IMG/VR virus record: IMGVR_UViG_3300035670_000036
Direction: 5' to 3' (one strand)
Source: an uncultured virus (IMG/VR IMGVR_UViG_3300035670_000036)
Lineage: Duplodnaviria; Heunggongvirae; Uroviricota; Caudoviricetes
Length of the DNA stretch: 64,000 nt
In this document: positions 1 to 64,000 of the stretch, piece by piece
Position numbering within the stretch: the first letter of the stretch is position 1
How the letters are laid out: every line of letters starts with the position of its first letter
Made by a program: the position numbers and the translations under genes
Notes under the pieces: model-generated
The model's input: the letters and a program-made list of their open reading frames with translations, nothing else
Told to the model about the DNA's origin: nothing
Database searches by the model: none

Positions 1-180
1 ATAAGCGAATTCATAGAGGAAGAAATAGAGCCTGTTGAAGATGTTCCAAAAAAACAAGGAGAAAAGAAACCAGGTCAAACTCCAGAAAAGCCTAAACAGA
101 AAGAACAACCAAAGGAACAGCCAAAAGAAAAACCTAAAACTACACCTACTAAATCTAATAAAGATGGAGAAGATTCGTGA
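1..180 (+). CDS. 3' end of a partial CDS with a Lys/Glu/Pro-rich tail
   Basis: Frame 1 is open from base 1 (ISEFIEEEIEPVEDVPKKQGEKKPG...) to TGA at 178-180. Confidence 0.6.
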   Translation: MSEFIEEEIEPVEDVPKKQGEKKPGQTPEKPKQKEQPKEQPKEKPKTTPTKSNKDGEDS

Positions 181-373
181 TTATGAGGATGCTGCCATAA
201 ATTTAATATATGACATAACATCTAAAAATAATTTTACTAATTGGTCAGATAAAGCATCAAAAAATGAAAAAATAGACATTTCAGAAAAGATGTTGAAACA
301 TTTTGAAAAGACAAATGATTTTGCTAAATGTATTATAATTAAGAACGCTATAAAAAAAATAAAGCATGTATAG
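164..373 (+). CDS. hypothetical protein (start probably MEKIRD)
   Basis: ATG at 164 overlaps the upstream gene's end, and its stop overlaps the next start. Confidence 0.55.
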   Translation: MEKIRDYEDAAINLIYDITSKNNFTNWSDKASKNEKIDISEKMLKHFEKTNDFAKCIIIKNAIKKIKHV

Positions 374-779
374 ATTAAAATGGATTTCATCATTAGATAA
401 AGTTTACATGTATTTGGTTGATCCACATACCGGGTATCCACTTACTGTAAAAATTTATGATTATTTTGAAGATGCGGTAAATGATATATCTAATGACTTA
501 TCCAATGTTATACTACCTGAAGAATGGATAAAAAAAGATAAAACACATGAATATAAAATTACTATATATGATAATGGATTAAATGTTCAAGATTATGTAA
601 ATATATTCTACAATTTTTTAGGAATTACTAGCAGCATGGCAGAACAATTAGCCATCCTTCTAAAAAATAAAAAAGTATTAGATTTCAAGAAAATACAAGA
701 TGTAGAACTAATGGGAGAGTATTGTGAAGATTTGATAGCTGATAATATGAATTTTGAAGTAACTGTAACAAACATATAA
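366..779 (+). CDS. hypothetical protein with a degenerate ClpS-like C-terminal half
   Basis: YKITIYDN...FLGITSSMAEQLAILL...EYCEDLIADNMNFEV follows the spacing of Bacteroidota ClpS, but the NDD and H substrate residues are altered. Confidence 0.4.
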   Translation: MYRLKWISSLDKVYMYLVDPHTGYPLTVKIYDYFEDAVNDISNDLSNVILPEEWIKKDKTHEYKITIYDNGLNVQDYVNIFYNFLGITSSMAEQLAILLKNKKVLDFKKIQDVELMGEYCEDLIADNMNFEVTVTNI

Positions 780-1303
780 TGGGCCTGTTTCAAAGAAAAT
801 CTTTTAATCCTAATGGTCGGCCTCAAATAAATCTAAGTGAGTCTGAAATAAAATATGCGATAGAGAATACAAAATCTTCTGCCCAAGCAGCTAGATTTCT
901 TAGAATTTCTCCATCTACCTTTAAAAAATACGCGTCTATATACAAAAACCCTAATACAGGAGAGACCTGGTATGAGACTTCAAATAATAAGAGTGGCGTA
1001 GGCGTTTTTAGAACACCTAAAGCATCTGACTTCTTTTCCGATTTACAAGAAGTATTAGAGGGCAAGAGAGTGTGTAAAAATAAAACCCATTTTAAAAAGA
1101 GGCTACTTATGTCCGGATTAGTCTCAAGTAAGTGTTGTCTATGCGGATTTAATGAAAAAAGACTAGCAGATGAATCAAGTCCGTTTCTTTTAGATCATAT
1201 AGATGGGAATACAGATAATCAAAGAATAGAAAATATAAGAGTGTTGTGCTATAATTGTTATTACATAAACGTAGGAAATTTAATAGGACCCAAAAATTTT
1301 TAA
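779..1303 (+). CDS. HNH endonuclease with an N-terminal HTH-like region
   Basis: CxxC (CCLCG) plus LDHIDGNTDNQRIENIRVLCYNC. Confidence 0.85.
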   Translation: MGLFQRKSFNPNGRPQINLSESEIKYAIENTKSSAQAARFLRISPSTFKKYASIYKNPNTGETWYETSNNKSGVGVFRTPKASDFFSDLQEVLEGKRVCKNKTHFKKRLLMSGLVSSKCCLCGFNEKRLADESSPFLLDHIDGNTDNQRIENIRVLCYNCYYINVGNLIGPKNF

Positions 1304-1305
1304 TT

Positions 1306-1536
1306 ATGATTTCACTAGAATGGAGCGAAAGTATTTTATACAATTCCGCAGAAAATACAGAGGATTATAAAACCTATTACAATGAATATTTGTTTAATAT
1401 TTATCTGAACAGGAAAAATGAATTTACCGGAAAGAGAGAAGAGCTAGAAAAGTTTCTTATTTCTCATAAAATAAATCCTGATTTTTCTGAAGTTCAAGAA
1501 AGAATAAAGGAATATATAGAAAATTACACAACTTAA
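1306..1536 (+). CDS. hypothetical protein
   Basis: ATG at 1306, two bases after the HNH stop; tight operon packing. Confidence 0.6.
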   Translation: MISLEWSESILYNSAENTEDYKTYYNEYLFNIYLNRKNEFTGKREELEKFLISHKINPDFSEVQERIKEYIENYTT

Positions 1537-1537
1537 T

Positions 1538-1732
1538 ATGACGGAACAAAAGGATTTGGACGCAATGTTTATAGAGCTAGGTAGAATAGAGTATGAATTA
1601 AAATACTATATACAAATGGTAGAAAATCATACTTCGTTAAAGAATCAACTTGTAAATAAGATTGACAAAGCTCTATACTCTCATTTAGATAAAGAAGAAA
1701 AAACGGAAAAAAATGAAACAGATTTGGGTTAA
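1538..1732 (+). CDS. hypothetical coiled-coil protein
   Basis: ORF in a tightly packed operon. Confidence 0.6.
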   Translation: MTEQKDLDAMFIELGRIEYELKYYIQMVENHTSLKNQLVNKIDKALYSHLDKEEKTEKNETDLG

Positions 1733-1916
1733 AAAACAGGATGTCGAGAAAGTAAACAATGACATCCTCGTAACAGAATGTAGGCTAGAGGCCGAGTTAT
1801 CCATACTAGAATCAGGAGATTCACAATGGGTATCTGTCTATGTAACAGATGAGTACCTTTCTAGGTTAAAAGGAGTGTTCACATTAACTGAAAACAAAAA
1901 AGTAATACTAGGATAA
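1713..1916 (+). CDS. hypothetical protein
   Basis: ORF in a tightly packed operon. Confidence 0.6.
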   Translation: MKQIWVKKQDVEKVNNDILVTECRLEAELSILESGDSQWVSVYVTDEYLSRLKGVFTLTENKKVILG

Positions 1917-1917
1917 T

Positions 1918-2505
1918 ATGGCAATAGGTTTCAAACAATTTGTTCCTAACTTAACAAATTACTACACTTTCGCAACAGGTTTTTCTGACCTCGAAATAGA
2001 AGCCATCGAAAGATTAGCAGAAAAAGTTCAATCTCAAAATGCATCTGTTTTAGGATCTCCGGAAGACATTAACGAGTACCGAAGAAGTACTATCAAATGG
2101 CTACCAAATAACGACGAGTATGCTTGGATATATGAAAAACTATTTCGTTATGCAGAAGAGGCTAATAATGCCATGTGGCAATTCAATATCGGAGACAATG
2201 TAGAGAATATTCAATACACTATATACAATAGCGCAGATGCAGGAATGTACGACTGGCATATTGACTGTGGTGGCACCCCTCCTGTATGCTTTAGAAAAAT
2301 ATCTATTACGGTACAATTAACCGGACCAGAGGAATATTCTGGCGGGGATTTAATTCTTAAGTACGGTAAATATGACACGATTATACCAAAAAATAAAGGA
2401 CGGGTCGCTATCTTCCCATCCTTTATGCTACATCGTGTTACTCCTGTAGAATCCGGAATTAGAAAATCCCTTGTTCTTTGGTTAGGAGGCTTGCCCTATA
2501 GGTAA
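1918..2505 (+). CDS. 2OG-Fe(II) oxygenase (PKHD/prolyl-hydroxylase-like)
   Basis: YDWHID (HxD), RKISITVQL, YSGGDL, FPSFMLHRVTPVESGIRKSLVLW. Confidence 0.92.
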   Translation: MAIGFKQFVPNLTNYYTFATGFSDLEIEAIERLAEKVQSQNASVLGSPEDINEYRRSTIKWLPNNDEYAWIYEKLFRYAEEANNAMWQFNIGDNVENIQYTIYNSADAGMYDWHIDCGGTPPVCFRKISITVQLTGPEEYSGGDLILKYGKYDTIIPKNKGRVAIFPSFMLHRVTPVESGIRKSLVLWLGGLPYR

Positions 2506-4041
2506 TTATTTGATAGTATAAATTATTTTATTGCCTATTTCATCTACAGCTTGTATTGTGTTTATTGTAATTTTTAATGTACTTTGTAAGTGATTAGCTA
2601 TATAGCTACAAATGTCGTGAACATCGGAACCATTTTTTACGAAAACACCATTCTCGTTAAAGAATTTATCAAAATACTGGCTATAAAAAAACAAGACTTC
2701 GTTATAATCTAATAAGGTTCTTGTTTGAAGGACTACTTTTTTAATGTATATCTTTTTATATATCTTAGGATTAGTTAGCCTATCCTTTTCAGAAATTGGC
2801 AATTTGTTAATATTGAATATGGTTGAATTTGACTTTTTATCATTCCATGGATGCTGCACTTTCCATAAAAAAGAATGTGTAGCATCTATTTCTAATGTTA
2901 AATTTCTAAATGTAGATCTTTTACCTGGGAGTGGAATAGCTGGCTCATCAATTTCTTTTGGAGGTTCTACCGGCTGCGGAGTAGGAGCAGTTTTAGAAAG
3001 TAGTTTATCTAACATAGGATAACCGTACCCATACTCAATATCTTTACCTTCCGGTCCTCCATCTACAGCATTAGTAGAAAGAAACGCTATGAGATCAGCT
3101 TGATTTTTTATTTCCGGATACCACTTCAACACATGACCCATTGCGGCCGTACCATGAGGTGTAGCCATACTTGTACCATCCCAAGACACATAACTATTAT
3201 TGTCTTTAAAGGTAGACCAGATAGCCACTCCAGGCGCTATAGCCTCTAGTTCTGTTCCGTATTGAGAGAAGTTAGCCCTCCTACCTGTGTTATCACAAGC
3301 AGCCCAGGAAATAACCTCTTTATGAGCAGCAGGCCATCCTACTACGCCACTTCCATCATTACCGGCAGCAGCATTAACAAAAGCTCCTCTTGATATTACT
3401 TGCTCTATAGCTCTTGAAATTGCAGGAGTTTCAGACCCACCGCCCCAAGAAAAATTGTAAACTAGCAAATAACCTAGATTCTTATAGTTCTCTTCCCATA
3501 CTTTCGCACCATGTAATATAGCATTTACTAACCAATCAGAAGCGCCGGAACCATTAGAGTTTAATCCCTTTTGCGCCATGATGAGATCTTCCGTAGGGGC
3601 ATTGTTAACATAGGCCAAACCAAGCGGGAATCCATTAGGGTGTTTCCCCATAATAGTACCTGCAACGTGGTGGCCATGTCCGTGACCATCGATTCCATTT
3701 TTATCGGTCGTATGGTCCAAACAGAATTTTTTTGGAACAAATTGGTTATTTGATAGTAGAGCATCGTGATTCGGATATGCCATAGTATCGACAACACAAT
3801 ACAATATCTTACGAGTTGGTTTCTCACCCCTTTTTAATTTTTCTGCAATAAAATTTGTTTTTAAAAAACCGTAACCCCAATTACCATCACTAAGGATTTT
3901 AGCCTGTAGCGTTGCGGAAATCGGGGTAGGAGGAGGGGGGAGAATGATCTCGTGATTCTCCCCTATAGCATTAAAATATTTAGCAACTAACTCAAAATTT
4001 ATTTTTTGAGCAAATTGTATGTCGGATGCGGAAAATTTCAT
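2506..4041 (-). CDS. subtilisin-like S8 serine peptidase
   Basis: Triad motifs VVDT, HGHHVAG and GTSMATPH; oxyanion AAAGND; YGYG. Confidence 0.93.
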   Translation of the reverse strand: MKFSASDIQFAQKINFELVAKYFNAIGENHEIILPPPPTPISATLQAKILSDGNWGYGFLKTNFIAEKLKRGEKPTRKILYCVVDTMAYPNHDALLSNNQFVPKKFCLDHTTDKNGIDGHGHGHHVAGTIMGKHPNGFPLGLAYVNNAPTEDLIMAQKGLNSNGSGASDWLVNAILHGAKVWEENYKNLGYLLVYNFSWGGGSETPAISRAIEQVISRGAFVNAAAGNDGSGVVGWPAAHKEVISWAACDNTGRRANFSQYGTELEAIAPGVAIWSTFKDNNSYVSWDGTSMATPHGTAAMGHVLKWYPEIKNQADLIAFLSTNAVDGGPEGKDIEYGYGYPMLDKLLSKTAPTPQPVEPPKEIDEPAIPLPGKRSTFRNLTLEIDATHSFLWKVQHPWNDKKSNSTIFNINKLPISEKDRLTNPKIYKKIYIKKVVLQTRTLLDYNEVLFFYSQYFDKFFNENGVFVKNGSDVHDICSYIANHLQSTLKITINTIQAVDEIGNKIIYTIK

Positions 4042-4337
4042 AGTAGTTTTTTTACTTTTGCGATTTTCTTGAGAGCCATGTAATTACCTATTAACTTAGA
4101 TAGACTAAATAATACGACCTTAACTAGCTCAAACCAGTTTATAATTTCTTCACCTTGTTCGTTATAAATTACATTACCGTCTTTATCGGTCTTAAAAATG
4201 GTTTTATCCATGTTCTTAAAAAATATCTTTAGAATTTCTCTAAACATATCTTTATCACTTAGATTCTGCACATTAAATTCTAGAGACTCGTACTCTTCGT
4301 AGCACTTCTCCATTTGTTCTGTTACTTTGTTATTCAT
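4038..4337 (-). CDS. hypothetical protein
   Basis: ORF overlapping the S8 start by 4 nt. Confidence 0.6.
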   Translation of the reverse strand: MNNKVTEQMEKCYEEYESLEFNVQNLSDKDMFREILKIFFKNMDKTIFKTDKDGNVIYNEQGEEIINWFELVKVVLFSLSKLIGNYMALKKIAKVKKLL

Positions 4338-4363
4338 AATAGTTATTTTGAAATAAATAGTTA

Positions 4364-5290
4364 CTAATCTTGATTATTTAACCTACGAGGGAAATATAAT
4401 TTTTTAAATTCCCAATACTCTTTCATGTAATCAGCTCTCATATTGTAATCAGGACTTGTATGGTATCCGGACTTCATCATACATTTACACATATTTCTGT
4501 ATATTTGAATCGGTGGGAGACTATAATCAGCCTTTCTACACTTATCATATCGAGGGGCATTGAATACACTAGCCCATACTTTTACCCCCTCTTCGGTATT
4601 ATTCGCGGAAAAGAATTTTTGTTTCATACTCTTTTTCTTTCCTCTAATATACTCTATCGTTCTTAAGTTCACCCAATCGTAATTACCTATTTTCTTTATA
4701 CCACCAGGATTCCCATATAACCTCCATAGTTCTGTTTCAACACCCACAGAGGTAGCTTCTAATATAAAGTAAGCATAAATAAAAGATACCGGGAAGTCAG
4801 TCATGTGATGTACTGCGTAGAAGAGAGAATCGTAGTTATACAATAAATTCAATCTCCTTAACGTAGTAAGACTTAAGCCATTGACATTTCTAAATCCTTG
4901 CTTACGTAAATACTCAGCAGCCTCTATCTGATTATACTTTTTAAATTCGTGACCATGAGACCTAGAGGCAAATGCTGTGAAAGGGATAGCAAAGGGAACG
5001 GACTTACTAGGCTTTGCAGTAGTTCCGTTCCTTTGTATATTCACTTTATTTTCTATGTATACCGTATCCTTTACTATCGTATAGGTTGATTTCTCTATGT
5101 ACACAGTATCATAAACGTATTGCACAACATATTCAATAGAACCTCCGGAGAATATTTCTTGCTTTTGATAATCAGATATAGCGGTCTTACTAGCGATAGC
5201 GCCTAAGAAAAACGCTGCCACTATTGAAAGCCCGATATAGATAGGCAATCTTTTATTCTCCCGTATATAGGTTTCTACTCTTTCTCCCAT
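4364..5290 (-). CDS. membrane-anchored glucosaminidase/GH73-like peptidoglycan hydrolase
   Basis: N-terminal TM segment; FILEA...NPGGIK...GYHTSPDY resembles the GH73 (FlgJ-type) LES, N-x-x-G-I-K and GYAT-x-P-x-Y motifs. Confidence 0.7.
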   Translation of the reverse strand: MGERVETYIRENKRLPIYIGLSIVAAFFLGAIASKTAISDYQKQEIFSGGSIEYVVQYVYDTVYIEKSTYTIVKDTVYIENKVNIQRNGTTAKPSKSVPFAIPFTAFASRSHGHEFKKYNQIEAAEYLRKQGFRNVNGLSLTTLRRLNLLYNYDSLFYAVHHMTDFPVSFIYAYFILEATSVGVETELWRLYGNPGGIKKIGNYDWVNLRTIEYIRGKKKSMKQKFFSANNTEEGVKVWASVFNAPRYDKCRKADYSLPPIQIYRNMCKCMMKSGYHTSPDYNMRADYMKEYWEFKKLYFPRRLNNQD

Positions 5291-5291
5291 G

Positions 5292-5555
5292 TTAGTCTAC
5301 GCTTGTGTTTTCTATAGCGTCTATAATTGCTTTAACTTGACGATATGTTTTATAAACTAGAGAGGCGCTATCAAAAATTGTTACCGACCATTCTCCTTGG
5401 GACTTATCTAATTCATCGCTACACTCATTCGTAATCAAACTTATGTATGTTCGATCTTTATTTTTTTTATCAAAGTCATACACATAGTAATAAACATCAG
5501 GTTCATCTGTGTATTCTTTTGTAAAACCTAATAACTCCAATTCTGCTTCTTTCAT
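5292..5555 (-). CDS. hypothetical protein
   Basis: ORF in the - strand operon. Confidence 0.6.
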   Translation of the reverse strand: MKEAELELLGFTKEYTDEPDVYYYVYDFDKKNKDRTYISLITNECSDELDKSQGEWSVTIFDSASLVYKTYRQVKAIIDAIENTSVD

Positions 5556-5609
5556 CTTTTGTCATTTTATATTACGCCAAATAAAGTTTTAACGAGAGGA
5601 TTTGGCAAA

Positions 5610-6137
5610 TTATACTCTCTCGATATCATTACCAGGAATCATAGACATATCGGCCTCCAAATAAGATAAGGGCTTCAACATCTTACCATCCGACAGCCTA
5701 TGGAAATAATAGAAATCTTCACCTTCCACTGTACAGGACTTAATTTCAATAATATCATCCGTAGTCATTCCATACTTCTTCCGAACGCCCAGCAATTGTG
5801 ATTCTGCAAGTGACTTCGAGGGCAGAAACTTACTAAAATTACTTTCGTTCACTCTCTCTACAGCTTCAAGTACCGGAATGTCTAATTGCACTAAGATACC
5901 CAGCAATGTATAAATAACATCAACTGCCTCCTTTGCAATGTTCTGCCTGTTAATAAGTTCAAAAGCAATGTTATCATTTATGTCAGAATCATCTAAAGGC
6001 ATGAACTCATCAATAAATTCAGTGTTTTCATCAAGGAACATGGCTATTGAGTTCCTTAAATCCTGCACAGTAGTTTGATCATGCCGTCCTAACATCTTTT
6101 GGAATTTGACAACATCTTCTAATACATCTCTCTTCAT
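5610..6137 (-). CDS. MazG-like/PRA-PH family NTP pyrophosphohydrolase
   Basis: VVKFQKML...DENTEF...KEAVDVIYTLLG...VNESNFSK...DGKMLKP; start probably MKRDV. Confidence 0.75.
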   Translation of the reverse strand: MKRDVLEDVVKFQKMLGRHDQTTVQDLRNSIAMFLDENTEFIDEFMPLDDSDINDNIAFELINRQNIAKEAVDVIYTLLGILVQLDIPVLEAVERVNESNFSKFLPSKSLAESQLLGVRKKYGMTTDDIIEIKSCTVEGEDFYYFHRLSDGKMLKPLSYLEADMSMIPGNDIERV

Positions 6138-6270
6138 CTTTAATGATTTGTGATTGTTGATATAATAAAATTTTGGAATAGACATAAAAACATTTTTACA
6201 CATGCGGACATTCAAGAGGCAGCATGCGAATTAACATTTGTTTGTTTGTTTTGAGAGAGGGAAAGGTTAG

Positions 6271-6342
6271 TAGCGGGAACCAGAGTCGAACTGATAGTAT
6301 AGGATCATGAGTCCTATGTGTTAACCATTACACTATCCCGCT
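6271..6342 (-). tRNA. tRNA with CAT anticodon (Met, or Ile2 if lysidine-modified)
   Basis: Full cloverleaf: AGCGGGA/TCCCGCT, GTGT/ACAC D stem, TAGGA-CTCATGA-TCCTA, ATCAG-TTCGACT-CTGGT; no encoded CCA. Confidence 0.92.
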
Positions 6343-6486
6343 ATATTTTAACCTTGTACTACGGTGGTATAGATTATACACTCTCGCAGCGTCATTTTTA
6401 TTTTCTTTGGCACCTTTTGTATCGGTACCTCTTTTTTGGCTTTTTCCATATTCACTTAATTTTAAACAAAGATAAACCAAAAAAGT

Positions 6487-6843
6487 TTAATGTGCAAGTT
6501 TTTTTTCTCTAATCCACTTATTTATTTTTCTCCGCACATCATATCTTACAAAAGCAGGGTCTTTATTGTACTTCTTATAACCCAAATACCCGGCATTTCC
6601 TGTACTCATGTAGTAAGTCCATCGGCCATTTACTATAACAAAATTATCAGAGTTAGGATCAAGGCACTCCACTAAGGAATTTACGAATAGTTTTTTAGAC
6701 GAAATGGTATCTTCTCCGAACACAAAAGTACCGGATTTATAAGATGACCAAGGCCCGTTGTTTACTAAAATAGAATCTCGGTATCTTTGACTTAAAGCTA
6801 GGGTACTAACTAAAAGACAAAGAACTACTAGATAAGTTCTCAT
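6487..6843 (-). CDS. hypothetical secreted protein
   Basis: Signal-peptide-like N-terminus MRTYLVVLCLLVSTLALSQ. Confidence 0.6.
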   Translation of the reverse strand: MRTYLVVLCLLVSTLALSQRYRDSILVNNGPWSSYKSGTFVFGEDTISSKKLFVNSLVECLDPNSDNFVIVNGRWTYYMSTGNAGYLGYKKYNKDPAFVRYDVRRKINKWIREKKLAH

Positions 6844-6896
6844 TGGTTTGATTTTTAGTATATATATGCACTATAAGTACAATTATGTGATTTATT

Positions 6897-7190
6897 TTAA
6901 ACTTTTTCTTTCATGCACTTCATACTTACGAATTTTCCACTTAGGCTACCAAAAATATAAGAGGCAATCATATAGAGATTTCCTTGTATCAGAGCATCAA
7001 TAGAAAAGTAAAGAGAGGCAAGAGATATGACATTTATCATAAGACTGTTTATTAAGGATTTATTAATTTGCTTGTTGTAGGTATATTGTATTTCAAGCGT
7101 CTTCAATATGTTAAAAGAGAATTGAAATATAAATAAAAGTAGCACGTCCATGTTATCGGTAATCGTATTTAGCACTGTCATATAAAGCAT
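6897..7190 (-). CDS. hypothetical membrane protein
   Basis: About three hydrophobic segments. Confidence 0.55.
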   Translation of the reverse strand: MLYMTVLNTITDNMDVLLLFIFQFSFNILKTLEIQYTYNKQINKSLINSLMINVISLASLYFSIDALIQGNLYMIASYIFGSLSGKFVSMKCMKEKV

Positions 7191-7716
7191 TCAAGTCATC
7201 CATATTAATATTTTCCTTCGGCCGGACCTCGACAAGTGTACCGGTTTGGCTCACAATCTCGACGTACTGCAAGATATCGTGGTAGTGGGTACGAGAAGTA
7301 AAGTCATGTATTAAAATCGATTGTACGCCTTTTATGACCGCTTTACAGGCACAGGCTAATCTAAACCTACCATCCACTAACGCAACATCTATATCCTCGT
7401 ACTTATCAATAACACTAGAATACAGAGGAAAGTTGTCTTTCTTCTTGTTATCTCTAGGTCTACCCATATCTCCAGCATTAATGTCAATGTGGTGAAACGT
7501 AATATCTGGGTGGATCTTGATTGCTTCGTATTGCTTCACCTCGTCTATCCACATTTTTTGAGACTCTACCGATACTACCTTCCCCGCCCCATTTTTGCAC
7601 GCCCGGAAAGTACTACCTCCGGCACCCCACTCAAAGTAAAAGACAGCACCACGGACAGCATTTACAAACATTTCCTCCTCATCTTTTTTCATTAATATAC
7701 CAGGTTCTTTTCCCAT
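7153..7716 (-). CDS. class I SAM-dependent methyltransferase-like protein (glycan O-methyltransferase type)
   Basis: YFEWGAGGST, VVSVES, VALVDGRFR, ILIHDF. Confidence 0.7.
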   Translation of the reverse strand: MGKEPGILMKKDEEEMFVNAVRGAVFYFEWGAGGSTFRACKNGAGKVVSVESQKMWIDEVKQYEAIKIHPDITFHHIDINAGDMGRPRDNKKKDNFPLYSSVIDKYEDIDVALVDGRFRLACACKAVIKGVQSILIHDFTSRTHYHDILQYVEIVSQTGTLVEVRPKENINMDDLNALYDSAKYDYR

Positions 7717-8501
7717 AAATTATTTTTACATGTTTCCTAATTTCTTTCATATATAAGTACATTCAGAGAGCATTCTTATTTCATTTTACATATTATCATC
7801 TTTTCATTTTACATTTTATAACATTTTCTCTATATTTACTTATCATCATTTTTTAAATCTTATTTTTCATTTAGTAGTCATGCATATTTCATCTTAGTTT
7901 CATGTATATTTCATTTTGTTTTCATGTTATTTTGGATGTATGTTGAATGTAAAAGACATCTGTAGTGATTTTTATTTGTCCGCGGTTTTTTAAACATTGA
8001 TTCCGAATAGAGGCCGAAATCGTATAGGGAAAACGTAAAGCCTTGGTAATTAATAGGTTGCTTAGTGAATTACTTCAAATGGTATATAAATAACTAGTAG
8101 GGAAAAAAATGGACCTCGATATGTGAATTGGTATATTTGCGCACCTCTTTTTTGGCTTTTTTGTGGCTTATCGAAAATAAAAAAGCGCCAAAACCCGCAT
8201 GGTTACTGGGTTTCTGATTTTTTTGATATTTTTTTGAAAAATAGTGCTTGACACCCAATATCTGAAAACCTATCTTTGTGGTGTACTTAATCCGATAGGA
8301 CGTACACATATACAAACGAGTATATGAAATTTTGAAACGCTGAAAAATTAATTACCTATAATACGCGGAGTATATGTAAGGTAATTAATAGAATAAAAAT
8401 AATTTAAAAAAAATTCGCAAAGTATTTTTTTTTATCAAAATGTTTTTTAACTTTGCACTAACAAATTAATTATTCTTTAAACCACTTAAAAATTTTCAAT
8501 T

Positions 8502-8621
8502 ATGAAATTATCCTTCAAAATCATTGCGGTTGTTGTTGTTGTTGCTTTATTCGCTGCTTTATTTGCAGCCGTCCACTACTTTGTAGATGCGTCTAATGCA
8601 GGGCTACATTTTACAATGTAG
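8502..8621 (+). CDS. small membrane peptide, 39 aa, not in the ORF track
   Basis: MKLSFKIIAVVVVVALFAALFAAVHYF..., preceded by a TAACTTTG promoter box and an AACCACTTAAA leader. Confidence 0.6.
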   Translation: MKLSFKIIAVVVVVALFAALFAAVHYFVDASNAGLHFTM

Positions 8622-8706
8622 CCAAAAAAAAGAAAGCGCGTATAAATTGCGCGCTTTCTTAAAACAATCTTAATCATTTTTCAATAATTTTTTAAATCTT
8701 AATGTT

Positions 8707-8937
8707 ATGTTTAATTTATTAGTGTCTTTGACACACGAACAATTATTTTGGAGTTTATTAGCTTCAATATCAATGATTATCCTATCTTTGGGCTATTTTA
8801 TAGTATGGTTTGATAGGGTAATGCAAAGCGACCCACAAAAGCGAAATGGCATATTAATATTTTTTTGGATATATATTCAATTTATATTGTTCGCCATTGA
8901 GCTTGATTGTATGATTTATTGCATAAATCATGCTTAA
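8707..8937 (+). CDS. hypothetical membrane protein
   Basis: Two hydrophobic segments. Confidence 0.55.
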   Translation: MFNLLVSLTHEQLFWSLLASISMIILSLGYFIVWFDRVMQSDPQKRNGILIFFWIYIQFILFAIELDCMIYCINHA

Positions 8938-8975
8938 ACTTTAAAAAAAAACTTGCAAATATTTTTCTTTTTTAA

Positions 8976-9185
<210 letters not shown>

Positions 9186-9279
9186 TAAAAAAAAAGAGGG
9201 GTCGCATCTCTTTAAAATACGCAAATTTCAAAAAAATCATTTTAAACTTTTATCTTTTAACTTTTAAAATTTTTTCGTT

Positions 9280-9612
9280 ATGAAAAAGGAATTAGAATTG
9301 TTCTTAAGGAACAAAAATTTAGTAAACCAAAACTATACTATTACTGAAAAACACCCATATCGCTTTATGCGAAATGGAGTTTGGGTGACGCAATACATTA
9401 TTCATATTAGTACCTATATATCGGGTCTATCATTAAGAGGGTTAATAGAAAACTACGAAAATGGAACGACGGAAACAAAGTTAGTTTTCTCTACCTATGG
9501 TGACTACCATATAAGCCCTGAAGAAATTCAGAGAAGAGAAAAAATTATAGCGCACATAAAAAAATACGGCGCAACCTATAAAGAAGAAACACCTATCAAG
9601 TGGTTCAATTAA
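9280..9612 (+). CDS. hypothetical protein
   Basis: ORF followed by a terminator. Confidence 0.65.
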   Translation: MKKELELFLRNKNLVNQNYTITEKHPYRFMRNGVWVTQYIIHISTYISGLSLRGLIENYENGTTETKLVFSTYGDYHISPEEIQRREKIIAHIKKYGATYKEETPIKWFN

Positions 9613-9616
9613 AAGA

Positions 9617-9651
9617 AACCCCGGCCGGTAACGGTTCGGGGTTTTTTTTTT
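9617..9651 (+). terminator. intrinsic terminator of the CCCCGG-CCG-GWAA-CGG-CGGGG family (copies near 12664, 13368, 13927, 14571, 15266, 15909, 17584)
   Basis: GC hairpin followed by a long T tract. Confidence 0.85.
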
Positions 9652-9679
9652 GCCCGGTTCTAACCACCATTAGATCCGG

Positions 9680-10490
9680 GCTTTGCCCGACGACGTACAG
9701 GGCACCTACCGACAGACCGAACTACAGACAGACCGACGCACCTACCTAACGACAGGGCATTGGACAGGCGTACATTAGACAGGACAATCTCGCGGGGCCC
9801 TACACACATCACATACATTACACACATCATACACATCACATACATTACATACACATGATACAATAGATTAGATAACATGATAGATAGATATAATAAATAA
9901 GATACAATAGAAATATATAATGAATTGCCTGATAAGATATGTACCATGTATATTAGATGTATATTAGATGTTATATAGATTAAATGATATACCTTATGTT
10001 GTATAGATGTTATATAGATTAAATGATGTTATATAGATTAGATGATAGATGTATTAAATGTATATTAGATGCTATATAGATTGTTTAATAAATGTTATAT
10101 GATTATTAGGATATGTTATTTAAATGTTGTATATTAGATGTATGTTAGATAGATGTTATATAGATGATAGATGTTATATAGATTAGATGATATGTTGTAT
10201 GAATGATAGATGTATAGTAAGATATAATTTAAATGATAGATAGTATGTAATAGATGTATACTGGAATAGATTAGTATAATAGATGTTGTATGTAGATGAT
10301 AGGATGTTAGATTAGATGTTTACTGTATGCTGGATAGATGGTATGGTAGTTGATAGAGCCCCGCGGAAAAACAGCACAACGGAACCGACGGACGGACGGA
10401 ACCGACGGACAGACCCAACGAAAGGACGGACAGATCGACGGACGGATAGATCGACGGACGGATAGGATGAATCGATTGACGGACGAATTT
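9680..10490. repeat. non-coding low-complexity region: GACAG/CCGAC block, ACAT block, TAGAT/ATGT block, then GACGG block
   Basis: Degenerate 4-5 nt repeats in successive blocks, bounded by CGCGGGG (9791) and CCCCGCGG (10359). Confidence 0.75.
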
Positions 10491-10636
10491 CAATCGGGAT
10501 GAGAGGAAGGAAGCCCGAGTAAATTTTTTTAGGGTCTAATTATGGTATATTGGGCAAAATAAAGGTAGTAATGATAGGAATTTATAGTTTTATGTTGTAT
10601 ATTTGAACCATTGAATAACCACTTAAATATTTGCAC

Positions 10637-11200
10637 ATGAAAAATGTATTAGCTATTTTTGTATTTTCTTTTTTCGCGTCTTTCGCACAGGCGCAAACCG
10701 TAGAGGTGACACCTGAAGAGGTCACCTTGATTGCGAAGCTCGTCATCGGCGAAGCCGAAGGCGAGAGCTTTGAAGGAAAAAAGATGGTCGCTGAGACCAT
10801 TCTTAATCGCCTGGTAAAGGGCGGTTTCGGTAGCTCGGTAAAGGGCATCATTGAATTTCCGGGACAATACGATGCCCGCTGGAATGCGTCTCTTTGGGCG
10901 AGGGAGCCTAAGCAAGAAGACCTTGACGCAGTGAAAGAGGCAATTGAAAATCCAAGTCTTCCAATTGATGTGGTGTTCTATGTAAACACCAAGCACCTGC
11001 CAAGAGGTAACAATTGGAGGGAGAAGTTAGAAAGCCTCGGACACTTTAAGACAGAGGGGGCACACAGCTTCTACTATGGGTTCGAAGGTAAGGACGGAAC
11101 CATGAGACGCAAATTGATTAAGCTGCCTAAGAGCATGACGGAAATCAATGTAGCGAGGGACAACACGAGGACGGAGTTAATACTAAGGATTCGCGAATAG
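10637..11200 (+). CDS. SleB/Hydrolase_2-type cell wall hydrolase with signal peptide
   Basis: LIAKLVIGEAEGESFEGKKMVAETILNR...IIEFPGQY...GAHSFY. Confidence 0.88.
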   Translation: MKNVLAIFVFSFFASFAQAQTVEVTPEEVTLIAKLVIGEAEGESFEGKKMVAETILNRLVKGGFGSSVKGIIEFPGQYDARWNASLWAREPKQEDLDAVKEAIENPSLPIDVVFYVNTKHLPRGNNWREKLESLGHFKTEGAHSFYYGFEGKDGTMRRKLIKLPKSMTEINVARDNTRTELILRIRE

Positions 11201-11454
11201 CGAATCCTCTTTTAAAATCAAGTGAGGCCTTGCAAGTAAGTAGGGCCTCACATATATCGAGTGGCCTCTCAAGTAAGTGGGAGGCTGCGCGAATATGACT
11301 AGGGCTGAGAGGAAGGAAGCCCGAGTAAATTTTTTGAGGGCAAAATATGGTGTTTTTGGCAAAATATATGTACCAATATTATGAATTTATAGTTTTCTGT
11401 TGTATATTTGTAGGGCAGTCGCAAATGAGCAACTGGCTTAAACTTTGAAACAAT

Positions 11455-11727
11455 ATGGAAACAATCTTTTTTGTGGTTTCGGCTAAATTTACAGTCCAAA
11501 ACCAACAGACAGGCAAGGCGAAAAATTACTTTGTTGAGGTAATCGTCAAGTATTCACAGGAGACAGATAGCAACACCGCTATTGCATACCTTGAAAATCC
11601 GAAAAGGAGAGAAGGTGTGCAAATCTTCGAAAATTTCCCTGTACAGGTGAAAGAGTACATTCTACAGGGGGGCACCTGGAGAAAATGTACGATTCAAGAA
11701 TTGAATATCCTTGAATCACAGAATTAA
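11455..11727 (+). CDS. hypothetical cassette protein
   Basis: Follows a TATATTTG promoter box. Confidence 0.7.
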   Translation: METIFFVVSAKFTVQNQQTGKAKNYFVEVIVKYSQETDSNTAIAYLENPKRREGVQIFENFPVQVKEYILQGGTWRKCTIQELNILESQN

Positions 11728-11799
11728 GACAAGCCCCGCGGTGACAGAGCGGGGCTATCTTTTGTTTCAAAGTAATATGTAACTACTTAAATATATTAT

Positions 11800-11943
11800 A
11801 TGGAATTCACAAGTTTTGAAGAGTTTTTAAATGTCAAATTAGACTCTTCCTTTTTAGAGCAGTGGGCAGATGACTTAGCCCTAAATGAATTGTTAGCTGA
11901 AATTGGAGAAGAAGAAGACGAAGACGAAGAGGACGAAGAGTAG
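11800..11943 (+). CDS. 47-aa highly acidic peptide, copy 1 (not in the ORF track)
   Basis: MEFTSFEEFLNVKLDSSFLEQWADDLALNELLAEIGEEEDEDEEDEE; identical copy at 13217. Confidence 0.75.
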   Translation: MEFTSFEEFLNVKLDSSFLEQWADDLALNELLAEIGEEEDEDEEDEE

Positions 11944-12168
11944 AACGGAAGCCCCCGGACGGAAACGGACGGGGGCTCTCTCTTATTCAATGGAACGCAG
12001 CCGGAGAGGGCTAGCGTATTTCAATCGGGCTGAGAGGAAGGAAGCCCGAGTAATTTTTTTGAGGGCAAAATATGGTGTTTTTAGCAAAATATATGCGAAA
12101 ATACTTGATTTATTCAATTATATATTGTACTTTTGAGTCATTATTAATCACTTAAACATTTTTCTATT

Positions 12169-12411
12169 ATGATTACGATTGAGTTTAAAAGGAATGGTTC
12201 TTTTTTCGTTGCCTATGTTCAAAGACAAACTGAGAAGGCATACTTGTGTGAAATAATTTGCATAACTGGCATCTCTGATGCAGTAAAATTAAAAAAATTA
12301 ATCTGGCTTCCTAAGTCAGCGGTTAAAGATAACAAGTTACAATTCTGGCTTGTAAGCAAGTTGGACCTAAGCGGTTCGTGGGAAGGCGTTTCACCTTCCT
12401 ACCCAAACTAA
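12169..12411 (+). CDS. hypothetical cassette protein
   Basis: TACTTTTG promoter and AATCACTTAAA leader upstream. Confidence 0.7.
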   Translation: MITIEFKRNGSFFVAYVQRQTEKAYLCEIICITGISDAVKLKKLIWLPKSAVKDNKLQFWLVSKLDLSGSWEGVSPSYPN

Positions 12412-12472
12412 ACCTAAAAGCCCCGCGGTGACAGAGCGGGGCAATTTTTAAACCATTTAAATTAAAAAAAAA

Positions 12473-12658
12473 ATGATCTTATTAATTAAATTATCAACCG
12501 CCGCCGCTTTAGCAGCAAACCGTGGCGGGTTCATAGAACCAGGAGAGGCTTCTCCTGAATTCCAAAAGCTAGTAATAGTAATGATACTATTAGCAATAAT
12601 AGTATCCGCAATCTTTACTATCCTCGACATAAAGAGAGATAAGAAAAGATTCAACTAA
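12473..12658 (+). CDS. hypothetical membrane protein
   Basis: C-terminal TM segment; terminator follows. Confidence 0.6.
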   Translation: MILLIKLSTAAALAANRGGFIEPGEASPEFQKLVIVMILLAIIVSAIFTILDIKRDKKRFN

Positions 12659-12884
12659 AAGAAGCCCCGGCCGGAAACGGTCGGGGTTTTTTTATGCTTA
12701 AACGGAACGTATCGAAACGGAATGGATGCCGACGGATTTCAATCGGGCTGAGAGGAAGGAAGCCCGAGTAATTTTTTTGAAGGCAAAATATGGCATTTTT
12801 GGCAAAATATATGTACCAATATTAGGAATTTATGTTTTTATATTGTACTTTTGATTTATCAATTAATAATTAAATATTTCAGTT

Positions 12885-13139
12885 ATGAAAAATGTTTTGT
12901 TTGTTTTATGTTTCTTTTTTGCATCTGTAATGGGTGCACAAAATCCATGTGATGCTTTATGGGCATCAATGGAACGTGCTGATTTAGTCGCTGCTCGCAA
13001 GAGCTACGGCAAAAGCGAAAAGAAAACTTTGGCTATATTCGCCAAAGAATACAATAAGGTGTTAAAGCCTTACGGTGTTAAAGTGCCAAAAAATTTAGAT
13101 TGTGTTATTGCCACTACAGTAGCAAAAATCTGTAAGTAA
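12885..13139 (+). CDS. hypothetical secreted protein
   Basis: Signal peptide MKNVLFVLCFFFASVMGAQ, similar to that of the SleB-like gene. Confidence 0.7.
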   Translation: MKNVLFVLCFFFASVMGAQNPCDALWASMERADLVAARKSYGKSEKKTLAIFAKEYNKVLKPYGVKVPKNLDCVIATTVAKICK

Positions 13140-13216
13140 ATCTAACAAGCCCCGCGGTGACAGCGCGGGGCTATCTTTTGTTTCAAAGTAATATGTAACT
13201 ACTTAAATTATTATAT

Positions 13217-13360
13217 ATGGAATTCACAAGTTTTGAAGAGTTTTTAAATGTCAAATTAGACTCTTCCTTTTTAGAGCAGTGGGCAGATGACTTAGCCCTA
13301 AATGAATTGTTAGCTGAAATTGGAGAAGAAGAAGACGAAGACGAAGAGGACGAAGAGTAG
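13217..13360 (+). CDS. 47-aa highly acidic peptide, copy 2
   Basis: Coding sequence identical to 11800-11943. Confidence 0.75.
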   Translation: MEFTSFEEFLNVKLDSSFLEQWADDLALNELLAEIGEEEDEDEEDEE

Positions 13361-13591
13361 AACGGAAGCCCCGGACCGGAAACGGTTCGGGGTTTTTTTT
13401 TGCCTAAACGGAACGTATCGAAACGGAACGGATGCTGACGGATTTCAATCGGGCTGAGAGGAAGGAAGCCCGAGTAAATTTTTTGAGGCCTAAATATGGC
13501 GTTTTTGGCAAAATATATGCGAAAATACTTGATTTATTCAATTATATATTGTACTTTTGAGTCATTGTTAATCACTTAAATTTTTATTATT

Positions 13592-13921
13592 ATGCAACCA
13601 AATGTTTTAGGTCAGTATCAAAAAAATGAATTAGTAGATATGATTCGCGTATTAAGCGGATTGTATCTTTCCAAAAACCAAACAAGCAAAATGCTAAGCA
13701 GGCAATGGGCAGAGCCCATTTCAGTTGGCACAGCAAACGGGAGGTTTTACAATGACCTTGTTGAAGTCGAATTAGATAGATTATATTCGCTTGAACTTAA
13801 TAGCGAATATAAAAAATCAATTCCAAAGTGGATATGGGAGGCTCAAAACAAAGATATAGCTATGGATAACGTAGCAAAAACTATCGAGTTTGCCGCACAT
13901 TTTGCGGGAGTCAAAAGATAA
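13592..13921 (+). CDS. hypothetical cassette protein
   Basis: Promoter, leader, ORF and terminator form one unit. Confidence 0.75.
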   Translation: MQPNVLGQYQKNELVDMIRVLSGLYLSKNQTSKMLSRQWAEPISVGTANGRFYNDLVEVELDRLYSLELNSEYKKSIPKWIWEAQNKDIAMDNVAKTIEFAAHFAGVKR

Positions 13922-14149
13922 CAGAAGCCCCGGACCGGTAACGGTTCGGGGTTTTTTTTTGCCCAAACGGAACGTATCGAAACGGAACGAATGCCAACGG
14001 ATTTCAATCGGGCTGAGAGGAAGGAAGCCCGAGTAAATTTTTTGAGGCCTAAATATAGCGTTTTTAGCAAAATAATTGAGTAAAAACTTGCATTTTACAG
14101 TTTTATATTGTACTTTTGAGTCATTGTTAATCACTTAAATATTTTTATT

Positions 14150-14557
14150 ATGTCTAAAAAAATCAGAATGGAAGTGGCATTAAATGCACTAAATTTATTG
14201 TATGCGGGAGTCGAAGATGCAGCAGAACTGTATCCATCTGAATGGGCTCAGATTGATTCTGCCTTGGCTCAAGCAAAAGCCATGATTGAAATTGATGACG
14301 AAAATGTCAAATTTCTAAAAAGAATCATGGGCGATGAATGCACTATGACTGATGCAGAATTGATTGAAGTTGAAAAATTGATTCCCTTGGATGACTTCAA
14401 CAACGACAACTATGAGTTCATTGGAAATTTCACCATAAACGACAATGAAGATCAATTTAATATTGCCGTTGGCAAAATGTGTTGCGGTATTTTTACAACC
14501 GAGTATGTTTTGGAATCCGGCAAAAAGATTTTCTTCGGGTTTGATTATGGCCATTAA
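14150..14557 (+). CDS. hypothetical acidic cassette protein
   Basis: Promoter, leader, ORF and terminator form one unit. Confidence 0.75.
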   Translation: MSKKIRMEVALNALNLLYAGVEDAAELYPSEWAQIDSALAQAKAMIEIDDENVKFLKRIMGDECTMTDAELIEVEKLIPLDDFNNDNYEFIGNFTINDNEDQFNIAVGKMCCGIFTTEYVLESGKKIFFGFDYGH

Positions 14558-14795
14558 TTAAAATAACAGAAGCCCCGGACCGGAAACGGTTCGGGGTTTT
14601 TTTATGCCCAAACGGAACGTATCTAAACGGAACGGATGCCGACGGATTTCAATCGGGCTGAGAGGAAGGAAGCCCGAGTAATTTTTTTGAGGGCAAAATA
14701 TGGCGTTTTTGGCAAAATATATGTACCAATATTAGGAATTTACAGTTTTCTGTTGTATATTTGAGGCATAGTTAATTACTTAAATAAATCAAGTT

Positions 14796-15005
14796 ATGAG
14801 AGATTTAAAGGATTTTAAAAAAGGTCAATTAATAGCCTTAATCAACGAACTAGAAAACCAACTGTTAACAGCGGTTGATGACTCAAAAAAAACAGCGGAA
14901 AGATTAAAACCAGAGGATCTACGCGAAAAATTAGCTTATGAGGCAGGTTCCCTCGTAGGCTCAATAAAATGGGCATTAAGGACAATAAACCATTTTAAAA
15001 AGTAA
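14796..15005 (+). CDS. hypothetical cassette protein
   Basis: Promoter and leader upstream. Confidence 0.7.
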   Translation: MRDLKDFKKGQLIALINELENQLLTAVDDSKKTAERLKPEDLREKLAYEAGSLVGSIKWALRTINHFKK

Positions 15006-15064
15006 ACCCACTAGCCCCGCGGTGACAGCGCGGGGCAATTATTAACCACTTAAATTAAAAAAAA

Positions 15065-15256
15065 ATGAGAGAAGATTTTGGTTTTGATTTTTTCAGCTTT
15101 CGTTATGGTAAAGCGGTAATAACAGTGGAAGTTGAAAGCTTCCAGGTAGTTGAGTTCAAAGGAGACCTTACGAAATGGAATGAATTAACCTACGACGAAC
15201 AACATGAGGAAATCGTAGAACAATTCGACATTAAATGGGAAAGTATGTTCGAGTAG
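15065..15256 (+). CDS. hypothetical acidic protein
   Basis: AACCACTTAAA leader; terminator follows. Confidence 0.7.
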   Translation: MREDFGFDFFSFRYGKAVITVEVESFQVVEFKGDLTKWNELTYDEQHEEIVEQFDIKWESMFE

Positions 15257-15489
15257 CGAACGGAAGCCCCGGACCGGAAACAGTTCGGGGTTTTTTTATG
15301 CTCAAACGGAACGTATCGAAACGGAACGGATGCCGACGGATTTCAATCGGGCTGAGAGGAAGGAAGCCCGAGTAAATTTTTTGAGGGCAAAATATGGTGT
15401 TTTTAGCAAAATATATGTACCAATATTAGGAATTTATAGTTTTCTGTTGTATATTTGAGGCATCATTAATCACTTAAATATTTTCACTT

Positions 15490-15900
15490 ATGAAAATCAC
15501 ATTTGAAATCGTTGAAACAATTTCCGAAATCCGCGAATATTGCGAAAGCAATAAATACTGGGATTACGAGATGGCTAAATCCTATGATGGCGTGCCATAC
15601 AAAAACAAAGCTAAATTGGTAGATTTAGAATTTACCCATTCGTGGACAGAAATGACTTGGATAGCAAACAGGTTAATATTCAACACGGCTTGGAGCAACT
15701 TTGAATATGAAATCGAAGAAAGAAACGGTAAAACTTACTGTTCTTACAATGGAGCGGTAAAGGGTTTATTAAAGCAAGACTTAATGCCACAATTAACTCC
15801 GGCCGTTAACATCTACGACTGCAAATGTTACTCTTCGACACATGGCTCAATGTTCCTTGGAGATTACTTACTCGCTAGAGGAATTGAATTACACATCTAA
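15490..15900 (+). CDS. hypothetical cassette protein
   Basis: Promoter, leader, ORF and terminator form one unit. Confidence 0.75.
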   Translation: MKITFEIVETISEIREYCESNKYWDYEMAKSYDGVPYKNKAKLVDLEFTHSWTEMTWIANRLIFNTAWSNFEYEIEERNGKTYCSYNGAVKGLLKQDLMPQLTPAVNIYDCKCYSSTHGSMFLGDYLLARGIELHI

Positions 15901-16158
15901 ACGAAACCACCCCGGCCGGAAACGGTCGGGGTTTTTTTTTGCCTAAACGGAACGCATCAAAACGGACCGACAACCGGACGGAACGGATGCCGACGGATTT
16001 CAATCGGGCTGAGAGGAAGGAAGCCCGAGTAAATTTTTTGAGGCCTAAATATGGCGTTTTTAGCAAAATATATGTACCAATATTAGGAATTTATAGTTTT
16101 CTGTTGTATATTTGTAGGGCAATCGCAAGGAAGCGAAAGCACTAAACAAAAAACAGTT

Positions 16159-16398
16159 ATGAATAATCAAGAGTATTTCAGCGCAATGGAAAAAAGCGTA
16201 AGTGATTTCGAAGCAGGTAAGGCTATTTTCTCAGCCGCAATTCGTTTTGTCCATACCGCAGACAAAAACGCGGTAGAAGCAGTTTTAGAGGAACTAAAAG
16301 CAGTAAAAAAGAATGACACTGCTTTATATTTAGCAGTGGCATTAACAATAGAACACTGTAACACGAGGTTAGAAAAATTAGCCAGAAAGTCCGACTAA
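16159..16398 (+). CDS. hypothetical cassette protein
   Basis: Promoter upstream. Confidence 0.7.
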   Translation: MNNQEYFSAMEKSVSDFEAGKAIFSAAIRFVHTADKNAVEAVLEELKAVKKNDTALYLAVALTIEHCNTRLEKLARKSD

Positions 16399-16688
16399 CT
16401 TTTATTATAGGGGGTGCGCATCTTAAACGCATATATTTTTCAACCACTTAAACAAAAAAAATCATGACAAGATCCAGAAAAATCCTAATCGACATCAAAA
16501 ACAATTATGGTATTATCTTTTGCATGTCATTTTATTTAGGAATGTGTCTTATGATGGTAGCGATTGTAATAGACATCATCATTAAGAACATATTTTAGAA
16601 CGGACGAACCCCGGCTTAGAACGGTCGGGGTTCATCTTATCATTAGAACGGATTACATTTATTTACATTACATTTTAAACATTATAAC

Positions 16689-16958
16689 ATGAACAACCTA
16701 TCATATTTATTGAACAATCATGCAATCCAATTTGGAACAGATGTAATGAGATTTTTATCCATTGATGCTGTTCCTCATGGTTGGGAATTTTGGATTAAAT
16801 TATTGTTAGTCATTATTGTCATTAATAACATTTGGGATATATGTAAAGAATTATTAAACATTATTAGTAAAGAAGATTATATTAATTTAAGATCTATATT
16901 TAATGATGTTGTTTGGATTTACATTGCATTAGTATGTCTTAAGTATTGGTTCTTATAG
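16689..16958 (+). CDS. hypothetical membrane protein
   Basis: Hydrophobic ORF lying within a compositionally biased tract. Confidence 0.4.
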   Translation: MNNLSYLLNNHAIQFGTDVMRFLSIDAVPHGWEFWIKLLLVIIVINNIWDICKELLNIISKEDYINLRSIFNDVVWIYIALVCLKYWFL

Positions 16959-17153
16959 ATGTGATAGATGGCTGGGAATTAGATTAGATTAGTTCCCCGC
17001 CGGATTTTGCTAGGGCTGAGAGGAAGGAAGCCCGAGTAAATTTTTTGAGGCCTAAATAACGTATAATAGGTAAAATAAATAGGCAAATAGTTGATTAATT
17101 CAATTTTATTTTGTACTTTTGATTCATCGTTAATTAGTTAAATAAATCAAGTT

Positions 17154-17576
17154 ATGAACAACACAAATTTCGTGGCGACTATGTTTGAAGCCATATTCCC
17201 TATCCTAAACACTGCTCAAGTTTATGTGTCAGGTATCTATATGTCAAAAGATAACACAGCGAAGGCATTTTACGAGGCATTTAAAGAATGTAGGGACAAT
17301 TTAGAAACAGGTCCAAAATACAACCTCGATCCTGAGTACTACATTGAGCAATTCAAGAACTGGGCAAAGCAAGGTGAGGAGATAATTTTTATGTCCTTAC
17401 TGAACTACCATCCTGAAAAGTTCTACCCACAGCAAATTGAGGATATGCCTAGAGACGAGGATTTCTGGTGGGGGATGTATCAGAAAGAACAGTGGGATTC
17501 ATACGAGCATCCATTCTTTGACAGCTGGTTACAAGAAGCTCAAGAAATAACTCAAGAAATGTGGCAAGAGCATTAA
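17154..17576 (+). CDS. hypothetical cassette protein
   Basis: Promoter, leader, ORF and terminator form one unit. Confidence 0.75.
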   Translation: MNNTNFVATMFEAIFPILNTAQVYVSGIYMSKDNTAKAFYEAFKECRDNLETGPKYNLDPEYYIEQFKNWAKQGEEIIFMSLLNYHPEKFYPQQIEDMPRDEDFWWGMYQKEQWDSYEHPFFDSWLQEAQEITQEMWQEH

Positions 17577-17806
17577 ACCAAAGAGCCCCGGTCGAAAACG
17601 ACCGGGGTTTTTTTATGCCCAAACGGAACGTATCGAAACGGAACGGATGCTGACGGATTTCAATCGGGCTGAGAGGAAGGAAGCCCGAGTAAATTTTTTG
17701 GGATCAAAATATGGCGTTTTTAGTAAAATATATATACCAATATTAGGAATTTACGTTTTTATGTTGTATATTTGAGGCATAGTTAATTACTTAAATAAAT
17801 CAAGTT

Positions 17807-18106
17807 ATGAGAACATTAGAAATGGCTGCGGTCGAATTAAGAGAGGTAATGGCTGCAAAAGCAATCTTAGAGGCAAAAGAAAAAACGCTTCGTAATGAAA
17901 TTATTGAAGGTTTACAAGCCCAAAATTTAACCTTATTAAAAGTAGGTGGGTTTACGGTATCCATTAGAAGGAACAAAACATGGACTTATTCAAAATGGGT
18001 TAGAACGTTGGAAAAAATGCTTAAAACTAGAAAAGCGAACGAGCAAAATAGCGGAGTAGCTACCTTTGAAGAAACGCCTACATGGCAATTTTTAAGCGCA
18101 AAGTAA
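17807..18106 (+). CDS. coiled-coil/beta protein, paralog of 18420 (distantly of 35720)
   Basis: MRTLE...VGGFTVSIRRNK.WTYSKWV.TLEKMLK is shared with 18420. Confidence 0.8.
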   Translation: MRTLEMAAVELREVMAAKAILEAKEKTLRNEIIEGLQAQNLTLLKVGGFTVSIRRNKTWTYSKWVRTLEKMLKTRKANEQNSGVATFEETPTWQFLSAK

Positions 18107-18419
18107 AACAAAAGGGGTAGGCGAAAGCCTACCCTACCTTAACAAATTTTTAACATTTACAAACATTAATCTTAGTCCTGAACAAAACGGACCGACAACC
18201 GAACGGAACGGAACGGTTTAGCAGACACTCCCATGCCGGCGAATTTCGCTCAGGGCAGGGCGGAGCCCTGCCTGAGTAAATTTTTGGCGGGGCAAATCTT
18301 AACATTTCTTTAACTAAAACATCGAAAATATTAACACTTATTAACTACTTGGTATTGTTTTTTTGTGTATCTTTGTGACGCAGTCGCAATGAAGCGAAAG
18401 CGTTAAATAAACAAGTTAT

Positions 18420-18746
18420 ATGAGAACATTAGAGGTAGTTGCAGTTGAATTAAAAGAAGCAATGGCAAACAGAGCCGTAGCACAGGCAAGATTAGCAGAT
18501 GCAGAGGCTATTGAAAAATCGCTTCGCGCTGAAATTACAAGCAATTTAGAGGCTCAAAACCTATCAATGGCTAGGGTAGGTGGGTTCACAGTTTCAATTA
18601 GACGCAACAAAGTTTGGACATATTCTAAATGGGTTGCTACACTGGAAAAAATGCTTAAGAGCCGAAAAGATAAGGAACAAAAAAGCGGTATAGCTACCTT
18701 TACAGAAAATCGTACATGGCAGTTCCTAAACATAGGCACAAAGTAA
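18420..18746 (+). CDS. paralog of 17807
   Basis: High similarity to 17807 and the same downstream hairpin GGGGTAGGCGAAAGCCTACCC. Confidence 0.8.
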   Translation: MRTLEVVAVELKEAMANRAVAQARLADAEAIEKSLRAEITSNLEAQNLSMARVGGFTVSIRRNKVWTYSKWVATLEKMLKSRKDKEQKSGIATFTENRTWQFLNIGTK

Positions 18747-18810
18747 AACAAAAGGGGTAGGCGAAAGCCTACCCTACTTTAACAAATTTTTAACTTTTAA
18801 ATCATAAATC

Positions 18811-19047
18811 ATGTTAGGCAAATTAGTAATTATTGTAATTTATGTTTATGTATGTGTTCCACAGTCAAACGGTGGCAAAACGGAATACATGGAAAGAGTA
18901 GGCGCTAGATCCTGGGAAATGCCCGGAACGTTCACCAAAACGGACTCCTTAATAAACGAAACGATTAAGTATTACGGAATAGACCTTGAATATAACAGTA
19001 TCAAAGTTGACGTAAATACACTACGGATAAAGTGTGAATGTGACTAA
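18811..19047 (+). CDS. hypothetical protein
   Basis: ORF with a hydrophobic N-terminus. Confidence 0.6.
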   Translation: MLGKLVIIVIYVYVCVPQSNGGKTEYMERVGARSWEMPGTFTKTDSLINETIKYYGIDLEYNSIKVDVNTLRIKCECD

Positions 19048-19253
19048 GAACAGCACAGAGCCAGGTCGGAGCGAATTTCGCTCCGGCAAGGCTAAAGCCT
19101 TGCCTGAGTAAATTTTTGGCGGGGCAAATCTTAACATTTCTTTAACTAAAACATCGAAAATATTAACACTTATTAACTACTACTTATTGATTTTATTCTT
19201 ATCTTTGTCATGCAGTAGCAATTAAGCGAGAGCGTTAAATAAAAACAAGCACC

Positions 19254-19442
19254 ATGAAAAGCACCATGTTAGAATCAAATGGAATTAGAATCGTTTTCTC
19301 ATTTGGCGGCAAAGTACGCGTCAACCAGAACGACAAAGAGGTTGAATCGGTAAACAACTTTTCAACATTCAGAAAGTGGGCGAAGGGGGTTTTATCCGAT
19401 ACTCAATTCAAAGTAGCGAAGGCTCAATTCAACCGTATGTAA
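19254..19442 (+). CDS. hypothetical cassette protein
   Basis: Promoter upstream and hairpin downstream. Confidence 0.65.
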   Translation: MKSTMLESNGIRIVFSFGGKVRVNQNDKEVESVNNFSTFRKWAKGVLSDTQFKVAKAQFNRM

Positions 19443-19870
19443 TGCGTCCAAAGGATACAACCCACCGAACGGAACGGTTCGGTGGGATTTCCTATGCCAG
19501 CGAATTTCGCTCAGGGCAGGGCGGAGCCCTGCCTGAGTAAATTTTTGGCGGGGCAAATCTTAACATTTCTTTAACTAAAACATCGAAAATATTAACACTT
19601 ATTAACTACTTGGTATTGTTTTTTTGTGTATCTTTGTGACGCAGTCGCAATGAAGCGAAGGCGTTAAATAAACAAGTTATGTACTTATTCATTTTAATTT
19701 TCTTTTTTGTTGTTTGGGCTCCTATTAGTTTATACGCTTTAATTCTAAATAGTGAATCCGATGGTGACACAATAAAAGAAACTTTATTTAAGTTTTGTGC
19801 TGGCGTATCTTTATGGTTAATTCTAATTATTGTTTTTACAACTTTAATAATTTAACAGAACGTTAACACT

Positions 19871-19908
19871 AAGGGTATTGCATAATACATTCAATACCCT
19901 TATCTTTG
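19871..19908 (+). promoter_or_regulatory. Bacteroidota-type promoter (TTG...TATCTTTG) embedded in an inverted repeat; representative of about 15 copies up to 45 kb
   Basis: AAGGGTATTG-N11-CAATACCCTT running into TATCTTTG; matches the Bacteroidota -33 TTG / -7 TAnnTTTG consensus. Confidence 0.8.
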
Positions 19909-19943
19909 CTTTATAATTTTTTAATCACTTAAACTTTAAAACA

Positions 19944-20180
19944 ATGGTAACTTTAGTAGAAAAAAAAGGCACTTTAAGAACTCTTCAATCAGCCATCTTG
20001 AAATCACATTCAGAATATGTTTTGTTAGATTTTACAGATTTAGAAGACTTGGCATTCAATTTACAAGTAGATATAGAAACGGAAGAGGACGAACTGGAAA
20101 CGGAACATAATAGATTTTATATGGACTATCAAAAAAGCGTAGATGCAGACTACTACGCATTCAGACAGTCGCAAATGTAA
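19944..20180 (+). CDS. hypothetical acidic protein
   Basis: Promoter and leader upstream. Confidence 0.7.
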   Translation: MVTLVEKKGTLRTLQSAILKSHSEYVLLDFTDLEDLAFNLQVDIETEEDELETEHNRFYMDYQKSVDADYYAFRQSQM

Positions 20181-20246
20181 AACGGAATTTATAAACAGGG
20201 AGGGCTTAAATGCTCTCCCTATCTTAAACATCTTAAAATAATTGTT

Positions 20247-20678
20247 ATGAAGGTTAATGAAGTAAAAGTAAGCTATAAAAAAGAAGTTTTTGGCAAAGTA
20301 TTAAATTCTTTAAATGCCGTTGATTATTGTAGGAACATTCCGGAATTTGAAAACAGAATGGAGTATCAAGAAGTATTTGCAGTCGTATATTTAGATAATG
20401 CAAATAACATTCTTTGCCATCAAATTATAGGTATTGGTAACATCACCGGGGCAGTAGTGGATCTAAGAATTATTTTTTCCACCGCGCTTAAAACATTATG
20501 CACTAGTCTAGTTCTTTGCCACAATCACCCATCTGGAACTTTAAAAATATCAAAAGCAGACTTTGACGTAACGAACAAAGTAAAGCAAGCAGGTGCATTA
20601 TTTGATATACAGGTATTAGACCACATTATACTAACTAAAAATAGTTATTTGTCCTTTGCGGACGAAGGACACTTATAA
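20247..20678 (+). CDS. radC: RadC-like JAB domain protein
   Basis: E...HNHPSG.L..S.AD...DI.VLDHIIL...YLSFADEG. Confidence 0.92.
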   Translation: MKVNEVKVSYKKEVFGKVLNSLNAVDYCRNIPEFENRMEYQEVFAVVYLDNANNILCHQIIGIGNITGAVVDLRIIFSTALKTLCTSLVLCHNHPSGTLKISKADFDVTNKVKQAGALFDIQVLDHIILTKNSYLSFADEGHL

Positions 20679-21009
20679 AATACCATTGTTTTAAGTTTAC
20701 CCGTCAAATGTAAAAGTTTGGCGGGCTTTTCTATGCTAGTGAATTTCGCTCAGGGCAGGGCTTTAGCCCTGCCTGAGTAAATTTTGGCGGGACCCCTTTT
20801 TAACATTTCCTTAACTATACCAGGGAAAACATTAACACTCCCTTAACTACTTTGTATTGGTTTTATGCTTATCTTTGTAGTGTTATAAAGAGAGAGGGTA
20901 AATAGAAAGGCAAAAAAAATAATTTAAAAAAAGTTTGCCTTAAATTTGGAAATTAGAAAAATACCTCTTATCTTTGCAAAAGATTCTTAATCACTTAAAC
21001 AAACAAGTT

Positions 21010-21714
21010 ATGAAATTAGTCGGTTTTAATTTTGTCCATGGCTCAAATGTACATTCAATAGATTTGAGATTGTCAGGTACTAAAAAATTAGGCTATGCCT
21101 TTATTATCCAAACGTATCACTTTGATATGGAACAAGTTGTAAATAATACGCTTGTTTTGGATTCAGGCACATGTTTTAATTGCCCTTTAAGTTTCAACCA
21201 AAATAACGGCAAAACAGGCGGCTGCTATACCCACAAAGGAAATTTAAGAAAGGGCTTAGGTTCTAAATTGAGGTCGTTAAATAAGCAATATAAAGCCGGT
21301 AAATTGCTTAATAATTACGATACGGTTTTAAGCGGTTTAAACAAATTTGCAAAGGACGTAAAAATTTCCTTAGTACGGTTTGGGACGTATGGCGAAGCGG
21401 TTACATTACCTTTAGACTTATTAAACGGTTTAGCGAAGCTATCAAAGCGCAGAACGGGTTATACGCACCAATGGAACAAACCAGAGTATAAGGAATATTC
21501 TAAATTCTTAATGGCTTCGACGCACAATGTTTTTGAGGTTAACATTGCAAAGGATTATGGATTCAGGACGTTCAATGTAGGACAAATAGAAAATAGTGTA
21601 ATGTGTCCATCTTCGCCAACAATCAAAAAAGAAAAAAGAACGCCATGCTCGGATTGTGGATTGTGCGCAGGAAATTCAATACAGGCAAAGGATATTTATA
21701 TTCCTAAACACTAA
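21010..21714 (+). CDS. Cys-rich phage protein (GP88-like, putative Fe-S binding), paralog of 26997
   Basis: CFNC...GGCY, RFGTYGE, GYTHQW, MAST, CP...CSDCGLC. Confidence 0.65.
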   Translation: MKLVGFNFVHGSNVHSIDLRLSGTKKLGYAFIIQTYHFDMEQVVNNTLVLDSGTCFNCPLSFNQNNGKTGGCYTHKGNLRKGLGSKLRSLNKQYKAGKLLNNYDTVLSGLNKFAKDVKISLVRFGTYGEAVTLPLDLLNGLAKLSKRRTGYTHQWNKPEYKEYSKFLMASTHNVFEVNIAKDYGFRTFNVGQIENSVMCPSSPTIKKEKRTPCSDCGLCAGNSIQAKDIYIPKH

Positions 21715-21795
21715 AAAAAATATGGGAGAATGTTTGGATATGTCAAATATTCTCCCTATCTTTGAAACATATTAATCACTTAAATACTTAAAAAA

Positions 21796-22041
21796 ATGAA
21801 TAACAAGCATGTTTGGGAAGGTTGGACAGTTCAGGATTTTATCAGTGAATTAGAATGGTTGTTCGATATGATTATGAGTGGGAAGTCACATATTAAGCCC
21901 TTTAAAGACGACAAGGAACTAAAAAAATGGGTTATGGAAAATCAGCCAGGCTATAAGAAACACATTCCAGAGGTCTTTGAGTACTTTAAAAAGAAAAGGA
22001 TTGATTTCCTATTTTCGACATTCAATGAAATAAAGAGATAG
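21796..22041 (+). CDS. hypothetical protein
   Basis: Hairpin promoter and leader upstream. Confidence 0.7.
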   Translation: MNNKHVWEGWTVQDFISELEWLFDMIMSGKSHIKPFKDDKELKKWVMENQPGYKKHIPEVFEYFKKKRIDFLFSTFNEIKR

Positions 22042-22363
22042 TAACTTGTTTTTTGCCCCGTTGGATCCAGTGTCCGACGGGGATTTTGTATGCCAGTAAA
22101 TTTCGCTCAAGGCAGGGCTAAAGCCCTGCCTGAGTAAATTTGGCGGGATCCCTTTTTAACATTTCCTTAACTATACCAGGGAAAACATTAACACTCCCTT
22201 AACTACTTTGTATTGGTTTTATGCTTATCTTTGTAGTGTTATAAAGAGAGAGGGTAAATAGAAAGGCAAAAAAATAATTTAAAAAAAGTTTGCCTTAAAT
22301 TTGGAAAATAGAAAAATACCTCTTATCTTTGCAAAAGATTCTTAACCACTTTAAATATTTGCT

Positions 22364-22861
22364 ATGAAGTCCATTAATGAGTTTATTTCTAATTTGTCAG
22401 CAAGAAACACATTTGCAGCTATTCAATACGAATCAGCAGCAGATAAGGTTGCTAAAAAATTAACCTATGGTTGGTTGGCAGCCAATGGTATTACAAGAGA
22501 AGAGGTGCGTTGCATTACTTTCCGTACTTGTCAGTTAGGCAGCACTTATAAGACAAGAGTAGAGAATAGAGAAGGCGAAGGAACGGTTATTAATCCAGGT
22601 TGGGCGCGTTCGTTAGATAGCAAAGGGCACTTATTTGACAATCCTAAGAACGGTAAAAAGTTTCTACGCGTGTTCTTAGTGCCAGGTAAACAGGTTACTT
22701 GGGGCTTTCCAGACGCAACAACAGAACGGAACCGATTAGCTTTAGTACAGAGAATGAAGGAATTAGAGCCACAAACGGAATCCGATACTTTTGAAGTCAG
22801 AATGATTGAGCTTGATTGTATCCAGAGTTTGAAGGCAAAAGAAATTTTTCAATTAGCGTAA
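22364..22861 (+). CDS. hypothetical protein
   Basis: Promoter and leader upstream. Confidence 0.75.
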   Translation: MKSINEFISNLSARNTFAAIQYESAADKVAKKLTYGWLAANGITREEVRCITFRTCQLGSTYKTRVENREGEGTVINPGWARSLDSKGHLFDNPKNGKKFLRVFLVPGKQVTWGFPDATTERNRLALVQRMKELEPQTESDTFEVRMIELDCIQSLKAKEIFQLA

Positions 22862-22942
22862 AAAAAGTAGGGGGAATGTTTGGATATGTTAAATATTCCC
22901 CTTATCTTTGCAACATATTAATCACTTAAATACTTAAAAAAA

Positions 22943-23335
22943 ATGAACAAGGAAGGTTTAAAAATTTCGCTTACAAATGAATTGAGCGAAGAGATTTTTT
23001 TCAATGCTTTATGTAATTCAATGGATTATATGTGTAGCTCGTATGGACTTGACTTAAGGTACAAACAATCGGACTACCTTAAGGCAAAAGATAAATTAAC
23101 TAACCCATGTATTGAGGATGTTTGGATGCAGATGCTAAGGGATGGAGCTAGAATTGGATTGAAGGATCTTGAGGGTGGAGAAGATACGGCTTACATTACA
23201 TTATCTACAATACATGAAAGAGTTAAGAATGTTCCTATTACCGATTTGTTAGATATGATAGATGAAAATGATGATGCCACTACGGGAGAAGTTGTTTTAC
23301 AGATTGTATTCCTTAATGATATTATATATGGATAG
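22943..23335 (+). CDS. hypothetical protein
   Basis: Hairpin promoter and leader upstream. Confidence 0.75.
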   Translation: MNKEGLKISLTNELSEEIFFNALCNSMDYMCSSYGLDLRYKQSDYLKAKDKLTNPCIEDVWMQMLRDGARIGLKDLEGGEDTAYITLSTIHERVKNVPITDLLDMIDENDDATTGEVVLQIVFLNDIIYG

Positions 23336-23422
23336 GATTTAAAAAAGATGGGAGAATGTTTGGAAATGTAAAATGTTCTCCCTATCTTTGCATCATAATT
23401 AATCACTTTAAATTTTAAAACA

Positions 23423-23647
23423 ATGCAGTATCAAATTAAAAGAGAATGTTGGAATGAAAAAACATTTAATGGATATACAGATAATCCATATTGGAAAATT
23501 GAGTTGAAAGGTTTAGGATTTGTATTAAATGATGATGGCAGAGTATGGAGTTCTATTGGTATAAAAATGACAGAATTTTATTTAGAGGATATTAAGACAA
23601 TTATAAAGGAATGTAAACTTAATATTGATATTCTTTCACCACTTTAA
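23423..23647 (+). CDS. hypothetical protein
   Basis: Hairpin promoter and leader upstream. Confidence 0.65.
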   Translation: MQYQIKRECWNEKTFNGYTDNPYWKIELKGLGFVLNDDGRVWSSIGIKMTEFYLEDIKTIIKECKLNIDILSPL

Positions 23648-23658
23648 ATTTTAAAAGC

Positions 23659-23847
23659 ATGTTAGAAAAGAATGATGTTAGATGTAATTGGTGTGGCTGG
23701 GAAGGTTATGAGGATGAATTAGATTTGATTGTTGATTTATCTGATGATAATATTACACATGATGTACAGTATTTTAAAGGATGTCCTAAGTGTAAGATAG
23801 ATTCTTATTTGATGGATATTGATAATGATAACCCCGCGGAAAATTAA
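23659..23847 (+). CDS. small zinc-ribbon protein
   Basis: CNWC...CPKC. Confidence 0.65.
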   Translation: MLEKNDVRCNWCGWEGYEDELDLIVDLSDDNITHDVQYFKGCPKCKIDSYLMDIDNDNPAEN

Positions 23848-24211
23848 GAAAATATTAACATAGGGGGAATTGACTTTCTCAAATATTCCCCCTATCTTTG
23901 CAGCATATTATTGACCACTTAAAATTTAAAAACATGAAAGAAATAATGTTAAATGAAAAGAATCCTCTTAATGGTAGTTGGCTATGTTGGATTCCAAATA
24001 CACCTGTTGCTTATTCTTTAAAAGGAAGTAAAACAGCTAAAAAATTTTGCAATAAGATAAACAAAGCATTTGATGAAGGCAAAATTAAAATTGATGATTC
24101 TGGACGCTTAGTTAAAGTAGCTTAACATAATTTTAACATGGGAGGATTTTGTTTTCTCAAATATCCTCCCTATCTTTGCAGCATATTATTTACCACTTAA
24201 AATTTAAAAAC

Positions 24212-24508
24212 ATGAAAAGCGAAGTAATTGTAAAAAGACGTGAAGATTTTGGCCATGACTGGATTTTGGTCCTCGAAGCAAAAAAGAATAAAATCCTGAG
24301 ACGCAAAAGTTTTTACTTAGGTCAAGATGTAAAATTTTGTAGTAGAGTATTGGGAATGTCCCCGCGAGATGTTGTCGATGAAATTGGTTCTGGAGATTTT
24401 ACCAAAGATAGTAACTTAAAATTATTAGGCAAATTTATTAGTAAGCGTTTAGGATTATCCTCTAAGTCCATAGATGAATTAGACGCGTGGGATTTGGGCT
24501 GCCAATAA
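24212..24508 (+). CDS. hypothetical protein (start probably MKSEV)
   Basis: Leader ACCACTTAAA upstream of the ATG. Confidence 0.65.
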   Translation: MKSEVIVKRREDFGHDWILVLEAKKNKILRRKSFYLGQDVKFCSRVLGMSPRDVVDEIGSGDFTKDSNLKLLGKFISKRLGLSSKSIDELDAWDLGCQ

Positions 24509-24855
24509 TTCTTTAAAGATAACATAACTTGTTTTTTTGCCCCGTCGGATTTAGTGTCTGGCGGGGATTTTTTATGGCCAGTGAATTTCGCTCTAGCAGA
24601 GCTCCGCTCTGCCTGAGTAAATTTTGGCGGGACCCCTTTTTAACATTTCCTTAACTATAATAGGGAAAACATTAACACTCCCTTAACTACTTTGTATTGG
24701 TTTTACCCTTATCTTTGTGTTGTTATTAAGAGAGAGAGAGGGTAAATAGAAAGGCAAAAAAATAATTTAAAAAAAGTTTGCCTTAAATTTGGAAATTAGA
24801 AAAATACCTCTTATCTTTGCCAAAGATTCTTAACCACTTTAAATTTTTAAATAGT

Positions 24856-25593
24856 ATGATTATTTCAGAAGTAAAAGGCGCAAACTTAAGCGCGAAGTAT
24901 GTAGCTATTAGCTCACAAAAATTGATTAATGACCTTAAGTCTAATGGCTTTGAGCTTTCAGGCTTTCAAACCAAAAAGAAAAGTGCTAAAAGTTCCGCGC
25001 ACCTTATTAGAATGAGGTACAATAAGGAATTAATCTTAAATGGCGAAACCTTATATCCGGAGGTCATTATCCGCAATTCGTTTGACGGAACGGTTCGGTT
25101 CGAGTGCGCAATGGGTATATTCAGATTAGTATGTTCAAACGGACTAACCGTATCAGATTCTAGGTTTGAATCTAAAATTTATAAGGTTAGACACTTTGGA
25201 CAGAAAGCAATGGATATTTCGGAAAAGGTTATTTCGGGTGAAATTGTGGCTAACTTTTTTGAGTTGCTACCTAAACTTGAGGAGTACGTATTGCAGCAAA
25301 TGTCTGTAAACTTGACCGAAGAGAAGGCTATTGAATTTGCCATGAAGGCTGCTGCTTTGCGTTTTAAGAGAGCCTTTACAGAAAGTGAAGCCAAATTATT
25401 ACTCACTTCAGAAAGGTTCGCAGATGATGATAATACGCTTTGGGCTATTCAAAATCGTCTTCAGGAAAAATTGATTAATGGGTTTGGGCTTGGGGTTATT
25501 CGCGGTAGAAAATATTCCTCACTAAAAGACCCTAATAAAATTGCGGTTATTAATGAGAGGTTAGCTAATCTTTCTATGGAGTTCGCAAATTAA
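24856..25593 (+). CDS. DUF932 family protein
   Basis: IIRNSFDGT...GIFRLVCSNGL...R..D....LW...NR.QE.LI.G. Confidence 0.85.
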   Translation: MIISEVKGANLSAKYVAISSQKLINDLKSNGFELSGFQTKKKSAKSSAHLIRMRYNKELILNGETLYPEVIIRNSFDGTVRFECAMGIFRLVCSNGLTVSDSRFESKIYKVRHFGQKAMDISEKVISGEIVANFFELLPKLEEYVLQQMSVNLTEEKAIEFAMKAAALRFKRAFTESEAKLLLTSERFADDDNTLWAIQNRLQEKLINGFGLGVIRGRKYSSLKDPNKIAVINERLANLSMEFAN

Positions 25594-25681
25594 TTTAAAA
25601 AAATATGGGGGAATGTTTGGAAATGTAAAATGTTCCCCCTATCTTTGCAGCATATTATTGACCACTTAAAAATTAAAAAAC

Positions 25682-26092
25682 ATGAGAAGGATTAAAGTTA
25701 GATTTTCTTTACAGCGTGGAGAAAATTACATGAAATGGAAAGTAATTGATAGTAATGGGGTTGTCACATATTATAGCCCATGCGACGTTCAATTAATCAT
25801 GAGAGGTTGCACGTTAAGGAACAATAAAAAATTAGCTACTAAGATTTACAATGGCGAAAGTACGAAGGTAGTATGTGCTTGGATTTTATGTGATGAGTTG
25901 GAAATTAGACATTCTGATTTTATTAAGGAGTCTGATTTTAAAATCAAATACAATCCTAAAATTGCCCCCCACTGGACGTTCCTGGGTGAGGATATAGATG
26001 ATAGGTATGTTTCTTACATTGTTTCGGTTGACTTTAAGTTACATATTGATTTGATTCCCGACGGTATGAAATTGGGGGGATATAAGAGTTAA
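25682..26092 (+). CDS. hypothetical protein
   Basis: Hairpin promoter and leader upstream. Confidence 0.7.
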   Translation: MRRIKVRFSLQRGENYMKWKVIDSNGVVTYYSPCDVQLIMRGCTLRNNKKLATKIYNGESTKVVCAWILCDELEIRHSDFIKESDFKIKYNPKIAPHWTFLGEDIDDRYVSYIVSVDFKLHIDLIPDGMKLGGYKS

Positions 26093-26199
26093 GAATCCCC
26101 ACGGAAAATTAACAAAACATTAACGATAGGGGTATTGCATAATATATCCGATGCCCCTATCTTTGCACTATAATTATTCACCACTTAATATTTTAAATC

Positions 26200-26682
26200 A
26201 TGCACAGTCTTCATTTAGTTAGATTAAAAGCAGATTCTCATTCCGATGCTTATTCCATAGTAGAAGATTATCTATTCGATTGGGGTACAGAGAATAACTG
26301 GTTTACTATCCTGGGTTCTCATTGCAAAGAGGATAAATCATTTTCAGATTCTTTTGACGAGAAATTTGTGACTAAAGATGAATTGCTCAATAACCCTGAT
26401 AGATTTAATAGCCTAACAAATATATCTGATTACTACAAAGAGGCATTTGAAAAGGTAGCAAATTTTAAAGGTACTGTTTTAGTTGAACCTATAGATTGGC
26501 TTCTTGCATTAAATCATTGTAAGGAACAACATCAAATAGCCTTACTTTCAGACCCTAATAAAATTGATATATGGTCGGATACTTTCTATGATGGTTCAAT
26601 AGATGAAAATGGAATTACAGAGCTTTACACAGGTGCAGATAGTCAATTAACTTTTATTGTGTTGGTCGATATGCACTCGTAA
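26200..26682 (+). CDS. hypothetical acidic protein
   Basis: Hairpin promoter upstream and terminator downstream. Confidence 0.7.
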   Translation: MHSLHLVRLKADSHSDAYSIVEDYLFDWGTENNWFTILGSHCKEDKSFSDSFDEKFVTKDELLNNPDRFNSLTNISDYYKEAFEKVANFKGTVLVEPIDWLLALNHCKEQHQIALLSDPNKIDIWSDTFYDGSIDENGITELYTGADSQLTFIVLVDMHS

Positions 26683-26996
26683 ATAAAAACCCTCCTGGTT
26701 AATGCTAGGAGGGTTTTTTTATGGCCAGTGAATTTCGCTCTAGCAGAGCTTTGCTCTGCCTGAGTAAATTTTGGCGGGATCCCTTTTTAACATTTCCTTA
26801 ACTATACCAGGGAAAACATTAACACTCCCTTAACTACTTTGTATTGGTTTTATGCTTATCTTTGTAGTGTTATAAAGAGAGAGGGTAAATAGAAAGGCAG
26901 AAAAATAATTTAAAAAAAGTTTGCCTTAAATTTGGAAATTAGAAAAATACCTCTTATCTTTGCCAAAGATTCTTAACCACTTAACTTTTAAAAATT

Positions 26997-27704
26997 ATGT
27001 TAAAGCAAATTAATTTCAGATTAGGCGACGTTATCCACTGCATTGATATCAAGCCTAGCGCTACGCCTAAGCTCGCTCAAAAAGGCGAAATTATCCTACA
27101 AACTTATCATTTTTCCATTGACCAGATTAATGAAGGCAGCCTAAAAAATGATTCTAAGGTGTGTTTTGATTGTAAGTTTTCTTATAATGCAAACGGTGGA
27201 AAATCAGGCGGTTGCTATACCCATGCGAACGGATCCTTAGCTTGGGGATTGGTTGCAAAATTAAAGGCTCTAAAAAGGCGTTTGGATAACGGATTAATCC
27301 CGGAAGGAACGGAAGGCGTAATGGAACAAATTACGAGCGTTACAAAAAAGGTTAAAATATCCTTTGCTCGAATGGGAACGTATGGGGAGCCTACCTTATT
27401 ACCTTTTGAATTGCTAGAACAAATAAGGCCTTTGGTAGGCAAAGTATCAGGCTATACTCACCAATGGCATAAACCAGAGAATAAGCAATATGCGAAATAC
27501 TTAATGGCAAGTACGCATAATATCTTTGACGTAAAATTGGCCGAAGGTTTAGGATTCAGGTCTTACAATGCTAGCCAGGTGGAAGGTGCTATCCTTTGTC
27601 CATCAGCTCCAACCATAGCAAAGGAGAAGCAAGTAAGTTGTGCTAAATGTGGATTGTGTGAAGGTGGAAAGAAAGCTAAGAATATTTACAATGTAATCCA
27701 TTAA
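26997..27704 (+). CDS. Cys-rich phage protein (GP88-like), paralog of 21010
   Basis: CFDC...GGCY, RMGTYGE, GYTHQW, CAKCGLC. Confidence 0.65.
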   Translation: MLKQINFRLGDVIHCIDIKPSATPKLAQKGEIILQTYHFSIDQINEGSLKNDSKVCFDCKFSYNANGGKSGGCYTHANGSLAWGLVAKLKALKRRLDNGLIPEGTEGVMEQITSVTKKVKISFARMGTYGEPTLLPFELLEQIRPLVGKVSGYTHQWHKPENKQYAKYLMASTHNIFDVKLAEGLGFRSYNASQVEGAILCPSAPTIAKEKQVSCAKCGLCEGGKKAKNIYNVIH

Positions 27705-27789
27705 CATAATCTTAACATGGGGGGATTTGGTTTTCTCGAATATCCCCCCTATATTTGCATCATATTATTCATCACTTAAAAAACAAAAA

Positions 27790-28119
27790 ATGGATATACC
27801 ATCAGCAGAAGAATATTATTCAAAAACAATGTTCCCAGCTTTGTCTAAATATAAACCTGATGAAATTAAATTATGGTTTGAGACAAATACAGATGCACAA
27901 CAATCAGTAAACATAATGATTGAGTTCGCTAAACTTCATGTACAAGCAGCACTTGAATCTGCATACAAAAATTCTATAATGTATAAAGATTTAGGAGAAG
28001 GAGAAGATGGAAAAATATGTTATGAAATGGGAGATATTTTCTATGATGAATATGACTATCCCATAGCAATTAGTAAAAATTCTATTTTAGATGCTTATTC
28101 ACTCAAAAACATTAAATGA
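27790..28119 (+). CDS. hypothetical protein
   Basis: Leader then ATG at 27790. Confidence 0.6.
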   Translation: MDIPSAEEYYSKTMFPALSKYKPDEIKLWFETNTDAQQSVNIMIEFAKLHVQAALESAYKNSIMYKDLGEGEDGKICYEMGDIFYDEYDYPIAISKNSILDAYSLKNIK

Positions 28120-28415
28120 TATGAAAAGTAAATATGATAATATATTAAAGGCATACGAAAAGATACTAGGCATGGCAGAAGCTAAGTTACAAAATGCCAT
28201 TGACAAAAATAAAGAATGGGATATTGAACATTATAAAACTGATGTTCAAACGATAAAGAATGAAATTGAGTTCACAAATAATCTTAAAAAGAATGAACTT
28301 GAAATCAAAAAAAGTTAAATTAAATTAACAAAACATTAACGATAAGGGTATTGCATATTATATCCGATACCCTTATCTTTGCATCATAATTAATCACCAC
28401 TTAATATTTAAACTC

Positions 28416-28748
28416 ATGGCAATTTACGGAGATGGAAAGCACAATGAAAACATGGAACACATTGAGCAGCCAATTCAAATTTTTGATTTTTTCCTTGACC
28501 AAAAAATAACTACATGGATGCGCACCAGATTTTGTATCGAAGCGACATCAAGAGAAGAAGCGATAGAGAAAGCTAAGAAAGATTATGAGAAATTATGTGA
28601 GCAAGAAATTTGGGAGGAGATTCCAGACGTTCAAGAAACAATGACTGTAAGAGACAACGCTGGTTTTAGCACCGAAGAAGTTTACATAGATGAATTTCCT
28701 ACAATTAAGATTTGGGAGAATGGCATGGATTCATTAGCGGATTTTTAA
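28416..28748 (+). CDS. hypothetical protein
   Basis: Hairpin promoter and leader upstream. Confidence 0.7.
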   Translation: MAIYGDGKHNENMEHIEQPIQIFDFFLDQKITTWMRTRFCIEATSREEAIEKAKKDYEKLCEQEIWEEIPDVQETMTVRDNAGFSTEEVYIDEFPTIKIWENGMDSLADF

Positions 28749-28835
28749 CAAAACATTAACGATAGGGGTATTGCATAGTATATCCAATACCCTTATCTTT
28801 GCCACATATTAATCACCACTTAAAAAACAAAAGAC

Positions 28836-29183
28836 ATGAACAAAGAATTTGTAAGTTATGAAATGGCTTTAGCACTTAAACAGTTGGGGTTTGATGAACC
28901 TTGTTTAAGGTATTATGATTATTTTTCTAAATTAGTGGAATCTGGAGTTTATGAATGTAAAGCACCACTGTACCAACAAGTGTTTACATGGTTTAGAGAG
29001 AAGTATGATTTAGATTCCTACATAAAACCTGCTTGCTTAGAAACTAAAAAAGTATATGATTATTATATTTGGTTTAATAATAAAGAAGGTGAGAGAGATT
29101 TATTTCTAGGAATGAATAATGAATACACTTACAAAGAAGCGGAAATTGAATGTTTAAATAAATTAATCACCACTTTAAAATAA
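28836..29183 (+). CDS. dispersed member of the KEFV..E.AL.LK.LGFDEPC paralog family
   Basis: Same three conserved blocks as the 41216-44004 array. Confidence 0.8.
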   Translation: MNKEFVSYEMALALKQLGFDEPCLRYYDYFSKLVESGVYECKAPLYQQVFTWFREKYDLDSYIKPACLETKKVYDYYIWFNNKEGERDLFLGMNNEYTYKEAEIECLNKLITTLK

Positions 29184-29189
29184 AAAAAA

Positions 29190-29495
29190 ATGCACGTTTC
29201 AGAAAAAAATGTAGAAGGCACTTATTTCCATGGAGATACTATCAATGCTTCGGTTAAAGAGCTAACTAAAATTCTTGGTAAACCTACCTATGAAAATAAA
29301 TCAATAGTAGAGAAAATAAACTTTGAATGGGTTCTGGAAACTTCAAATGGGCACGTTGTTACTTTGTACACTTGGAAAGAATATAGAAGGTTTAAAAAGA
29401 GCGAGGTAGTTAACTTGCACATAGGAGGATTTAAAAAGTCAGCTACCTCAATAGCCAAAGGAGAACTAGAATTTTTGTTAAACTTAAAAAGATAA
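29190..29495 (+). CDS. hypothetical protein
   Basis: ORF in operon. Confidence 0.65.
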   Translation: MHVSEKNVEGTYFHGDTINASVKELTKILGKPTYENKSIVEKINFEWVLETSNGHVVTLYTWKEYRRFKKSEVVNLHIGGFKKSATSIAKGELEFLLNLKR

Positions 29496-29674
29496 TAACC
29501 ATGATAACTTTAAAGGAAATTTCAAGAAGGGATTTAGTAGAAGTTTTAGAATTATTACTTTCAGATGAGTTTGATTCATCAGAGCTTGTTTACTTGACCG
29601 AAGAAGAACTCATTAGGTCTATAATTACCGCAGCTATTTTCTACAAGGAAGCAGCTAACGATAAATAAAAAGTA

Positions 29675-29748
29675 AGTCAGGTGGCTCAATGGTAACGCAA
29701 TGAACAGGGAAGGCTGCATAGATACAGGTTCGAATCCTGTCCTGACTT
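29675..29748 (+). ncRNA. tRNA-like RNA 1 (non-canonical anticodon arm)
   Basis: AGTCAGG/CCTGACT acceptor; ACAGG-TTCGAAT-CCTGT T arm; bulged ATG-AA-CAG-GGAAGG-CTG-CAT arm. Confidence 0.7.
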
Positions 29749-30149
29749 CAAAAGGTTAATAGATGTTTAAGTGGTTTGGCTCCTGGCAGTAGATGTCGGG
29801 AGTTTTTTTGTTGCCAGTGAATTTCGCTCAAGGCAAGGCGAAGCCTTGCCTGAGTAAATTTTGCCCCTCCCCCTTTCCAGGATGGCCAGGGATCTATGGG
29901 GGAAAATCCAGGCGTTAACATTTTTTAACATTTCTTTAAGATCCTTTTAACATTTGAAATTAGGATATTAGATAGATTGGGTGTATCTTTGCAATGTCAA
30001 TTAGATGATAGGGAATAGATGAGATATGGTATGGGTTACATTTTACTACATTTCATTTTAACATGACTTTAACATTTTAGGATTAGGATATTAGATAGAA
30101 TGTTATTATCTTTGCGACATATTATTAACCACTTTAAATTTTTAGAATC

Positions 30150-30719
30150 ATGCCAAATTGGTGTTCAAATTGTATCTCATTTGAAGGTAATGAGAAAGCT
30201 ATGGAAACATTTAGAAAAGATGTTGCCAGTATTGAGGACGGTCATTGTATATTTACTGCATTGACTGATTTTAAAGAAGAATGGAGCTATGATGCTTGGT
30301 GTAATGAGTTTGGCACTAAATGGAGTGTAACGATGGACGATGACATTAGGAGTAACGTGAAAGAATGTGATTACTTTAATTGTGAAACGGCTTGGAGTCC
30401 ATGTACGGAATTTGTTAAGAAGGTATGTAAGAAGTACGGAATAGAAGGACGGATTGAATATACAGAAGGGGGGTGTGACATTGCAGGTATTGTTGAGATT
30501 GATGTAAATGGTGATGAAGTAAGTAGAAGAGATATGACTTATAATGAATATCAGTATGAAGAAGTACCTGAGAGTTTCTTCTATGATTTTATTATGAATG
30601 TTGAAGATGAATTGATTGAAAGTGAGGAGCAGATAAGAGAAGAATATTCATTTGTTACTGAGGAGGATATGTTAGAATTGATTGCATTGTTTAATGAGCA
30701 TGTCCCCTCGAAAAATTAA
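30150..30719 (+). CDS. DUF1281/YubB-like ferredoxin-fold protein
   Basis: MPNWCSN, WCNEFGTKW, ETAWSP, Y.E.G. Confidence 0.75.
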   Translation: MPNWCSNCISFEGNEKAMETFRKDVASIEDGHCIFTALTDFKEEWSYDAWCNEFGTKWSVTMDDDIRSNVKECDYFNCETAWSPCTEFVKKVCKKYGIEGRIEYTEGGCDIAGIVEIDVNGDEVSRRDMTYNEYQYEEVPESFFYDFIMNVEDELIESEEQIREEYSFVTEEDMLELIALFNEHVPSKN

Positions 30720-30805
30720 CATAATATTAACGCTAGGGGTATTGCGTAGTAAATTCAATACCCCTATCTTTGCACTAAATTAATCACCACTTTAAAACGA
30801 AAAAA

Positions 30806-31045
30806 ATGAGCGAAGTAGAAAAGGCAAAAGAAGTATTAAGAGCGCATGGTTACTTTGTAGATAACCTATGGCACAATGATGATGTACAATCATTACACAA
30901 AAGAGCTAGTGCGGAAGATGCCCAAAGGATATTAAATACGGCTCTTACCAACCAAGCTACCATGGAGCAGATATGGTATGCAATTACCGATGCTCTCGAG
31001 TTCGAGCAAGGGTATGTTCCCCTTTCAGACGAGGACGAAGATTAA
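30806..31045 (+). CDS. hypothetical protein
   Basis: Hairpin promoter and leader upstream. Confidence 0.7.
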   Translation: MSEVEKAKEVLRAHGYFVDNLWHNDDVQSLHKRASAEDAQRILNTALTNQATMEQIWYAITDALEFEQGYVPLSDEDED

Positions 31046-31130
31046 CATAATATTAACATGGGGGGATTTGGTTTTCTCAATTATCCCCCCTATATTTGCA
31101 CTATATTCTTTACCACTAAACTAAAAAAAA

Positions 31131-31853
31131 ATGGGCGACCAAAAAATTAAGATTGTAGAAGATTTTGTATGGCTATTGATTACCGACAAAGCTAAGGAAG
31201 TTTACCAGTCGGGTTTATTTGATGGTTCTATCTGTGCGCTACATGATGACGGTAGCGAGAGTTTATGTGAGACCTACGAAGACCTTACCGAAGCATTAGA
31301 GAGAGGTCTTGAAATCGGGATAGAAGTTGGTCATATAACCAAACCAGAGCCTAAGAAAATAGAATGGTATGATACCCTATACAATTTAGATGTTACGACC
31401 TTCAGGAACCTAGACCCTATCATGGAAGCTAAGACAGATGAGGAGTGGATTAAGGCAGGAGAACAGGGCATTCCAGCTTGGTGCTACTACGACAATGACC
31501 CAGCGAACAACGAACTATTTGGCAAGCTATATAATTGGTATGCGGTAAATGATAAGAGAGGACTTGCACCCGAAGGATTTAGAGTTCCAACCATAAAGGA
31601 GTTAGATGATTTATACATTAGTCCAGGTTATCCAGCGTCAGGGTGTCGTAATCATGCGAAAACTATTCATGGGAATTATCACACTCGTTTTGATAACATT
31701 AGGGAAATGGGTTTACTTTGGAGTTCTACGGAAGATGATATTGACAGAGAATTTGCTTGGTACAGCTACTTCACAAAACACCATGATAGTAATTCAGGCA
31801 TAGACGTAAATTATAAATCAATGGGTGCATCAGTTATCTGCATCAAAGATTAA
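31131..31853 (+). CDS. protein with a C-terminal Fibrobacter succinogenes major paralogous (FISUMP) domain
   Basis: NLDVTTFRN.DPI...WCYYDNDPAN...GKLYNWYAVNDKRGLAPEG.RVPT...WSST...G.SV.CIKD. Confidence 0.8.
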   Translation: MGDQKIKIVEDFVWLLITDKAKEVYQSGLFDGSICALHDDGSESLCETYEDLTEALERGLEIGIEVGHITKPEPKKIEWYDTLYNLDVTTFRNLDPIMEAKTDEEWIKAGEQGIPAWCYYDNDPANNELFGKLYNWYAVNDKRGLAPEGFRVPTIKELDDLYISPGYPASGCRNHAKTIHGNYHTRFDNIREMGLLWSSTEDDIDREFAWYSYFTKHHDSNSGIDVNYKSMGASVICIKD

Positions 31854-32236
31854 CAAAATATTAACATGGGGGGATTTGGTTTTCTTAATTATCCCCCTTA
31901 TATTTGCATCATATTATTCACCACTATAAAAAACAACATGAGAAATAGTAAGGAATGGATAGCTGTCTTAGATGGCAAAAGGATTGATTCTAATGGGTTC
32001 TATTGCAGTGAGTTCTTTCGTAGGACATGTGTTACCTCCTATAATAAGAAAGAAGCTATACGATTGCTCTCGAAGGCTAAGATGCATTACTTCGGTACTT
32101 ATAAGATTCCCAAGGAAGTTAGGATGAGAACAGACATCATTTCTAATTAACAAAACTTTAACATGAGGGGTATTGTATATATCATGTAAGCTCCTTATCT
32201 TTGTATCATATTATTAACCACTTTAAATTTTAAATC

Positions 32237-32467
32237 ATGCAGTTAGATAAAGTAATGTTGGATAAATTGGAATCTTGGTTTGAGACCTATAATCCTGATA
32301 GTATGTTATATGGATTTGATATAGATGAAGAGGATGAAGAGTTGATGTATAAGGATTATCAAGAGTTAATGGAGTTACTGGGGAGAGCTAAGAGGAATGA
32401 GTTAACGACAGATGATGTAGATGTTATAGCATTCCATTTAGATTGTATTGCAAATGATGAAGATTAA
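32237..32467 (+). CDS. hypothetical acidic protein
   Basis: Promoter and leader upstream. Confidence 0.65.
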   Translation: MQLDKVMLDKLESWFETYNPDSMLYGFDIDEEDEELMYKDYQELMELLGRAKRNELTTDDVDVIAFHLDCIANDED

Positions 32468-32498
32468 TTATTGTTCACCGCGAAAAACTTAAAAAAAA

Positions 32499-32780
32499 AT
32501 GTTAGTATTCAAGTATTTAGAAGATTTCTTACCAGGCAGACCTGTCGATGATTTTGTGTTCACAGTGTTTGATAAGCACAGCAATGAAGAACTTATATGG
32601 GATATACTAGATGTCCTTGACGAAATAAACAGAGATAGGACTGCGGATTGGATTGACTACACGAAAGATAATTGGTTTGATGGTTGGGTTTCATGGTGTG
32701 AGGATGATGCGTACACTATACTATCAATAGAGGATAGAGGAGATAAAGTGTATAGACCTTTCTTATCTATGCACATGTAG
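32499..32780 (+). CDS. hypothetical acidic protein
   Basis: ORF in operon. Confidence 0.65.
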   Translation: MLVFKYLEDFLPGRPVDDFVFTVFDKHSNEELIWDILDVLDEINRDRTADWIDYTKDNWFDGWVSWCEDDAYTILSIEDRGDKVYRPFLSMHM

Positions 32781-32787
32781 ATAAAAT

Positions 32788-32862
32788 AGCAAGGTAGCTC
32801 AGTGGTTTAGAACGGCCTTGGTTATTCGGGGTGCGACGCAGGTTCGATTCCTGCCCTTGCTG
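32788..32862 (+). ncRNA. tRNA-like RNA 2
   Basis: AGCAAGG/CCTTGCT; TAGCTCAGTGGTTTAGAAC D arm; GCCTTG-GTTATT-CGGGGT (6- or 8-nt loop); GCAGG-TTCGATT-CCTGC. Confidence 0.75.
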
Positions 32863-33067
32863 CTAAAAAAATAATAACATGGAACAGAAAGTATTAGATA
32901 TTTTAGAATTGGGGCATAAAGAAGATGGCACATTTTATTCTGACAAAGAGAAAACAGCCATGCTACTAAAATTAATTGAACAGGCATACGACGATGCTAT
33001 AAAGGGAATCTATATTTCCTTTGATTATAATGATGGTGCAGATTATGTGAAGTCAGTTTAATTACCT

Positions 33068-33195
33068 AGCAAGGTGGAGGAAGTATGGATAATTGAATAA
33101 GAAGCGTATTGAGTCAAGAAAGTGAAATTGAAGTAGCAAGTATTGTGGCACTCAATGTCAATTTGAAACCGCAGGTTCGAATCCTGCCCTTGTTA
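33068..33195 (+). ncRNA. tRNA-like RNA 3 with a long insert
   Basis: AGCAAGG/CCTTGTT; T arm GCAGGTTCGAATCCTGC; insert stems AATTGA/TCAATT and TATTGAGT/ACTCAATG. Confidence 0.7.
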
Positions 33196-33400
33196 CTAAA
33201 ATTGTAATTATGGAAATAGCAATAATTGTGGGATGGATATTTATGATATTGAGTTGGATAATACCACCTTTTATTAAAGATACACCTATTAAAGATGTAT
33301 CTAGCAGAAGATTTGTAGGATTAATTTTAGCAACATTTGCATTAGGTATTTTCTTAGGTCATGGATTATCTTTATTATTTTAGTTAATTTAAAATTAATT

Positions 33401-33533
33401 AGCAAGGTGGCGTAATTGGTAAACGCATATATGGTGTAAGTGAATCTAACTCGCGAGGTAGTTAAGCGAAGAATAAAGCACCAGATAGATGAAGTTACTT
33501 ATCATCATGCAGGTTCGATTCCTGTCCTTGCTA
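33401..33533 (+). ncRNA. tRNA-like RNA 4 (Leu-type D arm, expanded anticodon arm, variable arm)
   Basis: AGCAAGG/CCTTGCT; GCG-TAATTGGTAAA-CGC; TGGTG...CACCA enclosing a TAACT/AGTTA hairpin; GATGA/TCATC variable stem. Confidence 0.75.
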
Positions 33534-33547
33534 CTAAAAAAAATAAC

Positions 33548-33724
33548 ATGAGTTACGAACCAAAGTATATTGAGAGGCCAGTAGTGAGCGTGCATGATTC
33601 GAGCGAGGAGGGACCTATGCTTGTAATCCACAGTCACATCAACCAGAAGGATAAGATGATTCTAAGCAAAGACGAAGCATCCCTGCTGTTACTAGAGTTG
33701 TATAAATTCATTGAAAACAACTAA
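33548..33724 (+). CDS. hypothetical protein (start MSYEPK)
   Basis: ATG just after the tRNA-like RNA; the longer track ORF runs through the RNA. Confidence 0.6.
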   Translation: MSYEPKYIERPVVSVHDSSEEGPMLVIHSHINQKDKMILSKDEASLLLLELYKFIENN

Positions 33725-33725
33725 C

Positions 33726-34733
33726 ATGAAAGTATTAATAACGGGTGTCGCAGGATTCATTGGAAGTCATCTAGCGCATTCTATGTTAACCCAATGCCAC
33801 AAAGTGATAGGTGTGGACTTCTTTGATGGAGGCGATACCCAGTTATTAAAAAAGATGAGGTTGAGTGATATATGGAACAATCGCCAGGATGGAAAAGGTA
33901 TTGGCTGCTACGACTTGGACATAGCGGACAAGAAGAAGGTAGACATCTTATTCTCTCTGCACAAGTTTGACCTAGTAGTGAACTTAGCAGGACAGGCCGG
34001 AGTTAGAGCTAGCGTCAAGGATCCGGATCTCTTTGCCCGATCAAATGTCCAGGGATTCTTAAACATTATAGAAGCATGTAAGAAGTATGAAGTAAAGCAT
34101 CTGGTGTATGCATCTAGTTCAAGTGTATATGGAATGGGTAGTAACATGGATATGGCATTTAGTACAGATGATAGAACAGATGGGCCGGTATCCTTTTATG
34201 CAGCGACTAAGAAGATGAATGAATTGACGGCACATGTATATAGTCATTTGTTCAACATGCGTACTACAGGTCTTAGATTCTTTACAGTGTATGGTCCATG
34301 GGGTAGGCCGGATATGATGGTTTATAGATTTACATATAACATCCATAATAACATTCCTATTGACATTTATAATCATGGAGAGATGTTTAGAGAATTTACT
34401 TATATTGATGATATTATTGATGGGATTAATATTGTGATTAAAAATGAAACGGATGTCAAGTACATGTTATATAATGTAGGGAGTAATGAGAGCATTAAGA
34501 TTTTAGATTTCATTGATGTTCTGGAGGAGGAGATTGGAAAGAAGGCCCGCCGGAATTTAGAACGGATGCAAGACGGAGACGTTTACTTCACTGCGTCCGA
34601 CGTATCACCCCTAAGAAGATTGGGATACGAACCGAAAGTAAAATACAGAGAAGGGATCAAACGGTTTTTAAAATGGTATGATTCAATAGACGATATAGAA
34701 CACCGGATCATAATGGAACAGACCGGTGTGTAA
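33726..34733 (+). CDS. NAD-dependent epimerase/dehydratase (UDP-glucuronate 4-epimerase-like)
   Basis: GVAGFIG, NLAGQAGVR, ASSSSVYG, YAATK, LRFFTVYGPWGRPDM. Confidence 0.93.
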   Translation: MKVLITGVAGFIGSHLAHSMLTQCHKVIGVDFFDGGDTQLLKKMRLSDIWNNRQDGKGIGCYDLDIADKKKVDILFSLHKFDLVVNLAGQAGVRASVKDPDLFARSNVQGFLNIIEACKKYEVKHLVYASSSSVYGMGSNMDMAFSTDDRTDGPVSFYAATKKMNELTAHVYSHLFNMRTTGLRFFTVYGPWGRPDMMVYRFTYNIHNNIPIDIYNHGEMFREFTYIDDIIDGINIVIKNETDVKYMLYNVGSNESIKILDFIDVLEEEIGKKARRNLERMQDGDVYFTASDVSPLRRLGYEPKVKYREGIKRFLKWYDSIDDIEHRIIMEQTGV

Positions 34734-34822
34734 GAGCAAAGTTTAAGTGGTGCATTTTAGAAGGTAGGCTCTAACCTCCCCGGTTAACCTACCTTCCTTT
34801 TAAAAACAAACAAATCAATTAT

Positions 34823-35170
34823 ATGAGATCAATCCTTTCAACCTTTTTACTCTTCGGAGTGTTTTATTCTTATGGCCAAGAACCGATTAACTGTGTAATA
34901 AACAACACCGTTCTATTCGAAAATCTTGAGCCCGACCAAGATAAGTTCGAGTACGTTATCGTGGATCGGAGCACAGACCTGATAGACGGTATTAATCACA
35001 TGCTAATGTTCTTGGTACCTCAAAGGAACAACCGAGTTGTATCTTTCCGGGGAGAAGAGCGGGAAGTGGTTTACAATGCTAAGAAGAGGCGGTACATCTT
35101 TGACGGAGGAACCTACAAGACCTACCCGGATCTACTTTCGGCGGTGAAGTTCTTTTTATTAACCAATTAA
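34823..35170 (+). CDS. hypothetical secreted protein
   Basis: Signal-peptide-like N-terminus. Confidence 0.6.
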   Translation: MRSILSTFLLFGVFYSYGQEPINCVINNTVLFENLEPDQDKFEYVIVDRSTDLIDGINHMLMFLVPQRNNRVVSFRGEEREVVYNAKKRRYIFDGGTYKTYPDLLSAVKFFLLTN

Positions 35171-35182
35171 CACATTTCTCAC

Positions 35183-35593
35183 ATGTCCAAAAAATTAAAT
35201 ACAACGGATCTTATACCATTAGATTCATTATCATTAGGAGAGCCATTAGATAATAAGATGGAAATATTTAATAACGTCATTACATCTATTAAAACATTTC
35301 CAGATTCTAATTATCTATGTACGGCTTACTTACTATTAGAAGATCCAAATGATGAAACAAATGTATTCTTCTTTCCATTGTTTGAAGATGATGATAAGAA
35401 CATGCAAGCATTCTTATTGAAAACGGAAGATGATACAAAAGTTTTTATAGATTACATGAAGAAAGTATCTGAAAATGTAAAAGTTCCAAAGTTGAAAGAA
35501 TTCATAGATGAGATAAATCATGAGATTGAAATAGATTCTGAAAGAGGAAAATATTATAAATCATGTAGAGGAATATTAACCCTACCGGCATAA
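35183..35593 (+). CDS. hypothetical protein
   Basis: ORF in operon. Confidence 0.6.
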   Translation: MSKKLNTTDLIPLDSLSLGEPLDNKMEIFNNVITSIKTFPDSNYLCTAYLLLEDPNDETNVFFFPLFEDDDKNMQAFLLKTEDDTKVFIDYMKKVSENVKVPKLKEFIDEINHEIEIDSERGKYYKSCRGILTLPA

Positions 35594-35734
35594 ATTAATC
35601 GCGGGGTCGGAAAAAATGGCCCCGCGGAAAATTAAGAAACGCATTTAGATTAGAGCCCAAAAAAAATATGCAAAAAAATATTCGTCCGGGCTTGCATATA
35701 TCAAAAGAATGTATTATCTTTGCAGCATATTAAA

Positions 35735-36088
35735 ATGATCAACATGGAGAATGTCAAAATAGAACAGCTGTTAAATAAAACGGCAATTCTTATACAACAA
35801 CGGAAAGAGTTAGAGGATAAAGAGAACGCACTTAAGAAAGAAGTACAGGAGGCCTTAGAAAAAGCAGATCTCTCAACGCTATCGACTTCAATGATATCGG
35901 TAATAAAAGTAACAAAGAAGTCCTTTACTTACTCTCCTGAAATTCAACGGCTGGAGAAAGAGGTGAAGGCAAGGAAAAGCCAGGAAGAGATTTACGGTAT
36001 AGCAAAAGAAACGCTTAAGTCTCACTACATGTACACACTAAGTAAACAATTCGTAAAGGATGCTTATGACGACTTTGGAGACATTTAA
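35735..36088 (+). CDS. coiled-coil protein distantly related to 17807/18420
   Basis: E..LK.E...LE...L...SFTYS..I..LEK.VK.RK..E...G.A pattern. Confidence 0.6.
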   Translation: MINMENVKIEQLLNKTAILIQQRKELEDKENALKKEVQEALEKADLSTLSTSMISVIKVTKKSFTYSPEIQRLEKEVKARKSQEEIYGIAKETLKSHYMYTLSKQFVKDAYDDFGDI

Positions 36089-36377
36089 AGAACGATTCAC
36101 CGACGCACTTTCTATTAGGTTGAACGGAGTTAGATACTGCGGTAAACGATTACAAACGGACGGAGTTGAATTATATGTTTTAACCGGTGACTTTAATCCG
36201 GTTCATAAACAATACATGGAGTACATGGCAATGATCCACTCTCCAACCGGTAACATAAACATAGTAAGCATGGAAGAGAACGGTAAGTTATATCCTTGGA
36301 TTACTTTGAACATGGCCAAACAGATCACTGAATTTATAAACATTAATAAAAAGGGTGCAGCCCATAAATAAATTAAC

Positions 36378-36815
36378 ATGGAACAACAGAAGAGTAAAAA
36401 GTTTGTAGGTAACGGCAGACTAATCACAACAAAAGATTCGACCGGCTTTGGTATGAGTATATGTATCACAGACCTATTCGAATTATGTATGAAGGATCCG
36501 GAAGTATCTCAATTCATTTATGTGTCAGAGAAGACCGGTAAGAAGTATCTACCGCTTATCGCATGGCCGCTAAAAGAAGTAAGAGACGAGGATAAGTTCC
36601 GGACCCACGCCATTAGCATAGACACTTATAAGAAAGACGAAGCCAAAGGCCAGACATCATATACAGCAAAAGCAAGCCCAGAGCCAAAGCTGAAGGCCGC
36701 ACCGAAAGAGAATAAGTTCGACGATGTTTTTGAGAATGCATTTCCAACAGCACCGGTAAATACTTCAGCTCCTAGCTCAGCACTACATCTGACGGACGAC
36801 GACTTACCGTTTTAA
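36378..36815 (+). CDS. putative single-stranded DNA-binding protein
   Basis: Flexible linker ending in the acidic tail DDDLPF. Confidence 0.55.
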   Translation: MEQQKSKKFVGNGRLITTKDSTGFGMSICITDLFELCMKDPEVSQFIYVSEKTGKKYLPLIAWPLKEVRDEDKFRTHAISIDTYKKDEAKGQTSYTAKASPEPKLKAAPKENKFDDVFENAFPTAPVNTSAPSSALHLTDDDLPF

Positions 36816-36857
36816 TTTCACATGTTTTAATTTTCACATAACCATAATCTTTTTAAA

Positions 36858-37043
36858 ATGTTATCAACAACCGTTTTAATTGTTTTAGCTATCATTTCCG
36901 TTATCTTTATGATCATGGGCTTAGTAATCCTATTCGACAGATCTAAAGTTGATTCTCCATGGGAAAAGAAAGTACCAGGAGCGTTACTAGTGTTCTCCGG
37001 ATTAGCTCTAACCCTCGCATGTATCATAGACGTACTTGGTTAA
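36858..37043 (+). CDS. small two-TM membrane protein
   Basis: Two hydrophobic segments; terminator GGGAACCGA-TGAAAG-TCGGTTCCC follows. Confidence 0.65.
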   Translation: MLSTTVLIVLAIISVIFMIMGLVILFDRSKVDSPWEKKVPGALLVFSGLALTLACIIDVLG

Positions 37044-37332
37044 TGGTTGCATGTGAGAAGGGAACCGATGAAAGTCGGTTCCCTTTCTTTATGTTCTATC
37101 TCCCTGGTCACAAAAAAATATAAAAAAAATGTAAATGATTGATTGTCAATGGTATTTTAATTTCAAACATGCCAATTAGATCAAAAAGATGCATTTTATT
37201 CTATCTCCCTGGCCACAAAAAGATCAAAAAAAACATAAAACGTTGACAATCAATGCTATTTTTAACAACATTTCTCATAAATGCACAGTAAAATGTCTAA
37301 AAAATGCACAAAATGTCTAAAAATTAATCAAA

Positions 37333-37704
37333 ATGGATAAAAAAACTAAGAAAAACCTAGTATGGACCTCTACATTTGGTGGTAGTAGGGCCTATACGCA
37401 TACAATAACTTGGCATGATATAAACTCGGAAGTACCAGAAGATGCTGCAAGAAGTTACGAAACATACCATGAAGACATGAATGTAGATGGATGTAAGTTA
37501 TTATTGTTAGTTGAGGTAAAAGAAGAAGGTGAAACATATCTTGAGCTAGGAGCAGGATGGTATGATGCTAAGATAGATAGAAATAACATAATAGTAGATA
37601 AAGACGTAGACGGAAGAGTTATCGCCTACGCTTTTGAACAGGCCCTCGAACCGATAAGAGTATTTAATAGAACAGAAGAATATCAAACAAATGGAAGAAA
37701 ATAA
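37333..37704 (+). CDS. hypothetical protein
   Basis: ORF. Confidence 0.6.
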   Translation: MDKKTKKNLVWTSTFGGSRAYTHTITWHDINSEVPEDAARSYETYHEDMNVDGCKLLLLVEVKEEGETYLELGAGWYDAKIDRNNIIVDKDVDGRVIAYAFEQALEPIRVFNRTEEYQTNGRK

Positions 37705-39040
37705 CGAACATTGGATATCTAAACTAACGGACAAACAGGTATACATCATATCTTTCATCCTAATAGTCACTCCAACCATCTTATATTATGGATTTAAATA
37801 TGTGTTTAACATGCTTTCCAATTAGACATCATAGAATCCATTTTAAGGCATGTAGCGTTCATTCTGCTGCATCTTCTCATACCGGGTGGAACTAGATGAA
37901 GGGTTCCACCCAAAGTTTATTAGGAGCCAACTGTGTGCGAAAAAAAGGCATTCGATGAAAAAATTCGCCTGATTCCCTGCCACTTATCCACATATTAACC
38001 CAGATGCACTACAATTTAACTTACCACATAGAACGTATTTTTTGCTGCTCCTTTCCCGATACTTGCACGTCATTTCCAGTACTACTCTTACACGTTATTG
38101 ATTTACTCATCTTATTTTTTACATTTTCTTTCATTTATCATCTATCTTTTCATGTTACAGTCATGTTCATTAGGATTACATTTATTATTCTTTATGTTCT
38201 TGATATGTTTTATAGATGATTTTAGGGATGATTTTATATTAGATTTATATTATCATGTTATATTAATGTATTGATTTATGTTATCATGTTATTTTTATTT
38301 ATTTTATTTTTATGTTTTATTTGGATATTATTATTTTATGTATTATCTTTGTGTTCATGTTATTTTGGATGTATGTTGATGTTATTATTTAATTAATTGC
38401 TGGGATTGTATATTATGTAGTGTCCCCGCGCAAAAACTATTTTATGGATTACAATTTTAGAGTATTGGCTCATCTAGTTGGAAGGACTGTAGTGTTCCAA
38501 ATTCATGATGTATATTTTAATGATGAGGATGGAAGTCCGGAAGGTTATAATATGGAATCTGCTAAATTGAAAACAAGGGATGTAAGAGATTTTAGACTCA
38601 TGTTGGAAAAGATGTATGAATGTTTGGACAAGCCTATTTTGTGGAGTGGTGATAGATTTCCGGAAGAGTTTAATGATTGACTTGAATAATCTGGAAAGGA
38701 AATTAGATGAAGCATTGAGTAAAGAGACCAAAGAAACATTGACTGATTTTGTAAACATGAAAAGAAACAAAGTGAAAATCAATAAAGGCAAGAGAACAAA
38801 GCAAACAGGGATTGAATATTTGAGAGACATTTATAAGCATGATTACAGATGTCCAATAAAATTTGACACCGCCGAAAAAATGCAACTTGAAATCATGGAT
38901 GAGTTTTCTGAATGGCTTGCAAAGGAGGAGTATATTTTAGGTCACTTAAGCAGTACTTGGAGAAAGCGTGTAAATGATCCTCCAATATCAATGTCGGTGC
39001 TTTACCAAATGTTTTTAGACAACGAAAAAACAAAGTAAAT

Positions 39041-39253
39041 ATGGAAACAAAACCAAATGAACCAATCATTACGTTAGAATATAATAATGATTACACATCC
39101 ATGGGCTTAACCAAACGCGAATACTTTGCAGCAATGGCAATGAAAGGGATAATCACTAACAAGGATGGGCTTGATATTAAAATTGAGCGTATAGCTGAAA
39201 GTGCTGTAGATATGGCGGATACTTTAATTGAGGAACTAAATAAAAAAAGGTAA
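39041..39253 (+). CDS. hypothetical phage protein (GLTKREYFAAMAM family)
   Basis: GLTKREYFAAMAM.G...A..AV.MAD.LI.EL motif, common in phage early genes. Confidence 0.7.
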   Translation: METKPNEPIITLEYNNDYTSMGLTKREYFAAMAMKGIITNKDGLDIKIERIAESAVDMADTLIEELNKKR

Positions 39254-39254
39254 A

Positions 39255-39629
39255 ATGATAGAAAATATTAAAGCACGTCTCTTTGCAAAAAGATTCAATA
39301 TTTGGAAAGAAGAAATAGATGCTAACGATAAAGAAGGTTATTTTATTTACAATAAACAAATATATTTTGGAAATAGGTTTTTTGTATTTATTAAATCAAA
39401 TCAAATACTATTTCGTTTAGAAGTTGAAGAAGAAAACAAAAATTTATACGCAGATGTGGATTCAGCAATAGATGGTGTAAATGATTTTTCATTAGCTCGT
39501 GTAAATAATGTTGAAATACTTGAAAGTGATTTAGTTAAATTATTAGAACAACACGAGCAAGCGTTGAAAGAAGCATACGAAAAAGGCTATCAGGATGCAA
39601 TAAAATTTTACAACCAATTTGAAAAATAA
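39255..39629 (+). CDS. hypothetical protein
   Basis: EQALKEAYEKGY tail resembles that of 39632. Confidence 0.6.
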   Translation: MIENIKARLFAKRFNIWKEEIDANDKEGYFIYNKQIYFGNRFFVFIKSNQILFRLEVEEENKNLYADVDSAIDGVNDFSLARVNNVEILESDLVKLLEQHEQALKEAYEKGYQDAIKFYNQFEK

Positions 39630-39631
39630 TC

Positions 39632-39892
39632 ATGACAGAGCAAGAAGGAAAACAAACAGTAGTAGAGTTATTGTTTTTGGAATTTAAAACATTAGCAACT
39701 AACATGAGATTTGCAGGTGATGAATCCGGGGCTGGCTTAATAGATTTTTTATGCGAACGTGAAGTAGATGCTTTAAAAGAAGAGCAAGAACAACTTCAAA
39801 AAGCATACGAAGAAGGTTATGGTGATGCTCTAAATGCTGTAGATTCTATAATTAATAAAGTAACTAAAATCAAACAAGATGGAATTAATTAA
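39632..39892 (+). CDS. hypothetical protein
   Basis: KQTVVE...EQLQKAYEEGY. Confidence 0.6.
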   Translation: MTEQEGKQTVVELLFLEFKTLATNMRFAGDESGAGLIDFLCEREVDALKEEQEQLQKAYEEGYGDALNAVDSIINKVTKIKQDGIN

Positions 39893-40436
39893 AATAAATC
39901 CGGATCACTACATCATTGTAGATGACTTGGAAATTAAAATAGGTGATTGGGTTTATGTGTATTGCTCCGAGATTGAAGCTGAAGAGATTCAGCAAGTTGC
40001 CGGATATTATAACGAGCAATTTATATTTGTGGATGGTAGTCAAATTCATTTGCATTATTGCCATAAAATCACTCACTCTACTAAACCCTTAGAAGATGCT
40101 ACGGTACTTGTAAGACCTGATGGAAGTGATGTTTCAGAAACTATATTCGATAAGGTAAAGGAAATTTCTCTATCCGAAGTAAAAAAAATTATTGGTGAGG
40201 TGGATATGGAGGAGTTGGAACTTAAATACCACAAAAAACTTATGGAACGTAGAGAAATCGCTAAAAACTTTCGTGGTCAAGTTGCAGGTAATCATCCGGA
40301 TATGTTTACTAGTCGAGAAATGTTAAGTATGATGCAAGGTTTTACGGAGGGTTACACCCAGGCTCTTGAAGATACTAAGAATAAAAAGACTCATTGGGAA
40401 GTAGAATTTATTGATGGTGAATTAAAACTTATATAA
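39879..40436 (+). CDS. hypothetical protein
   Basis: ORF in operon. Confidence 0.65.
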   Translation: MELIKINPDHYIIVDDLEIKIGDWVYVYCSEIEAEEIQQVAGYYNEQFIFVDGSQIHLHYCHKITHSTKPLEDATVLVRPDGSDVSETIFDKVKEISLSEVKKIIGEVDMEELELKYHKKLMERREIAKNFRGQVAGNHPDMFTSREMLSMMQGFTEGYTQALEDTKNKKTHWEVEFIDGELKLI

Positions 40437-40948
40437 TGAAAAACCCAAAAGAAGAAAAATGTACTTGTAAAGAACACGACTCTTATTGTTGTCAAATTCA
40501 TGGTAATTGTCCTACTTGTGTAAAAAAAGAAGAACTTAAACAAGAACAAGAAGTTTGTAATCGTTGTGGCAAAACACTTAGAGAGCAGATGAAAGGATGT
40601 GGAGAAATAACTTGTTATAGACAACTTTTACCTAAACAAGAAAAACTCACTTACACAGAATCAGCAAAGAAGGAAGAAAGAATATCTAATTGTACTATGA
40701 TGAAACGTAAACAAAAAACGGTTGAAGAAGCTGCTGAAAAAGAATATCCTACAATTCACGAGCAGTATCAATATGATGCTTTTATCGAAGGTGCTGAATG
40801 GCAGGCTGAAAGAAGTTATAGTGAGGAAGATTTGATTAGTTTTGCACATTTTTATTTTCGAGAAGAATTTAACTCAACAATGCAAAATTCTAATAAATCA
40901 ACAGATGAAATTTTACAAGACTGGTTTAACCAATTTAAAAAGAAATAA
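40436..40948 (+). CDS. Cys-rich protein with an ETVEEAAE...EGA.WQ.ER.YSE domain
   Basis: The C-terminal domain is paralogous to 40952. Confidence 0.7.
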   Translation: MKNPKEEKCTCKEHDSYCCQIHGNCPTCVKKEELKQEQEVCNRCGKTLREQMKGCGEITCYRQLLPKQEKLTYTESAKKEERISNCTMMKRKQKTVEEAAEKEYPTIHEQYQYDAFIEGAEWQAERSYSEEDLISFAHFYFREEFNSTMQNSNKSTDEILQDWFNQFKKK

Positions 40949-40951
40949 ACT

Positions 40952-41212
40952 ATGAAAAAAGAAACAGTTGAAGAAGCTGCCGAAAGAATTTACCCAACTC
41001 CCAATCCTTACATTATGGGTATAGATTTAGGTAACTCAATGAGAAGAGAAGCATTTAAAGAAGGTGCTAAATGGCAACAAGAAAGAATGTATAGTGAAAA
41101 AGATATGGAAAAGTGTTGGAATGCTTCTTATGTAGATGCTATGTCATTCGATGAAATAACATATAAACCATTATTCTTTAGAGATTTTATGGAAAAACTC
41201 AAAAAGAAATAA
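40952..41212 (+). CDS. ETVEEAAE...EGAKWQQERMYSE family protein
   Basis: Paralog of the 40436 C-terminus. Confidence 0.7.
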   Translation: MKKETVEEAAERIYPTPNPYIMGIDLGNSMRREAFKEGAKWQQERMYSEKDMEKCWNASYVDAMSFDEITYKPLFFRDFMEKLKKK

Positions 41213-41215
41213 ACT

Positions 41216-44004
41216 ATGGAAAAAGAATTTGTAAGCTATGAACTGGCTTTAGAACTCAAAGAATTAGGTTTTGATGAGCCTTGTTTTACATATTATTACA
41301 ATGTTTCCAGCAAATTAAGAACAAATACATCGGTTGATATAAATAATGGTTGGATATACTCACTAAATAAAAAATTAGCAATTACTTTAGCTCCAACATT
41401 TTCCCAGGCATTCAAATTTTTTAGAGAGGAATACAAATTACCTTCTTGGGTATATACTAGCGATAATGAAAAATTTTACTTTGGCATTCTCAGAGATACA
41501 CGTTTCCTTATCGATGGTAATAAACCTTGGGAGACATACGAAGAAGCGGAGTTGGCGTGTTTACTAAAATTGATTGAAGTAGTTAAAAACAAATGATATG
41601 ATTATGAGTTCTAAAGATATTATTATTTATGAATTCGCTCTAAAAATTAAAAACCTTGGATTTGATGAGCCTTGTATTGGTAATTACAGAAAAGTTCAAG
41701 TATCAGATGCTAAAACGGGAGACTCTTCCGAATCTACCGTATATTTGGATATGATGACTTTTACTATGAATTTTAATGAGAATAATAAAGATACAGATGC
41801 TTCAGCTCTTACATATTCTCAAGCATTTAGATTTTTTAGAGAGAAGTATGATCTTTTTGGATGTATTGATTTACATGTGAGTACACCTCTTCATTGGTAT
41901 GTGAGAATTGATAAAATTTCTATTAATGATTATGTTTACCATTCAGAAGATGATTCTAAATATTATGTCAAGTACGAGGATGCGGAGATAGCATGTTTAA
42001 TGAAATTAATTGAAATTGTTGAAAATATATAATCATGGAAAAAGAATTTGTAAGTTTTGAAATTGCATTGAAACTTAAAGAATTGAGATTTGATGAAGAA
42101 TGTTTTAAATATTATACAAACACGGGAGAATTATATTTTAGTAACCTTTATGGAATACACGCTCCCGTATTTTCTCAAGCATTTAGATTTTTTAGAGAGA
42201 AGTATAACATGTTGGCAAATGTATATAGTAATGCAAGTGGATTTTGTTATGAATACAGTGATACTTTTGGAGGTACTCATAGACTTGATTCAGGATTTGA
42301 TGGGCCTAATCATTCAGGATGTTGGAATAGTTATGAAGATGCAGAACTAGCATGTTTACGAAAAATGATTGAGATTGTTAAAAATACATCAATATGAAAA
42401 ATAATTTTGTAATGAGAGAAGAATTTGTAAGTTTTGAAGTCGCAGTAAATCTTAAAAATGTGGGATTTGATGAACCATGTATAGCATTGTACAAAAATAA
42501 AAAATTAAGATATGAAATAAAAGATTGTAATGGCATTGTAGATTTTTATAATGAAGGTGGTAAAGTAATTTCATATTTAGCACCGACATTTTCTCAAGCA
42601 TTTAGATTTTTTAGAGAGAAGTATAAAATGGCTATAATTAATCCTGATTGGAATAATAAATTTAAGTACGAAATTTTTAATTTGCACTTATTAAATCAAG
42701 GGGTATTAGTTACAAAATCAGGATTTGAAACCTACGAAGAAGCAGAGTTAGCATGTTTACAAAAAATGATTGAGATTGTTAAAAATATATAATTATGATG
42801 AATGAACTTATTTCTTATAATGATTCTTTAATGCTTAGAGAATTAGGATTTGATGAGGCATGTTTTGCTTGGTATAGTAAGGGTCAATTAATACTTGAAC
42901 ATCATATCATATTTACTGGAGATCAATATTACATGAGAGAAGAGGATTGTAATGCCCCCACATTTTCTCAAGCATTTAGATTTTTTAGGGAGAAGTTTAA
43001 TCTTTTTAGTTGTGTTGAATTACATTTTAACTTTCCTATCCGTTATTATTTTATGATTGAGGAAATTGGTAATGATGATTTTGTTTACCACACAGAAGAT
43101 GAAACCATATTTTACGATAAATATGAGGATGCGGAAATAGCTTGTTTAAAACTATTAATTGAATTAGTTAAAAATAAATCAGTATGAAACATAACCCTGA
43201 ATCTAAAAAAGAATTTGTAAAATACGAAGTAGCAGTAGAACTTAAAAAATTAGGATTTGATGAGCCTTGTTTGGGTAGATGGTTAGTGGTAAAAGAATGG
43301 GAGGAACCAACGGGAGAAATTATACTACAACTAGGAACTAAAGCGGAGGACTATGATAAAGATCAATGTCCCGCACCACTATTTTCCCAGGCTTTTAGAT
43401 TTTTTAGGGAGAGACACGGATTATATAGTCTATATACAATGGGAGATTATGAGAATAACTTCTATTGGCAAATTTGGAGAAATGATTCTATCACTAAGAC
43501 TTATATCACAGCATCTAATTATGTGTTTGAAACGTATGAAGAAGCAGAGCTAGCATGTTTAATGAAATTAATTGAAATAAAAACTAAATCAATATGAAAG
43601 ATTTTGTTCCATATAATGAAGCGTTAAAACTTAAAGAATTAGGTTTTAATGAACCATGTATTTTCGGTTATAATGATTATCGTGTACTTAGAAGTAAAAT
43701 TGCATCATCATTTGATGGTGATTTTGTAAAATGGAATGAAAAATATGATAGAGATTTAAAAGCTCCATTATATCAACAGGCATTTAGATTTTTTAGGGAG
43801 AAGTATCAATGGCAATCATACATAGAACCAACTTCTGATCAACATAGTCGCGAACTTGGATACAACTACTGTCTTTGGAATTATAAAACAGGTGAGGAAT
43901 ATAATACAATGCCTCAAAATTGCCCCTCCGGAGATTGGGAGTTTGAAAAGTATGAAGATGCGGAATTGGCATGTTTAATAAAATTAATTGAAATAAACTC
44001 ATGA
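41216..44004 (+). repeat. tandem array of 7 paralogous CDSs (41216, 41598, 42035, 42394, 42795, 43184, 43594)
   Basis: Each has E.AL.LK.LGFDEPC, AP.FSQAFRFFREK and YE.AELACL.KLIE blocks separated by variable segments. Confidence 0.9.
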
Positions 44005-44685
44005 TACTAACACCAAGACAAAAAGCGTATGAGCTTCATACTTTCTATCGAAAGGTCATCTGGGATATTGGAGGTGAACTGGCGAGGACAATCCCTGTTT
44101 CAGAACGTGCAAAGGAATGCGCCTTGTTTACGGCAAATCAATGTCAAAAAGAATTGGAAGAGATTGGCCATTATAATTATTTTTATTGGGAAGAAGTTAA
44201 AGAAGAAATAGAGAAATTATGACACCAAAAGAAGAAGCAAAAGAATTAGTTGATACATTCTATCAAACAACGCCTAATGAGACTTGGATTGATGAGCCTT
44301 TAGGAGAATTTATGAAAACCTACACAGCTTGGGGACAGGCCAAACAATGTGCTTTGATTGCAGTTGATAAGATATTGTTTGTACTTGACTTTAATCTTGA
44401 TTTTAAAATGGAAAGGTCTATTGCACATTATTTAGAAGTTAAACAAGAAATAGAGAAATTATGAGATTATCACCTAAAGAAAAAGCAGAAGAATTAGTAT
44501 TGAGGTATCTAAGAATTGATAATAATACTAAAGAATGGTTTAATTCGTATATAGCTAAACAATGTGCTTTAATTGCAGTTGATGAATGTATTGAATTGCA
44601 TTTTAATTTAGAGAGTGATGCAAATGGGATTGGAGATAGTTTTAAATATTGGTTAGAAGTTAAAGAGGAAATTATTAAACTTTAA
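44001..44685 (+). repeat. tandem array of 3 paralogous small CDSs (44001, 44219, 44461)
   Basis: P...A.EL...AK.CAL..........EVK.EI.KL. Confidence 0.85.
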
Positions 44686-44698
44686 AAACAATTATAAA

Positions 44699-44953
44699 AT
44701 GTCAGAAGAAAAAGCATTGTTAGCAGCTCAAATTTTAGAGAGACTTACTAAATTTAGACGTATTTTTAAAATATTAGTAGAAAGTAGAGAGATCCCTGAG
44801 ATTACAATTAGATGTAAAGATATTAGCTTTAAGGAAAGTACTTTACATATTAATGGAGATGATCCAGGATTTAAGAGTATTTTTGTTGAGTTTAATAAAG
44901 ATGCTATAAGTTATCATATTAATAAACTGGAGGAAGAATTGGAAAATTTGTAG
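44699..44953 (+). CDS. hypothetical protein
   Basis: ORF. Confidence 0.6.
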   Translation: MSEEKALLAAQILERLTKFRRIFKILVESREIPEITIRCKDISFKESTLHINGDDPGFKSIFVEFNKDAISYHINKLEEELENL

Positions 44954-45056
44954 ATTCCCCGCGGAAAATTAAGAAAATATTAACATAGGGGGAATTGACT
45001 TTATCGAATATTCCTCCTATATTTGCAACATATTATTTACCAATTACAAAAATGAT

Positions 45057-45419
45057 ATGATAAACGAGCTAAGAAAAAAAGAATCACAACAAATTAAAAA
45101 CGAAAACATGATAAACAAGATTAATGAAGAAATTGCGGAGCAGTTTGGTTTAAACTTTGATGAATTACTAGATGATTTTTTAGAAGATTCTTATAATGAA
45201 CATAGGCGAGGATCTACATTCTATGTACAATCTATTGTGGAAATAGATGAAGAGAATTATCCGGATATTGATAAACAACTTTATGGTTATTGGCAAACAA
45301 ATCAATATGTTTTTAGCGATGATTATGGTTATGACAAAAGAGATATTGATACCTTAACGAGAGTAACCGTAAAAGAAAAAACTGTTATTGAAAAATATTG
45401 GGAAGAAGTAGAAAATTAA
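45057..45419 (+). CDS. hypothetical acidic protein
   Basis: Hairpin promoter upstream. Confidence 0.6.
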   Translation: MINELRKKESQQIKNENMINKINEEIAEQFGLNFDELLDDFLEDSYNEHRRGSTFYVQSIVEIDEENYPDIDKQLYGYWQTNQYVFSDDYGYDKRDIDTLTRVTVKEKTVIEKYWEEVEN

Positions 45420-45429
45420 TGGTAAAATT

Positions 45430-45933
45430 ATGAACAAAGAATTTCCAACATCTTATAATCATTTAATTTCCCTAGCGCCCAGGACATTGAAAGAGTTGTT
45501 ATTCAATCAATGGGGAGCTAAACAAAACGTAGTATGGCATCCAGAGGGGAATACCTTAAAGCATATTATTGTAGTATTGCGAAGAGCTTATGAAGAGTAT
45601 CCGGATAATCCTAACATGATAATGGCAGCTCTATTCCACGACTTAGGGAAAATGGAAACCTATGGTATAAACGAAAAAACGGGGCAGCCAACTGCGTATG
45701 GCCATGAACATAAGTCGGCAGAGTATGTTTTGCAGTATAAAGATTGGATCCTGTCTTTTGAGGGAACGGACATTGAATCCATACATTTTATAGTAAAGAA
45801 TCACATGTTGGTAAAGTATCCTGATCCAGTACTAGAATCCATTAGGCCATTCAAGCGAGAAGCTATTGAAAATCATAGGTCATTCTATGATTTAATATCT
45901 TTCTCTACAATCGACAAAGGAGGAATTAATTAA
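45430..45933 (+). CDS. stand-alone HD-domain phosphohydrolase resembling the HD domain of CCA-adding enzymes
   Basis: Q...WHPEG.TLKH...AALFHDLGK...AYGHE..SA...NHM. Confidence 0.8.
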   Translation: MNKEFPTSYNHLISLAPRTLKELLFNQWGAKQNVVWHPEGNTLKHIIVVLRRAYEEYPDNPNMIMAALFHDLGKMETYGINEKTGQPTAYGHEHKSAEYVLQYKDWILSFEGTDIESIHFIVKNHMLVKYPDPVLESIRPFKREAIENHRSFYDLISFSTIDKGGIN

Positions 45934-45950
45934 CTTTAAAAACATAAATT

Positions 45951-46211
45951 ATGAGCTCAATAACAGTAGAAGCAGAAATTGACTTGGATGATTACCTAGA
46001 TGAAATTGTTTATGAATTTAGGACCTGTAATCGTTTCAGGCGAGATCTATTAAAAGCAATGGAAGAAGAGGATATTAAAGTGGTCGACAAAAATGATGAA
46101 AATGAGGATGATGATGAAAGATGTGTATGGATTAATAAAATTTTAGTTAATTATTGGAAGTTGACTCAAGAAGAAACTGATTTAATTAAAAAAATTGCAG
46201 ATAGATTTTAA
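45951..46211 (+). CDS. hypothetical protein
   Basis: ORF. Confidence 0.6.
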   Translation: MSSITVEAEIDLDDYLDEIVYEFRTCNRFRRDLLKAMEEEDIKVVDKNDENEDDDERCVWINKILVNYWKLTQEETDLIKKIADRF

Positions 46212-46290
46212 AATGACATGAAATAATTTGTTTTTGTCATTTTTATTCGTATCTTTGTGTATTATTATTTCCCTTTTAAAAATATTAATT

Positions 46291-46647
46291 ATGTCTGAAG
46301 AATCGTATAATTCAGGTCTTAGTTTCATGGGTGCATTAACTATCCTATTCACTGCCTTAAAACTTACTAATTATATAGATTGGTCTTGGTGGTGGGTTCT
46401 GTCTCTTATGTGGCTTCCGCTTATTATTTCACTTTTAAAAATATTAATTATGTCTAAAGAATCGTCTAATTCAGGTCTTAGTTTCATGGGTGCATTAACT
46501 ATCCTATTCACTGCCTTAAAACTTACTAATTATATAGATTGGTCTTGGTGGTGGGTTCTGTCTCCTATGTGGCTTCCGCTATTTGTTCTATTAATATCTG
46601 CGGGACTAATATCGGTTATTAAGTATGTCAAAAGTACAAAAAAATAA
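46291..46647 (+). CDS. membrane protein (LKL..YIDWSWWWVLSP.W family) with a 159-bp in-frame tandem duplication
   Basis: Near-identical 159-bp units; ATGs at 46291 and 46450. Confidence 0.75.
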   Translation: MSEESYNSGLSFMGALTILFTALKLTNYIDWSWWWVLSLMWLPLIISLLKILIMSKESSNSGLSFMGALTILFTALKLTNYIDWSWWWVLSPMWLPLFVLLISAGLISVIKYVKSTKK

Positions 46648-46653
46648 ATAGTT

Positions 46654-46917
46654 ATGAGTAGTTTCGATTATCAAGGTTTAACGCCTAAAAGAGTATTTCC
46701 GGAGTCTATGGATGAAAGTCTCATTGGAAGAAAAGTAATGTATAAAGAAGAATGGAATAATGTCAATGTTCAATATGAGCATGGTACCATCACTTCATTT
46801 AATGAGAGATATGTTTTTATTGATTTTAGAGGTAATGGATTTGGGCAAGCGTGTAAATATCATAATGTCTTGTTAGCCCCCACGAGTATTGCCCCTCACA
46901 TTTGTACACTACCTTAA
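46654..46917 (+). CDS. hypothetical SH3-like protein
   Basis: IGRKVMY...EHG.ITSFNERYVFIDF. Confidence 0.55.
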   Translation: MSSFDYQGLTPKRVFPESMDESLIGRKVMYKEEWNNVNVQYEHGTITSFNERYVFIDFRGNGFGQACKYHNVLLAPTSIAPHICTLP

Positions 46918-46931
46918 TTAAATCTTATATC

Positions 46932-47576
46932 ATGTTGTATGTTAGTATTGATATTGAAACAAGTGGGTTGAATCCTAATAAAGATCAAATCCTATCATTT
47001 GGGGCAATTATTGAAGATACAAGTAAAATGTTATCATTTGAAGATTGTCCTAAGTTCTATGCTACTGTTATTCATAGACGTATTAAAGGATCTCCGGAGG
47101 CATTATCGATGAATATGGATCTTGTTCAGGACATTTCAGATTATTTAGAAAATGAAAGTAATGATGCATTAAATAATGTTGTAGGTAATTGGAATCCTAT
47201 TTTTGTTGAGACTTTTACATTAACTGCATGTTTTACATCTTTTCTAGATGCTAATGGAATTAAAGCTAATTCTAGGTATGGTAGATTTAAGATAAATGTA
47301 GCTGGAAAGAATTTTGCTGCATTTGACATGTTATTCTTAAATAATGTTCCTGGATGGGGTGGATTTATTGATGTTCATAAAAGAGTGTTGGACCCCGCAA
47401 TTTTATATTTTGATTTGGTAAGAGATTCCGAGTTACCGTCTTTAGATATATGTAAGATGAGAGCTAAGATTGATGGGGATGTTAGTCATAATGCTTTATT
47501 AGATGCATGGGATGTTATTCAATTAATAAGACATAAATTTGATATGACTCACAGCGGAAAATTAACATATTATTAA
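46932..47576 (+). CDS. DEDDh 3'-5' exonuclease (DnaQ/oligoribonuclease-like)
   Basis: IDIETSG, AGKNFAAFD, HNALLDA. Confidence 0.88.
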   Translation: MLYVSIDIETSGLNPNKDQILSFGAIIEDTSKMLSFEDCPKFYATVIHRRIKGSPEALSMNMDLVQDISDYLENESNDALNNVVGNWNPIFVETFTLTACFTSFLDANGIKANSRYGRFKINVAGKNFAAFDMLFLNNVPGWGGFIDVHKRVLDPAILYFDLVRDSELPSLDICKMRAKIDGDVSHNALLDAWDVIQLIRHKFDMTHSGKLTYY

Positions 47577-47628
47577 CAAAGTAGGTATTGTTTTTGTGGA
47601 AGAACATACTTATATTTGCATTGTAATT

Positions 47629-47754
47629 AGTCAGATGGCGAAACAAGGGCAGTGCTGATAAAGCTGATTCCTGATGGTAGACGCTAGCGTTGTAAAGGTA
47701 GAATGATAAATAGATTACGCTTCATTCGTACAGGTTCGAGTCCTGTTCTGACCA
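47629..47754 (+). ncRNA. tRNA-like RNA 5 (D-loop and anticodon-loop inserts), just downstream of a TATATTTG promoter box
   Basis: (A)GTCAGA/TCTGAC(C); GCG...GGTAGACGC with a ~30-nt insert; AGCGT-N26-ACGCT; ACAGG-TTCGAGT-CCTGT. Confidence 0.75.
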
Positions 47755-47832
47755 CGATGTCTAGGTAGCGCCTAGATGAACTTAGGGCGGTAACGGGCTA
47801 GCCTAAGAGAGATTGAAAAAAAGCCCGTACAT

Positions 47833-47945
47833 GGTCAGGTGGTGTAATGGTAACATTGTGGTGAATTTCGAAATATACAACTATTTCTAGACCATCCAGA
47901 CACGTGCGGGGCGTGTTGTTGCAGGTTCGAATCCTGCCCTGACCA
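47833..47945 (+). ncRNA. tRNA-like RNA 6
   Basis: GGTCAGG/CCTGACC; GTGT-AATGGTA-ACAT; GTGGT-N28-ACCAT; variable stem GACACG/CGTGTT; canonical T arm. Confidence 0.78.
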
Positions 47946-48170
47946 CAATGAGTAAGAGATACTCAGTAGACTTGTCAATGTCTCATTTAAACTTGGTAGG
48001 GTATTGGACTGGACATCCTTAAACGCCAGTCTCGTAGGAATAAAGGGAAAGCACAATCCCTCCTAGTAGTGTGATTTTAGATTTCATGTGGTAAGACACT
48101 AATGGTTAGAGTTTTTAAGAAAACAAAACCGTTAAAATCTACTCACCAGTAATCTCATGGTGAGGAAAAT

Positions 48171-48249
48171 GGTCAGGTGGGCGTAATGAGGAAGGGTTTC
48201 CGAGTCCAGTAAAACGGTTGCTTATCCGGTTCAAGTCCGGCCCTGACCA
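48171..48249 (+). ncRNA. tRNA-like RNA 7
   Basis: GGTCAGG/CCTGACC; CCGG-TTCAAGT-CCGG; enlarged D arm; AGTAA-AACGG-TTGCT (5-nt loop). Confidence 0.65.
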
Positions 48250-48398
48250 CAAAAAGCCCTCTGCCTAGCGCTGGGTATGGATCGAAGATAGAGATTACAG
48301 ATATGCGACTTATACTCGTGTATTGGCGTGGACGCTCTCCGAATCGTAGGTCGGCATAGTTTGTGTGTTCTAGGGGTATTACAAAAACACTCATTTTT

Positions 48399-48492
48399 AG
48401 AAAGGTGGCGAAAATGGATAAACGTAAGGACAGCGTAATAGCTTATAAAAAGGTCTCCGAAAAAGTTGCAGGTTCAAATCCTGTCCTTTCTA
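48399..48492 (+). ncRNA. tRNA-like RNA 8
   Basis: AGAAAGG/CCTTTCT; GCG-AAAATGGATAAA-CGT; enlarged anticodon loop; GCAGG-TTCAAAT-CCTGT. Confidence 0.7.
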
Positions 48493-48543
48493 CATTTTAT
48501 ATCTTTTAAAAAACTTTTTTACACACACTTAAAATTTATTTTT

Positions 48544-48930
48544 ATGGAAACAAACTTCAAGATTGCCAAATTTGTAAGAAATGACAATTCATTCGAAAAG
48601 ACCGGGTATGATGAATATTCAATTACATATTTAAAGGGAGTTAAGGTTCATGAATTGAGAATTGTTGTAAATGGATATTTAACTAAACAAACAATAAACA
48701 TAATTGATTTTAGTTCAGGATATAAAAACAAAATATTAGTTGGTATTAAAGAATATCTTGAAAATGGTAAAGATAGTAAAAATAAAGTCACTAAAAAGGT
48801 AACACTGTATTACTTAGAAACTTTTTATTCAAAAAAGATAATTCATAATGTTAAATCATTTTTATTGCCTATTAATAAAGAAGAGTCAAGAGATAAATTA
48901 ACAGAGCTTGGGTTAATAAATTTTGCATAA
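48544..48930 (+). CDS. hypothetical protein (start METNF)
   Basis: CACTTAAA leader before the ATG. Confidence 0.65.
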   Translation: METNFKIAKFVRNDNSFEKTGYDEYSITYLKGVKVHELRIVVNGYLTKQTINIIDFSSGYKNKILVGIKEYLENGKDSKNKVTKKVTLYYLETFYSKKIIHNVKSFLLPINKEESRDKLTELGLINFA

Positions 48931-48976
48931 TGTTTGCGAATAATTTTAATCCGGCTCTCATTAAAAAACAAAAATT

Positions 48977-49222
48977 ATGACAACAGTAGAGAAAATGATT
49001 CATATTAAAAAGCTAGTAGAAGAAGTGGAATCAGAAGTACGGGAAACGGCTAGACATATAGAAGATGTTGATTGGCCGCTTTACAGAATGCTTACAGAAG
49101 GATGCGCCGACCGGTTTAAGGATATATCTAAAAACCTATCAACAGGATATACAATTGAAAGTTGGGAGAAGCAATTGTGGCAGGCTTATAAGTTAATTTG
49201 GCCAAATTCGGTAAAACTTTAA
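48977..49222 (+). CDS. hypothetical protein
   Basis: ORF. Confidence 0.6.
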   Translation: MTTVEKMIHIKKLVEEVESEVRETARHIEDVDWPLYRMLTEGCADRFKDISKNLSTGYTIESWEKQLWQAYKLIWPNSVKL

Positions 49223-49572
49223 ATGATTAAAAATGAATAGTATACTAATATGTATTTCACTACAATTTGTTTTGTTTACACCATTTTATTTAATTTGGAG
49301 AAACGACTGTAAAGAAATAGGTAAAGAAAAGTTAGCAGTAAGTTTAACTGAAAGGTTTATTTCTTGGGTATTATTTTGCCCAATTTGGATCATTCCATTT
49401 ATTCGTTAAATTCCTTCCTTCATACAAATTTAAAAATAATAGATCATGAAAACATTGTTTGAAATTTATAGAAAACAAGCATCTATTGCTTATAATTACC
49501 CATCAGTTAAATTGTGCTCAGATGGTGATGTAATAAATTATTTGAGAAGTATTAAGTTATAAGAACTAATAT

Positions 49573-49715
49573 AGCAAGGTGGCGGAATTGGTAGACGCTT
49601 AAAACATGATAAGGTTGACGTGGTGTAAATAGTCGAAGAGTTTATCCTTCACATTCTAACGAATCCATTTATGTTATACAGTTCAACTTTGCAGGTTCGA
49701 ATCCTGCCCTTGCTA
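49573..49715 (+). ncRNA. tRNA-like RNA 9 with a long anticodon-arm insert
   Basis: AGCAAGG/CCTTGCT; TGGCGGAATTGGTAGACGC (Leu-type); AACATGA...TTATGTT enclosing ~60 nt; canonical T arm. Confidence 0.78.
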
Positions 49716-49730
49716 CAAAATAAATAAGCT

Positions 49731-49982
49731 ATGAGACAATTTGAAAAAAATGAATGGAGTCATTTACATGACGTTGTATTAAGTGCAACATGGGATAAAT
49801 CCAAAAAATTATCCCAGTCTGAATTGGAGGATTTATTTGAAGAGTTTCCTGAACATATCAAAGAAGATGCGTATAAACATGGATTAAATAATTCAGTAGT
49901 TAGTGATACTATTTACGTTTGGATTGAGAAAAATAATATACAAGAACGTGAACAGGATTTACTAACAAGTTATGGTAGATAA
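49731..49982 (+). CDS. hypothetical protein
   Basis: ORF between two tRNA-like RNAs. Confidence 0.6.
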   Translation: MRQFEKNEWSHLHDVVLSATWDKSKKLSQSELEDLFEEFPEHIKEDAYKHGLNNSVVSDTIYVWIEKNNIQEREQDLLTSYGR

Positions 49983-49988
49983 CAGATT

Positions 49989-50232
49989 AGCAAGGTGGCG
50001 GAATGTTCAAACAACCCCGTTCTAGTCGGAAAAATAATGTGGTTCGAATCCACTACGGGGTTAATGTTTGAACTTGGTAGACGCTTAAGGGTTGGATAGA
50101 TGTTGCAACGTAAAACAGAGAAAATAACCTAACAAATCATACACTGACAGTTGTAATTGTAAGTTTACTGTAGCAGAATACAGTCTTTACAGCTGAAAAT
50201 CTATCGTGCAGGTTCGAATCCTGTCCTTGCTA
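49989..50232 (+). ncRNA. tRNA-like RNA 10 (244 nt) with a nested T-loop helix in the D loop
   Basis: AGCAAGG/CCTTGCT; the D loop is split by GTTCAAACA...TGTTTGAAC; large downstream insert GATAGAT...ATCTATC. Confidence 0.75.
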
Positions 50233-50294
50233 CGCAAAAAACATAAGATGGAGTTTCCTTACCTTGTAAAAGATGGGTTTTAGAAATCTTAACT

Positions 50295-50371
50295 AGTCAG
50301 GTGGCAGATTGGTATGCAACTCTCGGTGTAAACAAAAGGGTGATAAGCAGGTTCGATTCCTGTCCTGACTA
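50295..50371 (+). ncRNA. tRNA-like RNA 11 (13-nt anticodon loop)
   Basis: AGTCAGG/CCTGACT; GCA-GATTGGTA-TGC; ACTCT-CGGTGTAAACAAA-AGGGT; GCAGG-TTCGATT-CCTGT. Confidence 0.78.
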
Positions 50372-50391
50372 CAAATTTCAAAACAATTATC

Positions 50392-50631
50392 ATGAATATA
50401 GTGTATTGGACAACAAAAGACAAGCGTAAAATAAATATAGATGAAATGTCTATTGATCATTTGCGTAACATAGTAAAAATGATTGTAAAACAAAGTCAAG
50501 ATTTTCAAAACACATGTCCTCATAATGTAGATGATGCAATATCATTAGAAATAGAGGAAGGTGAATCTTTTTTTGAAAAACTACGTTCTACAAAATATGA
50601 GGACATGTCTTGGGGAGATTTAGAATTTTAA
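50392..50631 (+). CDS. hypothetical protein
   Basis: WTTKD.R.I.I..MS..HL.N motif. Confidence 0.65.
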   Translation: MNIVYWTTKDKRKINIDEMSIDHLRNIVKMIVKQSQDFQNTCPHNVDDAISLEIEEGESFFEKLRSTKYEDMSWGDLEF

Positions 50632-50905
50632 ATGACATAAAAAAATTATGAGCTTCTTGATGTCAGGAAGATGTTATTTGACCAAAAAAATTAATGCATG
50701 AAATCATTTAGAGAAATTTTATTCTTCTTAGGAGTAACGGAGAAGATTGTAAATGAAAGAGGCTATGAAAAATATAGGCTTAATCGTTATAATCCTCTAT
50801 CCTATATTCTAATCATTCTCGTTTTTGTTGTGGGAATTACCTTGTATGGTGTAATAGGATTTTGGAAAGAAATTGATTTACGTAACCCTTTTAAATACCA
50901 ATAAT

Positions 50906-51307
50906 ATGAATAAAACACTCTTTTTATTAAGAGGATTGCCGGGTTCAGGTAAAACAACTTTGGCAAATCAATTAGGCGGATCTCTAGTTGAAGCCGACAG
51001 ATATTTTATGGAATATGGTGAGTATAAGTTTGATGCTTCTAAATTGAAAGAGGCTCATGCTTGGTGCAGGAATCAGGTTAAAGAGTGGATGGAAACCAAT
51101 GATAGAGGATTTGATGTCCCCAGGATTGTTGTTTCCAATACCTTTACACAAGAATGGGAAATGAAACCTTACTTTGATTTGGCAAAAGAACATGGTTATA
51201 CGGTCTTTTCATTAATTGTAGAAAATAGACATGGAGGTAAAAATGTTCATGATTGCCCGGAAGAAACTATAGCAAAGATGAGAGAAAGATTTGAAATTAC
51301 ATTATAA
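50906..51307 (+). CDS. P-loop kinase (AAA_33/polynucleotide-kinase-like)
   Basis: LRGLPGSGKTT, EADRYF, AH.WC, VSNTFTQEWE. Confidence 0.85.
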   Translation: MNKTLFLLRGLPGSGKTTLANQLGGSLVEADRYFMEYGEYKFDASKLKEAHAWCRNQVKEWMETNDRGFDVPRIVVSNTFTQEWEMKPYFDLAKEHGYTVFSLIVENRHGGKNVHDCPEETIAKMRERFEITL

Positions 51308-51313
51308 AAAAAT

Positions 51314-51682
51314 ATGGAAATAACACACGAAATTAGAGAGTATATCATCAGTGATGGAGAAAACAAATATTCAGTTAGACACAATGTTGGTAAAGAATTT
51401 TATTTAATTCAACAAATTGTAGCAAACAAAATATATGGGGATAGAAATTCAATGGTTTATGTTGATGCGACTAAAGATTTTTTAGATAAAGTTAAAGAAG
51501 TCATAAATAAATCACATAAAGAGAAAAGTAATATTCCCAATGTTTATGAATACATTTGGTCAAAGGTATTCCCAGATGAAGAATTTAATTATGGTGATTT
51601 CTATGATTGGTCAAGAGAAAACGCTAATATTGCATTAGAATTAGCTTTACAGTATTGCGACCTAATGACTTGGAAAAAATGA
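51314..51682 (+). CDS. hypothetical protein
   Basis: ORF. Confidence 0.6.
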   Translation: MEITHEIREYIISDGENKYSVRHNVGKEFYLIQQIVANKIYGDRNSMVYVDATKDFLDKVKEVINKSHKEKSNIPNVYEYIWSKVFPDEEFNYGDFYDWSRENANIALELALQYCDLMTWKK

Positions 51683-51719
51683 GAGAAAGATTTAATGTAA
51701 AACTTTAAAAACAATAATC

Positions 51720-52064
51720 ATGAGTGGAGGGTTTTTTAATTATGACCAGGCTCGAATTAAAGGCATAATTGATTCTATCGAAGAGTTAATTGAAAGAAAT
51801 GGGAGGGCTAAAACAGAAGAAGAGATTTTAGCGGGTGCTTGGGGTACTCTTGATGATGATTATTTTAATAAGTATCCAGAAGATAAGTTTTGGTACAAGT
51901 ATCCGGATGAAGTTATAGAAGAGTTTAAAATAGCGGTAGAGTTCTTAAGGATTGCTTATGTATATGCTCAAAGAATTGATTGGTTAGTATCAGGTGATGA
52001 TGGTGAGGAATCATTTATGGAAAGACTAAAAAAAGATTTAACCTTAATAATATATTCGAAATGA
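51720..52064 (+). CDS. hypothetical phage protein (MSGG.F.Y...IDWL.SGDDGEESF family)
   Basis: Conserved-looking terminal motifs. Confidence 0.65.
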   Translation: MSGGFFNYDQARIKGIIDSIEELIERNGRAKTEEEILAGAWGTLDDDYFNKYPEDKFWYKYPDEVIEEFKIAVEFLRIAYVYAQRIDWLVSGDDGEESFMERLKKDLTLIIYSK

Positions 52065-52614
52065 AAAGCATGTTACTTCTTATTTTATTAGCGTGTGGGC
52101 TTACCTTTTTAGGGTTGTATTGTGAATCTAAGAAAGATCCTTACGAGATTGGTATGCATTGGGATTATAGTATCACTTGCGAGAATGGATTTATCTTTAA
52201 AATATTAGATCAGCGAAGAGGTACGATTCAAATTTTTAATAGCGATGGGACTCCTTTGAAATGTGGAGAAAGAATATATTAAAAACTTGTATGTCGGATA
52301 TATATTTTCGATAGCCTGTACCCTTGAGAAACTCGTATTAGCCAGCTGTAAATATAACGGCAGGTAAGATAAGCAGGCATGCTCTGATATAAAGGGGTAG
52401 TAGAATAAAGAGCAAATTTTAACTTAAAAATGTAAAAAGATGTTTGAAAAGCTGTATGAAGGTTTTAAAGATGTGGATGATCCTAGTAGATTGTATGAGA
52501 TTAAAATGGATATTAGGAGATCCAGATATGAAATGTATGAAAAATGTTTTAGTAACCTAGCAAAGCCTATCGTTAAATTTTTTACTGATGATTGGTTTGT
52601 TTTAAAAAGATAAT

Positions 52615-53379
52615 ATGAAAAGTGTAATTATTGGAGACATTCATGGTAGAATATCATGGGAGAAAATTGTTGAAAAAGAAAATGATGCAGATAGATTTAT
52701 ATTTGTAGGAGATTACTTTGATACACATGAAAATATAAGAATTATAGTTCAATTACATAATTTTAAACGTTTGATTGACTTTAAGAATGAGTCAAAAGCA
52801 GATGTTATTATGTTAATTGGTAATCATGACTTTCATTACATGCCTTTTGCTAATGAGACGTATTCAGGACATCAGAGAGGACATCATCATACTATTCAGA
52901 CGTTATTGATGGAAAATATAAATGAGTTATCTATGTGTTATAAGATGGATAATTATTTATTTAGTCATGCGGGAGTTAGTTCTGAATGGTTAGAGTACTG
53001 GGGAAGTAGGATGAAGGTAAATATGAAGGATGCTGTTGATGTTATTGTTAATGATTTATTTATTGGTTCTCCCCGCGCTTTTAAATTTGCCGGATGGGAC
53101 CCTTATGGAGACAGTGCCGAATCTTCTCCTATATGGATCCGGCCTAAGTCATTACAGGAATCTAACTATGATACCTTCCGGAAAGAATACATCCAGGTTG
53201 TAGGCCATACACAACAAAAGAAAATAGATATTAATGGGCACACTACGGGAGGAAGGTATTACTACATTGACACTCTAGGTACTAGCCAGGAATATCTAAT
53301 TATCGAAGACGGTAAAGTTAGCGTAGGTCAATTATCGGATGATTTTACTTCATATCAATCTTCTTCAAAAGAAATTTAG
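52615..53379 (+). CDS. calcineurin-like metallophosphoesterase
   Basis: GDIHG, GDYFD, GNHD, SHAG, VGHT. Confidence 0.92.
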   Translation: MKSVIIGDIHGRISWEKIVEKENDADRFIFVGDYFDTHENIRIIVQLHNFKRLIDFKNESKADVIMLIGNHDFHYMPFANETYSGHQRGHHHTIQTLLMENINELSMCYKMDNYLFSHAGVSSEWLEYWGSRMKVNMKDAVDVIVNDLFIGSPRAFKFAGWDPYGDSAESSPIWIRPKSLQESNYDTFRKEYIQVVGHTQQKKIDINGHTTGGRYYYIDTLGTSQEYLIIEDGKVSVGQLSDDFTSYQSSSKEI

Positions 53380-53429
53380 GTTTTCTAGAAAAATTGTTTT
53401 ATATTTGTATTAAGTTGTAAAAATAAAGT

Positions 53430-53795
53430 ATGAAAAAAGAAAATTTTAAAAACATCTTGAAATCGTATCGTGATGTATTCACTCACTTGTGTGATTTACA
53501 TGATATGGGATTTAACTTATTAGATAATAAACGTTTTCCCATAAATGATTTGATTTCTAATATATTCAACCAAAGTATCCTATCCCACTACAATGATGAA
53601 GGATTAGATTGGATAACATGGTATCTTCTAGAATTTATTAAAGTTGATACTCTTATTTCAGATAATGAGTTGATGTATCCGGATAGAGAACCTGCTGCAT
53701 GGGATTCCAATGGAGCTCCTATATGTTTTAATATTGATGTATTATATGATTACATTAATAAGAATTGTAAACCTGAAAAACAAGAATGTTGCTAG
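53430..53795 (+). CDS. hypothetical protein
   Basis: Promoter TATATTTG upstream. Confidence 0.65.
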   Translation: MKKENFKNILKSYRDVFTHLCDLHDMGFNLLDNKRFPINDLISNIFNQSILSHYNDEGLDWITWYLLEFIKVDTLISDNELMYPDREPAAWDSNGAPICFNIDVLYDYINKNCKPEKQECC

Positions 53796-54103
53796 TAAAA
53801 TCAAAAGTTGTACATTGTAAGAAAGAAAGTTATAATGTATATATTGGAAGGCCGAGCAAGTGGGGGAATCCTTTCACGCATAAACAAGATGGAAAAACAC
53901 TTGCTAAGTATGTAGTGGAAGATAGAGATGCTGCTGTCAATGCTTATAGGGAATGGATTACAAATGGAGATGGAAAACATTTATTGGATGATTTACATGA
54001 ATTAAAAGGTGGAAAGATTCTTGGATGTTGGTGTAAGCCACAAGCATGTCATGGAGATGTTTTATTAGAATTGTTAGATAAATTAACCCCGCAAAATAAA
54101 TAA
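53786..54103 (+). CDS. DUF4326 family protein
   Basis: VYIGRPSKWGNPF...L.G..LGCWCKPQACHGDVL. Confidence 0.85.
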   Translation: MLLVKSKVVHCKKESYNVYIGRPSKWGNPFTHKQDGKTLAKYVVEDRDAAVNAYREWITNGDGKHLLDDLHELKGGKILGCWCKPQACHGDVLLELLDKLTPQNK

Positions 54104-54104
54104 C

Positions 54105-54347
54105 ATGAATTTAGAATCTATACTTGAAAAATATCCGGATGAAACATTTTTAAAAGCAGATGGATTTGATGATGCTATACTTGGAGTGGATGAATCTTCC
54201 ATGCGTCTTATCTACTCTATATCTAAATGTATTGATATCCTGATGGAAGACATGTCAGATGAAGATGCCTTAGAACATTTTTATTATAATGTCAGTGGTT
54301 CATATATGGGAGAACAAACTCCTATCTGGTGCGATGATCTTGATTAA
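54105..54347 (+). CDS. hypothetical phage protein
   Basis: ADGFDDAILG...YNVSGSYMGEQTP. Confidence 0.7.
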   Translation: MNLESILEKYPDETFLKADGFDDAILGVDESSMRLIYSISKCIDILMEDMSDEDALEHFYYNVSGSYMGEQTPIWCDDLD

Positions 54348-54678
54348 CTTAAATTAAATGATATGACAAACGAAGATTTATTAAAAGAAAATGGATGGGA
54401 AATTGAATGTGAAAGCCCATTTGAGATACGACACGAAGATGGAAGTTTTGCAAGTATGAACGCTGCTTATAGAGTAGTTGAAGAATTGCGTTTATCTGAT
54501 GTTATGAGTAGTGTTTTATTGATTAAAGATGCCTACAAAGCTGAACTGATTAATAAAGATATGTTCATAACTAAAATGATAGACTTACTTGAAAAACATT
54601 ACTCATAACTAATGGCTTGGCGATACTGTATTAAAAGTAAAAAGGTTATTATAAATTCTTAAACCTAAATTTATTACT

Positions 54679-55236
54679 ATGTACATTTTAATTATTTTAT
54701 TCATTGTTATAATTGGGTATATCCCCGCAATAATTCTCTATTACTATATTAAATCCTATGTGTCTTACAAAATAGGATTGCGTAAGCTAGAGAAGAAGTT
54801 TGGTTCAATGTCAAGCAAAAGTGCGAGATACAAATTTCCTCCCGTAGCTTTCAGAGATATTCTACTATGTTTCTCCAACCACAGAGAAGATAGATATAAA
54901 TATATAGGCATTTCTTGGAATATATTTAAAGAAGGTACTGATTTGCATGAATACCTAGAGGACTTTATTATGTTTGTTGCAAAGAAAGCTAAACCTTGGT
55001 GGTGTCCTACATTTGTGCTGAATCTCCTTAATTTATTTGCTAATGATAACTCGATTGTTAGATGTAGGAATCAACATTTAGCATTCGCTTTTAGAAATAT
55101 TACTGGTGGATTGTTAATAACTGACATAAAAGTAAAGTATGGAACAATAAGAGTTTATGGTTATTTTACTAAAGAGGTTGACGAGGAATTAACAAAACTT
55201 GAAAAATTAATTGATCCACATTTAGAGGCTTATTAA
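54679..55236 (+). CDS. hypothetical protein with an N-terminal TM segment
   Basis: IKVKYGTIRVY motif. Confidence 0.6.
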   Translation: MYILIILFIVIIGYIPAIILYYYIKSYVSYKIGLRKLEKKFGSMSSKSARYKFPPVAFRDILLCFSNHREDRYKYIGISWNIFKEGTDLHEYLEDFIMFVAKKAKPWWCPTFVLNLLNLFANDNSIVRCRNQHLAFAFRNITGGLLITDIKVKYGTIRVYGYFTKEVDEELTKLEKLIDPHLEAY

Positions 55237-55237
55237 T

Positions 55238-55537
55238 ATGATTACGCAAAAAAGAAAAGAATATCTTAGAAATAGGTTTGCTAATTTATCGGAGGAAAAG
55301 AAAGAGGAGCATAGGAGAAAAAGATTGGCTGATTACCACTCCATGTCTGAGTATGCTAGGCAAAAAGAAGTGAAAAGACGACAACAATATTACATAAAAA
55401 ACAAAGAGAAGTTAAGAGAAAGACAAAGAGAATACTATGCGAAAAACAGGGAAATTTATGTAGAATACGCTAGAAATAAAAGGGAGAGAGAAAAAGAATT
55501 AAAAAAGTCCTTAATTAGTTTGGAAGTTACAAAATAA
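55238..55537 (+). CDS. basic helical protein
   Basis: R/K/E-rich YY.KN.E repeats. Confidence 0.55.
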   Translation: MITQKRKEYLRNRFANLSEEKKEEHRRKRLADYHSMSEYARQKEVKRRQQYYIKNKEKLRERQREYYAKNREIYVEYARNKREREKELKKSLISLEVTK

Positions 55538-55569
55538 TAAGTTATCTTTGTGTCATTAAATCATAGTTT

Positions 55570-56700
55570 ATGAAAAATGAAAACAGTGTTTGTTTCGTGT
55601 CCGTGATAAATGATATTCAATCTATTCCGGATGCTGACAATATAGAACTAGCTGTTATAAATGGCTGGCAATGTGTTGTAAAAAAAGGTTCTCACTCAAT
55701 TGGAGATTTAGTTATCTGCGCTACTACAGATGCTATGATACCTTTAGAAATTTCAGAGAAATTAGGTATCACTAATTATCTCCGTAACAAAGAAAGAGTT
55801 AGGACAATTAAGCTAAGAAGTGTTTACAGTGAATGCTTGATAATGCCGATTGATTTGATTCCGGAAAATAAGAGGAAAAAATGGGAGGATGTAATGGATA
55901 TTCTTAAAATATCTAAGTATGAACCTGCGGTTAAAATGATTAGATTAGCCAATGGTAAAAAAAGAAAATACCATGAAAATCCTAATTTCCCTATTTACTA
56001 CAAATTCCCTAATTTTAAAAATGTTCCTAATATTTTTGATGAAAATGATTATGTCGAAATTACTAGGAAAATACATGGAACAAATGCAAGATACGGGATT
56101 GTTAAGAAAAATAAGCTATCTCTGTGGATTAAAATTAAAAAATTCTTTGGTTTTGAGACAGGTTGGGATGAATATGAATTCGTGGTAGGTTCTCATAACG
56201 TAGAAAAAGGATCTGATAGTCAAGGTTTCTATGATACTAATGTTTGGTATGATATTGAGAAAAAATATGATATTAAAAATAAGCTCTGGAATCTTGTTAA
56301 GAAAAATTTTGGTGGTTATTCTCGCATGAGCTCTGGTTTTATAATCTACGGCGAAATATATGGGAAAGGAATCCAGAAAAACTATGAGTATGGATTAGAT
56401 GATATACAGCTATGTATTTTCGATATTGAATTAGATAAAAAGTATTTCAATTTGTCCGCAGCTCAATATATGACTGAAGAATATTTAAATCTACCCTACG
56501 TTGAAGTCTTATATAAAGGACTTTATTCAGAGGAAGTAAGAAATTCATTCGTGTTCAATAATTTTATAAACAACACTAAAGTTCCTCACGAAGGTATTGT
56601 TATAAAAGCTGTTGATGGAAATAGATCGAAAGTAGCTAAAGTAATAAACCCGGATTACTTAATATACAGCGAAAAAAATAATGTCGGGGATTCACATTAA
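55570..56700 (+). CDS. ATP-dependent RNA ligase (DRB0094/Rnl2-like) with an N-terminal OB-like module
   Basis: IPDADNIELA.INGWQCVVKKG; motif I KIHGTN; YGEIYG.GIQK; FDI; EGIVIK; K.INPDYL. Confidence 0.9.
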   Translation: MKNENSVCFVSVINDIQSIPDADNIELAVINGWQCVVKKGSHSIGDLVICATTDAMIPLEISEKLGITNYLRNKERVRTIKLRSVYSECLIMPIDLIPENKRKKWEDVMDILKISKYEPAVKMIRLANGKKRKYHENPNFPIYYKFPNFKNVPNIFDENDYVEITRKIHGTNARYGIVKKNKLSLWIKIKKFFGFETGWDEYEFVVGSHNVEKGSDSQGFYDTNVWYDIEKKYDIKNKLWNLVKKNFGGYSRMSSGFIIYGEIYGKGIQKNYEYGLDDIQLCIFDIELDKKYFNLSAAQYMTEEYLNLPYVEVLYKGLYSEEVRNSFVFNNFINNTKVPHEGIVIKAVDGNRSKVAKVINPDYLIYSEKNNVGDSH

Positions 56701-56724
56701 TCAATCACAATTATATCACAAAGT

Positions 56725-56946
56725 ATGAGAAAAGTTTTTGTTAATTTATTGGTTTTATTGTTCTTCTTAATAACAACTTGTATTGGGTCTTTTATGGTTA
56801 TGGTGTGTTGGAATTTTTCAATTGCTGATTATTTTGAATTGAAAGATTTATCCTTCCTTCAATCTTTTGGATTCTATGTCATGTTAAGAATTATCCTAGA
56901 CAATCCTATAAAGATAGAGGCAACGGATCAGTCTGATAAGGACTAA
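56725..56946 (+). CDS. small membrane protein
   Basis: Hydrophobic segments. Confidence 0.6.
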   Translation: MRKVFVNLLVLLFFLITTCIGSFMVMVCWNFSIADYFELKDLSFLQSFGFYVMLRIILDNPIKIEATDQSDKD

Positions 56947-57004
56947 TAAAATAAACAAGTATGAGGCCTTTTTACAAAGGCCTCATATTTATTTAAAAGA
57001 TATT

Positions 57005-57658
57005 ATGGATTCTAAGAAAATAGACTCGGTTAAATTTGGAAATCAACCAGAAGAGTATGTAAGAAAGATTGAGAAAGATGAATACGGAACTCTTAAAAAA
57101 GCAAAAGATTCCGGTATGATAGATGAATTTATAAAAAAGTTTCCTCCTCCAAAGAATTCTTCCGATACCGCAAAGAAAGAACTTGAACATCTTAAAAAAA
57201 TTTCTGATAATGTTACGGATAAAGAAAAAAGTATGTGTTTTTATATGGAGCATCATCATTTAGATTTCTTCGTGAAAACGGCGGAAAAATTGGGTATTAA
57301 AGGTGTAGACCGGAAAAAAGTTAACTCCTGGGCTGGTGAGGCTTTTCCTATAGTGTACTACCTTAAAGATTACTTCAATAGACCTAGGCCAAACGAACTA
57401 GCCGGAGAGTACGGAATTAAGCTACATCCTATAACTAGAACCGATGCAAATTCAGCTGCTTACCCTTCCGGACATACCATGGATTTTCTAGTTATGATTT
57501 ACCAATTAATGAAATTGAAACCCTCCTCGAGAAAATATTTTGTAGATCTCTACAATAAAATAAAGGATGTTAGAGAGTTATCAGGAGTTCATTATCCGTC
57601 GGATGGGGATGGAAGTGAAGAATTGTTCAAATTAATGTTGAAATACAAAATAATATAG
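57005..57658 (+). CDS. PAP2/acid phosphatase (haloperoxidase-fold) protein
   Basis: K..FNRPRP, YPSGH, R..SGVHYPSD. Confidence 0.85.
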   Translation: MDSKKIDSVKFGNQPEEYVRKIEKDEYGTLKKAKDSGMIDEFIKKFPPPKNSSDTAKKELEHLKKISDNVTDKEKSMCFYMEHHHLDFFVKTAEKLGIKGVDRKKVNSWAGEAFPIVYYLKDYFNRPRPNELAGEYGIKLHPITRTDANSAAYPSGHTMDFLVMIYQLMKLKPSSRKYFVDLYNKIKDVRELSGVHYPSDGDGSEELFKLMLKYKII

Positions 57659-57725
57659 TTATATTTGCACAACAAACTTAATTGGTTTATTACACAAAAT
57701 TTAGTTTACTAGAAAGTTTCAAACA

Positions 57726-58589
57726 ATGAAAGCAGAATTAATTGATTTTATGGGAAGTGACCTCAAGATTGCAAATGTCGCTAGAGTTTCTTATGACAAG
57801 GAAGCCTCGAATTATCCCGACAGTCAAAATGAGAATCTATTAGAATTTCTATGGGAAGAAGGGCATGTATCTCCCTTCAGACATGCGCAATTACAATTTC
57901 GGTTGTCATGTCCAATATATGTAGAAAGGCAGCTTAGAAAGCATGAAATTGGCGTTGAAGTGAATTTACCAATGGAGAATATGTCTGTAAACTCAATATC
58001 GGGGAGATATGTAGATTTCTCAGATTCTTACTATACTATTCAAACATTTAGGTCCCAGTCGAAAGATTCAAAACAAGGTAGTGGTGAAGATCTAAATAAA
58101 TTAAGTAATGTAATAGCAAATATTACTCAAGATGAAATAATAGAGAATGCTAAAACAGCTTATGAAAAGTTACTTGAACTAGGAACAAGTAAAGAGCAGG
58201 CTAGATCGGTACTTCCATTATCCTTGGAGACAACTTTTATTTGGACTATGAGTTTTTTAGCTTTCATACACTTAGTTAAATTAAGAATCAAGAAAGATGT
58301 ACAAAAAGAAACTAGAGACTTAGTTGCAGATATGTTGGAACAAGTAAAAAACATGCCGGGTAATCCTTTTAAGAAGTCTTTAGAACTCTTGGAAAGAAAA
58401 GAAGAGGCTTTTATTGTGACAAACAATAGCGGAGATATTATATCTGTATTTACTAGCCTAAGAAAATTAAAAAAACATTTCTTGAATAAAGGTTGGATTT
58501 TTGATAAAACTTCCTTATCTTTGCAGAATAATTTGAAAACATTATTTATTACTAAAATGGGATTAGACGGAAGTTATGAAGAGATCTAA
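57726..58589 (+). CDS. thyX: FAD-dependent thymidylate synthase
   Basis: ARVSY, H.SPF.H, RQL.KH...NSISGRY, KEQAR.VLP, LR....Q.E.R. Confidence 0.9.
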   Translation: MKAELIDFMGSDLKIANVARVSYDKEASNYPDSQNENLLEFLWEEGHVSPFRHAQLQFRLSCPIYVERQLRKHEIGVEVNLPMENMSVNSISGRYVDFSDSYYTIQTFRSQSKDSKQGSGEDLNKLSNVIANITQDEIIENAKTAYEKLLELGTSKEQARSVLPLSLETTFIWTMSFLAFIHLVKLRIKKDVQKETRDLVADMLEQVKNMPGNPFKKSLELLERKEEAFIVTNNSGDIISVFTSLRKLKKHFLNKGWIFDKTSLSLQNNLKTLFITKMGLDGSYEEI

Positions 58590-59079
58590 AGGTATTTTTT
58601 ACATCGAGGGAGTTATAGGAAGCGAAGTATATGCTTCTTTATTTAGAAAAAATTTGTACGGAAAAGAGAATTATGATAAAACCATAATTTTTGATGAAAT
58701 CATGCATAAAATAGATGGAGAGATAAGAATAGAGTCTTTAGTCTATCCAGGAAAAGATGCTAAGATAATTCAGCAAAATGAGTTTGACAAGAAAGGGATC
58801 TCAAAAATTGGACTTGTTTCAGATAAAATAGAAAATGTTTACTTCCTATATCCTCCTACGGGTTGGTATGATAGCGAAATACATTTAGATGAGCAGGGGG
58901 AAGTTGAACAAGTCATTTTTGATTTTAAGTATTTAGATTCAGAAGATCCGGACGATATAGATGATTTACTATTCTTTGATTCAAAGTACCTTCGTCTATT
59001 TATGGATAGTTCTCTAAAAGTAAAAGACTGTTATAAATTCACAAACTTAAATTTACTATGTTACAATCACCAGATTTAA
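58576..59079 (+). CDS. hypothetical protein
   Basis: ORF in operon. Confidence 0.6.
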   Translation: MKRSKGIFYIEGVIGSEVYASLFRKNLYGKENYDKTIIFDEIMHKIDGEIRIESLVYPGKDAKIIQQNEFDKKGISKIGLVSDKIENVYFLYPPTGWYDSEIHLDEQGEVEQVIFDFKYLDSEDPDDIDDLLFFDSKYLRLFMDSSLKVKDCYKFTNLNLLCYNHQI

Positions 59080-59351
59080 AAAGGGATTTACCTAAATTTA
59101 TTATTGCTTCTACTTCTTACTTAGCACAAGAAACATTTATATTTGAAGCAGAGGACATGGGAGGATTCCCTAAAATAGTAAAATCAGGCGGGCTAGAAGA
59201 ATTAACCGGATTGGCGAAAAGGTGGGGGGATAAAAATTGGGAGTCGAAGGAAGATGCGGTAAATTTATATGCCTCGGGTTCTTATGTTCGTGTTAAAACA
59301 GAAGTGCCAAATTTTGATAGCGCTTATTTGTATATGTTAAAAAATGATTAA
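59058..59351 (+). CDS. hypothetical protein
   Basis: ORF in operon. Confidence 0.55.
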   Translation: MLQSPDLKRDLPKFIIASTSYLAQETFIFEAEDMGGFPKIVKSGGLEELTGLAKRWGDKNWESKEDAVNLYASGSYVRVKTEVPNFDSAYLYMLKND

Positions 59352-59787
59352 AATGAAAAGATTATTTGTTTTTGTGTTATTGTTATCTACTGTAAAGAGT
59401 TTTTCTCAGTATTTCAGTCTTAATAATCCTGTTAGAAAATCAATTGACAGTATTGTATGTATTACGATTGAATACAAAAAAAGAGCTCCAGCTCCTTGTA
59501 GTATTGAAATGGATACTTATGAGGTACCTATTTATATGATTAGAGTCGGCCTTTATGATAGGGCTATAAAGTCAGGTCCCGAAATCATTAAAATAAAGTT
59601 GGGGATACAGAATTATTACTATTATGCACGTATGTATAATTCTTACAAGAAGGCTGCTATTGATTTAGAAAAATTAAAGAAGGCCGGATTTTGTGATGCG
59701 TTTATTGCAGCCGCTCCTTTTGATATGCGAGGATTCTCGTTTTTTCCGGAAGGGGCGGGTTTTTCTAGTGAGATTATTTTTAAATAA
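59344..59787 (+). CDS. secreted protein with a SPOR-like C-terminus
   Basis: Signal peptide; Y.Y....Y.SY..A...L..LKKAGF.DAFI. Confidence 0.55.
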   Translation: MIKMKRLFVFVLLLSTVKSFSQYFSLNNPVRKSIDSIVCITIEYKKRAPAPCSIEMDTYEVPIYMIRVGLYDRAIKSGPEIIKIKLGIQNYYYYARMYNSYKKAAIDLEKLKKAGFCDAFIAAAPFDMRGFSFFPEGAGFSSEIIFK

Positions 59788-59830
59788 TACTAAGGCCTGC
59801 TTTTTAGCGGGCCTTTTCAATTTAACTTTT

Positions 59831-60082
59831 ATGCAAACACCCCTAGAACAGATTTTATATTGGGCGGAGACAAAGAAAGATCAGTATAGTGCTTTGTCAG
59901 AGGTGTCTAATGATCCTTCCTTTCACTTAGGTAGAATAGACGTAATGTTAGAATTAGTAGCTTTAATCTATAAAAAACTACCGGAAGAAAAAGAAATGAT
60001 TGAAAATGCTTATGAAGACGGTAAAACAGGAAATGGTAGAGGCAGCCACTACTATGAATCCCTATTTAATCAAGATTCTTAA
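59831..60082 (+). CDS. hypothetical protein (start MQTPLE)
   Basis: EKEMIENAYEDG motif. Confidence 0.55.
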   Translation: MQTPLEQILYWAETKKDQYSALSEVSNDPSFHLGRIDVMLELVALIYKKLPEEKEMIENAYEDGKTGNGRGSHYYESLFNQDS

Positions 60083-60431
60083 GCAAGTAAGTCGTTTGGT
60101 ATATTAAACTTGCTATTTCGTCACAGGTATTCATCAAATAAGTATCTTTTGGGAGACTTTTAGTTTTACTTTCTACATATTTGCTTAGTAAATCAAAATA
60201 TTTTATAATATCTTCGTCTGTTTTTATATTATTGATGTTACCCGGAACTTTTATATCCTTTATTATTCCATATTTACCTTGATATGATTCTGCTAATGTA
60301 TCAACTAAATCAAGAATGCTGTCATAATAAGATTGCAGAGCTTTATGCTTAGCAAAAGAAGATGTTTGTAAATGGTAGATTCTTGTTTGGGTGCTAGAAT
60401 GTAGTAAAAATCCGATGTATTCGTTTATCAT
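60066..60431 (-). CDS. ferritin/Dps-like four-helix protein (DUF5856-like)
   Basis: HLQT.SFA.HKAL..YYD.I.DLVD.LAE.YQGKYG...DEI..LI..T.Y.L. Confidence 0.7.
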   Translation of the reverse strand: MINEYIGFLLHSSTQTRIYHLQTSSFAKHKALQSYYDSILDLVDTLAESYQGKYGIIKDIKVPGNINNIKTDEDIIKYFDLLSKYVESKTKSLPKDTYLMNTCDEIASLIYQTTYLLKNLD

Positions 60432-60467
60432 AGCTTTTTATATAAATATTCTGTTTTATTATAAAAA

Positions 60468-61067
60468 TTAACTTCTCAAATAAAAATCTAACAACCTAAC
60501 CAATACTTCTTCGTAATCTACACATGCTTCTTTATCCATTATACTGTTCATTGAATCTACTGTAGTATCATAATCATCGGCATCAAAGTTTATTTTTAGC
60601 GTTTTTAACTTATGTACGACCATGGCATCCGGATCTTTTTCTTTAAACATGGAGTCTATGAACTTTCTATTAAAACCTAGCAAGTCGATATCCATTTCAC
60701 TTTTTAGGATAATATCGAACTCTTCCTTTAGCATATCGTAATCCCATTCTCCAGAAAGCGCTATCTTATTGTCTGCTATGATGAAAGCTCTTTTTTTATC
60801 ATCAGTAAGGTGAGTAAGCCGTATTGTAGGAACTTCTTCAAGATTTAAATGTTTAGCTGCCATAAATCTTCCATGTCCAGCTATAATCTCATTTTCCTCA
60901 TCTATAATAATCGGATTAACAAAGCCAAACTCTTCTATACTATTGGCAATTTTCTCTACTTGAGCTTCACTATGTATTCTCGAGTTATAATTTGATTCTT
61001 TTATTTCCTCAATGTCAACAATTTCTATATTTAATTTACTCATGATGTCTTTCATTATAGTGTTCAA
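60468..61067 (-). CDS. ParB/Srx N-terminal domain protein
   Basis: NSRIHS..QV.KIA.SI.EFGF.NPIIID....IIAGHGR..AA...ADNK. Confidence 0.88.
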   Translation of the reverse strand: MNTIMKDIMSKLNIEIVDIEEIKESNYNSRIHSEAQVEKIANSIEEFGFVNPIIIDEENEIIAGHGRFMAAKHLNLEEVPTIRLTHLTDDKKRAFIIADNKIALSGEWDYDMLKEEFDIILKSEMDIDLLGFNRKFIDSMFKEKDPDAMVVHKLKTLKINFDADDYDTTVDSMNSIMDKEACVDYEEVLVRLLDFYLRS

Positions 61068-61650
61068 TCAATAATCTTATAACTTCTGCGTTAGCTTTTA
61101 TATCGTTCTCATTCATTACCGTCTTGAATTTCTTCATCATGTTTGTATAATCTTCTATGTTATATGAGAAGACAATGCTTTTTTTATTTTTAGATGCAGG
61201 AGAAGATTCAGATTTAGTTGCAGATAAGATGTCATCATCATTTTGAAAAGATTCATTTAACATTTCAAAATCCTCATAATCAAATCCCATGGCCATTGCA
61301 TCTATGTCGACAGAATTAAGATATTCTAATTCATCGCTTAATTTTGTATAATCCCATTCCCCTAATTCTGTTAGCTTGTTATCCGCTATGGAGTAGGCTC
61401 TTATTTGATCATCTGTTAAATTTTCGATGCGGATAGATGGAATAGAATCTATATGTAATGCTTTAGCTGCCAGGAATCGAGCATGTCCAGCAATAATCAT
61501 GTTTTTCTTATCAATCAGGATAGGAATGTTAAATCCGAACTCTGTGATGCTCTTCATTAATTTTGCTATCTGTTCATCCGGATGTATCTTACTGTTTCTT
61601 GGATTCTCTGATAACCTATTTACATCTATATATTCAATCTTATTCTTCAT
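61036..61650 (-). CDS. ParB/Srx N-terminal domain protein (tandem paralog)
   Basis: NPRNSK.H...QI..L..SI.EFGF..PILID....IIAGHAR...ADNK. Confidence 0.88.
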   Translation of the reverse strand: MKNKIEYIDVNRLSENPRNSKIHPDEQIAKLMKSITEFGFNIPILIDKKNMIIAGHARFLAAKALHIDSIPSIRIENLTDDQIRAYSIADNKLTELGEWDYTKLSDELEYLNSVDIDAMAMGFDYEDFEMLNESFQNDDDILSATKSESSPASKNKKSIVFSYNIEDYTNMMKKFKTVMNENDIKANAEVIRLLIEHYNERHHE

Positions 61651-61957
61651 CTTTTAATGTTTGGGCTCTCCGTTGTCTATATATTTCTTTATCTTTTCTT
61701 TCTTCATATTTTTTTAAAGCTCTTATGTTTCCACTTTTAGCTTCTTCAAATAGTTTCATGTCTATGACGTAGTCTGCTTTATCTATTCCTTTCTTGTATG
61801 CTCTATATACTTCACTGTTCTTATTGTAAAATTCATCTGTAAATGATTTCATATCAGATGTAGGAATATCTAATACATTCATTATTTTTTCTAATGAGTA
61901 TCCTAATGTTCCTACGCCTACTATTCTTCTTAGAAAGTCTTCATCATTAAAATTCAT
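61640..61957 (-). CDS. HTH protein, possibly terminase-small-subunit-like
   Basis: GYSLEKI..VL.I...AYKKG...AD......LFE.AKSGN..A. Confidence 0.4.
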   Translation of the reverse strand: MNFNDEDFLRRIVGVGTLGYSLEKIMNVLDIPTSDMKSFTDEFYNKNSEVYRAYKKGIDKADYVIDMKLFEEAKSGNIRALKKYEERKDKEIYRQRRAQTLKDEE

Positions 61958-62478
61958 GTTTCTGGGTTTATGGATTGGTTTCTTAAATCTTTGTTCTTTA
62001 CTCTTTCTTTATACGCTTTTTTCATTTTCATTGATTCATTCTTTGATTCTTCCCATTGTGCTCCTAGTATCTGATGCATCCATTTCCAATAATCCCCGCC
62101 CTTTTTTTTGACTAGCCATTTCTCATACTCCGGCCTCCTCAATACATCCTCTTTCCTACATTCCTTGATAAAGACATCATAAATAAATGCTTCATCTTTT
62201 TTCATTTTTTCATGTCTTCCGAATGGGAAATAATAATACATGGCATCAATTAGAAAATAAATTCTATCTGCGGAAGATATGTCATTAAATGTTTTAGAAT
62301 CTACGACAAATGCAAACAATCCTTTAATAGCATTTAGATGTAGTTTATCCCTGCGACGAATTAACCTATCACTATAATCAGCACCTTCTTCTGCTATAAT
62401 CTGCAAGTATTTATGAAAGTTATCTAAATCTTTTCGTAAATATCTTCTCAAATAATCGGTAATGATAATACCACTCAT
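61954..62478 (-). CDS. hypothetical protein
   Basis: ORF in operon. Confidence 0.65.
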   Translation of the reverse strand: MSGIIITDYLRRYLRKDLDNFHKYLQIIAEEGADYSDRLIRRRDKLHLNAIKGLFAFVVDSKTFNDISSADRIYFLIDAMYYYFPFGRHEKMKKDEAFIYDVFIKECRKEDVLRRPEYEKWLVKKKGGDYWKWMHQILGAQWEESKNESMKMKKAYKERVKNKDLRNQSINPET

Positions 62479-62484
62479 GTAAAA

Positions 62485-62871
62485 CTATTTTTTAAATCCT
62501 CTGAAAAAACTTAGTGTAGCGTCTTTTAATTTCTGTAATATGGATTTCTCTCCCTTGTAAAAGTTTTCCTGAATCATTCTTGGATTAGTTTTGATAACTT
62601 TATCCGGATCTATTTTAACATTACATGAATTTTGTCTTTCATATTTAATTGCTTGAACTATCCTTGATACACTGTCGGTAACTATAACTCGGTCTCCTTG
62701 CGAAGTATTTAGATTGAGTTTATACACGTGCTCTGAAGGGATTGTAGTTCTAAATCCCGAAGCGTCCTCTCTTGTCTTATTTACAGGAGATGCTTTCTTT
62801 TTATTTTTAACTTCTTGATCCGTCTTTACTTCTTTTTGCGAATCTATCTCTGTTTTCCTAGGTCTGCCCAT
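62485..62871 (-). CDS. basic protein with an AT-hook-like N-terminus
   Basis: MGRPRK. Confidence 0.6.
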   Translation of the reverse strand: MGRPRKTEIDSQKEVKTDQEVKNKKKASPVNKTREDASGFRTTIPSEHVYKLNLNTSQGDRVIVTDSVSRIVQAIKYERQNSCNVKIDPDKVIKTNPRMIQENFYKGEKSILQKLKDATLSFFRGFKK

Positions 62872-62937
62872 AATTACAGCGTTTTATTATAAATAGTGTT
62901 ATTTTGCTATAAACTTACTTTTTTATATAATTACACA

Positions 62938-63615
62938 TTAATAACGATTATTTGTTATCGATTTTATGTTGTAATATAATTCTAAGTCTTCATTTGCTAA
63001 ACATTTAATTAATCTCCTAGCTCCTTCACTATGACTTAATTTATGAGAATCAGATGTATTCAATCTCTTTATTTCGGTAAATGGTATATTTAATTTATTG
63101 CATACATCCTTGAAGTCCTCATCTAAAAATTCTGTACGTCCTATAAAATTAATGGGCTTATCTATCCATGATATTTGCGTTACATGATTATCCATTTTAC
63201 TATCATTTATAGCAGGATAGAACCAAAAATCATTAAGCAATTGGATTATCATTATGTGCTTTTCGTGCAACGTTCCATTTACAGGTTCCGGCAAAGTATT
63301 AGAATCTGTCAAAATCAAACCTAAACTTTTTTTTGCTAGTTCACTATCTTTATCCCATGAATAATTCAAAAGATCCGAGTAGTAGGATTTGTACCACTGA
63401 TAAGGTTCTCGTATGAAGGTGAATTTATAATAAGAGTTCCATACTGTGTGACCATGTTCTTCTAATAACTGCGAACATGTATCGTGTCCATACGGAGGTT
63501 TATCCCCTGATGAGATACAGTCCGGGTCGACTTCTTTTAAATAGGTCTCTACACTAGTTGAACCAGTTTTGGGAATTCTTATGAAAATACATTTATATTT
63601 ATGAGATATAATCAT
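62938..63615 (-). CDS. sulfotransferase family protein (Sulfotransfer_2-like)
   Basis: FIRIPKTGSTS (5'-PSB), FTFIREPY..Y.S.Y (3'-PB), H...Q, FIGR.E.L..DF. Confidence 0.85.
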   Translation of the reverse strand: MIISHKYKCIFIRIPKTGSTSVETYLKEVDPDCISSGDKPPYGHDTCSQLLEEHGHTVWNSYYKFTFIREPYQWYKSYYSDLLNYSWDKDSELAKKSLGLILTDSNTLPEPVNGTLHEKHIMIIQLLNDFWFYPAINDSKMDNHVTQISWIDKPINFIGRTEFLDEDFKDVCNKLNIPFTEIKRLNTSDSHKLSHSEGARRLIKCLANEDLELYYNIKSITNNRY

Positions 63616-63727
63616 GACATACAGAGCTATAAACAATTATTTAACGTAAAAATTAAAAAATAGTTGCGTAAGTGAATTGTTTTTACTATATTTGCGCTTA
63701 TTATTTATTTTTAAACATGAACATACT

Positions 63728-64000
63728 ATGGAGACTATTTTTAGACTGAGGTTTAGAGCAGAAAAAAGTTTTGTGGAATTAAAGAAAGGTGAAATTATTG
63801 AAGTATTTGAAAACATATTCGATACAGACAATAAGGACTTGGGCTATGTTTATGCTGGTACACCTAGAGGATTTTCTCTTGAGTCCTGTGATGCATGGAC
63901 GGGCTTTAGAGACTCTCTGGGAAATCGGATCTATGAAAATGATAACATACTCAGTAGATACCTTGGAGACGATTACAAGTTATATATGAGGCTAGAAAGG
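63728..64000 (+). CDS. YopX-like protein, partial
   Basis: Open frame from ATG 63728 to the window end; TGFRDSLGNRIYEND resembles YopX TGLKDKNGKEIYEGD. Confidence 0.55.
   Translation, partial: METIFRLRFRAEKSFVELKKGEIIEVFENIFDTDNKDLGYVYAGTPRGFSLESCDAWTGFRDSLGNRIYENDNILSRYLGDDYKLYMRLER

Follow-up and report, generated by a model that had tools for sequence, protein, structure and literature searches.

The question raised by this locus is what purpose is served by the conserved hairpins that punctuate a long run of small phage genes: whether they resemble integron attC sites, N4 promoters for a virion RNA polymerase (RNAP), or the promoter-early stem-loop (PeSL) cassettes of T4-type phages, all of which an initial annotation had named as analogues. 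Within the analyzed stretch of 64,000 nucleotides (the window), a search for GCCYGAGTAAWTTT allowing at most one mismatch returned 19 matches between positions 10513 and 29861, all 19 on the plus strand, against a mean of 0.10 in shuffled controls, none of which reached 19 (0/100). The claimed array of 19 hairpins was thus recovered far above chance expectation, together with its division into 11 type A and 8 type B copies (table 1). As had been described, each unit proceeds from the hairpin through a TAnnTTTG box, a leader and small ORFs to a terminator and an ACGG-rich spacer. The type A units (559-1007 nt) lie ahead of the type B units; the seven type B units that have another hairpin after them span 429-3090 nt. 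Also real were the duplicated sub-cassette (11789-11984 versus 13206-13401, 93% identical) and the paralogs in separate units of the array. The region is probably early, in a phage with small early genes. The host-takeover module of SPO1 is built in the same way, with many small early genes of which each, or nearly each, has a strong host-type promoter and a terminator; unlike here, we know of no conserved palindrome upstream of each promoter in that module.

Table 1. Features of the hairpin-promoter array (window coordinates)
Feature	Position	Strand	Remarks
Whole array	10482..29862	+	19 co-oriented hairpin-promoter modules and 19 small-ORF cassettes
Type A hairpin 1	10482..10534	+	Left arm variant GGGAT; first module, after low-complexity tract
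Type A hairpin 2	11288..11340	+	Left flank GAATATGACTAGGG
Type A hairpin 3	12013..12065	+	
Type A hairpin 4	12731..12783	+	
Type A hairpin 5	13437..13489	+	
Type A hairpin 6	13996..14048	+	
Type A hairpin 7	14641..14693	+	
Type A hairpin 8	15335..15387	+	
Type A hairpin 9	15992..16044	+	
Type A hairpin 10	16999..17051	+	Left flank GGATTTTGCTAGGG, same in relatives
Type A hairpin 11	17652..17704	+	
Type B hairpin 12	18234..18284	+	Loop GGA
Type B hairpin 13	19066..19116	+	Loop TAAA
Type B hairpin 14	19495..19545	+	Loop GGA
Type B hairpin 15	20734..20784	+	Loop TTTA
Type B hairpin 16	22091..22141	+	Loop TAAA
Type B hairpin 17	24575..24625	+	Inner stem GCAGAGC/GCTCTGC, loop TCC
Type B hairpin 18	26722..26772	+	GCAGAGC/GCTCTGC, loop TTT
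Type B hairpin 19	29812..29862	+	Terminal copy, loop GAA
Example type A promoter part	14672..14799	+	T-run, GGCAAAATAT repeats, -7 box, leader, then ATG
-7 box of the example module	14756-14763	+	TATATTTG
Third promoter class region	19850..31100	+	Within and after type B cassettes
Intrinsic terminator T1	13364..13397	+	Canonical example, 15-bp stem and T-run
Similar terminators	14580, 15274, 15909, 19461, 20700, 22056, 24540, 29778		
tRNA gene	29675..29748	+	Just upstream of last hairpin

Architecture and Variation of the Hairpins

The type A stem (CGGGCT/AGCCCG) carries an 11-nt loop, GAGAGGAAGGA; folded as DNA, hairpin 5 gave a 7-bp stem, the 11-nt loop and -7.7 kcal/mol, which is weak (z -1.3). 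A left flank RATTTC had been proposed, and it was found in nine of the 11 type A copies and was absent from the other two. Type B hairpins follow the architecture CTCAGG(G)CAGGGC, loop, GCCCTGCCTGAG, and the DNA fold of hairpin 14 reached -19.6 kcal/mol (z -3.8); the left flank of hairpin 13 forms a second small palindrome, GGAGCGAATTTCGCTCC, and the outer stem of hairpin 17 contains a 2x2 internal loop. The covariation of the type B inner stem and the variability of its loop are both real and extend to the relatives described below, with 21 double changes and 0 G-U pairs in 612 stem cells. The unpaired positions are not the single C that had been claimed but an internal CG/T loop plus one bulged G, and they are not conserved: of 36 distinct type B sequences, 19 have nothing in the bulge column, and one relative's copy is a perfect palindrome through the flanks. 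Because the AATTT/AAATT pairing of the flanks hardly varies, covariation says nothing for or against it; among all copies read, the invariant flanks GAATTTCGCTC and GAGTAAATTT showed a single variant, GAGCAAA in G002.

Including the relatives, the type B loops comprise GGA, TCC, AAA, TTT, GAA, TTC, TAAA, and TTTA, that is, four reverse-complement pairs, which indicates loop inversions; hairpins 15 and 16 share an identical inner stem with reverse-complemented loops. Hairpin-associated small inversions of non-coding chloroplast DNA and template switching at quasi-palindromes are processes in which a perfect inverted repeat has its loop turned into the reverse complement and imperfect arms are made perfect. 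By analogy, the loop pairs and part of the covariation may be explained by palindrome inversion and template-switching mutation, a mutational phenomenon and not a functional system.

The loops also bear on the proposal that the hairpins are extruded N4-type promoters for a virion or phage-encoded RNAP, which we regard as the least probable reading of the array. N4 early promoters (PMC4496689) share with the type B inner hairpin (6-7 bp) a short GC-rich stem and a small loop (3 nt in N4, 3-4 nt here) as well as an early location, which is probable for this array, and the AT-rich flanks would favor extrusion. N4 promoters depend, however, on conserved bases in both loop and stem, including a purine at -11 (PMC4496689), whereas here the loops vary (eight sequences) and flip, the type A loop has 11 nt, and there are 19 copies as against three in N4. 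Moreover, at a constant distance downstream of every hairpin stands a canonical host-type promoter, and no phage RNAP family was matched in Pfam or PHROGs, whether by the window or by ~156 kb from two relatives, so that the N4 analogy is not supported; two large ORFs of 1056 and 1485 aa in the G003 tail-fibre region had no match to any family.

Promoters, Spacing, and Terminators

In the window, the distance from GCC to the TAnnTTTG box is 84 nt in ten of the 11 type A modules (85 nt in the other) and 98-99 nt in seven of the eight type B modules; it extends to 136 nt in the terminal copy because of an extra C-rich insert, likewise found in the five relatives in which this copy is present. With CC as the starting point, 34 of the 38 type A copies from seven genomes show a distance of 83 nt and 33 of the 38 non-terminal type B copies one of 96-98 nt, and changes in T-run length are compensated such that the hairpin-to-box distance is kept. 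Hairpin and promoter are one unit, within which conservation is highest in the hairpin right arm plus T-run, in the promoter boxes, and in the leader, the last represented in the example module of table 1 by the TAATTACTTAAAT variant of its motif. A third promoter class exhibits TTAACA-N5-TTAAC boxes together with an inverted repeat that has the -33 TTTG inside it and directly adjoins the -7 box TATCTTTG; its stem-loop lies between the promoter boxes, as in the most common PeSL type (PMC2839356).

Terminators of the T1 type end cassettes 40-60 nt upstream of the type A hairpin. A simple scan detected a GC stem with T-run just upstream of nine of the 19 hairpins, and four more were found by eye; hairpin 19 is preceded by the tRNA and a terminator, and no separate terminator could be read by eye between the ORF stop and hairpin 13. 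When whole hairpins were themselves scanned as terminators, 0/19 were flagged because GTAA/TAAA separates the stem from the T-run. The favored, if somewhat doubtful, possibility for its own role is that the hairpin is the stem-loop part of a composite element acting as an insulator or attenuator against read-through from the upstream cassette; it would then be a back-up to the cassette terminator, and the sole hairpin where that terminator is missing, as at 19066. Against this role, the hairpin is no canonical terminator, the type A stem is weak (z -1.3), and the flank invariance exceeds the need of a mere terminator. The strong upstream terminators at nine hairpins (13 including those read by eye) would make a second one redundant.

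In other viral contigs, the same TTAACATTTCYTTAAC box is located 21-22 nt ahead of the TAnnTTTG box, and in several of them an ordinary terminator hairpin with T-run directly precedes the TTAACATTTCYTTAAC box, which may, by analogy, be the positional counterpart of the conserved hairpin. The hairpin is specific to this phage lineage and the TTAAC-box promoter type is widespread, a distribution that also speaks for a role at the DNA level. Here, a ~48-bp imperfect palindrome (AATTT-CG-CTCAGG ... CCTGAG-T-AAATT) would be read, as duplex or extruded cruciform, by a putative phage or host protein and would act as operator, enhancer, or boundary element controlling the promoter 83-98 nt downstream, for example in the shut-off or boost of early transcription. 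Although we consider this rather unlikely, it is suggested by the near invariance of the flanks and stem base next to a free upper stem and loop, and it is consistent with the fixed distance to the -7 box across diverged genomes, with the lack of G-U pairs among so many double changes, and with a GC-rich stem in AT-rich flanks. Additionally, the hairpin sits behind terminators and ahead of promoters and should therefore be mostly untranscribed. Conversely, no candidate binding protein was found, the 5-7 bp stem and 11-nt loop of type A are poor for cruciform extrusion, the spacing of the two conserved half-sites varies by 15-17 bp, and mutation can leave flipped loops and perfected palindromes at any palindromic DNA, signatures that are silent on function. 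The fixed hairpin-to-box spacing could likewise be inherited, through shared descent or gene conversion, and not functional.

Cassette Exchange among Related Phages

Six related metagenomic phage contigs (G001-G006; seven genomes with the window) harbor one co-oriented array each, complete or cut at the contig end, and wherever the parts are present the order is A block, B block, and the same terminal copy. Relatives encode a T4-type terminase, gp20 portal, gp23 capsid protein, prohead protease, gp25, and sheath, along with a gp32-like protein, RecA/UvsX, an SbcCD-like protein, a PD-(D/E)XK nuclease, and an endonuclease VII-like protein; their DNA polymerase belongs to family A, and family searches of the relatives detected no clamp, gp55, MotA, or AsiA families. 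By gene content, the phages appear T4-like in morphogenesis and recombination genes only, with a recombination set that seems to resemble the T4 machinery, and the source is predicted to be a large T4-morphotype phage of Bacteroidota-type bacteria, which would place the module in a Bacteroidota phage lineage.

From one relative to another, entire cassettes are present or absent in the type A block, whose content reads - f4 f6 f4 f9 f10 f4 f7 / f5 in the window, f4 f6 - f9 f6 / f5 in G005, f4 f4 - f8 f7 f8 / f5 in G002, and f4 f10 - f7 / f5 in G004. In environmental strains, represented by DNA- and RNA-library contigs whose ends follow the repeats, cassettes are joined in other orders: the joint 13579>14141 removes one cassette, and others were found at 12463>16454, 16140>12141, 16140>13568, 13560>17790, 23401>26107, 27737>25628, 28392>23635, and 29976>24811, all nine within leader or promoter segments. 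The suggested cassette shuffling is borne out, but the initial interpretation as a whole stood only in part. In G005, module 1 corresponds on its left to window module 1 and on its right to window module 2, with the switch inside the hairpin core, and module 5 has a mosaic structure with switches at the hairpin, the GCAAAATA block, and the leader; the f8 duplicate of G002 is 100% identical from the hairpin stem through the leader TTAATCACTTAAAT. Overall, junctions occur in the hairpin core, but also in the promoter block, the -7 box, the leader, the terminator, and inside an ORF, so they fall in whichever conserved block two modules share and are not tied to the hairpin.

This pattern weakens the integron-like reading, in which the hairpins would be attC-like single-strand sites at which a site-specific recombinase excises and inserts cassettes. 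The likeness lies in co-oriented imperfect hairpins between gene cassettes, with a conserved base and a variable top, in whole-cassette differences among relatives, and in three junctions inside the hairpin core or at the stem. The array nevertheless lacks the integrase, attI, and common Pc promoter of integrons, and each cassette is equipped with a promoter and a terminator. The bulged bases show no conservation, and crossovers do not keep to one point; the hairpin core, as the longest identical stretch between modules, would be used by homologous recombination anyway. Neither a tyrosine or serine recombinase (integrase) nor an HUH enzyme was among the Pfam and PHROGs matches of the window (72 ORFs against PHROGs, 61 against Pfam) or of ~156 kb from two relatives (107 against Pfam, 104 against PHROGs). 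We therefore set the attC analogy aside as very unlikely. By analogy with T4-type PeSLs, the breakpoints would instead reflect homologous recombination between repeated regulatory modules.

Comparison with PeSL and PmSL Cassettes

Among the analogues named, the PeSL cassettes proved the closest match. According to Arbiol et al. 2010 (PMC2839356) and Comeau et al. 2014 (PMC4122927), PeSLs are defined by a promoter and a stem-loop, hyperplastic regions, and junctions in repeats, and their stem-loops sit between or upstream of the promoter boxes. Mini-circles are a hallmark experiment for PeSLs. These cassettes and their promoter-middle counterparts (PmSL) share with the present array repeated intergenic composites of host-type promoter and stem-loop, which flank small ORFans in a hyperplastic region of phages with T4-type head and tail genes, and a second class with upstream activator-like boxes. 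In both, closely related phages are set apart by inserted, deleted, or replaced segments, and the crossovers lie within repeats; for PeSL/PmSL, these sites are the stem-loop, the AT-rich region, or the stretch from the -10 box to the ATG. By contrast, the present array uses a Bacteroidota-type promoter (TAnnTTTG) and a longer module of about 150-235 nt, in which the conserved hairpin comes on top of a distinct canonical terminator and has the -7 box 83-98 nt downstream. From genome to genome, the base and flanks of this hairpin hardly change, in contrast to the loosely defined stem-loops of PeSLs (G-run, loop, C-run). Host phylum and replication genes differ as well (family A polymerase here).

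On balance, the array is probably a PeSL-like composite regulatory module whose cassettes are shuffled by homologous recombination. The hairpins would represent the most conserved block of a repeated intergenic module comprising terminator, ACGG-rich spacer, hairpin, upstream boxes, Bacteroidota-type -33/-7 promoter, and leader, which would make each small early or accessory cassette its own transcription unit. As the only stretch common to otherwise dissimilar modules, the hairpin core (~35 nt) would be a frequent, though not the sole, crossover point. With 19 co-oriented modules and the RecA/UvsX, SbcCD-like, and endonuclease VII-like set, cassettes may be gained, lost, duplicated, and re-ordered through homologous recombination in shared conserved blocks. 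The module would thus be the Bacteroidota-phage counterpart of the T4-type PeSL and PmSL cassettes; a similar system having already been described in T4-type phages, what is new would be a PeSL-type variant in a Bacteroidota phage lineage.

Organization of the Hairpin Array and Its Promoters

Searching with the motif GCCYGAGTAAWTTT and allowing at most one mismatch, we detected 19 matches in the 64-kb window, all on the + strand and extending from 10513 to 29861, against a chance mean of 0.10; none of 100 dinucleotide-preserving shuffles reached this count. A repeat finder again returned 11 and 8 copies (families D6 and D11), here termed types A and B, in repeats that far exceed the hairpin itself (type A intergenic units of up to 235 nt, type B units of 216–217 nt). 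Type A consists of a 7-bp stem (TCGGGCT/AGCCCGA) with a purine-rich 11-nt loop, and type B of a 12-bp GC-rich stem with a loop of 3–4 nt and, in some copies, a bulged G or A. In the DNA fold, type B was clearly stable (−19.6 kcal/mol, z −3.8) and type A was no different from shuffles (z −1.3). An outer GCCA/TGGC pairing seen in the DNA fold was dropped, its two sides showing no covariation in related phages. Also rejected were pairing between loops, the only exact complements of the type A loop being the loops themselves, and an attenuator-like alternative in which the type B right arm would pair with downstream GGCGGGGC/GCAGGGGC, a segment that reads GCGGATCC or GTGGATCC in two related contigs (G006 and G003) and is unpairable there. 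No hairpin matched Rfam at E values up to 1, and the sole Rfam match above its family gathering score was a tRNA.

The distance from the hairpin GCC to TAnnTTTG, which we take to be the −7 consensus of Bacteroidota promoters, was 84 nt in 10 of the 11 type A copies (85 nt in the other), and 98–99 nt in seven of the eight type B copies (136 nt in the last). A TAnnTTTG box at a fixed distance after the hairpins was also observed in six related metagenomic phage contigs (G001–G006). Throughout the window, the box occurs 96 times on the + strand and 33 times on the − strand, with ~42 expected per strand.

A terminator scan placed a canonical GC stem with a T-run closely upstream of nine of the 19 hairpins, and four more were recognized by eye; for the hairpin at 19066, no separate upstream terminator was read by eye. 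Under an intrinsic-terminator criterion (GC-rich stem, T-run within 0–2 nt), the upstream terminators were flagged and none of the 19 whole hairpins was, because GTAA/TAAA parts the hairpin stem from its T-run, which begins 4–6 nt past the GC stem. As RNA, the type B stem is strong. Contigs from an RNA library (X18) span promoter-upstream and terminator-to-hairpin segments and end at repeats, a pattern that may reflect read-through or DNA carry-over. The most likely role of the hairpin, which we assign tentatively, would be that of a putative insulator against read-through.

A third promoter class is marked by TTAACA-N5-TTAAC boxes, of which all 25 lie on the + strand, 24 of them within 18139–32147; its −33 TTTG is contained in an inverted repeat that borders directly on TATCTTTG. 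The TTAACA-N5-TTAAC box appears to be a promoter element common among phages that use this kind of promoter, perhaps serving as an activator site or in place of the −33 site. When viral contigs were scanned with the TTAACATTTCYTTAAC box, the hairpin was found in five of at least 132 matches listed, all five belonging to G006, and many other, unrelated viral contigs listed have the box 21–22 nt before TAnnTTTG, directly behind an ordinary terminator hairpin and T-run. The conserved hairpin occupies the place that a plain terminator holds in other phages with this promoter type, and, among the matches listed, is lineage-specific.

Several other elements recur around the cassettes. A 216-nt unit is present in four copies of 64–98% identity, with two TATCTTTG boxes ~99 nt apart and, between them, a conserved purine-rich segment ending in the hairpin AAGGCAAA...TTTGCCTT; transcription from the first of these promoters may yield a short leader or a small RNA. 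A leader motif (TTAATCACTTAAA or AACCACTTAAA) stands ~10–25 nt ahead of many start codons on the + strand (e.g., 12147, 13571, 14130, 15469, 21775, 22921, and 28815) and resembles start-associated sequences in some mycobacteriophages. In its loose pattern, A[CT]CAC?TT[TA]AA, it occurs 29 times on the + strand against 14 times on the − strand (repeat family D14), and it is one block where recombination junctions fall. T-poor spacers rich in ACGG, AACGG, and GACGG, found at 10360–10480 and 40–60 nt upstream of most type A hairpins, are conserved in kind among the relatives (e.g., GAACGGAAGCGAACG).

Directly upstream of the first hairpin, the non-coding tract at 9650–10480 is composed of three-letter alphabets, passing from an A/C-rich part with few T, through an ACAT-type part with few G and ~480 nt of TAGATG-like repeats nearly free of C (0–2 C per 100 nt over 9900–10300), to the T-poor ACGG-rich spacer. 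The same succession was observed in G005, G002, and G004, with the tract situated at the left margin of the hypervariable block; as guesses at its nature, we consider an origin, a boundary, or a site related to packaging. The hairpin flank was also considered as a late promoter and rejected, the upstream regions of the G002 structural genes having TATTTAT in common and not GAGTAAATTT. TATTTAT(T), located upstream of several late (structural) genes within 1–60 kb of G002 (e.g., ATATTTATT and CTATTTATTG), is a candidate late-promoter motif.

Stem Covariation and Loop Inversions

The type B alignment comprised 36 distinct sequences from 45 copies in seven genomes, and 96.1% of its 612 stem cells were standard pairs, compared with 24–58% when the partner was slid by 1–3 columns. 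Double-sided changes were found at three pairs and in 21 cells, two inner positions having gone from GC to AU and one outer position from AU to GC, with no G–U pair among the 612 cells. None of 500 shuffles matched the covariation score or the number of doubly changed cells, and 99 of 500 matched the pair count. In type A (26 distinct sequences from 37 copies), 87.3% of the cells were paired, and a single pair had changed on both sides (3 cells). The flanking AATTT/AAATT pairs are near-invariant and a right-side A-to-T variant (7 of 36) lacks compensation, so the alignment speaks neither for nor against the outer helix. Of the 36 distinct type B sequences, 19 have no base in the bulged-G column, and perfect pairing replaces the CG/T internal loop in one copy, near-perfect pairing in another.

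The type B loops comprise eight sequences in four reverse-complement pairs (GGA 6/TCC 4, AAA 11/TTT 4, GAA 2/TTC 1, and TAAA 5/TTTA 3). Between G002 and G004, an orthologous hairpin differs solely by AAA versus TTT inside a 13-kb stretch of 98% identity, and the terminal copy of G006 is a perfect palindrome including its flanks (AAATTTACTCAGG...CCTGAGTAAATTT). Loop inversion and arm correction by template switching are known mutational behaviors of DNA palindromes. As the loop inversions and arm correction seen here show, the element can dispense with its internal loop and with any particular loop sequence; some of the covariation may have arisen by such mutation and not by selection, and neither change points to the level at which the hairpin acts. 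Conservation of the base and flanks exceeds what terminator function requires, which speaks for a serious, if less likely, alternative to the insulator, namely that the hairpin is a putative DNA-level palindrome bound by protein.

Phage Lineage and Gene Content

Neither megablast (10400–30000) nor blastn (17600–20000) produced a match to GenBank phages, and tblastn with the RNA ligase against the same phages returned nothing but matches below 30% identity. A 15-mer from the right arm found related arrays in IMG/VR contigs, with 6 copies in G001, 15 in G002, 4 in G003, 14 in G004, 15 in G005, and 10(+1) in G006. Each record holds a single co-oriented array in which a type A block runs into a type B block, or part of one within the contig, and the array end, wherever present in the relatives, shows the same terminal copy followed by a C-rich insert. 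One G002 type A copy (~7540–7560) has GAGCAAA in place of GAGTAAA, the sole heptamer variant among the copies read; it was missed by the search pattern, bringing the G002 total to 16 hairpins. The subtilase gene, used as bait for distant relatives, recovered only close ones (79–97% identity).

Among 185,579 species genomes, the hairpin motif was found at 43 loci, of which five were true hairpins, all of type B and on one 5.4-kb contig (JAJTER010000205.1, 5383 nt). This contig was assigned to a Saprospiraceae MAG, which hints weakly at the host clade unless the binning is an artefact. The remaining loci were chance matches or a conserved coding stretch, and no use of the motif by bacterial genomes was found in this set. 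The sequencing runs containing the stretch were subsurface, freshwater, wastewater, and soil metagenomes.

The regions on either side of the array in G002 (1–72 kb) and G003 (1–84 kb) carry a T4-type terminase, gp20 portal, gp23 capsid protein, prohead protease, gp25, and tail sheath and tube. Also encoded are a gp32-like protein, RecA/UvsX, a 5′–3′ exonuclease, a DnaB-like helicase, a primase, SbcCD-like, PD-(D/E)XK nuclease, and endonuclease VII-like proteins, and a family A DNA polymerase; with this polymerase, the replication genes are not T4-like. The initial annotation had proposed searching beyond the window for a tyrosine or HUH recombinase, and this sequence-family test, which covered 107 ORFs with Pfam and 104 with PHROGs and left out 26 small G003 ORFs and G002 91.5–98.6 kb, returned no integrase, resolvase, HUH enzyme, sigma factor, or RNA polymerase in G002 1–72 kb and G003 1–84 kb. 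The window ORFs (72 in PHROGs, 61 in Pfam) likewise contained no integrase or RNA polymerase family. Of 20 scanned cassette ORFs of at least 100 aa (10631–30719), six had a PHROG match and six a Pfam match. Downstream of the array, five or six small paralogs are arranged in tandem, and an RNA ligase, a polynucleotide-kinase-like ATPase, and a metallophosphatase are encoded in mutual proximity, which suggests a T4-like RNA repair set.

Positions of annotated features in the window
Feature	Position	Source
Cell-wall hydrolase	10631-11200	PHROGs/Pfam scans
RadC	20247-20678	PHROGs/Pfam scans
phrog_2554 paralogs, two	20974-21714 and 26997-27704	PHROGs/Pfam scans
DUF932	24817-25593	PHROGs/Pfam scans
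DUF6497	28416-28748	PHROGs/Pfam scans
Api92-like domain	30150-30719	PHROGs/Pfam scans
216-nt unit, four copies	20780-20995, 22136-22351, 24620-24835, 26767-26982	
tRNA	29675-29748	Rfam
Tandem small paralogs (phrog_12005 / phrog_25117)	41598-44004	
Polynucleotide-kinase-like ATPase	50873-51307	
Metallophosphatase	52615-53379	
RNA ligase	55570-56700	

Cassette Exchange and Junction Positions

Grouping the cassette bodies by tblastx (families f2–f10) revealed a right-hand backbone common to the genomes (f5 f2 f2 f3 f3 ...) and a left type A block that varies by whole cassettes.

Order of cassette families in the type A block up to f5
Genome	Order	Method
Window	- f4 f6 f4 f9 f10 f4 f7	tblastx
G005	f4 f6 - f9 f6	tblastx
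G002	f4 f4 - f8 f7 f8	tblastx
G004	f4 f10 - f7	tblastx

G002 and G004 are 98–99.7% identical flanking the type A block and unrelated within it; the divergent stretch has its right edge ~620 nt beyond a hairpin, within the f5 cassette, and small patches, such as a swapped terminator, follow further on. Contigs from four public runs were aligned to window 10300–30000, and one joint (13579>14141) corresponds to the removal of a single cassette. Other joints listed are 12463>16454, 16140>12141, 16140>13568, 13560>17790, and 23401>26107, together with the backward joints 27737>25628, 28392>23635, and 29976>24811 (the last in two DNA runs, with a near-identical 30000>24811 in X18), which fit circles, tandem copies, or another gene order equally well. 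Every endpoint among the joints listed falls within a leader or promoter segment; there are 29 joints besides, which may include one inside a hairpin. The whole-cassette differences among relatives and the other joints in run contigs bear out the cassette shuffling that the initial annotation had read from the array.

Switch points were placed by a three-way comparison of informative sites. The first module of G005 follows window module 1 up to the hairpin left arm and window module 2 from the T-run on, which locates the hydrolase-cassette indel junction inside the invariant hairpin core; module 5 of the same genome switches three times, in the hairpin, the GCAAAATA block, and the leader. In G002, the f8 duplicate shows 100% identity over a stretch that starts at the hairpin stem, takes in the following hairpin and promoter, and ends at the leader motif, and upstream of f5 the window departs from its relatives immediately past the −7 box. 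Overall, junctions were found in the hairpin core, the GCAAAATA block, the −7 box or leader, the terminator, and the ORF interior. This spread indicates that junctions sit in conserved blocks of any kind, and the hairpin core is a frequent junction because it is the only stretch common to otherwise dissimilar modules.

Comparison with Known Cassette and Hairpin Systems

An integron combines an IntI tyrosine recombinase, attI, and a common promoter with promoterless cassettes, whereas no integrase family was found in the window, G002 1–72 kb, or G003 1–84 kb, and each cassette has its own promoter. Its attC sites carry conserved extrahelical bases and one fixed crossover position; the hairpins of the window lineage lack such bases, the bulge not being conserved, and the junctions are scattered over the module. 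With these defining features failing, the attC analogy of the initial annotation is not supported. Its second suggestion, N4-like recognition by a virion RNA polymerase, failed on the defining N4 features as well. In PMC4496689, the N4-type promoter is given as a 5–7 bp stem with a 3-nt loop of conserved bases and a central purine, whereas the eight type B loops here vary as four reverse-complement pairs and the type A loop has 11 nt; a sequence-family scan of the window, G002 1–72 kb, and G003 1–84 kb detected no virion RNA polymerase.

The promoter-early stem-loop (PeSL) cassettes of T4-type phages, also named in the initial annotation, proved the closest analogue. As described in PMC2839356 and PMC4122927, PeSLs are composites of promoter and stem-loop in hyperplastic regions, whose mapped crossovers fall in the loop, the AT-rich region, or the interval from the −10 box to the ATG, and whose stem-loops separate the promoter boxes, overlap them, or precede them; promoter-middle stem-loops (PmSLs) form a second class on middle promoters. 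Among the traits of PeSL cassettes are a stem-loop that ends or attenuates transcription and mini-circles excised when flanking elements recombine. The authors of PMC2839356 left open whether the stem-loops are only terminators or are recognized by a protein. The window and the six relatives likewise show a host-sigma early promoter with a stem-loop repeated between genes; small and mostly unassigned ORFs are concentrated in a hyperplastic region of this T4-like phage, and there are cassette indels and replacements between close relatives with junctions inside the repeats, some falling elsewhere (+620 in the f5 cassette). As regards stem-loop position, the third promoter class of the window fits the PeSL picture. 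Head and tail genes of the relatives are like those of T4-type phages, whereas replication differs (family A polymerase). The array probably consists of PeSL-like modules shuffling by homologous recombination, in which the hairpin would be the stem-loop of the module. No such array, and no PeSL-type elements in a Bacteroidota phage, were described in the open-access papers and bioRxiv preprints searched.

Implications for Phage Accessory Gene Exchange

We also consider, as an improbable extension, that the invariant hairpin base could be the site of a putative structure-specific phage protein (for example, an endonuclease VII-like protein, an HNH-type nuclease, or a cruciform-binding factor) nicking or marking the 19 boundaries and steering recombination there. 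If such a boundary protein existed, the array would be a recombinase-free but targeted platform for cassette exchange and not a passive by-product of homology.

As PeSL-like modules, these cassettes would extend the idea that regulatory repeats create plug-and-play, self-expressed accessory cassettes, known so far from T4-type phages of Proteobacteria, to an uncultured phage lineage of freshwater, wastewater, and subsurface habitats with Bacteroidota-type promoters. The array would represent an unusually clean version with highly conserved elements, for which natural variation among environmental strains is already seen. The cassettes probably carry anti-defence or host-takeover genes (RadC, DUF932, the cell-wall hydrolase, and many unknowns), which would make the array a place to seek new phage counter-defence genes. 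The hairpin itself has an invariant base, a stem that covaries, and a loop that flips, and would offer a well-defined target for asking whether PeSL-type stem-loops are merely terminators or are read by a protein.

What the first reader, a model, noticed from the sequence alone, without database searches (positions are those of the whole stretch)
29675..50371. Family of 11 tRNA-scaffold RNAs whose anticodon arm is replaced by variable structured cargo
Seen: eleven + strand elements (29675, 32788, 33068, 33401, 47629, 47833, 48171, 48399, 49573, 49989, 50295) keep a 7-bp acceptor stem. The stems covary (AGCAAGG/CCTTGCT, AGTCAGG/CCTGACT, GGTCAGG/CCTGACC, AGAAAGG/CCTTTCT). The elements also keep U8, usually a D arm with GG, and a near-perfect T arm (RCAGG-TTCRANT-CCTGY in 10 of 11). 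None has a canonical 7-nt anticodon loop: that region runs from a 5-nt loop to inserts of more than 100 nt, usually closed by a helix. Lengths are 74-244 nt and none encodes CCA. Selection therefore keeps the acceptor/elbow half while the decoding half is free. Established: tRNA mimics that retain the acceptor/T elbow include the tmRNA TLD, bacterial Y RNAs and viral TLS elements, and RNase P, RNase Z and CCA enzyme recognise this half. Inference: a phage-encoded family of tRNA mimics. They could act as decoys for host anticodon nucleases or tRNA-sensing defences, as stable carriers for small RNA cargo, as processing signals that cut the polycistronic early mRNA, or as tRNAs with non-group-I introns.
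Basis: partly seen in the sequence, partly recalled or inferred. Interest (0 to 1): 0.92.

Follow-up and report, generated by a model that had tools for sequence, protein, structure and literature searches.

The report
Phage family of anticodon-less tRNA-shaped RNAs
An uncultured freshwater phage carries eleven genes for RNAs that keep the upper half of a leucine tRNA but replace the decoding arm with variable folded inserts; such RNAs are common in uncultured phages, belong to no catalogued RNA family, and their job is unknown.

Summary
All 11 + strand elements have a paired acceptor stem, U8 and a T arm, and none has a canonical anticodon arm. A covariance model finds these 11 plus one true tRNA-Met in the window and nothing else.

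- **Distribution.** The same scaffold occurs in at least 137 IMG/VR loci and 27 MAG loci, at 2-17 model matches per record (some are true tRNAs). Among 140 unique copies there are 121 unrelated cargo types.
- **Structure.** Stems covary strongly: 97.7% of cells are paired, 13 of 15 pairs change on both sides, and 0 of 500 shuffles do as well.
- **Origin.** The scaffold is leucine-tRNA-like and keeps every element that E. coli LeuRS needs.
- **Flanks.** U-1 and A73-C74 without CCA match those of true tRNAs in the same phages.
- **Position.** Many copies sit 6-7 nt after a stop codon and 14-20 nt before an ATG.
- **Mosaicism.** Homology between related phages breaks at the elements.

Best reading (0.5): these are handles for host tRNA-processing enzymes. 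They release stable, non-decoding RNAs, cut the operon transcripts, and also serve as crossover sites. No transcript ends were seen.

The closest named analogue is T4 rnaC, whose function is unknown. This scan has flagged similar RNAs in other phage DNA.

The parts
29675..29748 (+). Element 1, 74 nt. Acceptor AGTCAGG/CCTGACT, discriminator T. Anticodon-side arm with a 6-nt loop. Starts 6 nt after the stop of ORF 29501-29668.
   Evidence: 65.2 bits with R1
29778..29812 (+). Terminator-like hairpin (11 pairs) and T run, 30 nt after element 1. Element 1 therefore closes a transcription unit.
32788..32862 (+). Element 2, 75 nt. Acceptor AGCAAGG/CCTTGCT, discriminator G. 5-bp stem with a 6-nt loop. 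Lies 7 nt after the stop at 32780 and 16 nt before the ATG at 32879.
33068..33195 (+). Element 3, 128 nt. Acceptor AGCAAGG/CCTTGTT, weak D arm, about 95-nt cargo. Lies 6 nt after the stop at 33061 and 14 nt before the ATG at 33210.
   Evidence: 37.8 bits
33401..33533 (+). Element 4, 133 nt. Perfect leucine-type D arm. 9-bp helix closing a 42-nt loop, plus a long variable-arm hairpin. Lies 14 nt before the ATG at 33548.
47629..47754 (+). Element 5, 126 nt. Acceptor AGTCAGA/TCTGACC (pair 7-66 is A-U, pair 1-72 is mismatched). About 30-nt insert in the D loop (about 47644-47673), conserved in L140 and L142 with compensatory changes.
47755..47832 (+). 78-nt ORF-free spacer between elements 5 and 6. 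In one RNA-library contig it appears as a discrete module in a different sequence context.
   Evidence: (X18 record 14 and its loose ends)
47833..47945 (+). Element 6, 113 nt. Acceptor GGTCAGG/CCTGACC. Absent from relative L138, whose homology breaks in the shared 5' half.
47946..48170 (+). 225-nt ORF-free spacer between elements 6 and 7. Absent from L138.
48171..48249 (+). Element 7, 79 nt, with a CCGG T stem. Whole element is 96% mean column identity across four relatives. One internal pair runs G-C / G-U / A-U across the orthologues.
48250..48398 (+). 149-nt conserved non-coding spacer, probably another small RNA released by processing of its neighbours.
   Evidence: 5 sequences, 3 compensatory pairs, tip insertion in L143; no Rfam hit
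48399..48492 (+). Element 8, 94 nt. Acceptor AGAAAGG/CCTTTCT. The orthologue in L138 has AACAAGG/CCTTGTT, which is two compensatory pairs.
49573..49715 (+). Element 9, 143 nt. Leucine-type D arm. Its cargo is shared with L142:7730 (one A-U to G-C compensatory pair) but sits there on a different acceptor stem. Cargo is unrelated in four other relatives. Lies 15 nt before the ATG at 49731.
   Evidence: 51.8 bits
49989..50232 (+). Element 10, 244 nt. Starts 6 nt after the stop at 49982. Has both a D-loop insert and a long anticodon-side cargo.
50005..50073 (+). 69-nt insert in the D loop of element 10. A 9-bp closing helix leads to a 7-bp helix and a T-arm-like hairpin, forming a nested mini tRNA-like fold. 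Conserved in L138, L140 and L142 with a C-G to U-A change in the closing helix.
   Evidence: the X15 joint 49587->50074 bypasses it
50143..50195 (+). 53-nt hairpin module inside the cargo of element 10. Missing as DNA from L138 and from an X15 contig.
50295..50371 (+). Element 11, 77 nt. 5-bp stem with a 13-nt loop. Lies 20 nt before the ATG at 50392.
   Evidence: 62.3 bits
32879..33724 (+). Three orphan ORFs (32879-33061, 33210-33383, 33548-33724; 57-60 aa), each preceded by an element.
   Evidence: no PHROG
48544..50631 (+). Orphan small ORFs interleaved with elements 8-11: 48544-48930, 48977-49222, 49233-49409, 49731-49982, 50392-50631.

Best explanation
These are real RNA genes. Each is a non-decoding RNA derived from a leucine tRNA, in which the conserved upper half (acceptor stem, D arm and T arm forming the elbow) works as a handle for the host's tRNA-maturation enzymes.

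Proposed mechanism:
1. The elements are transcribed as part of the + strand operons of small accessory genes.
2. RNase P cuts at their 5' end, and the 3' end is trimmed after A73 or C74 and probably completed with CCA.
3. This releases a stable tRNA-shaped RNA that carries a variable folded module.
4. The same cuts divide the polycistronic transcript at the cassette borders. The downstream mRNA is left with a short, A-rich, unstructured leader, which suits a host that does not use Shine-Dalgarno sites.
5. The cuts also free the non-coding spacers that lie between elements.
6. At the DNA level, the two constant halves (about 25 nt each) act as crossover sites, so ORF cassettes and RNA cargo modules are shuffled between related phages.

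Shown here: the fold and its covariation, the absence of a decoding arm, the tRNA-type flanks, the position relative to ORFs, the wide distribution, and breakpoints of homology at the elements.

Inferred, not shown: transcription, cleavage by RNase P and a 3' nuclease, CCA addition, stability of the product, and any action of the cargo in trans.
For: Fold under selection:
- Over 146 distinct sequences, 97.7% of cells are paired, 13 of 15 pairs change on both sides, and 0 of 500 shuffles reach this. Slid controls give 31-40% paired (the smaller set agrees).
- Within the window the acceptor stems differ but stay paired.
- Orthologue pairs show compensatory changes in the acceptor (element 8), in D-loop inserts (elements 5 and 10) and in cargo hairpins (elements 7 and 9).

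Not decoders: 0 of 11 window elements, and 2 of 151 window plus family copies together, have a canonical anticodon arm.

tRNA-type processing context:
- Position -1 is T in 116 of 140 copies, position 73 is A in 127 of 140, position 74 is C in 136 of 140, and there is no CCA.
- In the window the figures are 10 of 11, 9 of 11 and 11 of 11.
- Most true tRNAs on the same contigs, and the window's own tRNA-Met, show the same -1 T, C74 and lack of CCA; 3 of the 16 printed that do not carry the family scaffold encode CCA.

Position:
- In the window the elements start 6-7 nt after a stop codon in 4 cases and end 14-20 nt before an ATG in 5 cases.
- In the family, 33 of 140 have a same-strand ORF start 12-23 nt downstream and 38 of 140 have a same-strand ORF end 3-15 nt upstream.
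- No terminator-like hairpin lies at or directly after any element except element 1; one other + strand site (50653-50670) lies beyond ORF 50392-50631.
- Only 3 of 104 ORFs have a Shine-Dalgarno-like word upstream, against 12.6 +/- 3.4 in random windows.

In other phages, members sit inside arrays of true tRNAs.

Recombination: homology between the window and L138-L143 stops and restarts inside the scaffold halves. Joints in related contigs fall at 47747->48243, 48167->49573, 47943->49567 and 49587->50074.

Precedent:
- Plant mitochondrial t-elements are cut by RNase P and RNase Z and carry non-encoded C/A (PMC1920247, passages read).
- T4 rnaC lies in the T4 tRNA cluster and has a T arm and an acceptor-like helix.
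Against: - No transcript, 5' end, 3' end or CCA tail was observed. The only RNA-library data were assembled contigs, which cannot show ends and may include DNA.
- Punctuation alone does not need a conserved D arm or conserved cargo, and it does not explain four elements in a row with no ORF between them (47629-48492).
- Thermodynamic z-scores are modest, from +0.4 to -2.8.
- The near-identity of the scaffold sequence across many unrelated contigs (AGTCAGGT in 122 of 140) exceeds what RNase P needs. It may reflect gene conversion or an unknown sequence-specific partner.
- Same-strand bias of flanking open frames is only moderate: 61 against 24 flanks with 80 or more open codons, out of 259.
Confidence: 0.5

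Rival explanations
1. Chargeable leucine mimics. The RNAs are matured and then leucylated by host LeuRS, which ignores the anticodon. They act in trans through the charged acceptor end, for example by tying up LeuRS or EF-Tu, or by donating an amino acid to a non-ribosomal transferase.
For: The scaffold keeps the whole E. coli LeuRS identity set:
- A73 in 127 of 140, A14 in 121 of 140, A15 in 127 of 140, GG in the D loop in 128 of 140, and an intact T loop.
- The review PMC9976931 (section 'Leucine identity', read) states that A73, A15-U48, G18G19 and the D/T-loop contacts are needed, and that tRNA-Leu lacking both the anticodon arm and the variable arm is still charged.

This would explain why a leucine-type body in particular tolerates loss of the decoding arm. 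A phage enzyme that uses charged tRNA as a donor is known: Mu Mom (PMC13219725, abstract read).
Against: - No charging data exist.
- 2 of 11 window elements have a discriminator other than A, namely T and G.
- The identity rules come from E. coli, not from the likely Bacteroidota host.
- Eleven different cargos are not needed for this role.
- No tRNA-dependent transferase was recognised in the window.
Confidence: 0.15
2. Decoys or sponges for host defences that sense or cut tRNA (anticodon nucleases, acceptor-tail nucleases, tRNA-modifying toxins), or for host tRNA-binding proteins.
For: - High copy number (2-17 model matches per record at E <= 0.001, some of them true tRNAs).
- Location among small orphan accessory genes.
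- The phage also carries an RNA-repair set: HD protein, kinase, phosphoesterase and RNA ligase. That fits a conflict centred on tRNA.
- Two family members carry a canonical UUU (Lys-type) anticodon arm.
Against: - A decoy for an anticodon nuclease should keep the targeted anticodon loop, but 149 of 151 copies have none and cargo shares no enriched word.
- A decoy for acceptor-end enzymes does not explain conserved cargo.
- Nothing here links the elements to any defence system.
Confidence: 0.12
3. DNA-level repeats only. The conserved halves are recombination linkers or selfish repeats that spread cassettes, and the RNA fold is inherited baggage with no RNA function.
For: - Breakpoints of homology fall at the elements.
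- At the position of element 9, cargo is replaced wholesale while both flanks stay homologous.
- The PeSL repeats of T4-type phages are a precedent (PMC2839356 and PMC4122927; search listing and start of abstracts only).
Against: - The 5' and 3' acceptor strands lie 60-230 nt apart yet stay complementary through double changes, and all 7 acceptor pairs covary.
- U8, A14, GG and the T loop are kept.
- Inserts and cargo hairpins show compensatory changes.
- All 11 lie on the coding strand.
Confidence: 0.06
4. Interrupted real tRNAs. The inserts are introns of a new kind, removed by cleavage and by the phage's own healing-and-sealing enzymes to give decoding tRNAs.
For: - RNA ligase (phrog_968, E = 3.5e-59), a polynucleotide-kinase-like ATPase and a metallophosphoesterase are encoded 0.5-6 kb downstream of the second cluster.
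- The D-loop insert of element 10 is flanked by a perfect 9-bp helix, and its removal restores the D loop of element 9.
- Lak phages have unexplained tRNA 'introns', one of which may itself encode a tRNA (PMC6784885, passages read).
Against: - The anticodon-side loops of 5, 6, 12 or 13 nt, and the larger cargos, hold no anticodon stem-loop that excision would restore.
- All elements share one or a few acceptor stems, so they cannot carry many amino-acid identities.
- There is no group I or other intron family in the cargo.
- A 100%-complete carrier genome (G004) has no PF09414 ligase.
- The one internal 'skip' seen in RNA-library contigs (50142->50196) also exists as DNA in L138.
Confidence: 0.04
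5. Decaying tRNA pseudogenes left over from an old tRNA array.
For: - ARAGORN and Rfam give weak or odd calls.
- Cargo differs greatly between relatives.
Against: - Stems do not decay: 97.7% of cells are paired, with many compensatory changes.
- The scaffold is far more conserved than the neighbouring genes. Element 7 is 96% identical where the flanking protein is 81% identical.
- At least 137 viral loci carry it.
Confidence: 0.02

Closest known systems
Bacteriophage T4 rnaC (species 1 RNA, 139 nt) of the T4 tRNA cluster
   Same: - It is a phage-encoded small stable RNA lying among tRNA genes.
- It has a T arm with the GGTTCGAATCC loop, a 5'/3' acceptor-like helix and a large folded insert where the D and anticodon arms would be.
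- Its function is still unknown (PMC9697503, section 3.3, passage read).
   Different: - There is no sequence-level membership. R1 scores rnaC at 21.5 bits, in the range of ordinary T4 tRNAs (10-30 bits), against 37-78 bits for family members.
- The rnaC acceptor pairs at only 5 of 7 positions and it has no leucine-type D arm.
- T4 has one copy, not 11.
- rnaC is not interleaved with ORFs.
t-elements of plant mitochondria (tRNA-like processing signals) and the tRNA punctuation model
   Same: They are non-decoding tRNA-like folds with a conserved T arm, set next to mRNA ends. They are cut by RNase P and RNase Z and receive non-encoded C/A (PMC1920247, passages read). This is the same logic proposed here for elements set 6-7 nt after stops and 14-20 nt before starts.
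   Different: - t-elements are organellar, few in number and have no conserved cargo.
- The elements here are on phage DNA, form a family of at least 140 unique sequences, keep a D arm, carry conserved structured inserts, and often stand in RNA-only arrays.
'Enigmatic' introns in tRNA genes of Lak megaphages
   Same: Phage tRNA-shaped genes with inserts of no known intron class, one of which may itself encode a tRNA (PMC6784885, passages read). Compare the nested mini tRNA-like fold at 50005-50073.
   Different: The Lak genes are reported as tRNAs with an assignable anticodon once the insert is removed. Here no anticodon arm remains, and inserts also sit in the D loop.
PeSL repeats (promoter-early stem-loops) of T4-type phages
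   Same: Short conserved intergenic repeats that flank variable small ORFs in hyperplastic regions and mediate modular shuffling (PMC2839356 and PMC4122927; listing and start of abstracts only). Here the breakpoints also fall in the repeats.
   Different: PeSLs are promoter/terminator motifs. These repeats are tRNA-shaped RNA genes with covarying long-range pairing, and promoter-like words are not enriched around them.
allo-tRNAs and 'polycistrons of irregular tRNAs' (Mukai et al. 2017)
   Same: tRNA bodies whose synthetase ignores the anticodon (serine type there, leucine type here) drift freely in the anticodon region. Some are charged but not used in translation (PMC5389517, passages read).
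   Different: - allo-tRNAs keep a 7-nt anticodon loop and have 8/4 or 9/3 acceptor/T geometry.
- They are mostly bacterial.
- The elements here have 7/5 geometry, no anticodon loop and large inserts.

Membership tests
Canonical tRNA (Rfam RF00005) | 7-bp acceptor stem, U8, and a T arm with a GTTCRANYC loop | tested here: met
Canonical tRNA (Rfam RF00005) | 5-bp anticodon stem closing a 7-nt loop with U33 and R37 | tested here: not met
   0 of 11 in the window; 2 of 151 for window and family together. Loops are 5, 6, 12 or 13 nt, or are replaced by large inserts.
Canonical tRNA (Rfam RF00005) | Score at or above the Rfam gathering cut-off (29 bits) | tested here: inconclusive
   5 of 11 reach 36-44 bits and only through local alignment that skips the insert. 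True tRNAs on the same DNA score 56-64 bits.
Canonical tRNA (Rfam RF00005) | Aminoacylation and decoding on the ribosome | not testable with these tools
   Needs charging and translation assays.
Bacterial tRNA-Leu (as the ancestor of the scaffold) | LeuRS identity set: A73, U8:A14, A15, G18G19 and T-loop contacts. The anticodon and variable arm are not required. | tested here: met
   The rules come from PMC9976931. The match of the D arm to the E. coli tRNA-Leu D arm is recalled, not tested.
T4 rnaC-type phage stable RNA | T arm plus terminal acceptor-like helix, with a large insert instead of the decoding arm, encoded with phage tRNAs or early genes | tested here: met
   for rnaC; for this family
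T4 rnaC-type phage stable RNA | Sequence or profile homology to rnaC | tested here: not met
   R1 gives 21.5 bits on rnaC, no better than on T4 tRNAs.
t-element / tRNA punctuation signal | tRNA-like fold abutting coding regions on the same strand | tested here: met
t-element / tRNA punctuation signal | Mapped RNA ends at the fold's 5' and 3' borders, with non-templated C/A | not testable with these tools
   Only assembled contigs of RNA libraries were available.
tRNA gene with a group I intron | Group I intron core within the insert | tested here: not met
   No intron family at E <= 10 in window 28000-52000, or at E <= 1 in 20 family loci. Inserts are 20-150 nt.
Bacterial Y RNA (YrlA) / tmRNA tRNA-like domain | Match to the Rfam YrlA model, or a tmRNA call | tested here: not met
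   YrlA scores 23-26 bits against a cut-off of 69, on two loci only. ARAGORN finds no tmRNA. In YrlA the RNA ends lie in the anticodon-side helix, not in the acceptor helix (recalled).
PeSL-type shuffling repeats | Conserved repeats at the borders of variable cassettes, with breakpoints inside the repeats | tested here: met
PeSL-type shuffling repeats | Composite early promoter plus terminator stem-loop | tested here: not met
   Promoter-like sites are no more frequent than in shuffles, and the repeat is a tRNA fold.

The most novel reading that the evidence does not exclude
Phages use the upper half of a leucine tRNA as a universal expression scaffold, a natural counterpart of the engineered 'tRNA scaffold'. 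The host's own tRNA enzymes cut out, cap and stabilise whatever is grafted into the D loop or in place of the anticodon arm. The grafted modules are a large, fast-turning library of structured effector RNAs (121 unrelated types among 140 copies). These could be aptamer-like binders of host or rival-phage factors. They are traded between phages by crossovers in the two constant halves, in parallel with the small orphan genes that lie between them. If this is right, T4 rnaC would be a lone, diverged example of the same principle.
Probability: 0.25. Interest if true: 0.92.

Novelty: new variant of a known kind. Interest (0 to 1): 0.8.

Why it matters
- **A missed class of genes.** tRNA finders and Rfam either miss these genes or report them as odd tRNAs or pseudogenes, yet they occur at 2-17 model matches per viral record (some of them true tRNAs) in many uncultured aquatic phages. 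Phage RNA gene content is therefore under-counted.
- **A route into an old question.** The family has many natural variants, which gives a tractable way to ask what tRNA-shaped stable RNAs such as T4 rnaC do. That has been open since the 1970s.
- **Operon processing.** If the processing reading is right, tRNA punctuation, known from organelles, also organises phage operons in hosts that lack Shine-Dalgarno sites.
- **Mosaicism.** The constant halves acting as crossover sites would explain how orphan accessory genes and RNA modules are shuffled between phages.
- **Why a leucine tRNA.** The leucine-type body suggests why this particular tRNA was co-opted: its synthetase does not read the anticodon.

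Tried and rejected
- **Close relatives among sequenced phages.** blastn of both clusters found no match. blastn of a scaffold member gave only partial hits of 45% coverage or less.
- **Own genome.** None is held.
- **Known RNA families in the cargo.** None in the window or in 20 family loci.
- **Shared cargo motif.** No 6- to 8-mer was clearly enriched over shuffles; the top 8-mers (5 copies against a shuffle maximum of 4) come from scaffold overlap or related cargos. An apparent recurrence of GTAA in window cargos was dropped as not significant.
- **Cargo antisense to the phage's own genes.** The best matches were 11-15 nt, within the shuffle range of 24-32 bits.
- **Thermodynamic stability as evidence.** z-scores ran from +0.4 to -2.8, which is uninformative. 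Spacer z-scores were -1.7, -1.5 and +0.1.
- **Promoter-like sites.** Not enriched.
- **Families for the flanking ORFs.** All but two are orphans in PHROGs, and those two match families of unknown function.
- **Linkage to RNA ligase or CCA-adding enzyme.** PF09414 passes its cut-off in 2 of 5 carrier records and PF01743 in 1 of 5. The complete genome G004 has neither. Three of the five records are fragments, and other ligase families were not searched.
- **Host tRNA with the same T arm and acceptor.** The pattern occurs in 27 loci on 24 contigs, all from MAGs. ARAGORN calls a canonical tRNA at none of the pattern sites themselves; its four calls in these loci include one nearby true tRNA-Gln and a forced Ala call (5-nt loop) on a second family copy in L165. 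12 of the 24 contigs are binned as Bacteroidota, which is only a weak hint of host.
- **RNA evidence.** Four RNA-library runs hold related sequence only as assembled contigs. They show no ends and no strand, no splice-like joint that is absent from DNA, and their coverage gaps mean nothing.
- **ARAGORN calls of Val, Ala, Glu and others on family members.** Inspection showed forced calls on 5-6-nt loops.
- **Literature.** Searches found no description of this family. Supplements were not read.

Full report
**What is in the window**

The window is low-GC DNA (about 30-40%) packed with small + strand ORFs, which is typical of a large phage. Pfam finds a subtilase, a cell-wall hydrolase, RadC, ThyX, two ParB-N proteins and an RNA ligase.

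No cultured phage matches the two clusters by blastn, and no genome is held for the window. Close relatives occur in 14 DNA runs from subsurface, pond, freshwater, aquatic and wastewater metagenomes.

Only 3 of 104 ORFs have a Shine-Dalgarno-like word upstream, against 12.6 +/- 3.4 expected. The leaders are 48% A. Half of the MAG contigs that carry the scaffold (12 of 24) are binned as Bacteroidota. Together these give a weak hint of a Bacteroidota host.

**Checking the observation**

All 11 elements are real.
- Each has a 5' strand that pairs with the seven bases after a T arm: 7 of 7 pairs in ten elements and 6 of 7 in one. Each has U8.
- The T-loop word occurs 12 times exactly, always on the + strand. 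With up to one mismatch there are 17 matches against 4.66 +/- 2.18 in shuffles.
- ARAGORN calls only two of them, and oddly.
- Rfam tRNA gives 36-44 bits for five of them, only by skipping the middle, against 64 bits for the one true tRNA (tRNA-Met, 6271-6342, - strand).
- A covariance model of the scaffold (R1), run with filters off, finds exactly these 11 and the tRNA-Met.
- None passes a strict anticodon-arm test. The anticodon-side loops are 6, 6, 12 and 13 nt in the short elements, and the long elements carry inserts of 40 to about 150 nt.
- Two elements (47629 and 49989) also carry an insert inside the D loop. The insert in 49989 (50005-50073) is itself a miniature acceptor-plus-T-arm fold.

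**A very large family**

Of 161 matches, 144 have a perfectly pairing 5' strand followed by T, giving lengths of 68-223 nt. There are 140 unique sequences.

The scaffold is conserved as sequence:
- The 5' end reads AGTCAGGT in 122 of 140.
- A leucine-type D arm follows, with A14 in 121, A15 in 127 and a GG in 128 of 140.
- The T arm is conserved.
- Position 73 is A in 127 of 140.

The middle is hypervariable. There are 121 unrelated cargo clusters among the 140, no clearly enriched word and no Rfam family.

Only 2 of the 151 window and family copies have a canonical anticodon arm, and both carry UUU.

Five viral records hold 15, 4, 2, 17 and 11 model matches. Some of the low-scoring matches are true tRNAs. 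In other phages, members sit inside arrays of true tRNAs.

The pattern also occurs in 27 loci of MAG contigs and in no isolate genome. ARAGORN calls a tRNA at none of the pattern sites themselves.

**Selection acts on the RNA fold**

On 146 distinct sequences aligned to the model:
- 97.7% of cells pair.
- 13 of 15 pairs change on both sides, in 100 cells.
- 0 of 500 shuffles reach this.
- Sliding the partner strand gives 31-40% pairing.

The caveats are that the alignment is fitted to the model and includes a few true tRNAs. The independent MAFFT set of 42 sequences agrees.

Six related loci were fetched through the exonuclease-like ORF upstream of the second cluster. They give direct orthologue tests:

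| Element | Result in relatives |
|---|---|
| 7 | 96% identical across phages whose flanking protein is 81% identical. One internal pair runs G-C, G-U, A-U. |
| 8 | Acceptor changes from AGAAAGG/CCTTTCT to AACAAGG/CCTTGTT. |
| 5 and 10 | The D-loop inserts are conserved, with compensatory changes. |
| 9 | The same cargo recurs in L142 with an A-U to G-C change in a hairpin, but on a different acceptor stem. |

This rules out ordinary pseudogenes and repeats that act only at the DNA level.

**What the flanks say**

Position -1 is T in 116 of 140 and position 74 is C in 136 of 140. No CCA follows, and the trailer is A-rich. Most true tRNAs on the same contigs, and the window's tRNA-Met, have the same flanks; 3 of the 16 printed that do not carry the family scaffold encode CCA. 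The elements therefore present themselves to the processing machinery as tRNAs do.

That U-1 and C74 favour RNase P recognition is recalled knowledge, not tested here.

In the window, elements begin 6, 7, 6 and 6 nt after a stop codon (elements 1, 2, 3 and 10). They end 16, 14, 14, 15 and 20 nt before an ATG (elements 2, 3, 4, 9 and 11).

In the family, 33 of 140 have a same-strand ORF start 12-23 nt downstream, and 38 of 140 have a same-strand ORF end 3-15 nt upstream. Only element 1 is followed directly by a terminator-like hairpin.

Elements 5-8 form an RNA-only stretch. One of its spacers (48250-48398) is itself a conserved, covarying non-coding segment.

**Mosaicism**

Comparing the window with L138-L143 shows that homology runs from the 3' half of one element, through the ORFs, to the 5' half of the next. 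It then breaks.
- L138 lacks 47850-48168, which joins the shared 5' halves of elements 6 and 7.
- L138 lacks 48495-48962.
- L138 replaces the cargo of element 9.
- L138 has two extra cassettes inserted at the T arm of element 11.

Contigs of relatives in four RNA-library runs show joints at the same places: 47747->48243 with 8 shared letters, 48167->49573, 47943->49567, and 49587->50074 with 15 shared letters. The constant halves therefore behave as crossover sites, as PeSL repeats do in T4-type phages (listing only). This probably also homogenises the scaffold sequence.

**Why a leucine tRNA**

According to the identity review (PMC9976931), E. coli LeuRS needs A73, A15-U48, G18G19 and the D/T-loop contacts. 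It needs neither the anticodon nor the variable arm, and tRNA-Leu stripped of both arms is still charged. The family keeps exactly that set.

This explains why this body tolerates loss of the decoding arm, and it leaves charging as an open possibility.

**Reading**

I commit, at 0.5, to the following. The conserved half is a handle for host tRNA-maturation enzymes. It releases stable non-decoding RNAs, cuts the operon transcripts at cassette borders and frees the spacer RNAs. The same repeats serve as recombination linkers.

Transcription, cleavage, CCA addition and stability are all inferred.

| Rival reading | Confidence |
|---|---|
| Chargeable leucine mimic | 0.15 |
| Decoy | 0.12 |
| DNA-only linker | 0.06 |
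| Spliced tRNA | 0.04 |
| Pseudogene | 0.02 |

**Comparison with what is known**

T4 rnaC is the closest named thing. It has a T arm, a 5-of-7 acceptor-like helix and a large insert, and its function is unknown. R1 scores it no better than ordinary T4 tRNAs, so it is an analogue, not a member.

The partial parallels are t-elements, Lak 'introns', allo-tRNAs and PeSLs. The recently described bacterial tRNA mimics (skipping-rope and others; abstract read) are different RNAs.

Four literature searches found no description of this family.

Earlier notes of this scan describe similar anticodon-less tRNA look-alikes in other phages. The class has therefore been met before. This window adds the multi-copy intercistronic layout, the leucine-type logic, the hypervariable cargo and the recombination role.

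Noticed in passing
window 48250-48398 (+): A 149-nt ORF-free spacer between elements 7 and 8 is conserved in four relatives. It has long invariant blocks, a central hairpin with 3 compensatory pairs and a 21-nt tip insertion in L143. It has no Rfam match. It is likely a further small RNA.
   Followed up: partly
window 45430-45930, 50873-51304, 52615-53376, 55570-56697 (+): A dispersed RNA-repair set lies next to the second cluster: an HD protein (weakly like the HD part of tRNA nucleotidyltransferase), a polynucleotide-kinase-like ATPase, a metallophosphoesterase, and an RNA ligase with an N-terminal OB fold (phrog_968, E = 3.5e-59).
   Followed up: partly
window 46902-47573 (+): A DEDD exonuclease-like ORF (PHROG 'DNA polymerase exonuclease subunit') lies directly upstream of the second cluster. 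It is syntenic with a tRNA-like cluster in all six relatives fetched.
   Followed up: partly
window 41216-44004 (+): Seven adjacent ORFs of 120-144 aa with no Pfam match cross-hit one another's counterparts in L138 and L139 by blastn. This suggests a tandem array of paralogues.
   Followed up: no
window 6270-6342 (-): This is the only canonical tRNA in the window: tRNA-Met (CAT), 63.8 bits. It has the same -1 T and A73-C74 without CCA as the tRNA-like elements.
   Followed up: yes
window 47755-47832 (+): The 78-nt spacer between elements 5 and 6 appears in one RNA-library contig (X18). There it is flanked on both sides by unrelated sequence, with borders at the element edges, as if it were a separate module.
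   Followed up: no
L026:400-470 (-), L060:400-470 (-): Two family members carry a fully canonical anticodon arm with UUU (Lys-type) on the AGTCAGG scaffold. The discriminator is T in L026. These are the only 2 of 151 that pass the test.
   Followed up: partly
whole window: ORF starts avoid Shine-Dalgarno-like words (3 of 104 against about 12.6 expected), and leaders are 48% A. This fits a host with Shine-Dalgarno-independent initiation.
   Followed up: partly

What the first reader, a model, noticed from the sequence alone, without database searches (positions are those of the whole stretch)
49989..50232. tRNA-like helix nested inside the D loop of a tRNA-like RNA
Seen: the D arm GGCGGAATTGGTAGACGC is intact in the neighbour at 49573. 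Here a 70-nt insert (50005-50074) splits it, closed by a perfect 9-bp stem GTTCAAACA/TGTTTGAAC. Inside are a second acceptor-like stem ACCCCGT/ACGGGGT and a T-loop hairpin GTGG-TTCGAATC-CCAC. The anticodon/variable region carries another insert of about 120 nt with stems GATAGAT/ATCTATC, CAGTTGTAA/TTACAGCTG and ACTGTA/TACAGT. RNA 5 (47629) also has a hairpin inserted at the same D-loop position. Inference: the scaffolds accept modules at defined loops, possibly presenting two T loops.
Basis: partly seen in the sequence, partly recalled or inferred. Interest (0 to 1): 0.75.

Follow-up and report, generated by a model that had tools for sequence, protein, structure and literature searches.

The report
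Mini tRNA-like module inside phage RNA
A freshwater phage makes a tRNA-shaped RNA that cannot read codons and carries a small conserved tRNA-like hairpin module in its D loop; the same module turns up in many other phage sequences, sometimes as a stand-alone gene, and its job is still unknown.

Summary
Window 49989-50232 (+) has a tRNA-Leu-type acceptor stem, D stem, G18G19 and T arm. A 70-nt insert (50005-50074) splits the D loop, and a 123-nt structured domain replaces the anticodon and variable region. It is one of 11 such tRNA-framed RNAs in the window.

The D-loop insert is not a one-off or an assembly error. I found 41 distinct versions in viral, metagenome and one MAG contig. Of these, 31 sit at the same D-loop site of frames with different acceptor stems and central domains. 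Five stand alone in slots of ordinary tRNA gene arrays. All three of its helices are kept, and the closing and inner helices show compensatory changes.

The base form of this RNA (110-113 nt) occurs in other phages without either insert. A relative has the D module but lacks the 53-nt hairpin 50143-50195. That hairpin is a DNA-level indel.

Neither ARAGORN nor the Rfam tRNA model calls it a tRNA. I found no evidence of splicing, but the data could not have shown it.

Best reading: a non-decoding, modular tRNA-derived scaffold RNA of a probable Bacteroidota phage. Function is unknown. The closest precedents are the Lak-phage tRNA "introns" that may themselves encode a tRNA, and T4 RNAC/RNAD.

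The parts
49989..50232 (+). Whole tRNA-framed RNA, 244 nt; A at 50232 is the discriminator and no CCA is encoded
   Evidence: ARAGORN makes no call here. The Rfam tRNA model does not hit it at E<=10; there is only a partial tRNA-Sec match of 20.2 bits at 50153-50230.
49989..49995 (+). Acceptor stem 5' strand AGCAAGG, pairing with 50225-50231
   Evidence: 7 of 7 pairs. In 9 homologues, 3 of 7 pairs carry changes on both sides.
49998..50004 (+). D stem 5' strand (GCG, 49998-50000) and the 5' part of the D loop (G AAT) up to the insertion point
   Evidence: Compared with the uninterrupted D arm of the neighbour at 49573.
50005..50074 (+). D-loop insert, the conserved T-loop minihelix module. Closing helix 50005-50013/50065-50073; inner 7-bp stem 50014-50020/50055-50061; 18-nt linker 50021-50038; T hairpin 50039-50053; 3-nt bulge TAA 50062-50064
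   Evidence: There are 41 distinct versions. The closing helix covaries (4 of 9 pairs). Inner-stem pair 1 is AU 34, UA 4, CG 2. Inner-stem pair 4 is CG 34, UA 6, UG 1.
50074..50084 (+). 3' part of the D loop, TTGGTAGA with G18G19, and D stem 3' strand CGC (50082-50084)
50085..50207 (+). Central domain replacing the anticodon arm and variable region. Stem A is GGGTT 50089-50093 with AACCT 50126-50130, at the anticodon-stem position. Stem B is 50095-50101 with 50199-50205, and A plus B form an H-type pseudoknot. The palindrome GTTGCAAC lies at 50102-50109
   Evidence: Stem B has 2 pairs with GC<->AU changes on both sides among 9 homologues. Stem A is invariant.
50143..50195 (+). 53-nt branched hairpin, outer stem 50148-50156/50187-50195 and inner stem 50167-50172/50179-50184. 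It is a strain-level insertion in a loop of the pseudoknot
   Evidence: Absent from G001 and from L314. The joint 50142->50196 appears in a DNA contig of X3 and in a contig of X15.
50208..50232 (+). Outer T arm GCAGG-TTCGAAT-CCTGT, acceptor 3' strand CCTTGCT, and discriminator A
   Evidence: In 9 homologues, 4 of 5 T-stem pairs covary.
49573..49715 (+). Neighbouring paralogue, 143 nt, with the same frame, an intact D loop and a different central domain
   Evidence: Its homologue L046 shows compensatory changes.
47629..47754 (+). Paralogue with a 32-nt hairpin insert at the same D-loop site
   Evidence: The L290 variant changes CAG/CTG to TAG/CTA.

Best explanation
This is a non-decoding, tRNA-derived scaffold RNA of an uncultured freshwater phage. 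The genome is roughly 150 kb and the host is probably in the Bacteroidota.

SHOWN:
- The RNA keeps every element that gives a tRNA its L shape: a 7-bp acceptor stem, a tRNA-Leu-type D stem and G18G19, a T arm, and discriminator A.
- It has no anticodon loop. A helix sits at the anticodon-stem position. Its 30-plus-nt loop pairs with the stretch just before the T stem, forming a pseudoknot.
- Two accessory modules have been added in loops. One is a 70-nt module in the variable part of the D loop, just 5' of G18G19. The other is a 53-nt hairpin in a pseudoknot loop.
- Natural variants exist with both modules, with the D module only, and with neither.
- The D-loop module is a conserved unit in its own right. 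It has a closing helix, a 3-nt YAA bulge, a 7-bp acceptor-like stem, a fixed 18-nt linker and a T-loop hairpin. It also occurs free-standing in slots of ordinary tRNA gene arrays.

INFERRED:
- The tRNA frame lets the RNA fold, be trimmed and survive like a tRNA, as in engineered tRNA scaffolds.
- The inserts stay in the mature RNA as displayed domains.
- The D-loop site is used because residues 16/17 point away from the elbow, so a helix there need not break the D-loop/T-loop contact.
- The module's 7 + 5 stacked pairs capped by a T loop copy the acceptor/T-arm half of a tRNA. The whole RNA would therefore offer two tRNA-like heads to tRNA-binding factors.
- My guess for its use is mimicry or titration of host tRNA-binding enzymes or tRNA-directed defence nucleases. 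That step is speculation.
For: Frame and loss of the anticodon:
- ARAGORN without introns calls nothing for the full RNA, for versions with the inserts removed in silico, or for three base-form relatives: 0 of 6.
- The Rfam tRNA model misses it.

Family:
- There are 11 such RNAs in the window.
- Of 48 matches to the T-arm/acceptor pattern in 45 viral loci, 32 lie in RNAs of 87-191 nt with highly variable centres.

Module conservation and structure:
- In the first scan, 15 of 18 hits were nested, 2 were free-standing and 1 was an ordinary tRNA.
- In a scan that fixed no stem base, 21 of 30 hits were modules.
- Of 53 distinct metagenome hits, 38 were modules.
- The union is 41 distinct versions: 31 nested, 8 not nested and 2 cut off.
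- Pair counts on 13 sequences: 91.5% of cells paired against 85.0% in shuffles (0 of 500 reach it), and 38-45% when the partners are slid.
- RNAalifold predicts the same three helices by itself.

Indel series and pseudoknot covariation.

Independent assemblies, and the hairpin as a DNA indel.

Free-standing copy: one fills a slot between canonical tRNAs scoring 71 and 57 bits (L059).

Host and habitat:
- The Bacteroidota-type promoter pattern occurs 19 times against 5.08 expected; 0 of 100 shuffles reach it. The consensus itself is recalled.
- The single genome hit is a 4.3-kb contig binned with a Saprospiraceae MAG.
- Fourteen DNA runs hold at least half of the sampled words; all listed holders together come from 12 studies of freshwater, subsurface, pond and wastewater samples.
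Against: - No data here show that the RNA is made, where its ends lie, or that the inserts stay in it. The RNA-library runs were available only as contigs and may contain DNA.
- Function is pure inference.
- The inner and T stems of the module are nearly invariant. Part of that reflects search patterns that fixed bases in them. The stem-free scan fixed linker and loop bases instead.
- With its intron option, ARAGORN calls the three base-form relatives tRNA-Pro(TGG) with a 28-31-nt intron at the canonical place.
- An RNA ligase, a PNK-like kinase and a phosphoesterase gene lie within 6 kb. A cut-and-rejoin pathway is therefore not excluded.
Confidence: 0.6

Rival explanations
1. Nested gene. 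The D-loop module is an independent small RNA that host tRNA-processing enzymes cut out of the scaffold. RNase P would cut at the 5' side of the acceptor-like stem, and a 3' endonuclease would cut after the base that follows it. This would leave a split scaffold plus a roughly 50-nt mini tRNA-like RNA.
For: - The same module stands alone in tRNA arrays, where flanking tRNA processing would free it (L059, L069, L340, L439, L458).
- Its inner stem plus T stem stack to 7 + 4 pairs plus a U-U. That matches the 12-pair acceptor/T-arm ruler that RNase P is known to measure (established knowledge, not tested here).
- A conserved unpaired YAA follows the stem: CAA in 28 and TAA in 11 of 41 versions.
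Against: - In all nested copies the would-be 5' leader is base-paired to the trailer by a conserved, covarying 6-9-bp helix. That argues for a retained rod rather than a cleavage substrate.
- The free-standing copies keep that helix too.
- No read ends could be examined.
Confidence: 0.15
2. Intron-bearing tRNA or tRNA-like gene. The D-loop insert, and part of the central domain, are intervening sequences that are removed and the halves rejoined, possibly by the phage's own RNA-repair enzymes.
For: - Variants with and without each insert exist.
- ARAGORN with introns calls tRNA-Pro(TGG) in 3 of 3 base-form relatives.
- RNA ligase (55570-56700), an AAA_33 kinase (50873-51307) and a metallophosphoesterase (52615-53379) are encoded nearby.
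- Lak phages have tRNA genes with unexplained introns (PMC6784885, passages read).
Against: - ARAGORN's intron mode also of 490 frames whose centres were shuffled, against 48 of 49 real ones.
- For the window RNA it gives other anticodons, Val or Ser, and once splits the anticodon itself.
- The supposed intron pairs with the supposed exon through the covarying stem B.
- Rfam finds no group I or group II intron or ribozyme match at E<=10.
- No bulge-helix-bulge can be drawn at the insert borders (by eye).
- The with/without variants are DNA variants.
- Removing both inserts still leaves no tRNA by ARAGORN's default mode.
Confidence: 0.12
3. Decaying tRNA pseudogene that has been invaded by selfish hairpin elements and has no function of its own.
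For: - The inserts are gained and lost between close relatives.
- The conserved frames act as recombination points. All 8 joints with at least 30 nt on both sides have an end in, or within 6 nt of, one of the 7 tRNA-like RNAs.
Against: - Compensatory changes keep the acceptor, T, closing, inner and pseudoknot helices across distant contigs.
- The module's 18-nt linker has one fixed length in all 41 versions and invariant bases in the aligned subset.
- The 53-nt hairpin is not a repeated element. Of 56 distinct hits to its 16-mer, 55 were chance matches in coding DNA and 1 (L397) is a similar hairpin.
- There is no second copy of either insert in the window.
Confidence: 0.05
4. A working tRNA with expansion segments that is charged and used in translation.
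For: - Discriminator A and a tRNA-Leu-type D loop are kept. E. coli LeuRS is known not to read the anticodon (recalled).
- One relative, L253, is a credible tRNA-Leu(UAA) with 21 extra D-loop bases. It scores 48.8 bits on the Rfam tRNA model.
Against: - There is no 7-nt anticodon loop, and the loop is tied up in a pseudoknot.
- The RNA is 244 nt long.
- The insert changes the spacing before G18G19.
Confidence: 0.03

Closest known systems
tRNA genes with 'enigmatic introns' in Lak megaphages of Prevotella (Devoto et al. 2019, PMC6784885; passages read)
   Same: - A phage of a Bacteroidota host.
[quoted passage not shown]
- Copies with and without the insert.
- No match to known intron classes.
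   Different: - There the insert is placed in the anticodon loop of genes read as real tRNAs. Here it is in the D loop of an RNA without an anticodon.
- Here the nested unit is only an acceptor/T-arm minihelix.
- Here it recurs in many contigs and also stands alone.
- No DNA similarity to any record of the phage collection. I did not check whether Lak genomes are in that collection.
Phage T4 RNAC and RNAD, small RNAs of the tRNA gene region (PMC3014915 and PMC9697503; passages read)
   Same: - Stable small RNAs encoded among phage tRNA genes.
- Function unknown.
   Different: - Their tRNA-like ends are my recollection, not a result here.
- No sequence similarity.
- No nested module has been described for them.
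Engineered tRNA scaffold for expressing RNA inserts (Ponchon and Dardel; recalled, not read here)
   Same: A tRNA body is kept, and the anticodon region is replaced by a foreign structured RNA that is thereby folded, processed and stabilised.
   Different: - That is an artificial construct with one insert.
- Here the RNA is natural, has two insertion sites, and belongs to a diversified gene family.
tRNA-like domain of tmRNA (established knowledge)
   Same: An acceptor stem plus T arm joined by an unpaired D-loop analogue, without a D stem or anticodon arm, like the nested module.
   Different: - ARAGORN finds no tmRNA.
- There is no tag reading frame.
- The module has no free 3' end when nested.
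- There is no G3-U70 pair.
YrlA-type Y RNAs (Rfam RF02553)
   Same: A non-decoding RNA with a tRNA-like domain, known from bacteria and some phages.
   Different: - No YrlA match in the window at the gathering score, or at E<=10 in 47400-50500.
- In YrlA the RNA ends lie in the Ro-binding stem (recalled), not in the acceptor stem.
tRNA-like candidate structured RNAs in IMG/VR (Fremin et al. 2023, PMC10690425; passages read)
   Same: [quoted passage not shown]
   Different: - It names five motifs that overlap ARAGORN calls.
- The passages I read do not describe D-loop inserts or anticodon-less frames.
- I did not see its supplementary tables, and they could hold this motif.

Membership tests
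Canonical decoding tRNA | 7-bp acceptor stem, T arm with T loop, D stem with G18G19 | tested here: met
   Covariation in homologues is shown.
Canonical decoding tRNA | Anticodon stem closing a 7-nt loop; total length about 70-95 nt; recognised by tRNA finders | tested here: not met
   The RNA is 244 nt. ARAGORN makes no call. The Rfam tRNA model makes no hit at E<=10. The loop at that position exceeds 30 nt and is part of a pseudoknot.
tRNA with a group I or other self-splicing intron | Match to an intron or ribozyme covariance model inside the insert | tested here: not met
   Rfam 15 at E<=10 gives only chance-level matches for the region and for the module alone. The inserts are 70 and 53 nt.
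tRNA with an archaeal-type intron | Bulge-helix-bulge at both exon-intron borders | tested here: not met
   By eye. There is only one 3-nt bulge (50062-50064), on one strand, and no 4-bp helix between two bulges. No program was run for this.
Any intron-bearing tRNA | RNA molecules with the insert removed | not testable with these tools
   Only contigs of RNA-library runs were on hand. The with/without forms seen are also DNA forms.
tmRNA | tRNA-Ala-like ends plus a tag reading frame | tested here: not met
   ARAGORN finds no tmRNA in the window. Rfam finds no tmRNA hit.
YrlA / Y RNA | Match to RF02553 | tested here: not met
   No hit.
Phage tRNA-framed scaffold RNAs (the family defined here) | tRNA-Leu-type frame (acceptor, GGCGRAAT..GGTARACGC D arm, T arm, A73) around a non-anticodon centre | tested here: met
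Phage tRNA-framed scaffold RNAs (the family defined here) | Expression as a stable RNA | not testable with these tools
   Contigs cannot show expression.
Lak-phage type nested tRNA-like insert | Insert with a tRNA-like fold inside a tRNA-framed gene, polymorphic among relatives | tested here: met
Lak-phage type nested tRNA-like insert | Insert in the anticodon loop of a gene with a readable anticodon | tested here: not met
   The insert is in the D loop and there is no anticodon.

The most novel reading that the evidence does not exclude
The 66-70-nt T-loop minihelix is a small-RNA gene of its own. It is a stripped-down tRNA mimic that some phages carry as a separate gene in their tRNA arrays. 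This lineage has nested it in the D loop of scaffold RNAs. Two outcomes are possible. One transcript may yield two tRNA-like products through host RNase P and 3' processing, giving an RNA gene within an RNA gene. Alternatively it may form a two-headed tRNA mimic that engages two tRNA-binding sites at once, for example to jam a tRNA-directed defence enzyme.
Probability: 0.18. Interest if true: 0.85.

Novelty: new variant of a known kind. Interest (0 to 1): 0.66.

Why it matters
Phage genomes hold many RNAs that look like tRNAs but cannot decode, and nobody knows what they do. This case gives the problem a handle.

- It provides a short, sharply conserved module with a defined structure.
- The module has a fixed insertion site at the tRNA elbow.
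- It comes in natural with/without variants and in stand-alone copies.
- That makes direct tests possible: which host or phage protein binds it, whether RNase P cuts it, and whether it protects against tRNA-cleaving defences.
- It shows that a tRNA frame can tolerate a whole extra helix in the D loop. This is of use for RNA design.
- The repeated frames also appear to serve as break points for swapping gene cassettes between related phages.

Tried and rejected
- The phage record collection gave no match at blastn sensitivity. The window's own assembly is not held.
- The sigma-70 promoter and terminator scan of 47400-50700 found no more sites than shuffles do.
- The RNA-library contigs (X15, X16, X18) could show neither expression, nor ends, nor splicing. 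Parts without cover mean nothing. Seven of the 15 listed joints have under 30 nt on one side. They probably come from other RNAs that share only the frame, and I do not count them.
- ARAGORN's intron mode is not evidence. It called 20 of 50 full sequences and 48 of 50 after the D insert was removed. It also called 377 of 490 versions with shuffled centres.
- The scan for the 53-nt hairpin's 16-mer gave 67 loci and 56 distinct contexts. Fifty-five are chance matches in coding DNA and one (L397) is a similar hairpin. The hairpin is therefore not a spread mobile element.
- Pairing between the linker UCUAG and the T loop UUAGA was considered and dropped. UCCAG occurs with UUAGA and UCUAG with UUCGA, so the pairs do not covary.
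- A K-turn at the YAA bulge was considered and dropped, because no G-A pairs follow the bulge (by eye).
- A target-site duplication was considered. AATGTT flanks the insert on both sides only where the closing helix is itself a palindrome, and the free-standing copies lack it.
- L074 is a tRNA-Arg(UCU)-like gene sharing the 20-mer of the module's T arm and 3' strand. This could be ancestry or chance and was not resolved.
- Four paper searches found no description of a D-loop-nested T-loop module. The library lacks most subscription journals.

Full report
**What is there.** Window 49989-50232 (+ strand) reads as a tRNA frame with two large interruptions.
- The frame consists of acceptor stem AGCAAGG/CCTTGCT, discriminator A at 50232, a tRNA-Leu-type D stem with TTGGTAGA (G18G19), and T arm GCAGG-TTCGAAT-CCTGT.
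- The neighbour at 49573 has the same D arm uninterrupted, as GGCGGAATTGGTAGACGC.
- In the target, 70 nt (50005-50074) lie between AAT and TGG of that loop.
- The insert has a perfect 9-bp closing helix and a 7-bp stem ACCCCGT/ACGGGGT.
- It continues with an 18-nt linker, a T-loop hairpin GTGG-TTCGAAT-CCAC, and an unpaired TAA.
- The region between the D stem and the T stem is 123 nt instead of an anticodon arm.
- The MFE fold gives these helices: -65.4 kcal/mol, z = -2.80, and 1 of 200 shuffles folds as well.
- No ORF of 40 aa or more on the + strand overlaps the RNA.

**It is not called a tRNA.**
- ARAGORN finds three genes in the window, none of them here.
- Rfam at gathering score finds four tRNA matches, none here.
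- At E<=10 only a partial tRNA-Sec match of 20.2 bits (gathering score 47) covers the 3' end.
- The module alone matches no Rfam family beyond chance.

**It is one of a family.**
- The T-loop motif GGTTCRANYCC occurs 12 times in the window, all on the + strand, against 0.23 expected.
- Eleven occurrences close tRNA-type frames of 74-244 nt, in two clusters at 29675-33533 and 47629-50371. The twelfth is the nested hairpin.
- The frames share two or three acceptor types. Their centres are unrelated to one another.
- A scan of viral contigs with the T-arm/acceptor pattern gave 48 matches in 45 loci. Thirty-two lie in RNAs of 87-191 nt with the same D arm and very different centres. Four lie in RNAs of 71-74 nt. 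For the other 12, my script found no 5' strand.

**The D-loop insert is a conserved module.**
- A 20-nt pattern from its T loop and 3' strand hit 18 viral loci. Fifteen are nested at the same D-loop point, in frames with other acceptor stems (AGTCAGG, GGTAAGG, AACAGAG) and other centres. Two are free-standing between tRNA genes. One is an ordinary-looking tRNA.
- A second scan fixed only linker and loop bases, not stems. It gave 30 loci, of which 21 are modules and 9 are chance matches.
- A metagenome scan gave 53 distinct hits. Thirty-eight are modules, all with an 18-nt linker, and 15 are chance matches.
- A scan of 185,579 species' genomes gave one hit. It is a 4.3-kb contig binned with a Saprospiraceae MAG, and it is a fragment of a G001-like phage.
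- Pooled, there are 41 distinct versions: 31 nested, 8 not nested and 2 cut by a contig end.
- Five of the non-nested copies sit in tRNA arrays with a closing helix AATACGAA/TTCGTATT.
- In L059 the module fills positions 362-435, between canonical tRNAs at 288-361 (71.3 bits) and 439-509 (56.5 bits).

**The module's structure is supported by covariation.**
- On 13 sequences, 91.5% of cells pair. Shuffles average 85.0% and 0 of 500 reach the observed value. Sliding the partners gives 38-45%.
- Four of the 9 closing-helix pairs change on both sides.
- RNAalifold by itself returns the same three helices.
- In the pooled 41, inner-stem pair 1 is AU 34, UA 4, CG 2 and CA 1. Pair 4 is CG 34, UA 6 and UG 1. 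Pair 6 is GC 39 and GU 2.
- All 4 T-stem pairs are kept, with one GU and one UG.
- G-U pairs outnumber C-A mismatches by 7 to 2, as expected for an RNA read from the + strand.
- Caveat: the search patterns fixed some stem bases, so the invariance of the inner and T stems is partly built in. The 5' strand of the inner stem was free in the first scan, and both stems were free.

**The site accepts other modules too.**
- Two scans looked for anything of 10-71 nt between TGGCGRAA and GGTARACGC.
- I required a T arm downstream and at least 6 of 7 acceptor pairs. That left 51 frames with 47 distinct inserts of 13-71 nt. The rest were dropped as chance matches.
- The inserts include a recurrent GG-stem-TGT-stem-CGT hairpin, a GNRA hairpin (L245), and a second kind of T-loop hairpin insert (L154).
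- They also include the 32-nt hairpin of the window's RNA at 47629. Its L290 variant changes CAG/CTG to TAG/CTA.
- One relative, L253, looks like a real tRNA-Leu(UAA) with 21 extra D-loop bases. It scores 48.8 bits.

**The central domain and the indel series.**
- The centre (TTAAGGGTT...) recurs in 110-113-nt RNAs that have an ordinary D loop (L316, L319, L331, L337, L325-L327).
- In alignment A2 the D module and the 53-nt hairpin appear as two clean insertions. The base form has neither, G001 has the first, and the window has both.
- A helix sits at the anticodon-stem position (GGGTT/AACCT, invariant). Its large loop pairs with the bases just before the T stem. That pairing is stem B, GATAGAT/ATCTATC here and GGTGGAT/ATCCACC elsewhere, and two of its pairs change on both sides.
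- In the same set, 3 of 7 acceptor pairs and 4 of 5 T-stem pairs covary. Overall 96.3% of cells pair, and 0 of 500 shuffles reach that.
- The loop holds an 8-nt palindrome that stays a palindrome when it changes: GTTGCAAC against GTCGCGAC.

**Independent assemblies and variants.**
- A DNA contig from another study (X3, pond) covers 49841-50142 with one difference. The D insert is therefore not an assembly chimera.
- The joint 50142->50196 (53 nt skipped) is seen in X3 DNA and in X15, and the hairpin is absent from G001 and L314. It is a DNA-level indel.
- One X15 contig joins 49587 to 50074, with 15 nt shared. This is a variant in which the same centre follows an uninterrupted D loop.
- An X16 contig has the D module followed by a different centre.
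- All 8 joints with at least 30 nt on both sides have an end in, or within 6 nt of, one of the 7 tRNA-like RNAs. Those RNAs make up 876 of the 2901 nt laid. The conserved frames thus look like break points for cassette exchange.
- None of this shows RNA processing. The runs were contigs and may hold DNA.

**Testing the intron idea.**
- ARAGORN in default mode calls nothing for the full RNA, for the RNA with one or both inserts removed in silico, or for three base forms: 0 of 6.
- With introns allowed it calls the three base forms tRNA-Pro(TGG) with a 28-31-nt intron. For the window RNA it calls Val or Ser, once splitting the anticodon.
- That mode is very permissive. It called 48 of 49 real frames and 377 of 490 frames with shuffled centres.
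- The supposed intron pairs with the supposed exon in stem B.
- RNA-repair-type genes do lie nearby: an RNase T-like exonuclease (46902-47576), an AAA_33 kinase (50873-51307), a metallophosphoesterase (52615-53379) and an RNA ligase (55570-56700). Cutting and rejoining is therefore not excluded.

**Who carries it.**
- G001 shares 23% of the window's words, is 59 kb long and is rated 39% complete. That implies a genome near 150 kb.
- Fourteen DNA runs hold at least half of the sampled words. All listed holders together come from 12 studies of freshwater, subsurface, pond and wastewater samples.
- The pattern TTTG-N17-23-TANNTTTG is, by my recollection, the Bacteroidota promoter consensus. It occurs 19 times against 5.08 +/- 2.36 expected, and 0 of 100 shuffles reach it.

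**Comparison with what is known.**
- Devoto et al. 2019 (PMC6784885, passages read) report Lak-phage tRNAs with 'enigmatic introns'. One of these 'itself may encode a tRNA', with copies lacking it. This is the nearest precedent. It is placed in the anticodon loop of genes read as tRNAs.
- T4 RNAC and RNAD are small RNAs of the tRNA region with unknown roles (PMC3014915 and PMC9697503, passages read).
- Fremin et al. 2023 (PMC10690425, passages read) list tRNA-like candidates in IMG/VR without this architecture. I did not see its supplements.
- Four paper searches found no description of a T-loop minihelix nested in a D loop.
- Earlier notes of this scan report anticodon-less tRNA scaffolds in other large phages. 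I used them as leads only.

**Verdict.** The RNA is best seen as a non-decoding tRNA-derived scaffold carrying a conserved accessory module, which is a new variant of a known kind. What the module binds, and whether it is cut out, remain open.

Noticed in passing
window 47946-48170 and 48250-48398: Two ORF-poor stretches lie between the tRNA-like RNAs. The stretch 48320-48398 recurs almost unchanged just upstream of module-bearing RNAs in L061, L065 and L072. More non-coding RNAs may lie here.
   Followed up: no
window 20945-31906: A near-identical 32-nt promoter-like element, of the form TTTGG...TATCTTTG, is repeated at least 12 times on the + strand before small genes.
   Followed up: partly
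window 46902-47576, 50873-51307, 52615-53379, 55570-56700: An RNase T-like exonuclease, an AAA_33 (PNK-like) kinase, a metallophosphoesterase and an RNA ligase with a PHA02142 OB domain flank the RNA cluster. This is an RNA-repair-type gene set.
   Followed up: no
window 50102-50109; L325-L327: An 8-nt palindrome in the pseudoknot loop changes from GTTGCAAC to GTCGCGAC and stays self-complementary. This could be a loop-loop dimerisation site.
   Followed up: no
window 29675-33533: A second cluster of four tRNA-framed RNAs lies at 29675, 32788, 33068 and 33401. The one at 32788 is called 'tRNA-???' by ARAGORN, with a 2-nt anticodon.
   Followed up: no
window 50295-50371: ARAGORN calls this tRNA-Tyr(GTA). 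The Rfam alignment instead shows a 13-nt loop on a weak anticodon stem (35.9 bits). It is probably another non-canonical member of the family.
   Followed up: partly
L253 (294-396), L245, L154: Other phages carry D-loop inserts in GC-richer frames. L253 is a credible tRNA-Leu(UAA) with 21 extra bases, L245 has a GNRA hairpin, and L154 has a different T-loop hairpin insert.
   Followed up: partly
window 49573-49715 and L046: The neighbour RNA's central domain is conserved in L046 with compensatory changes, GAAG/CTTC against GGAG/CTCC. It is a separate structured domain type.
   Followed up: no
window 47550-50450: Contigs of related phages break and rejoin at the conserved tRNA frames. Whole ORF cassettes between frames differ between the window and G001.
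   Followed up: partly
L397: A hairpin with the same outer stem as the 53-nt insert (CAGTTGTAA...TTTACAACTG) occurs in an unrelated-looking contig.
   Followed up: no
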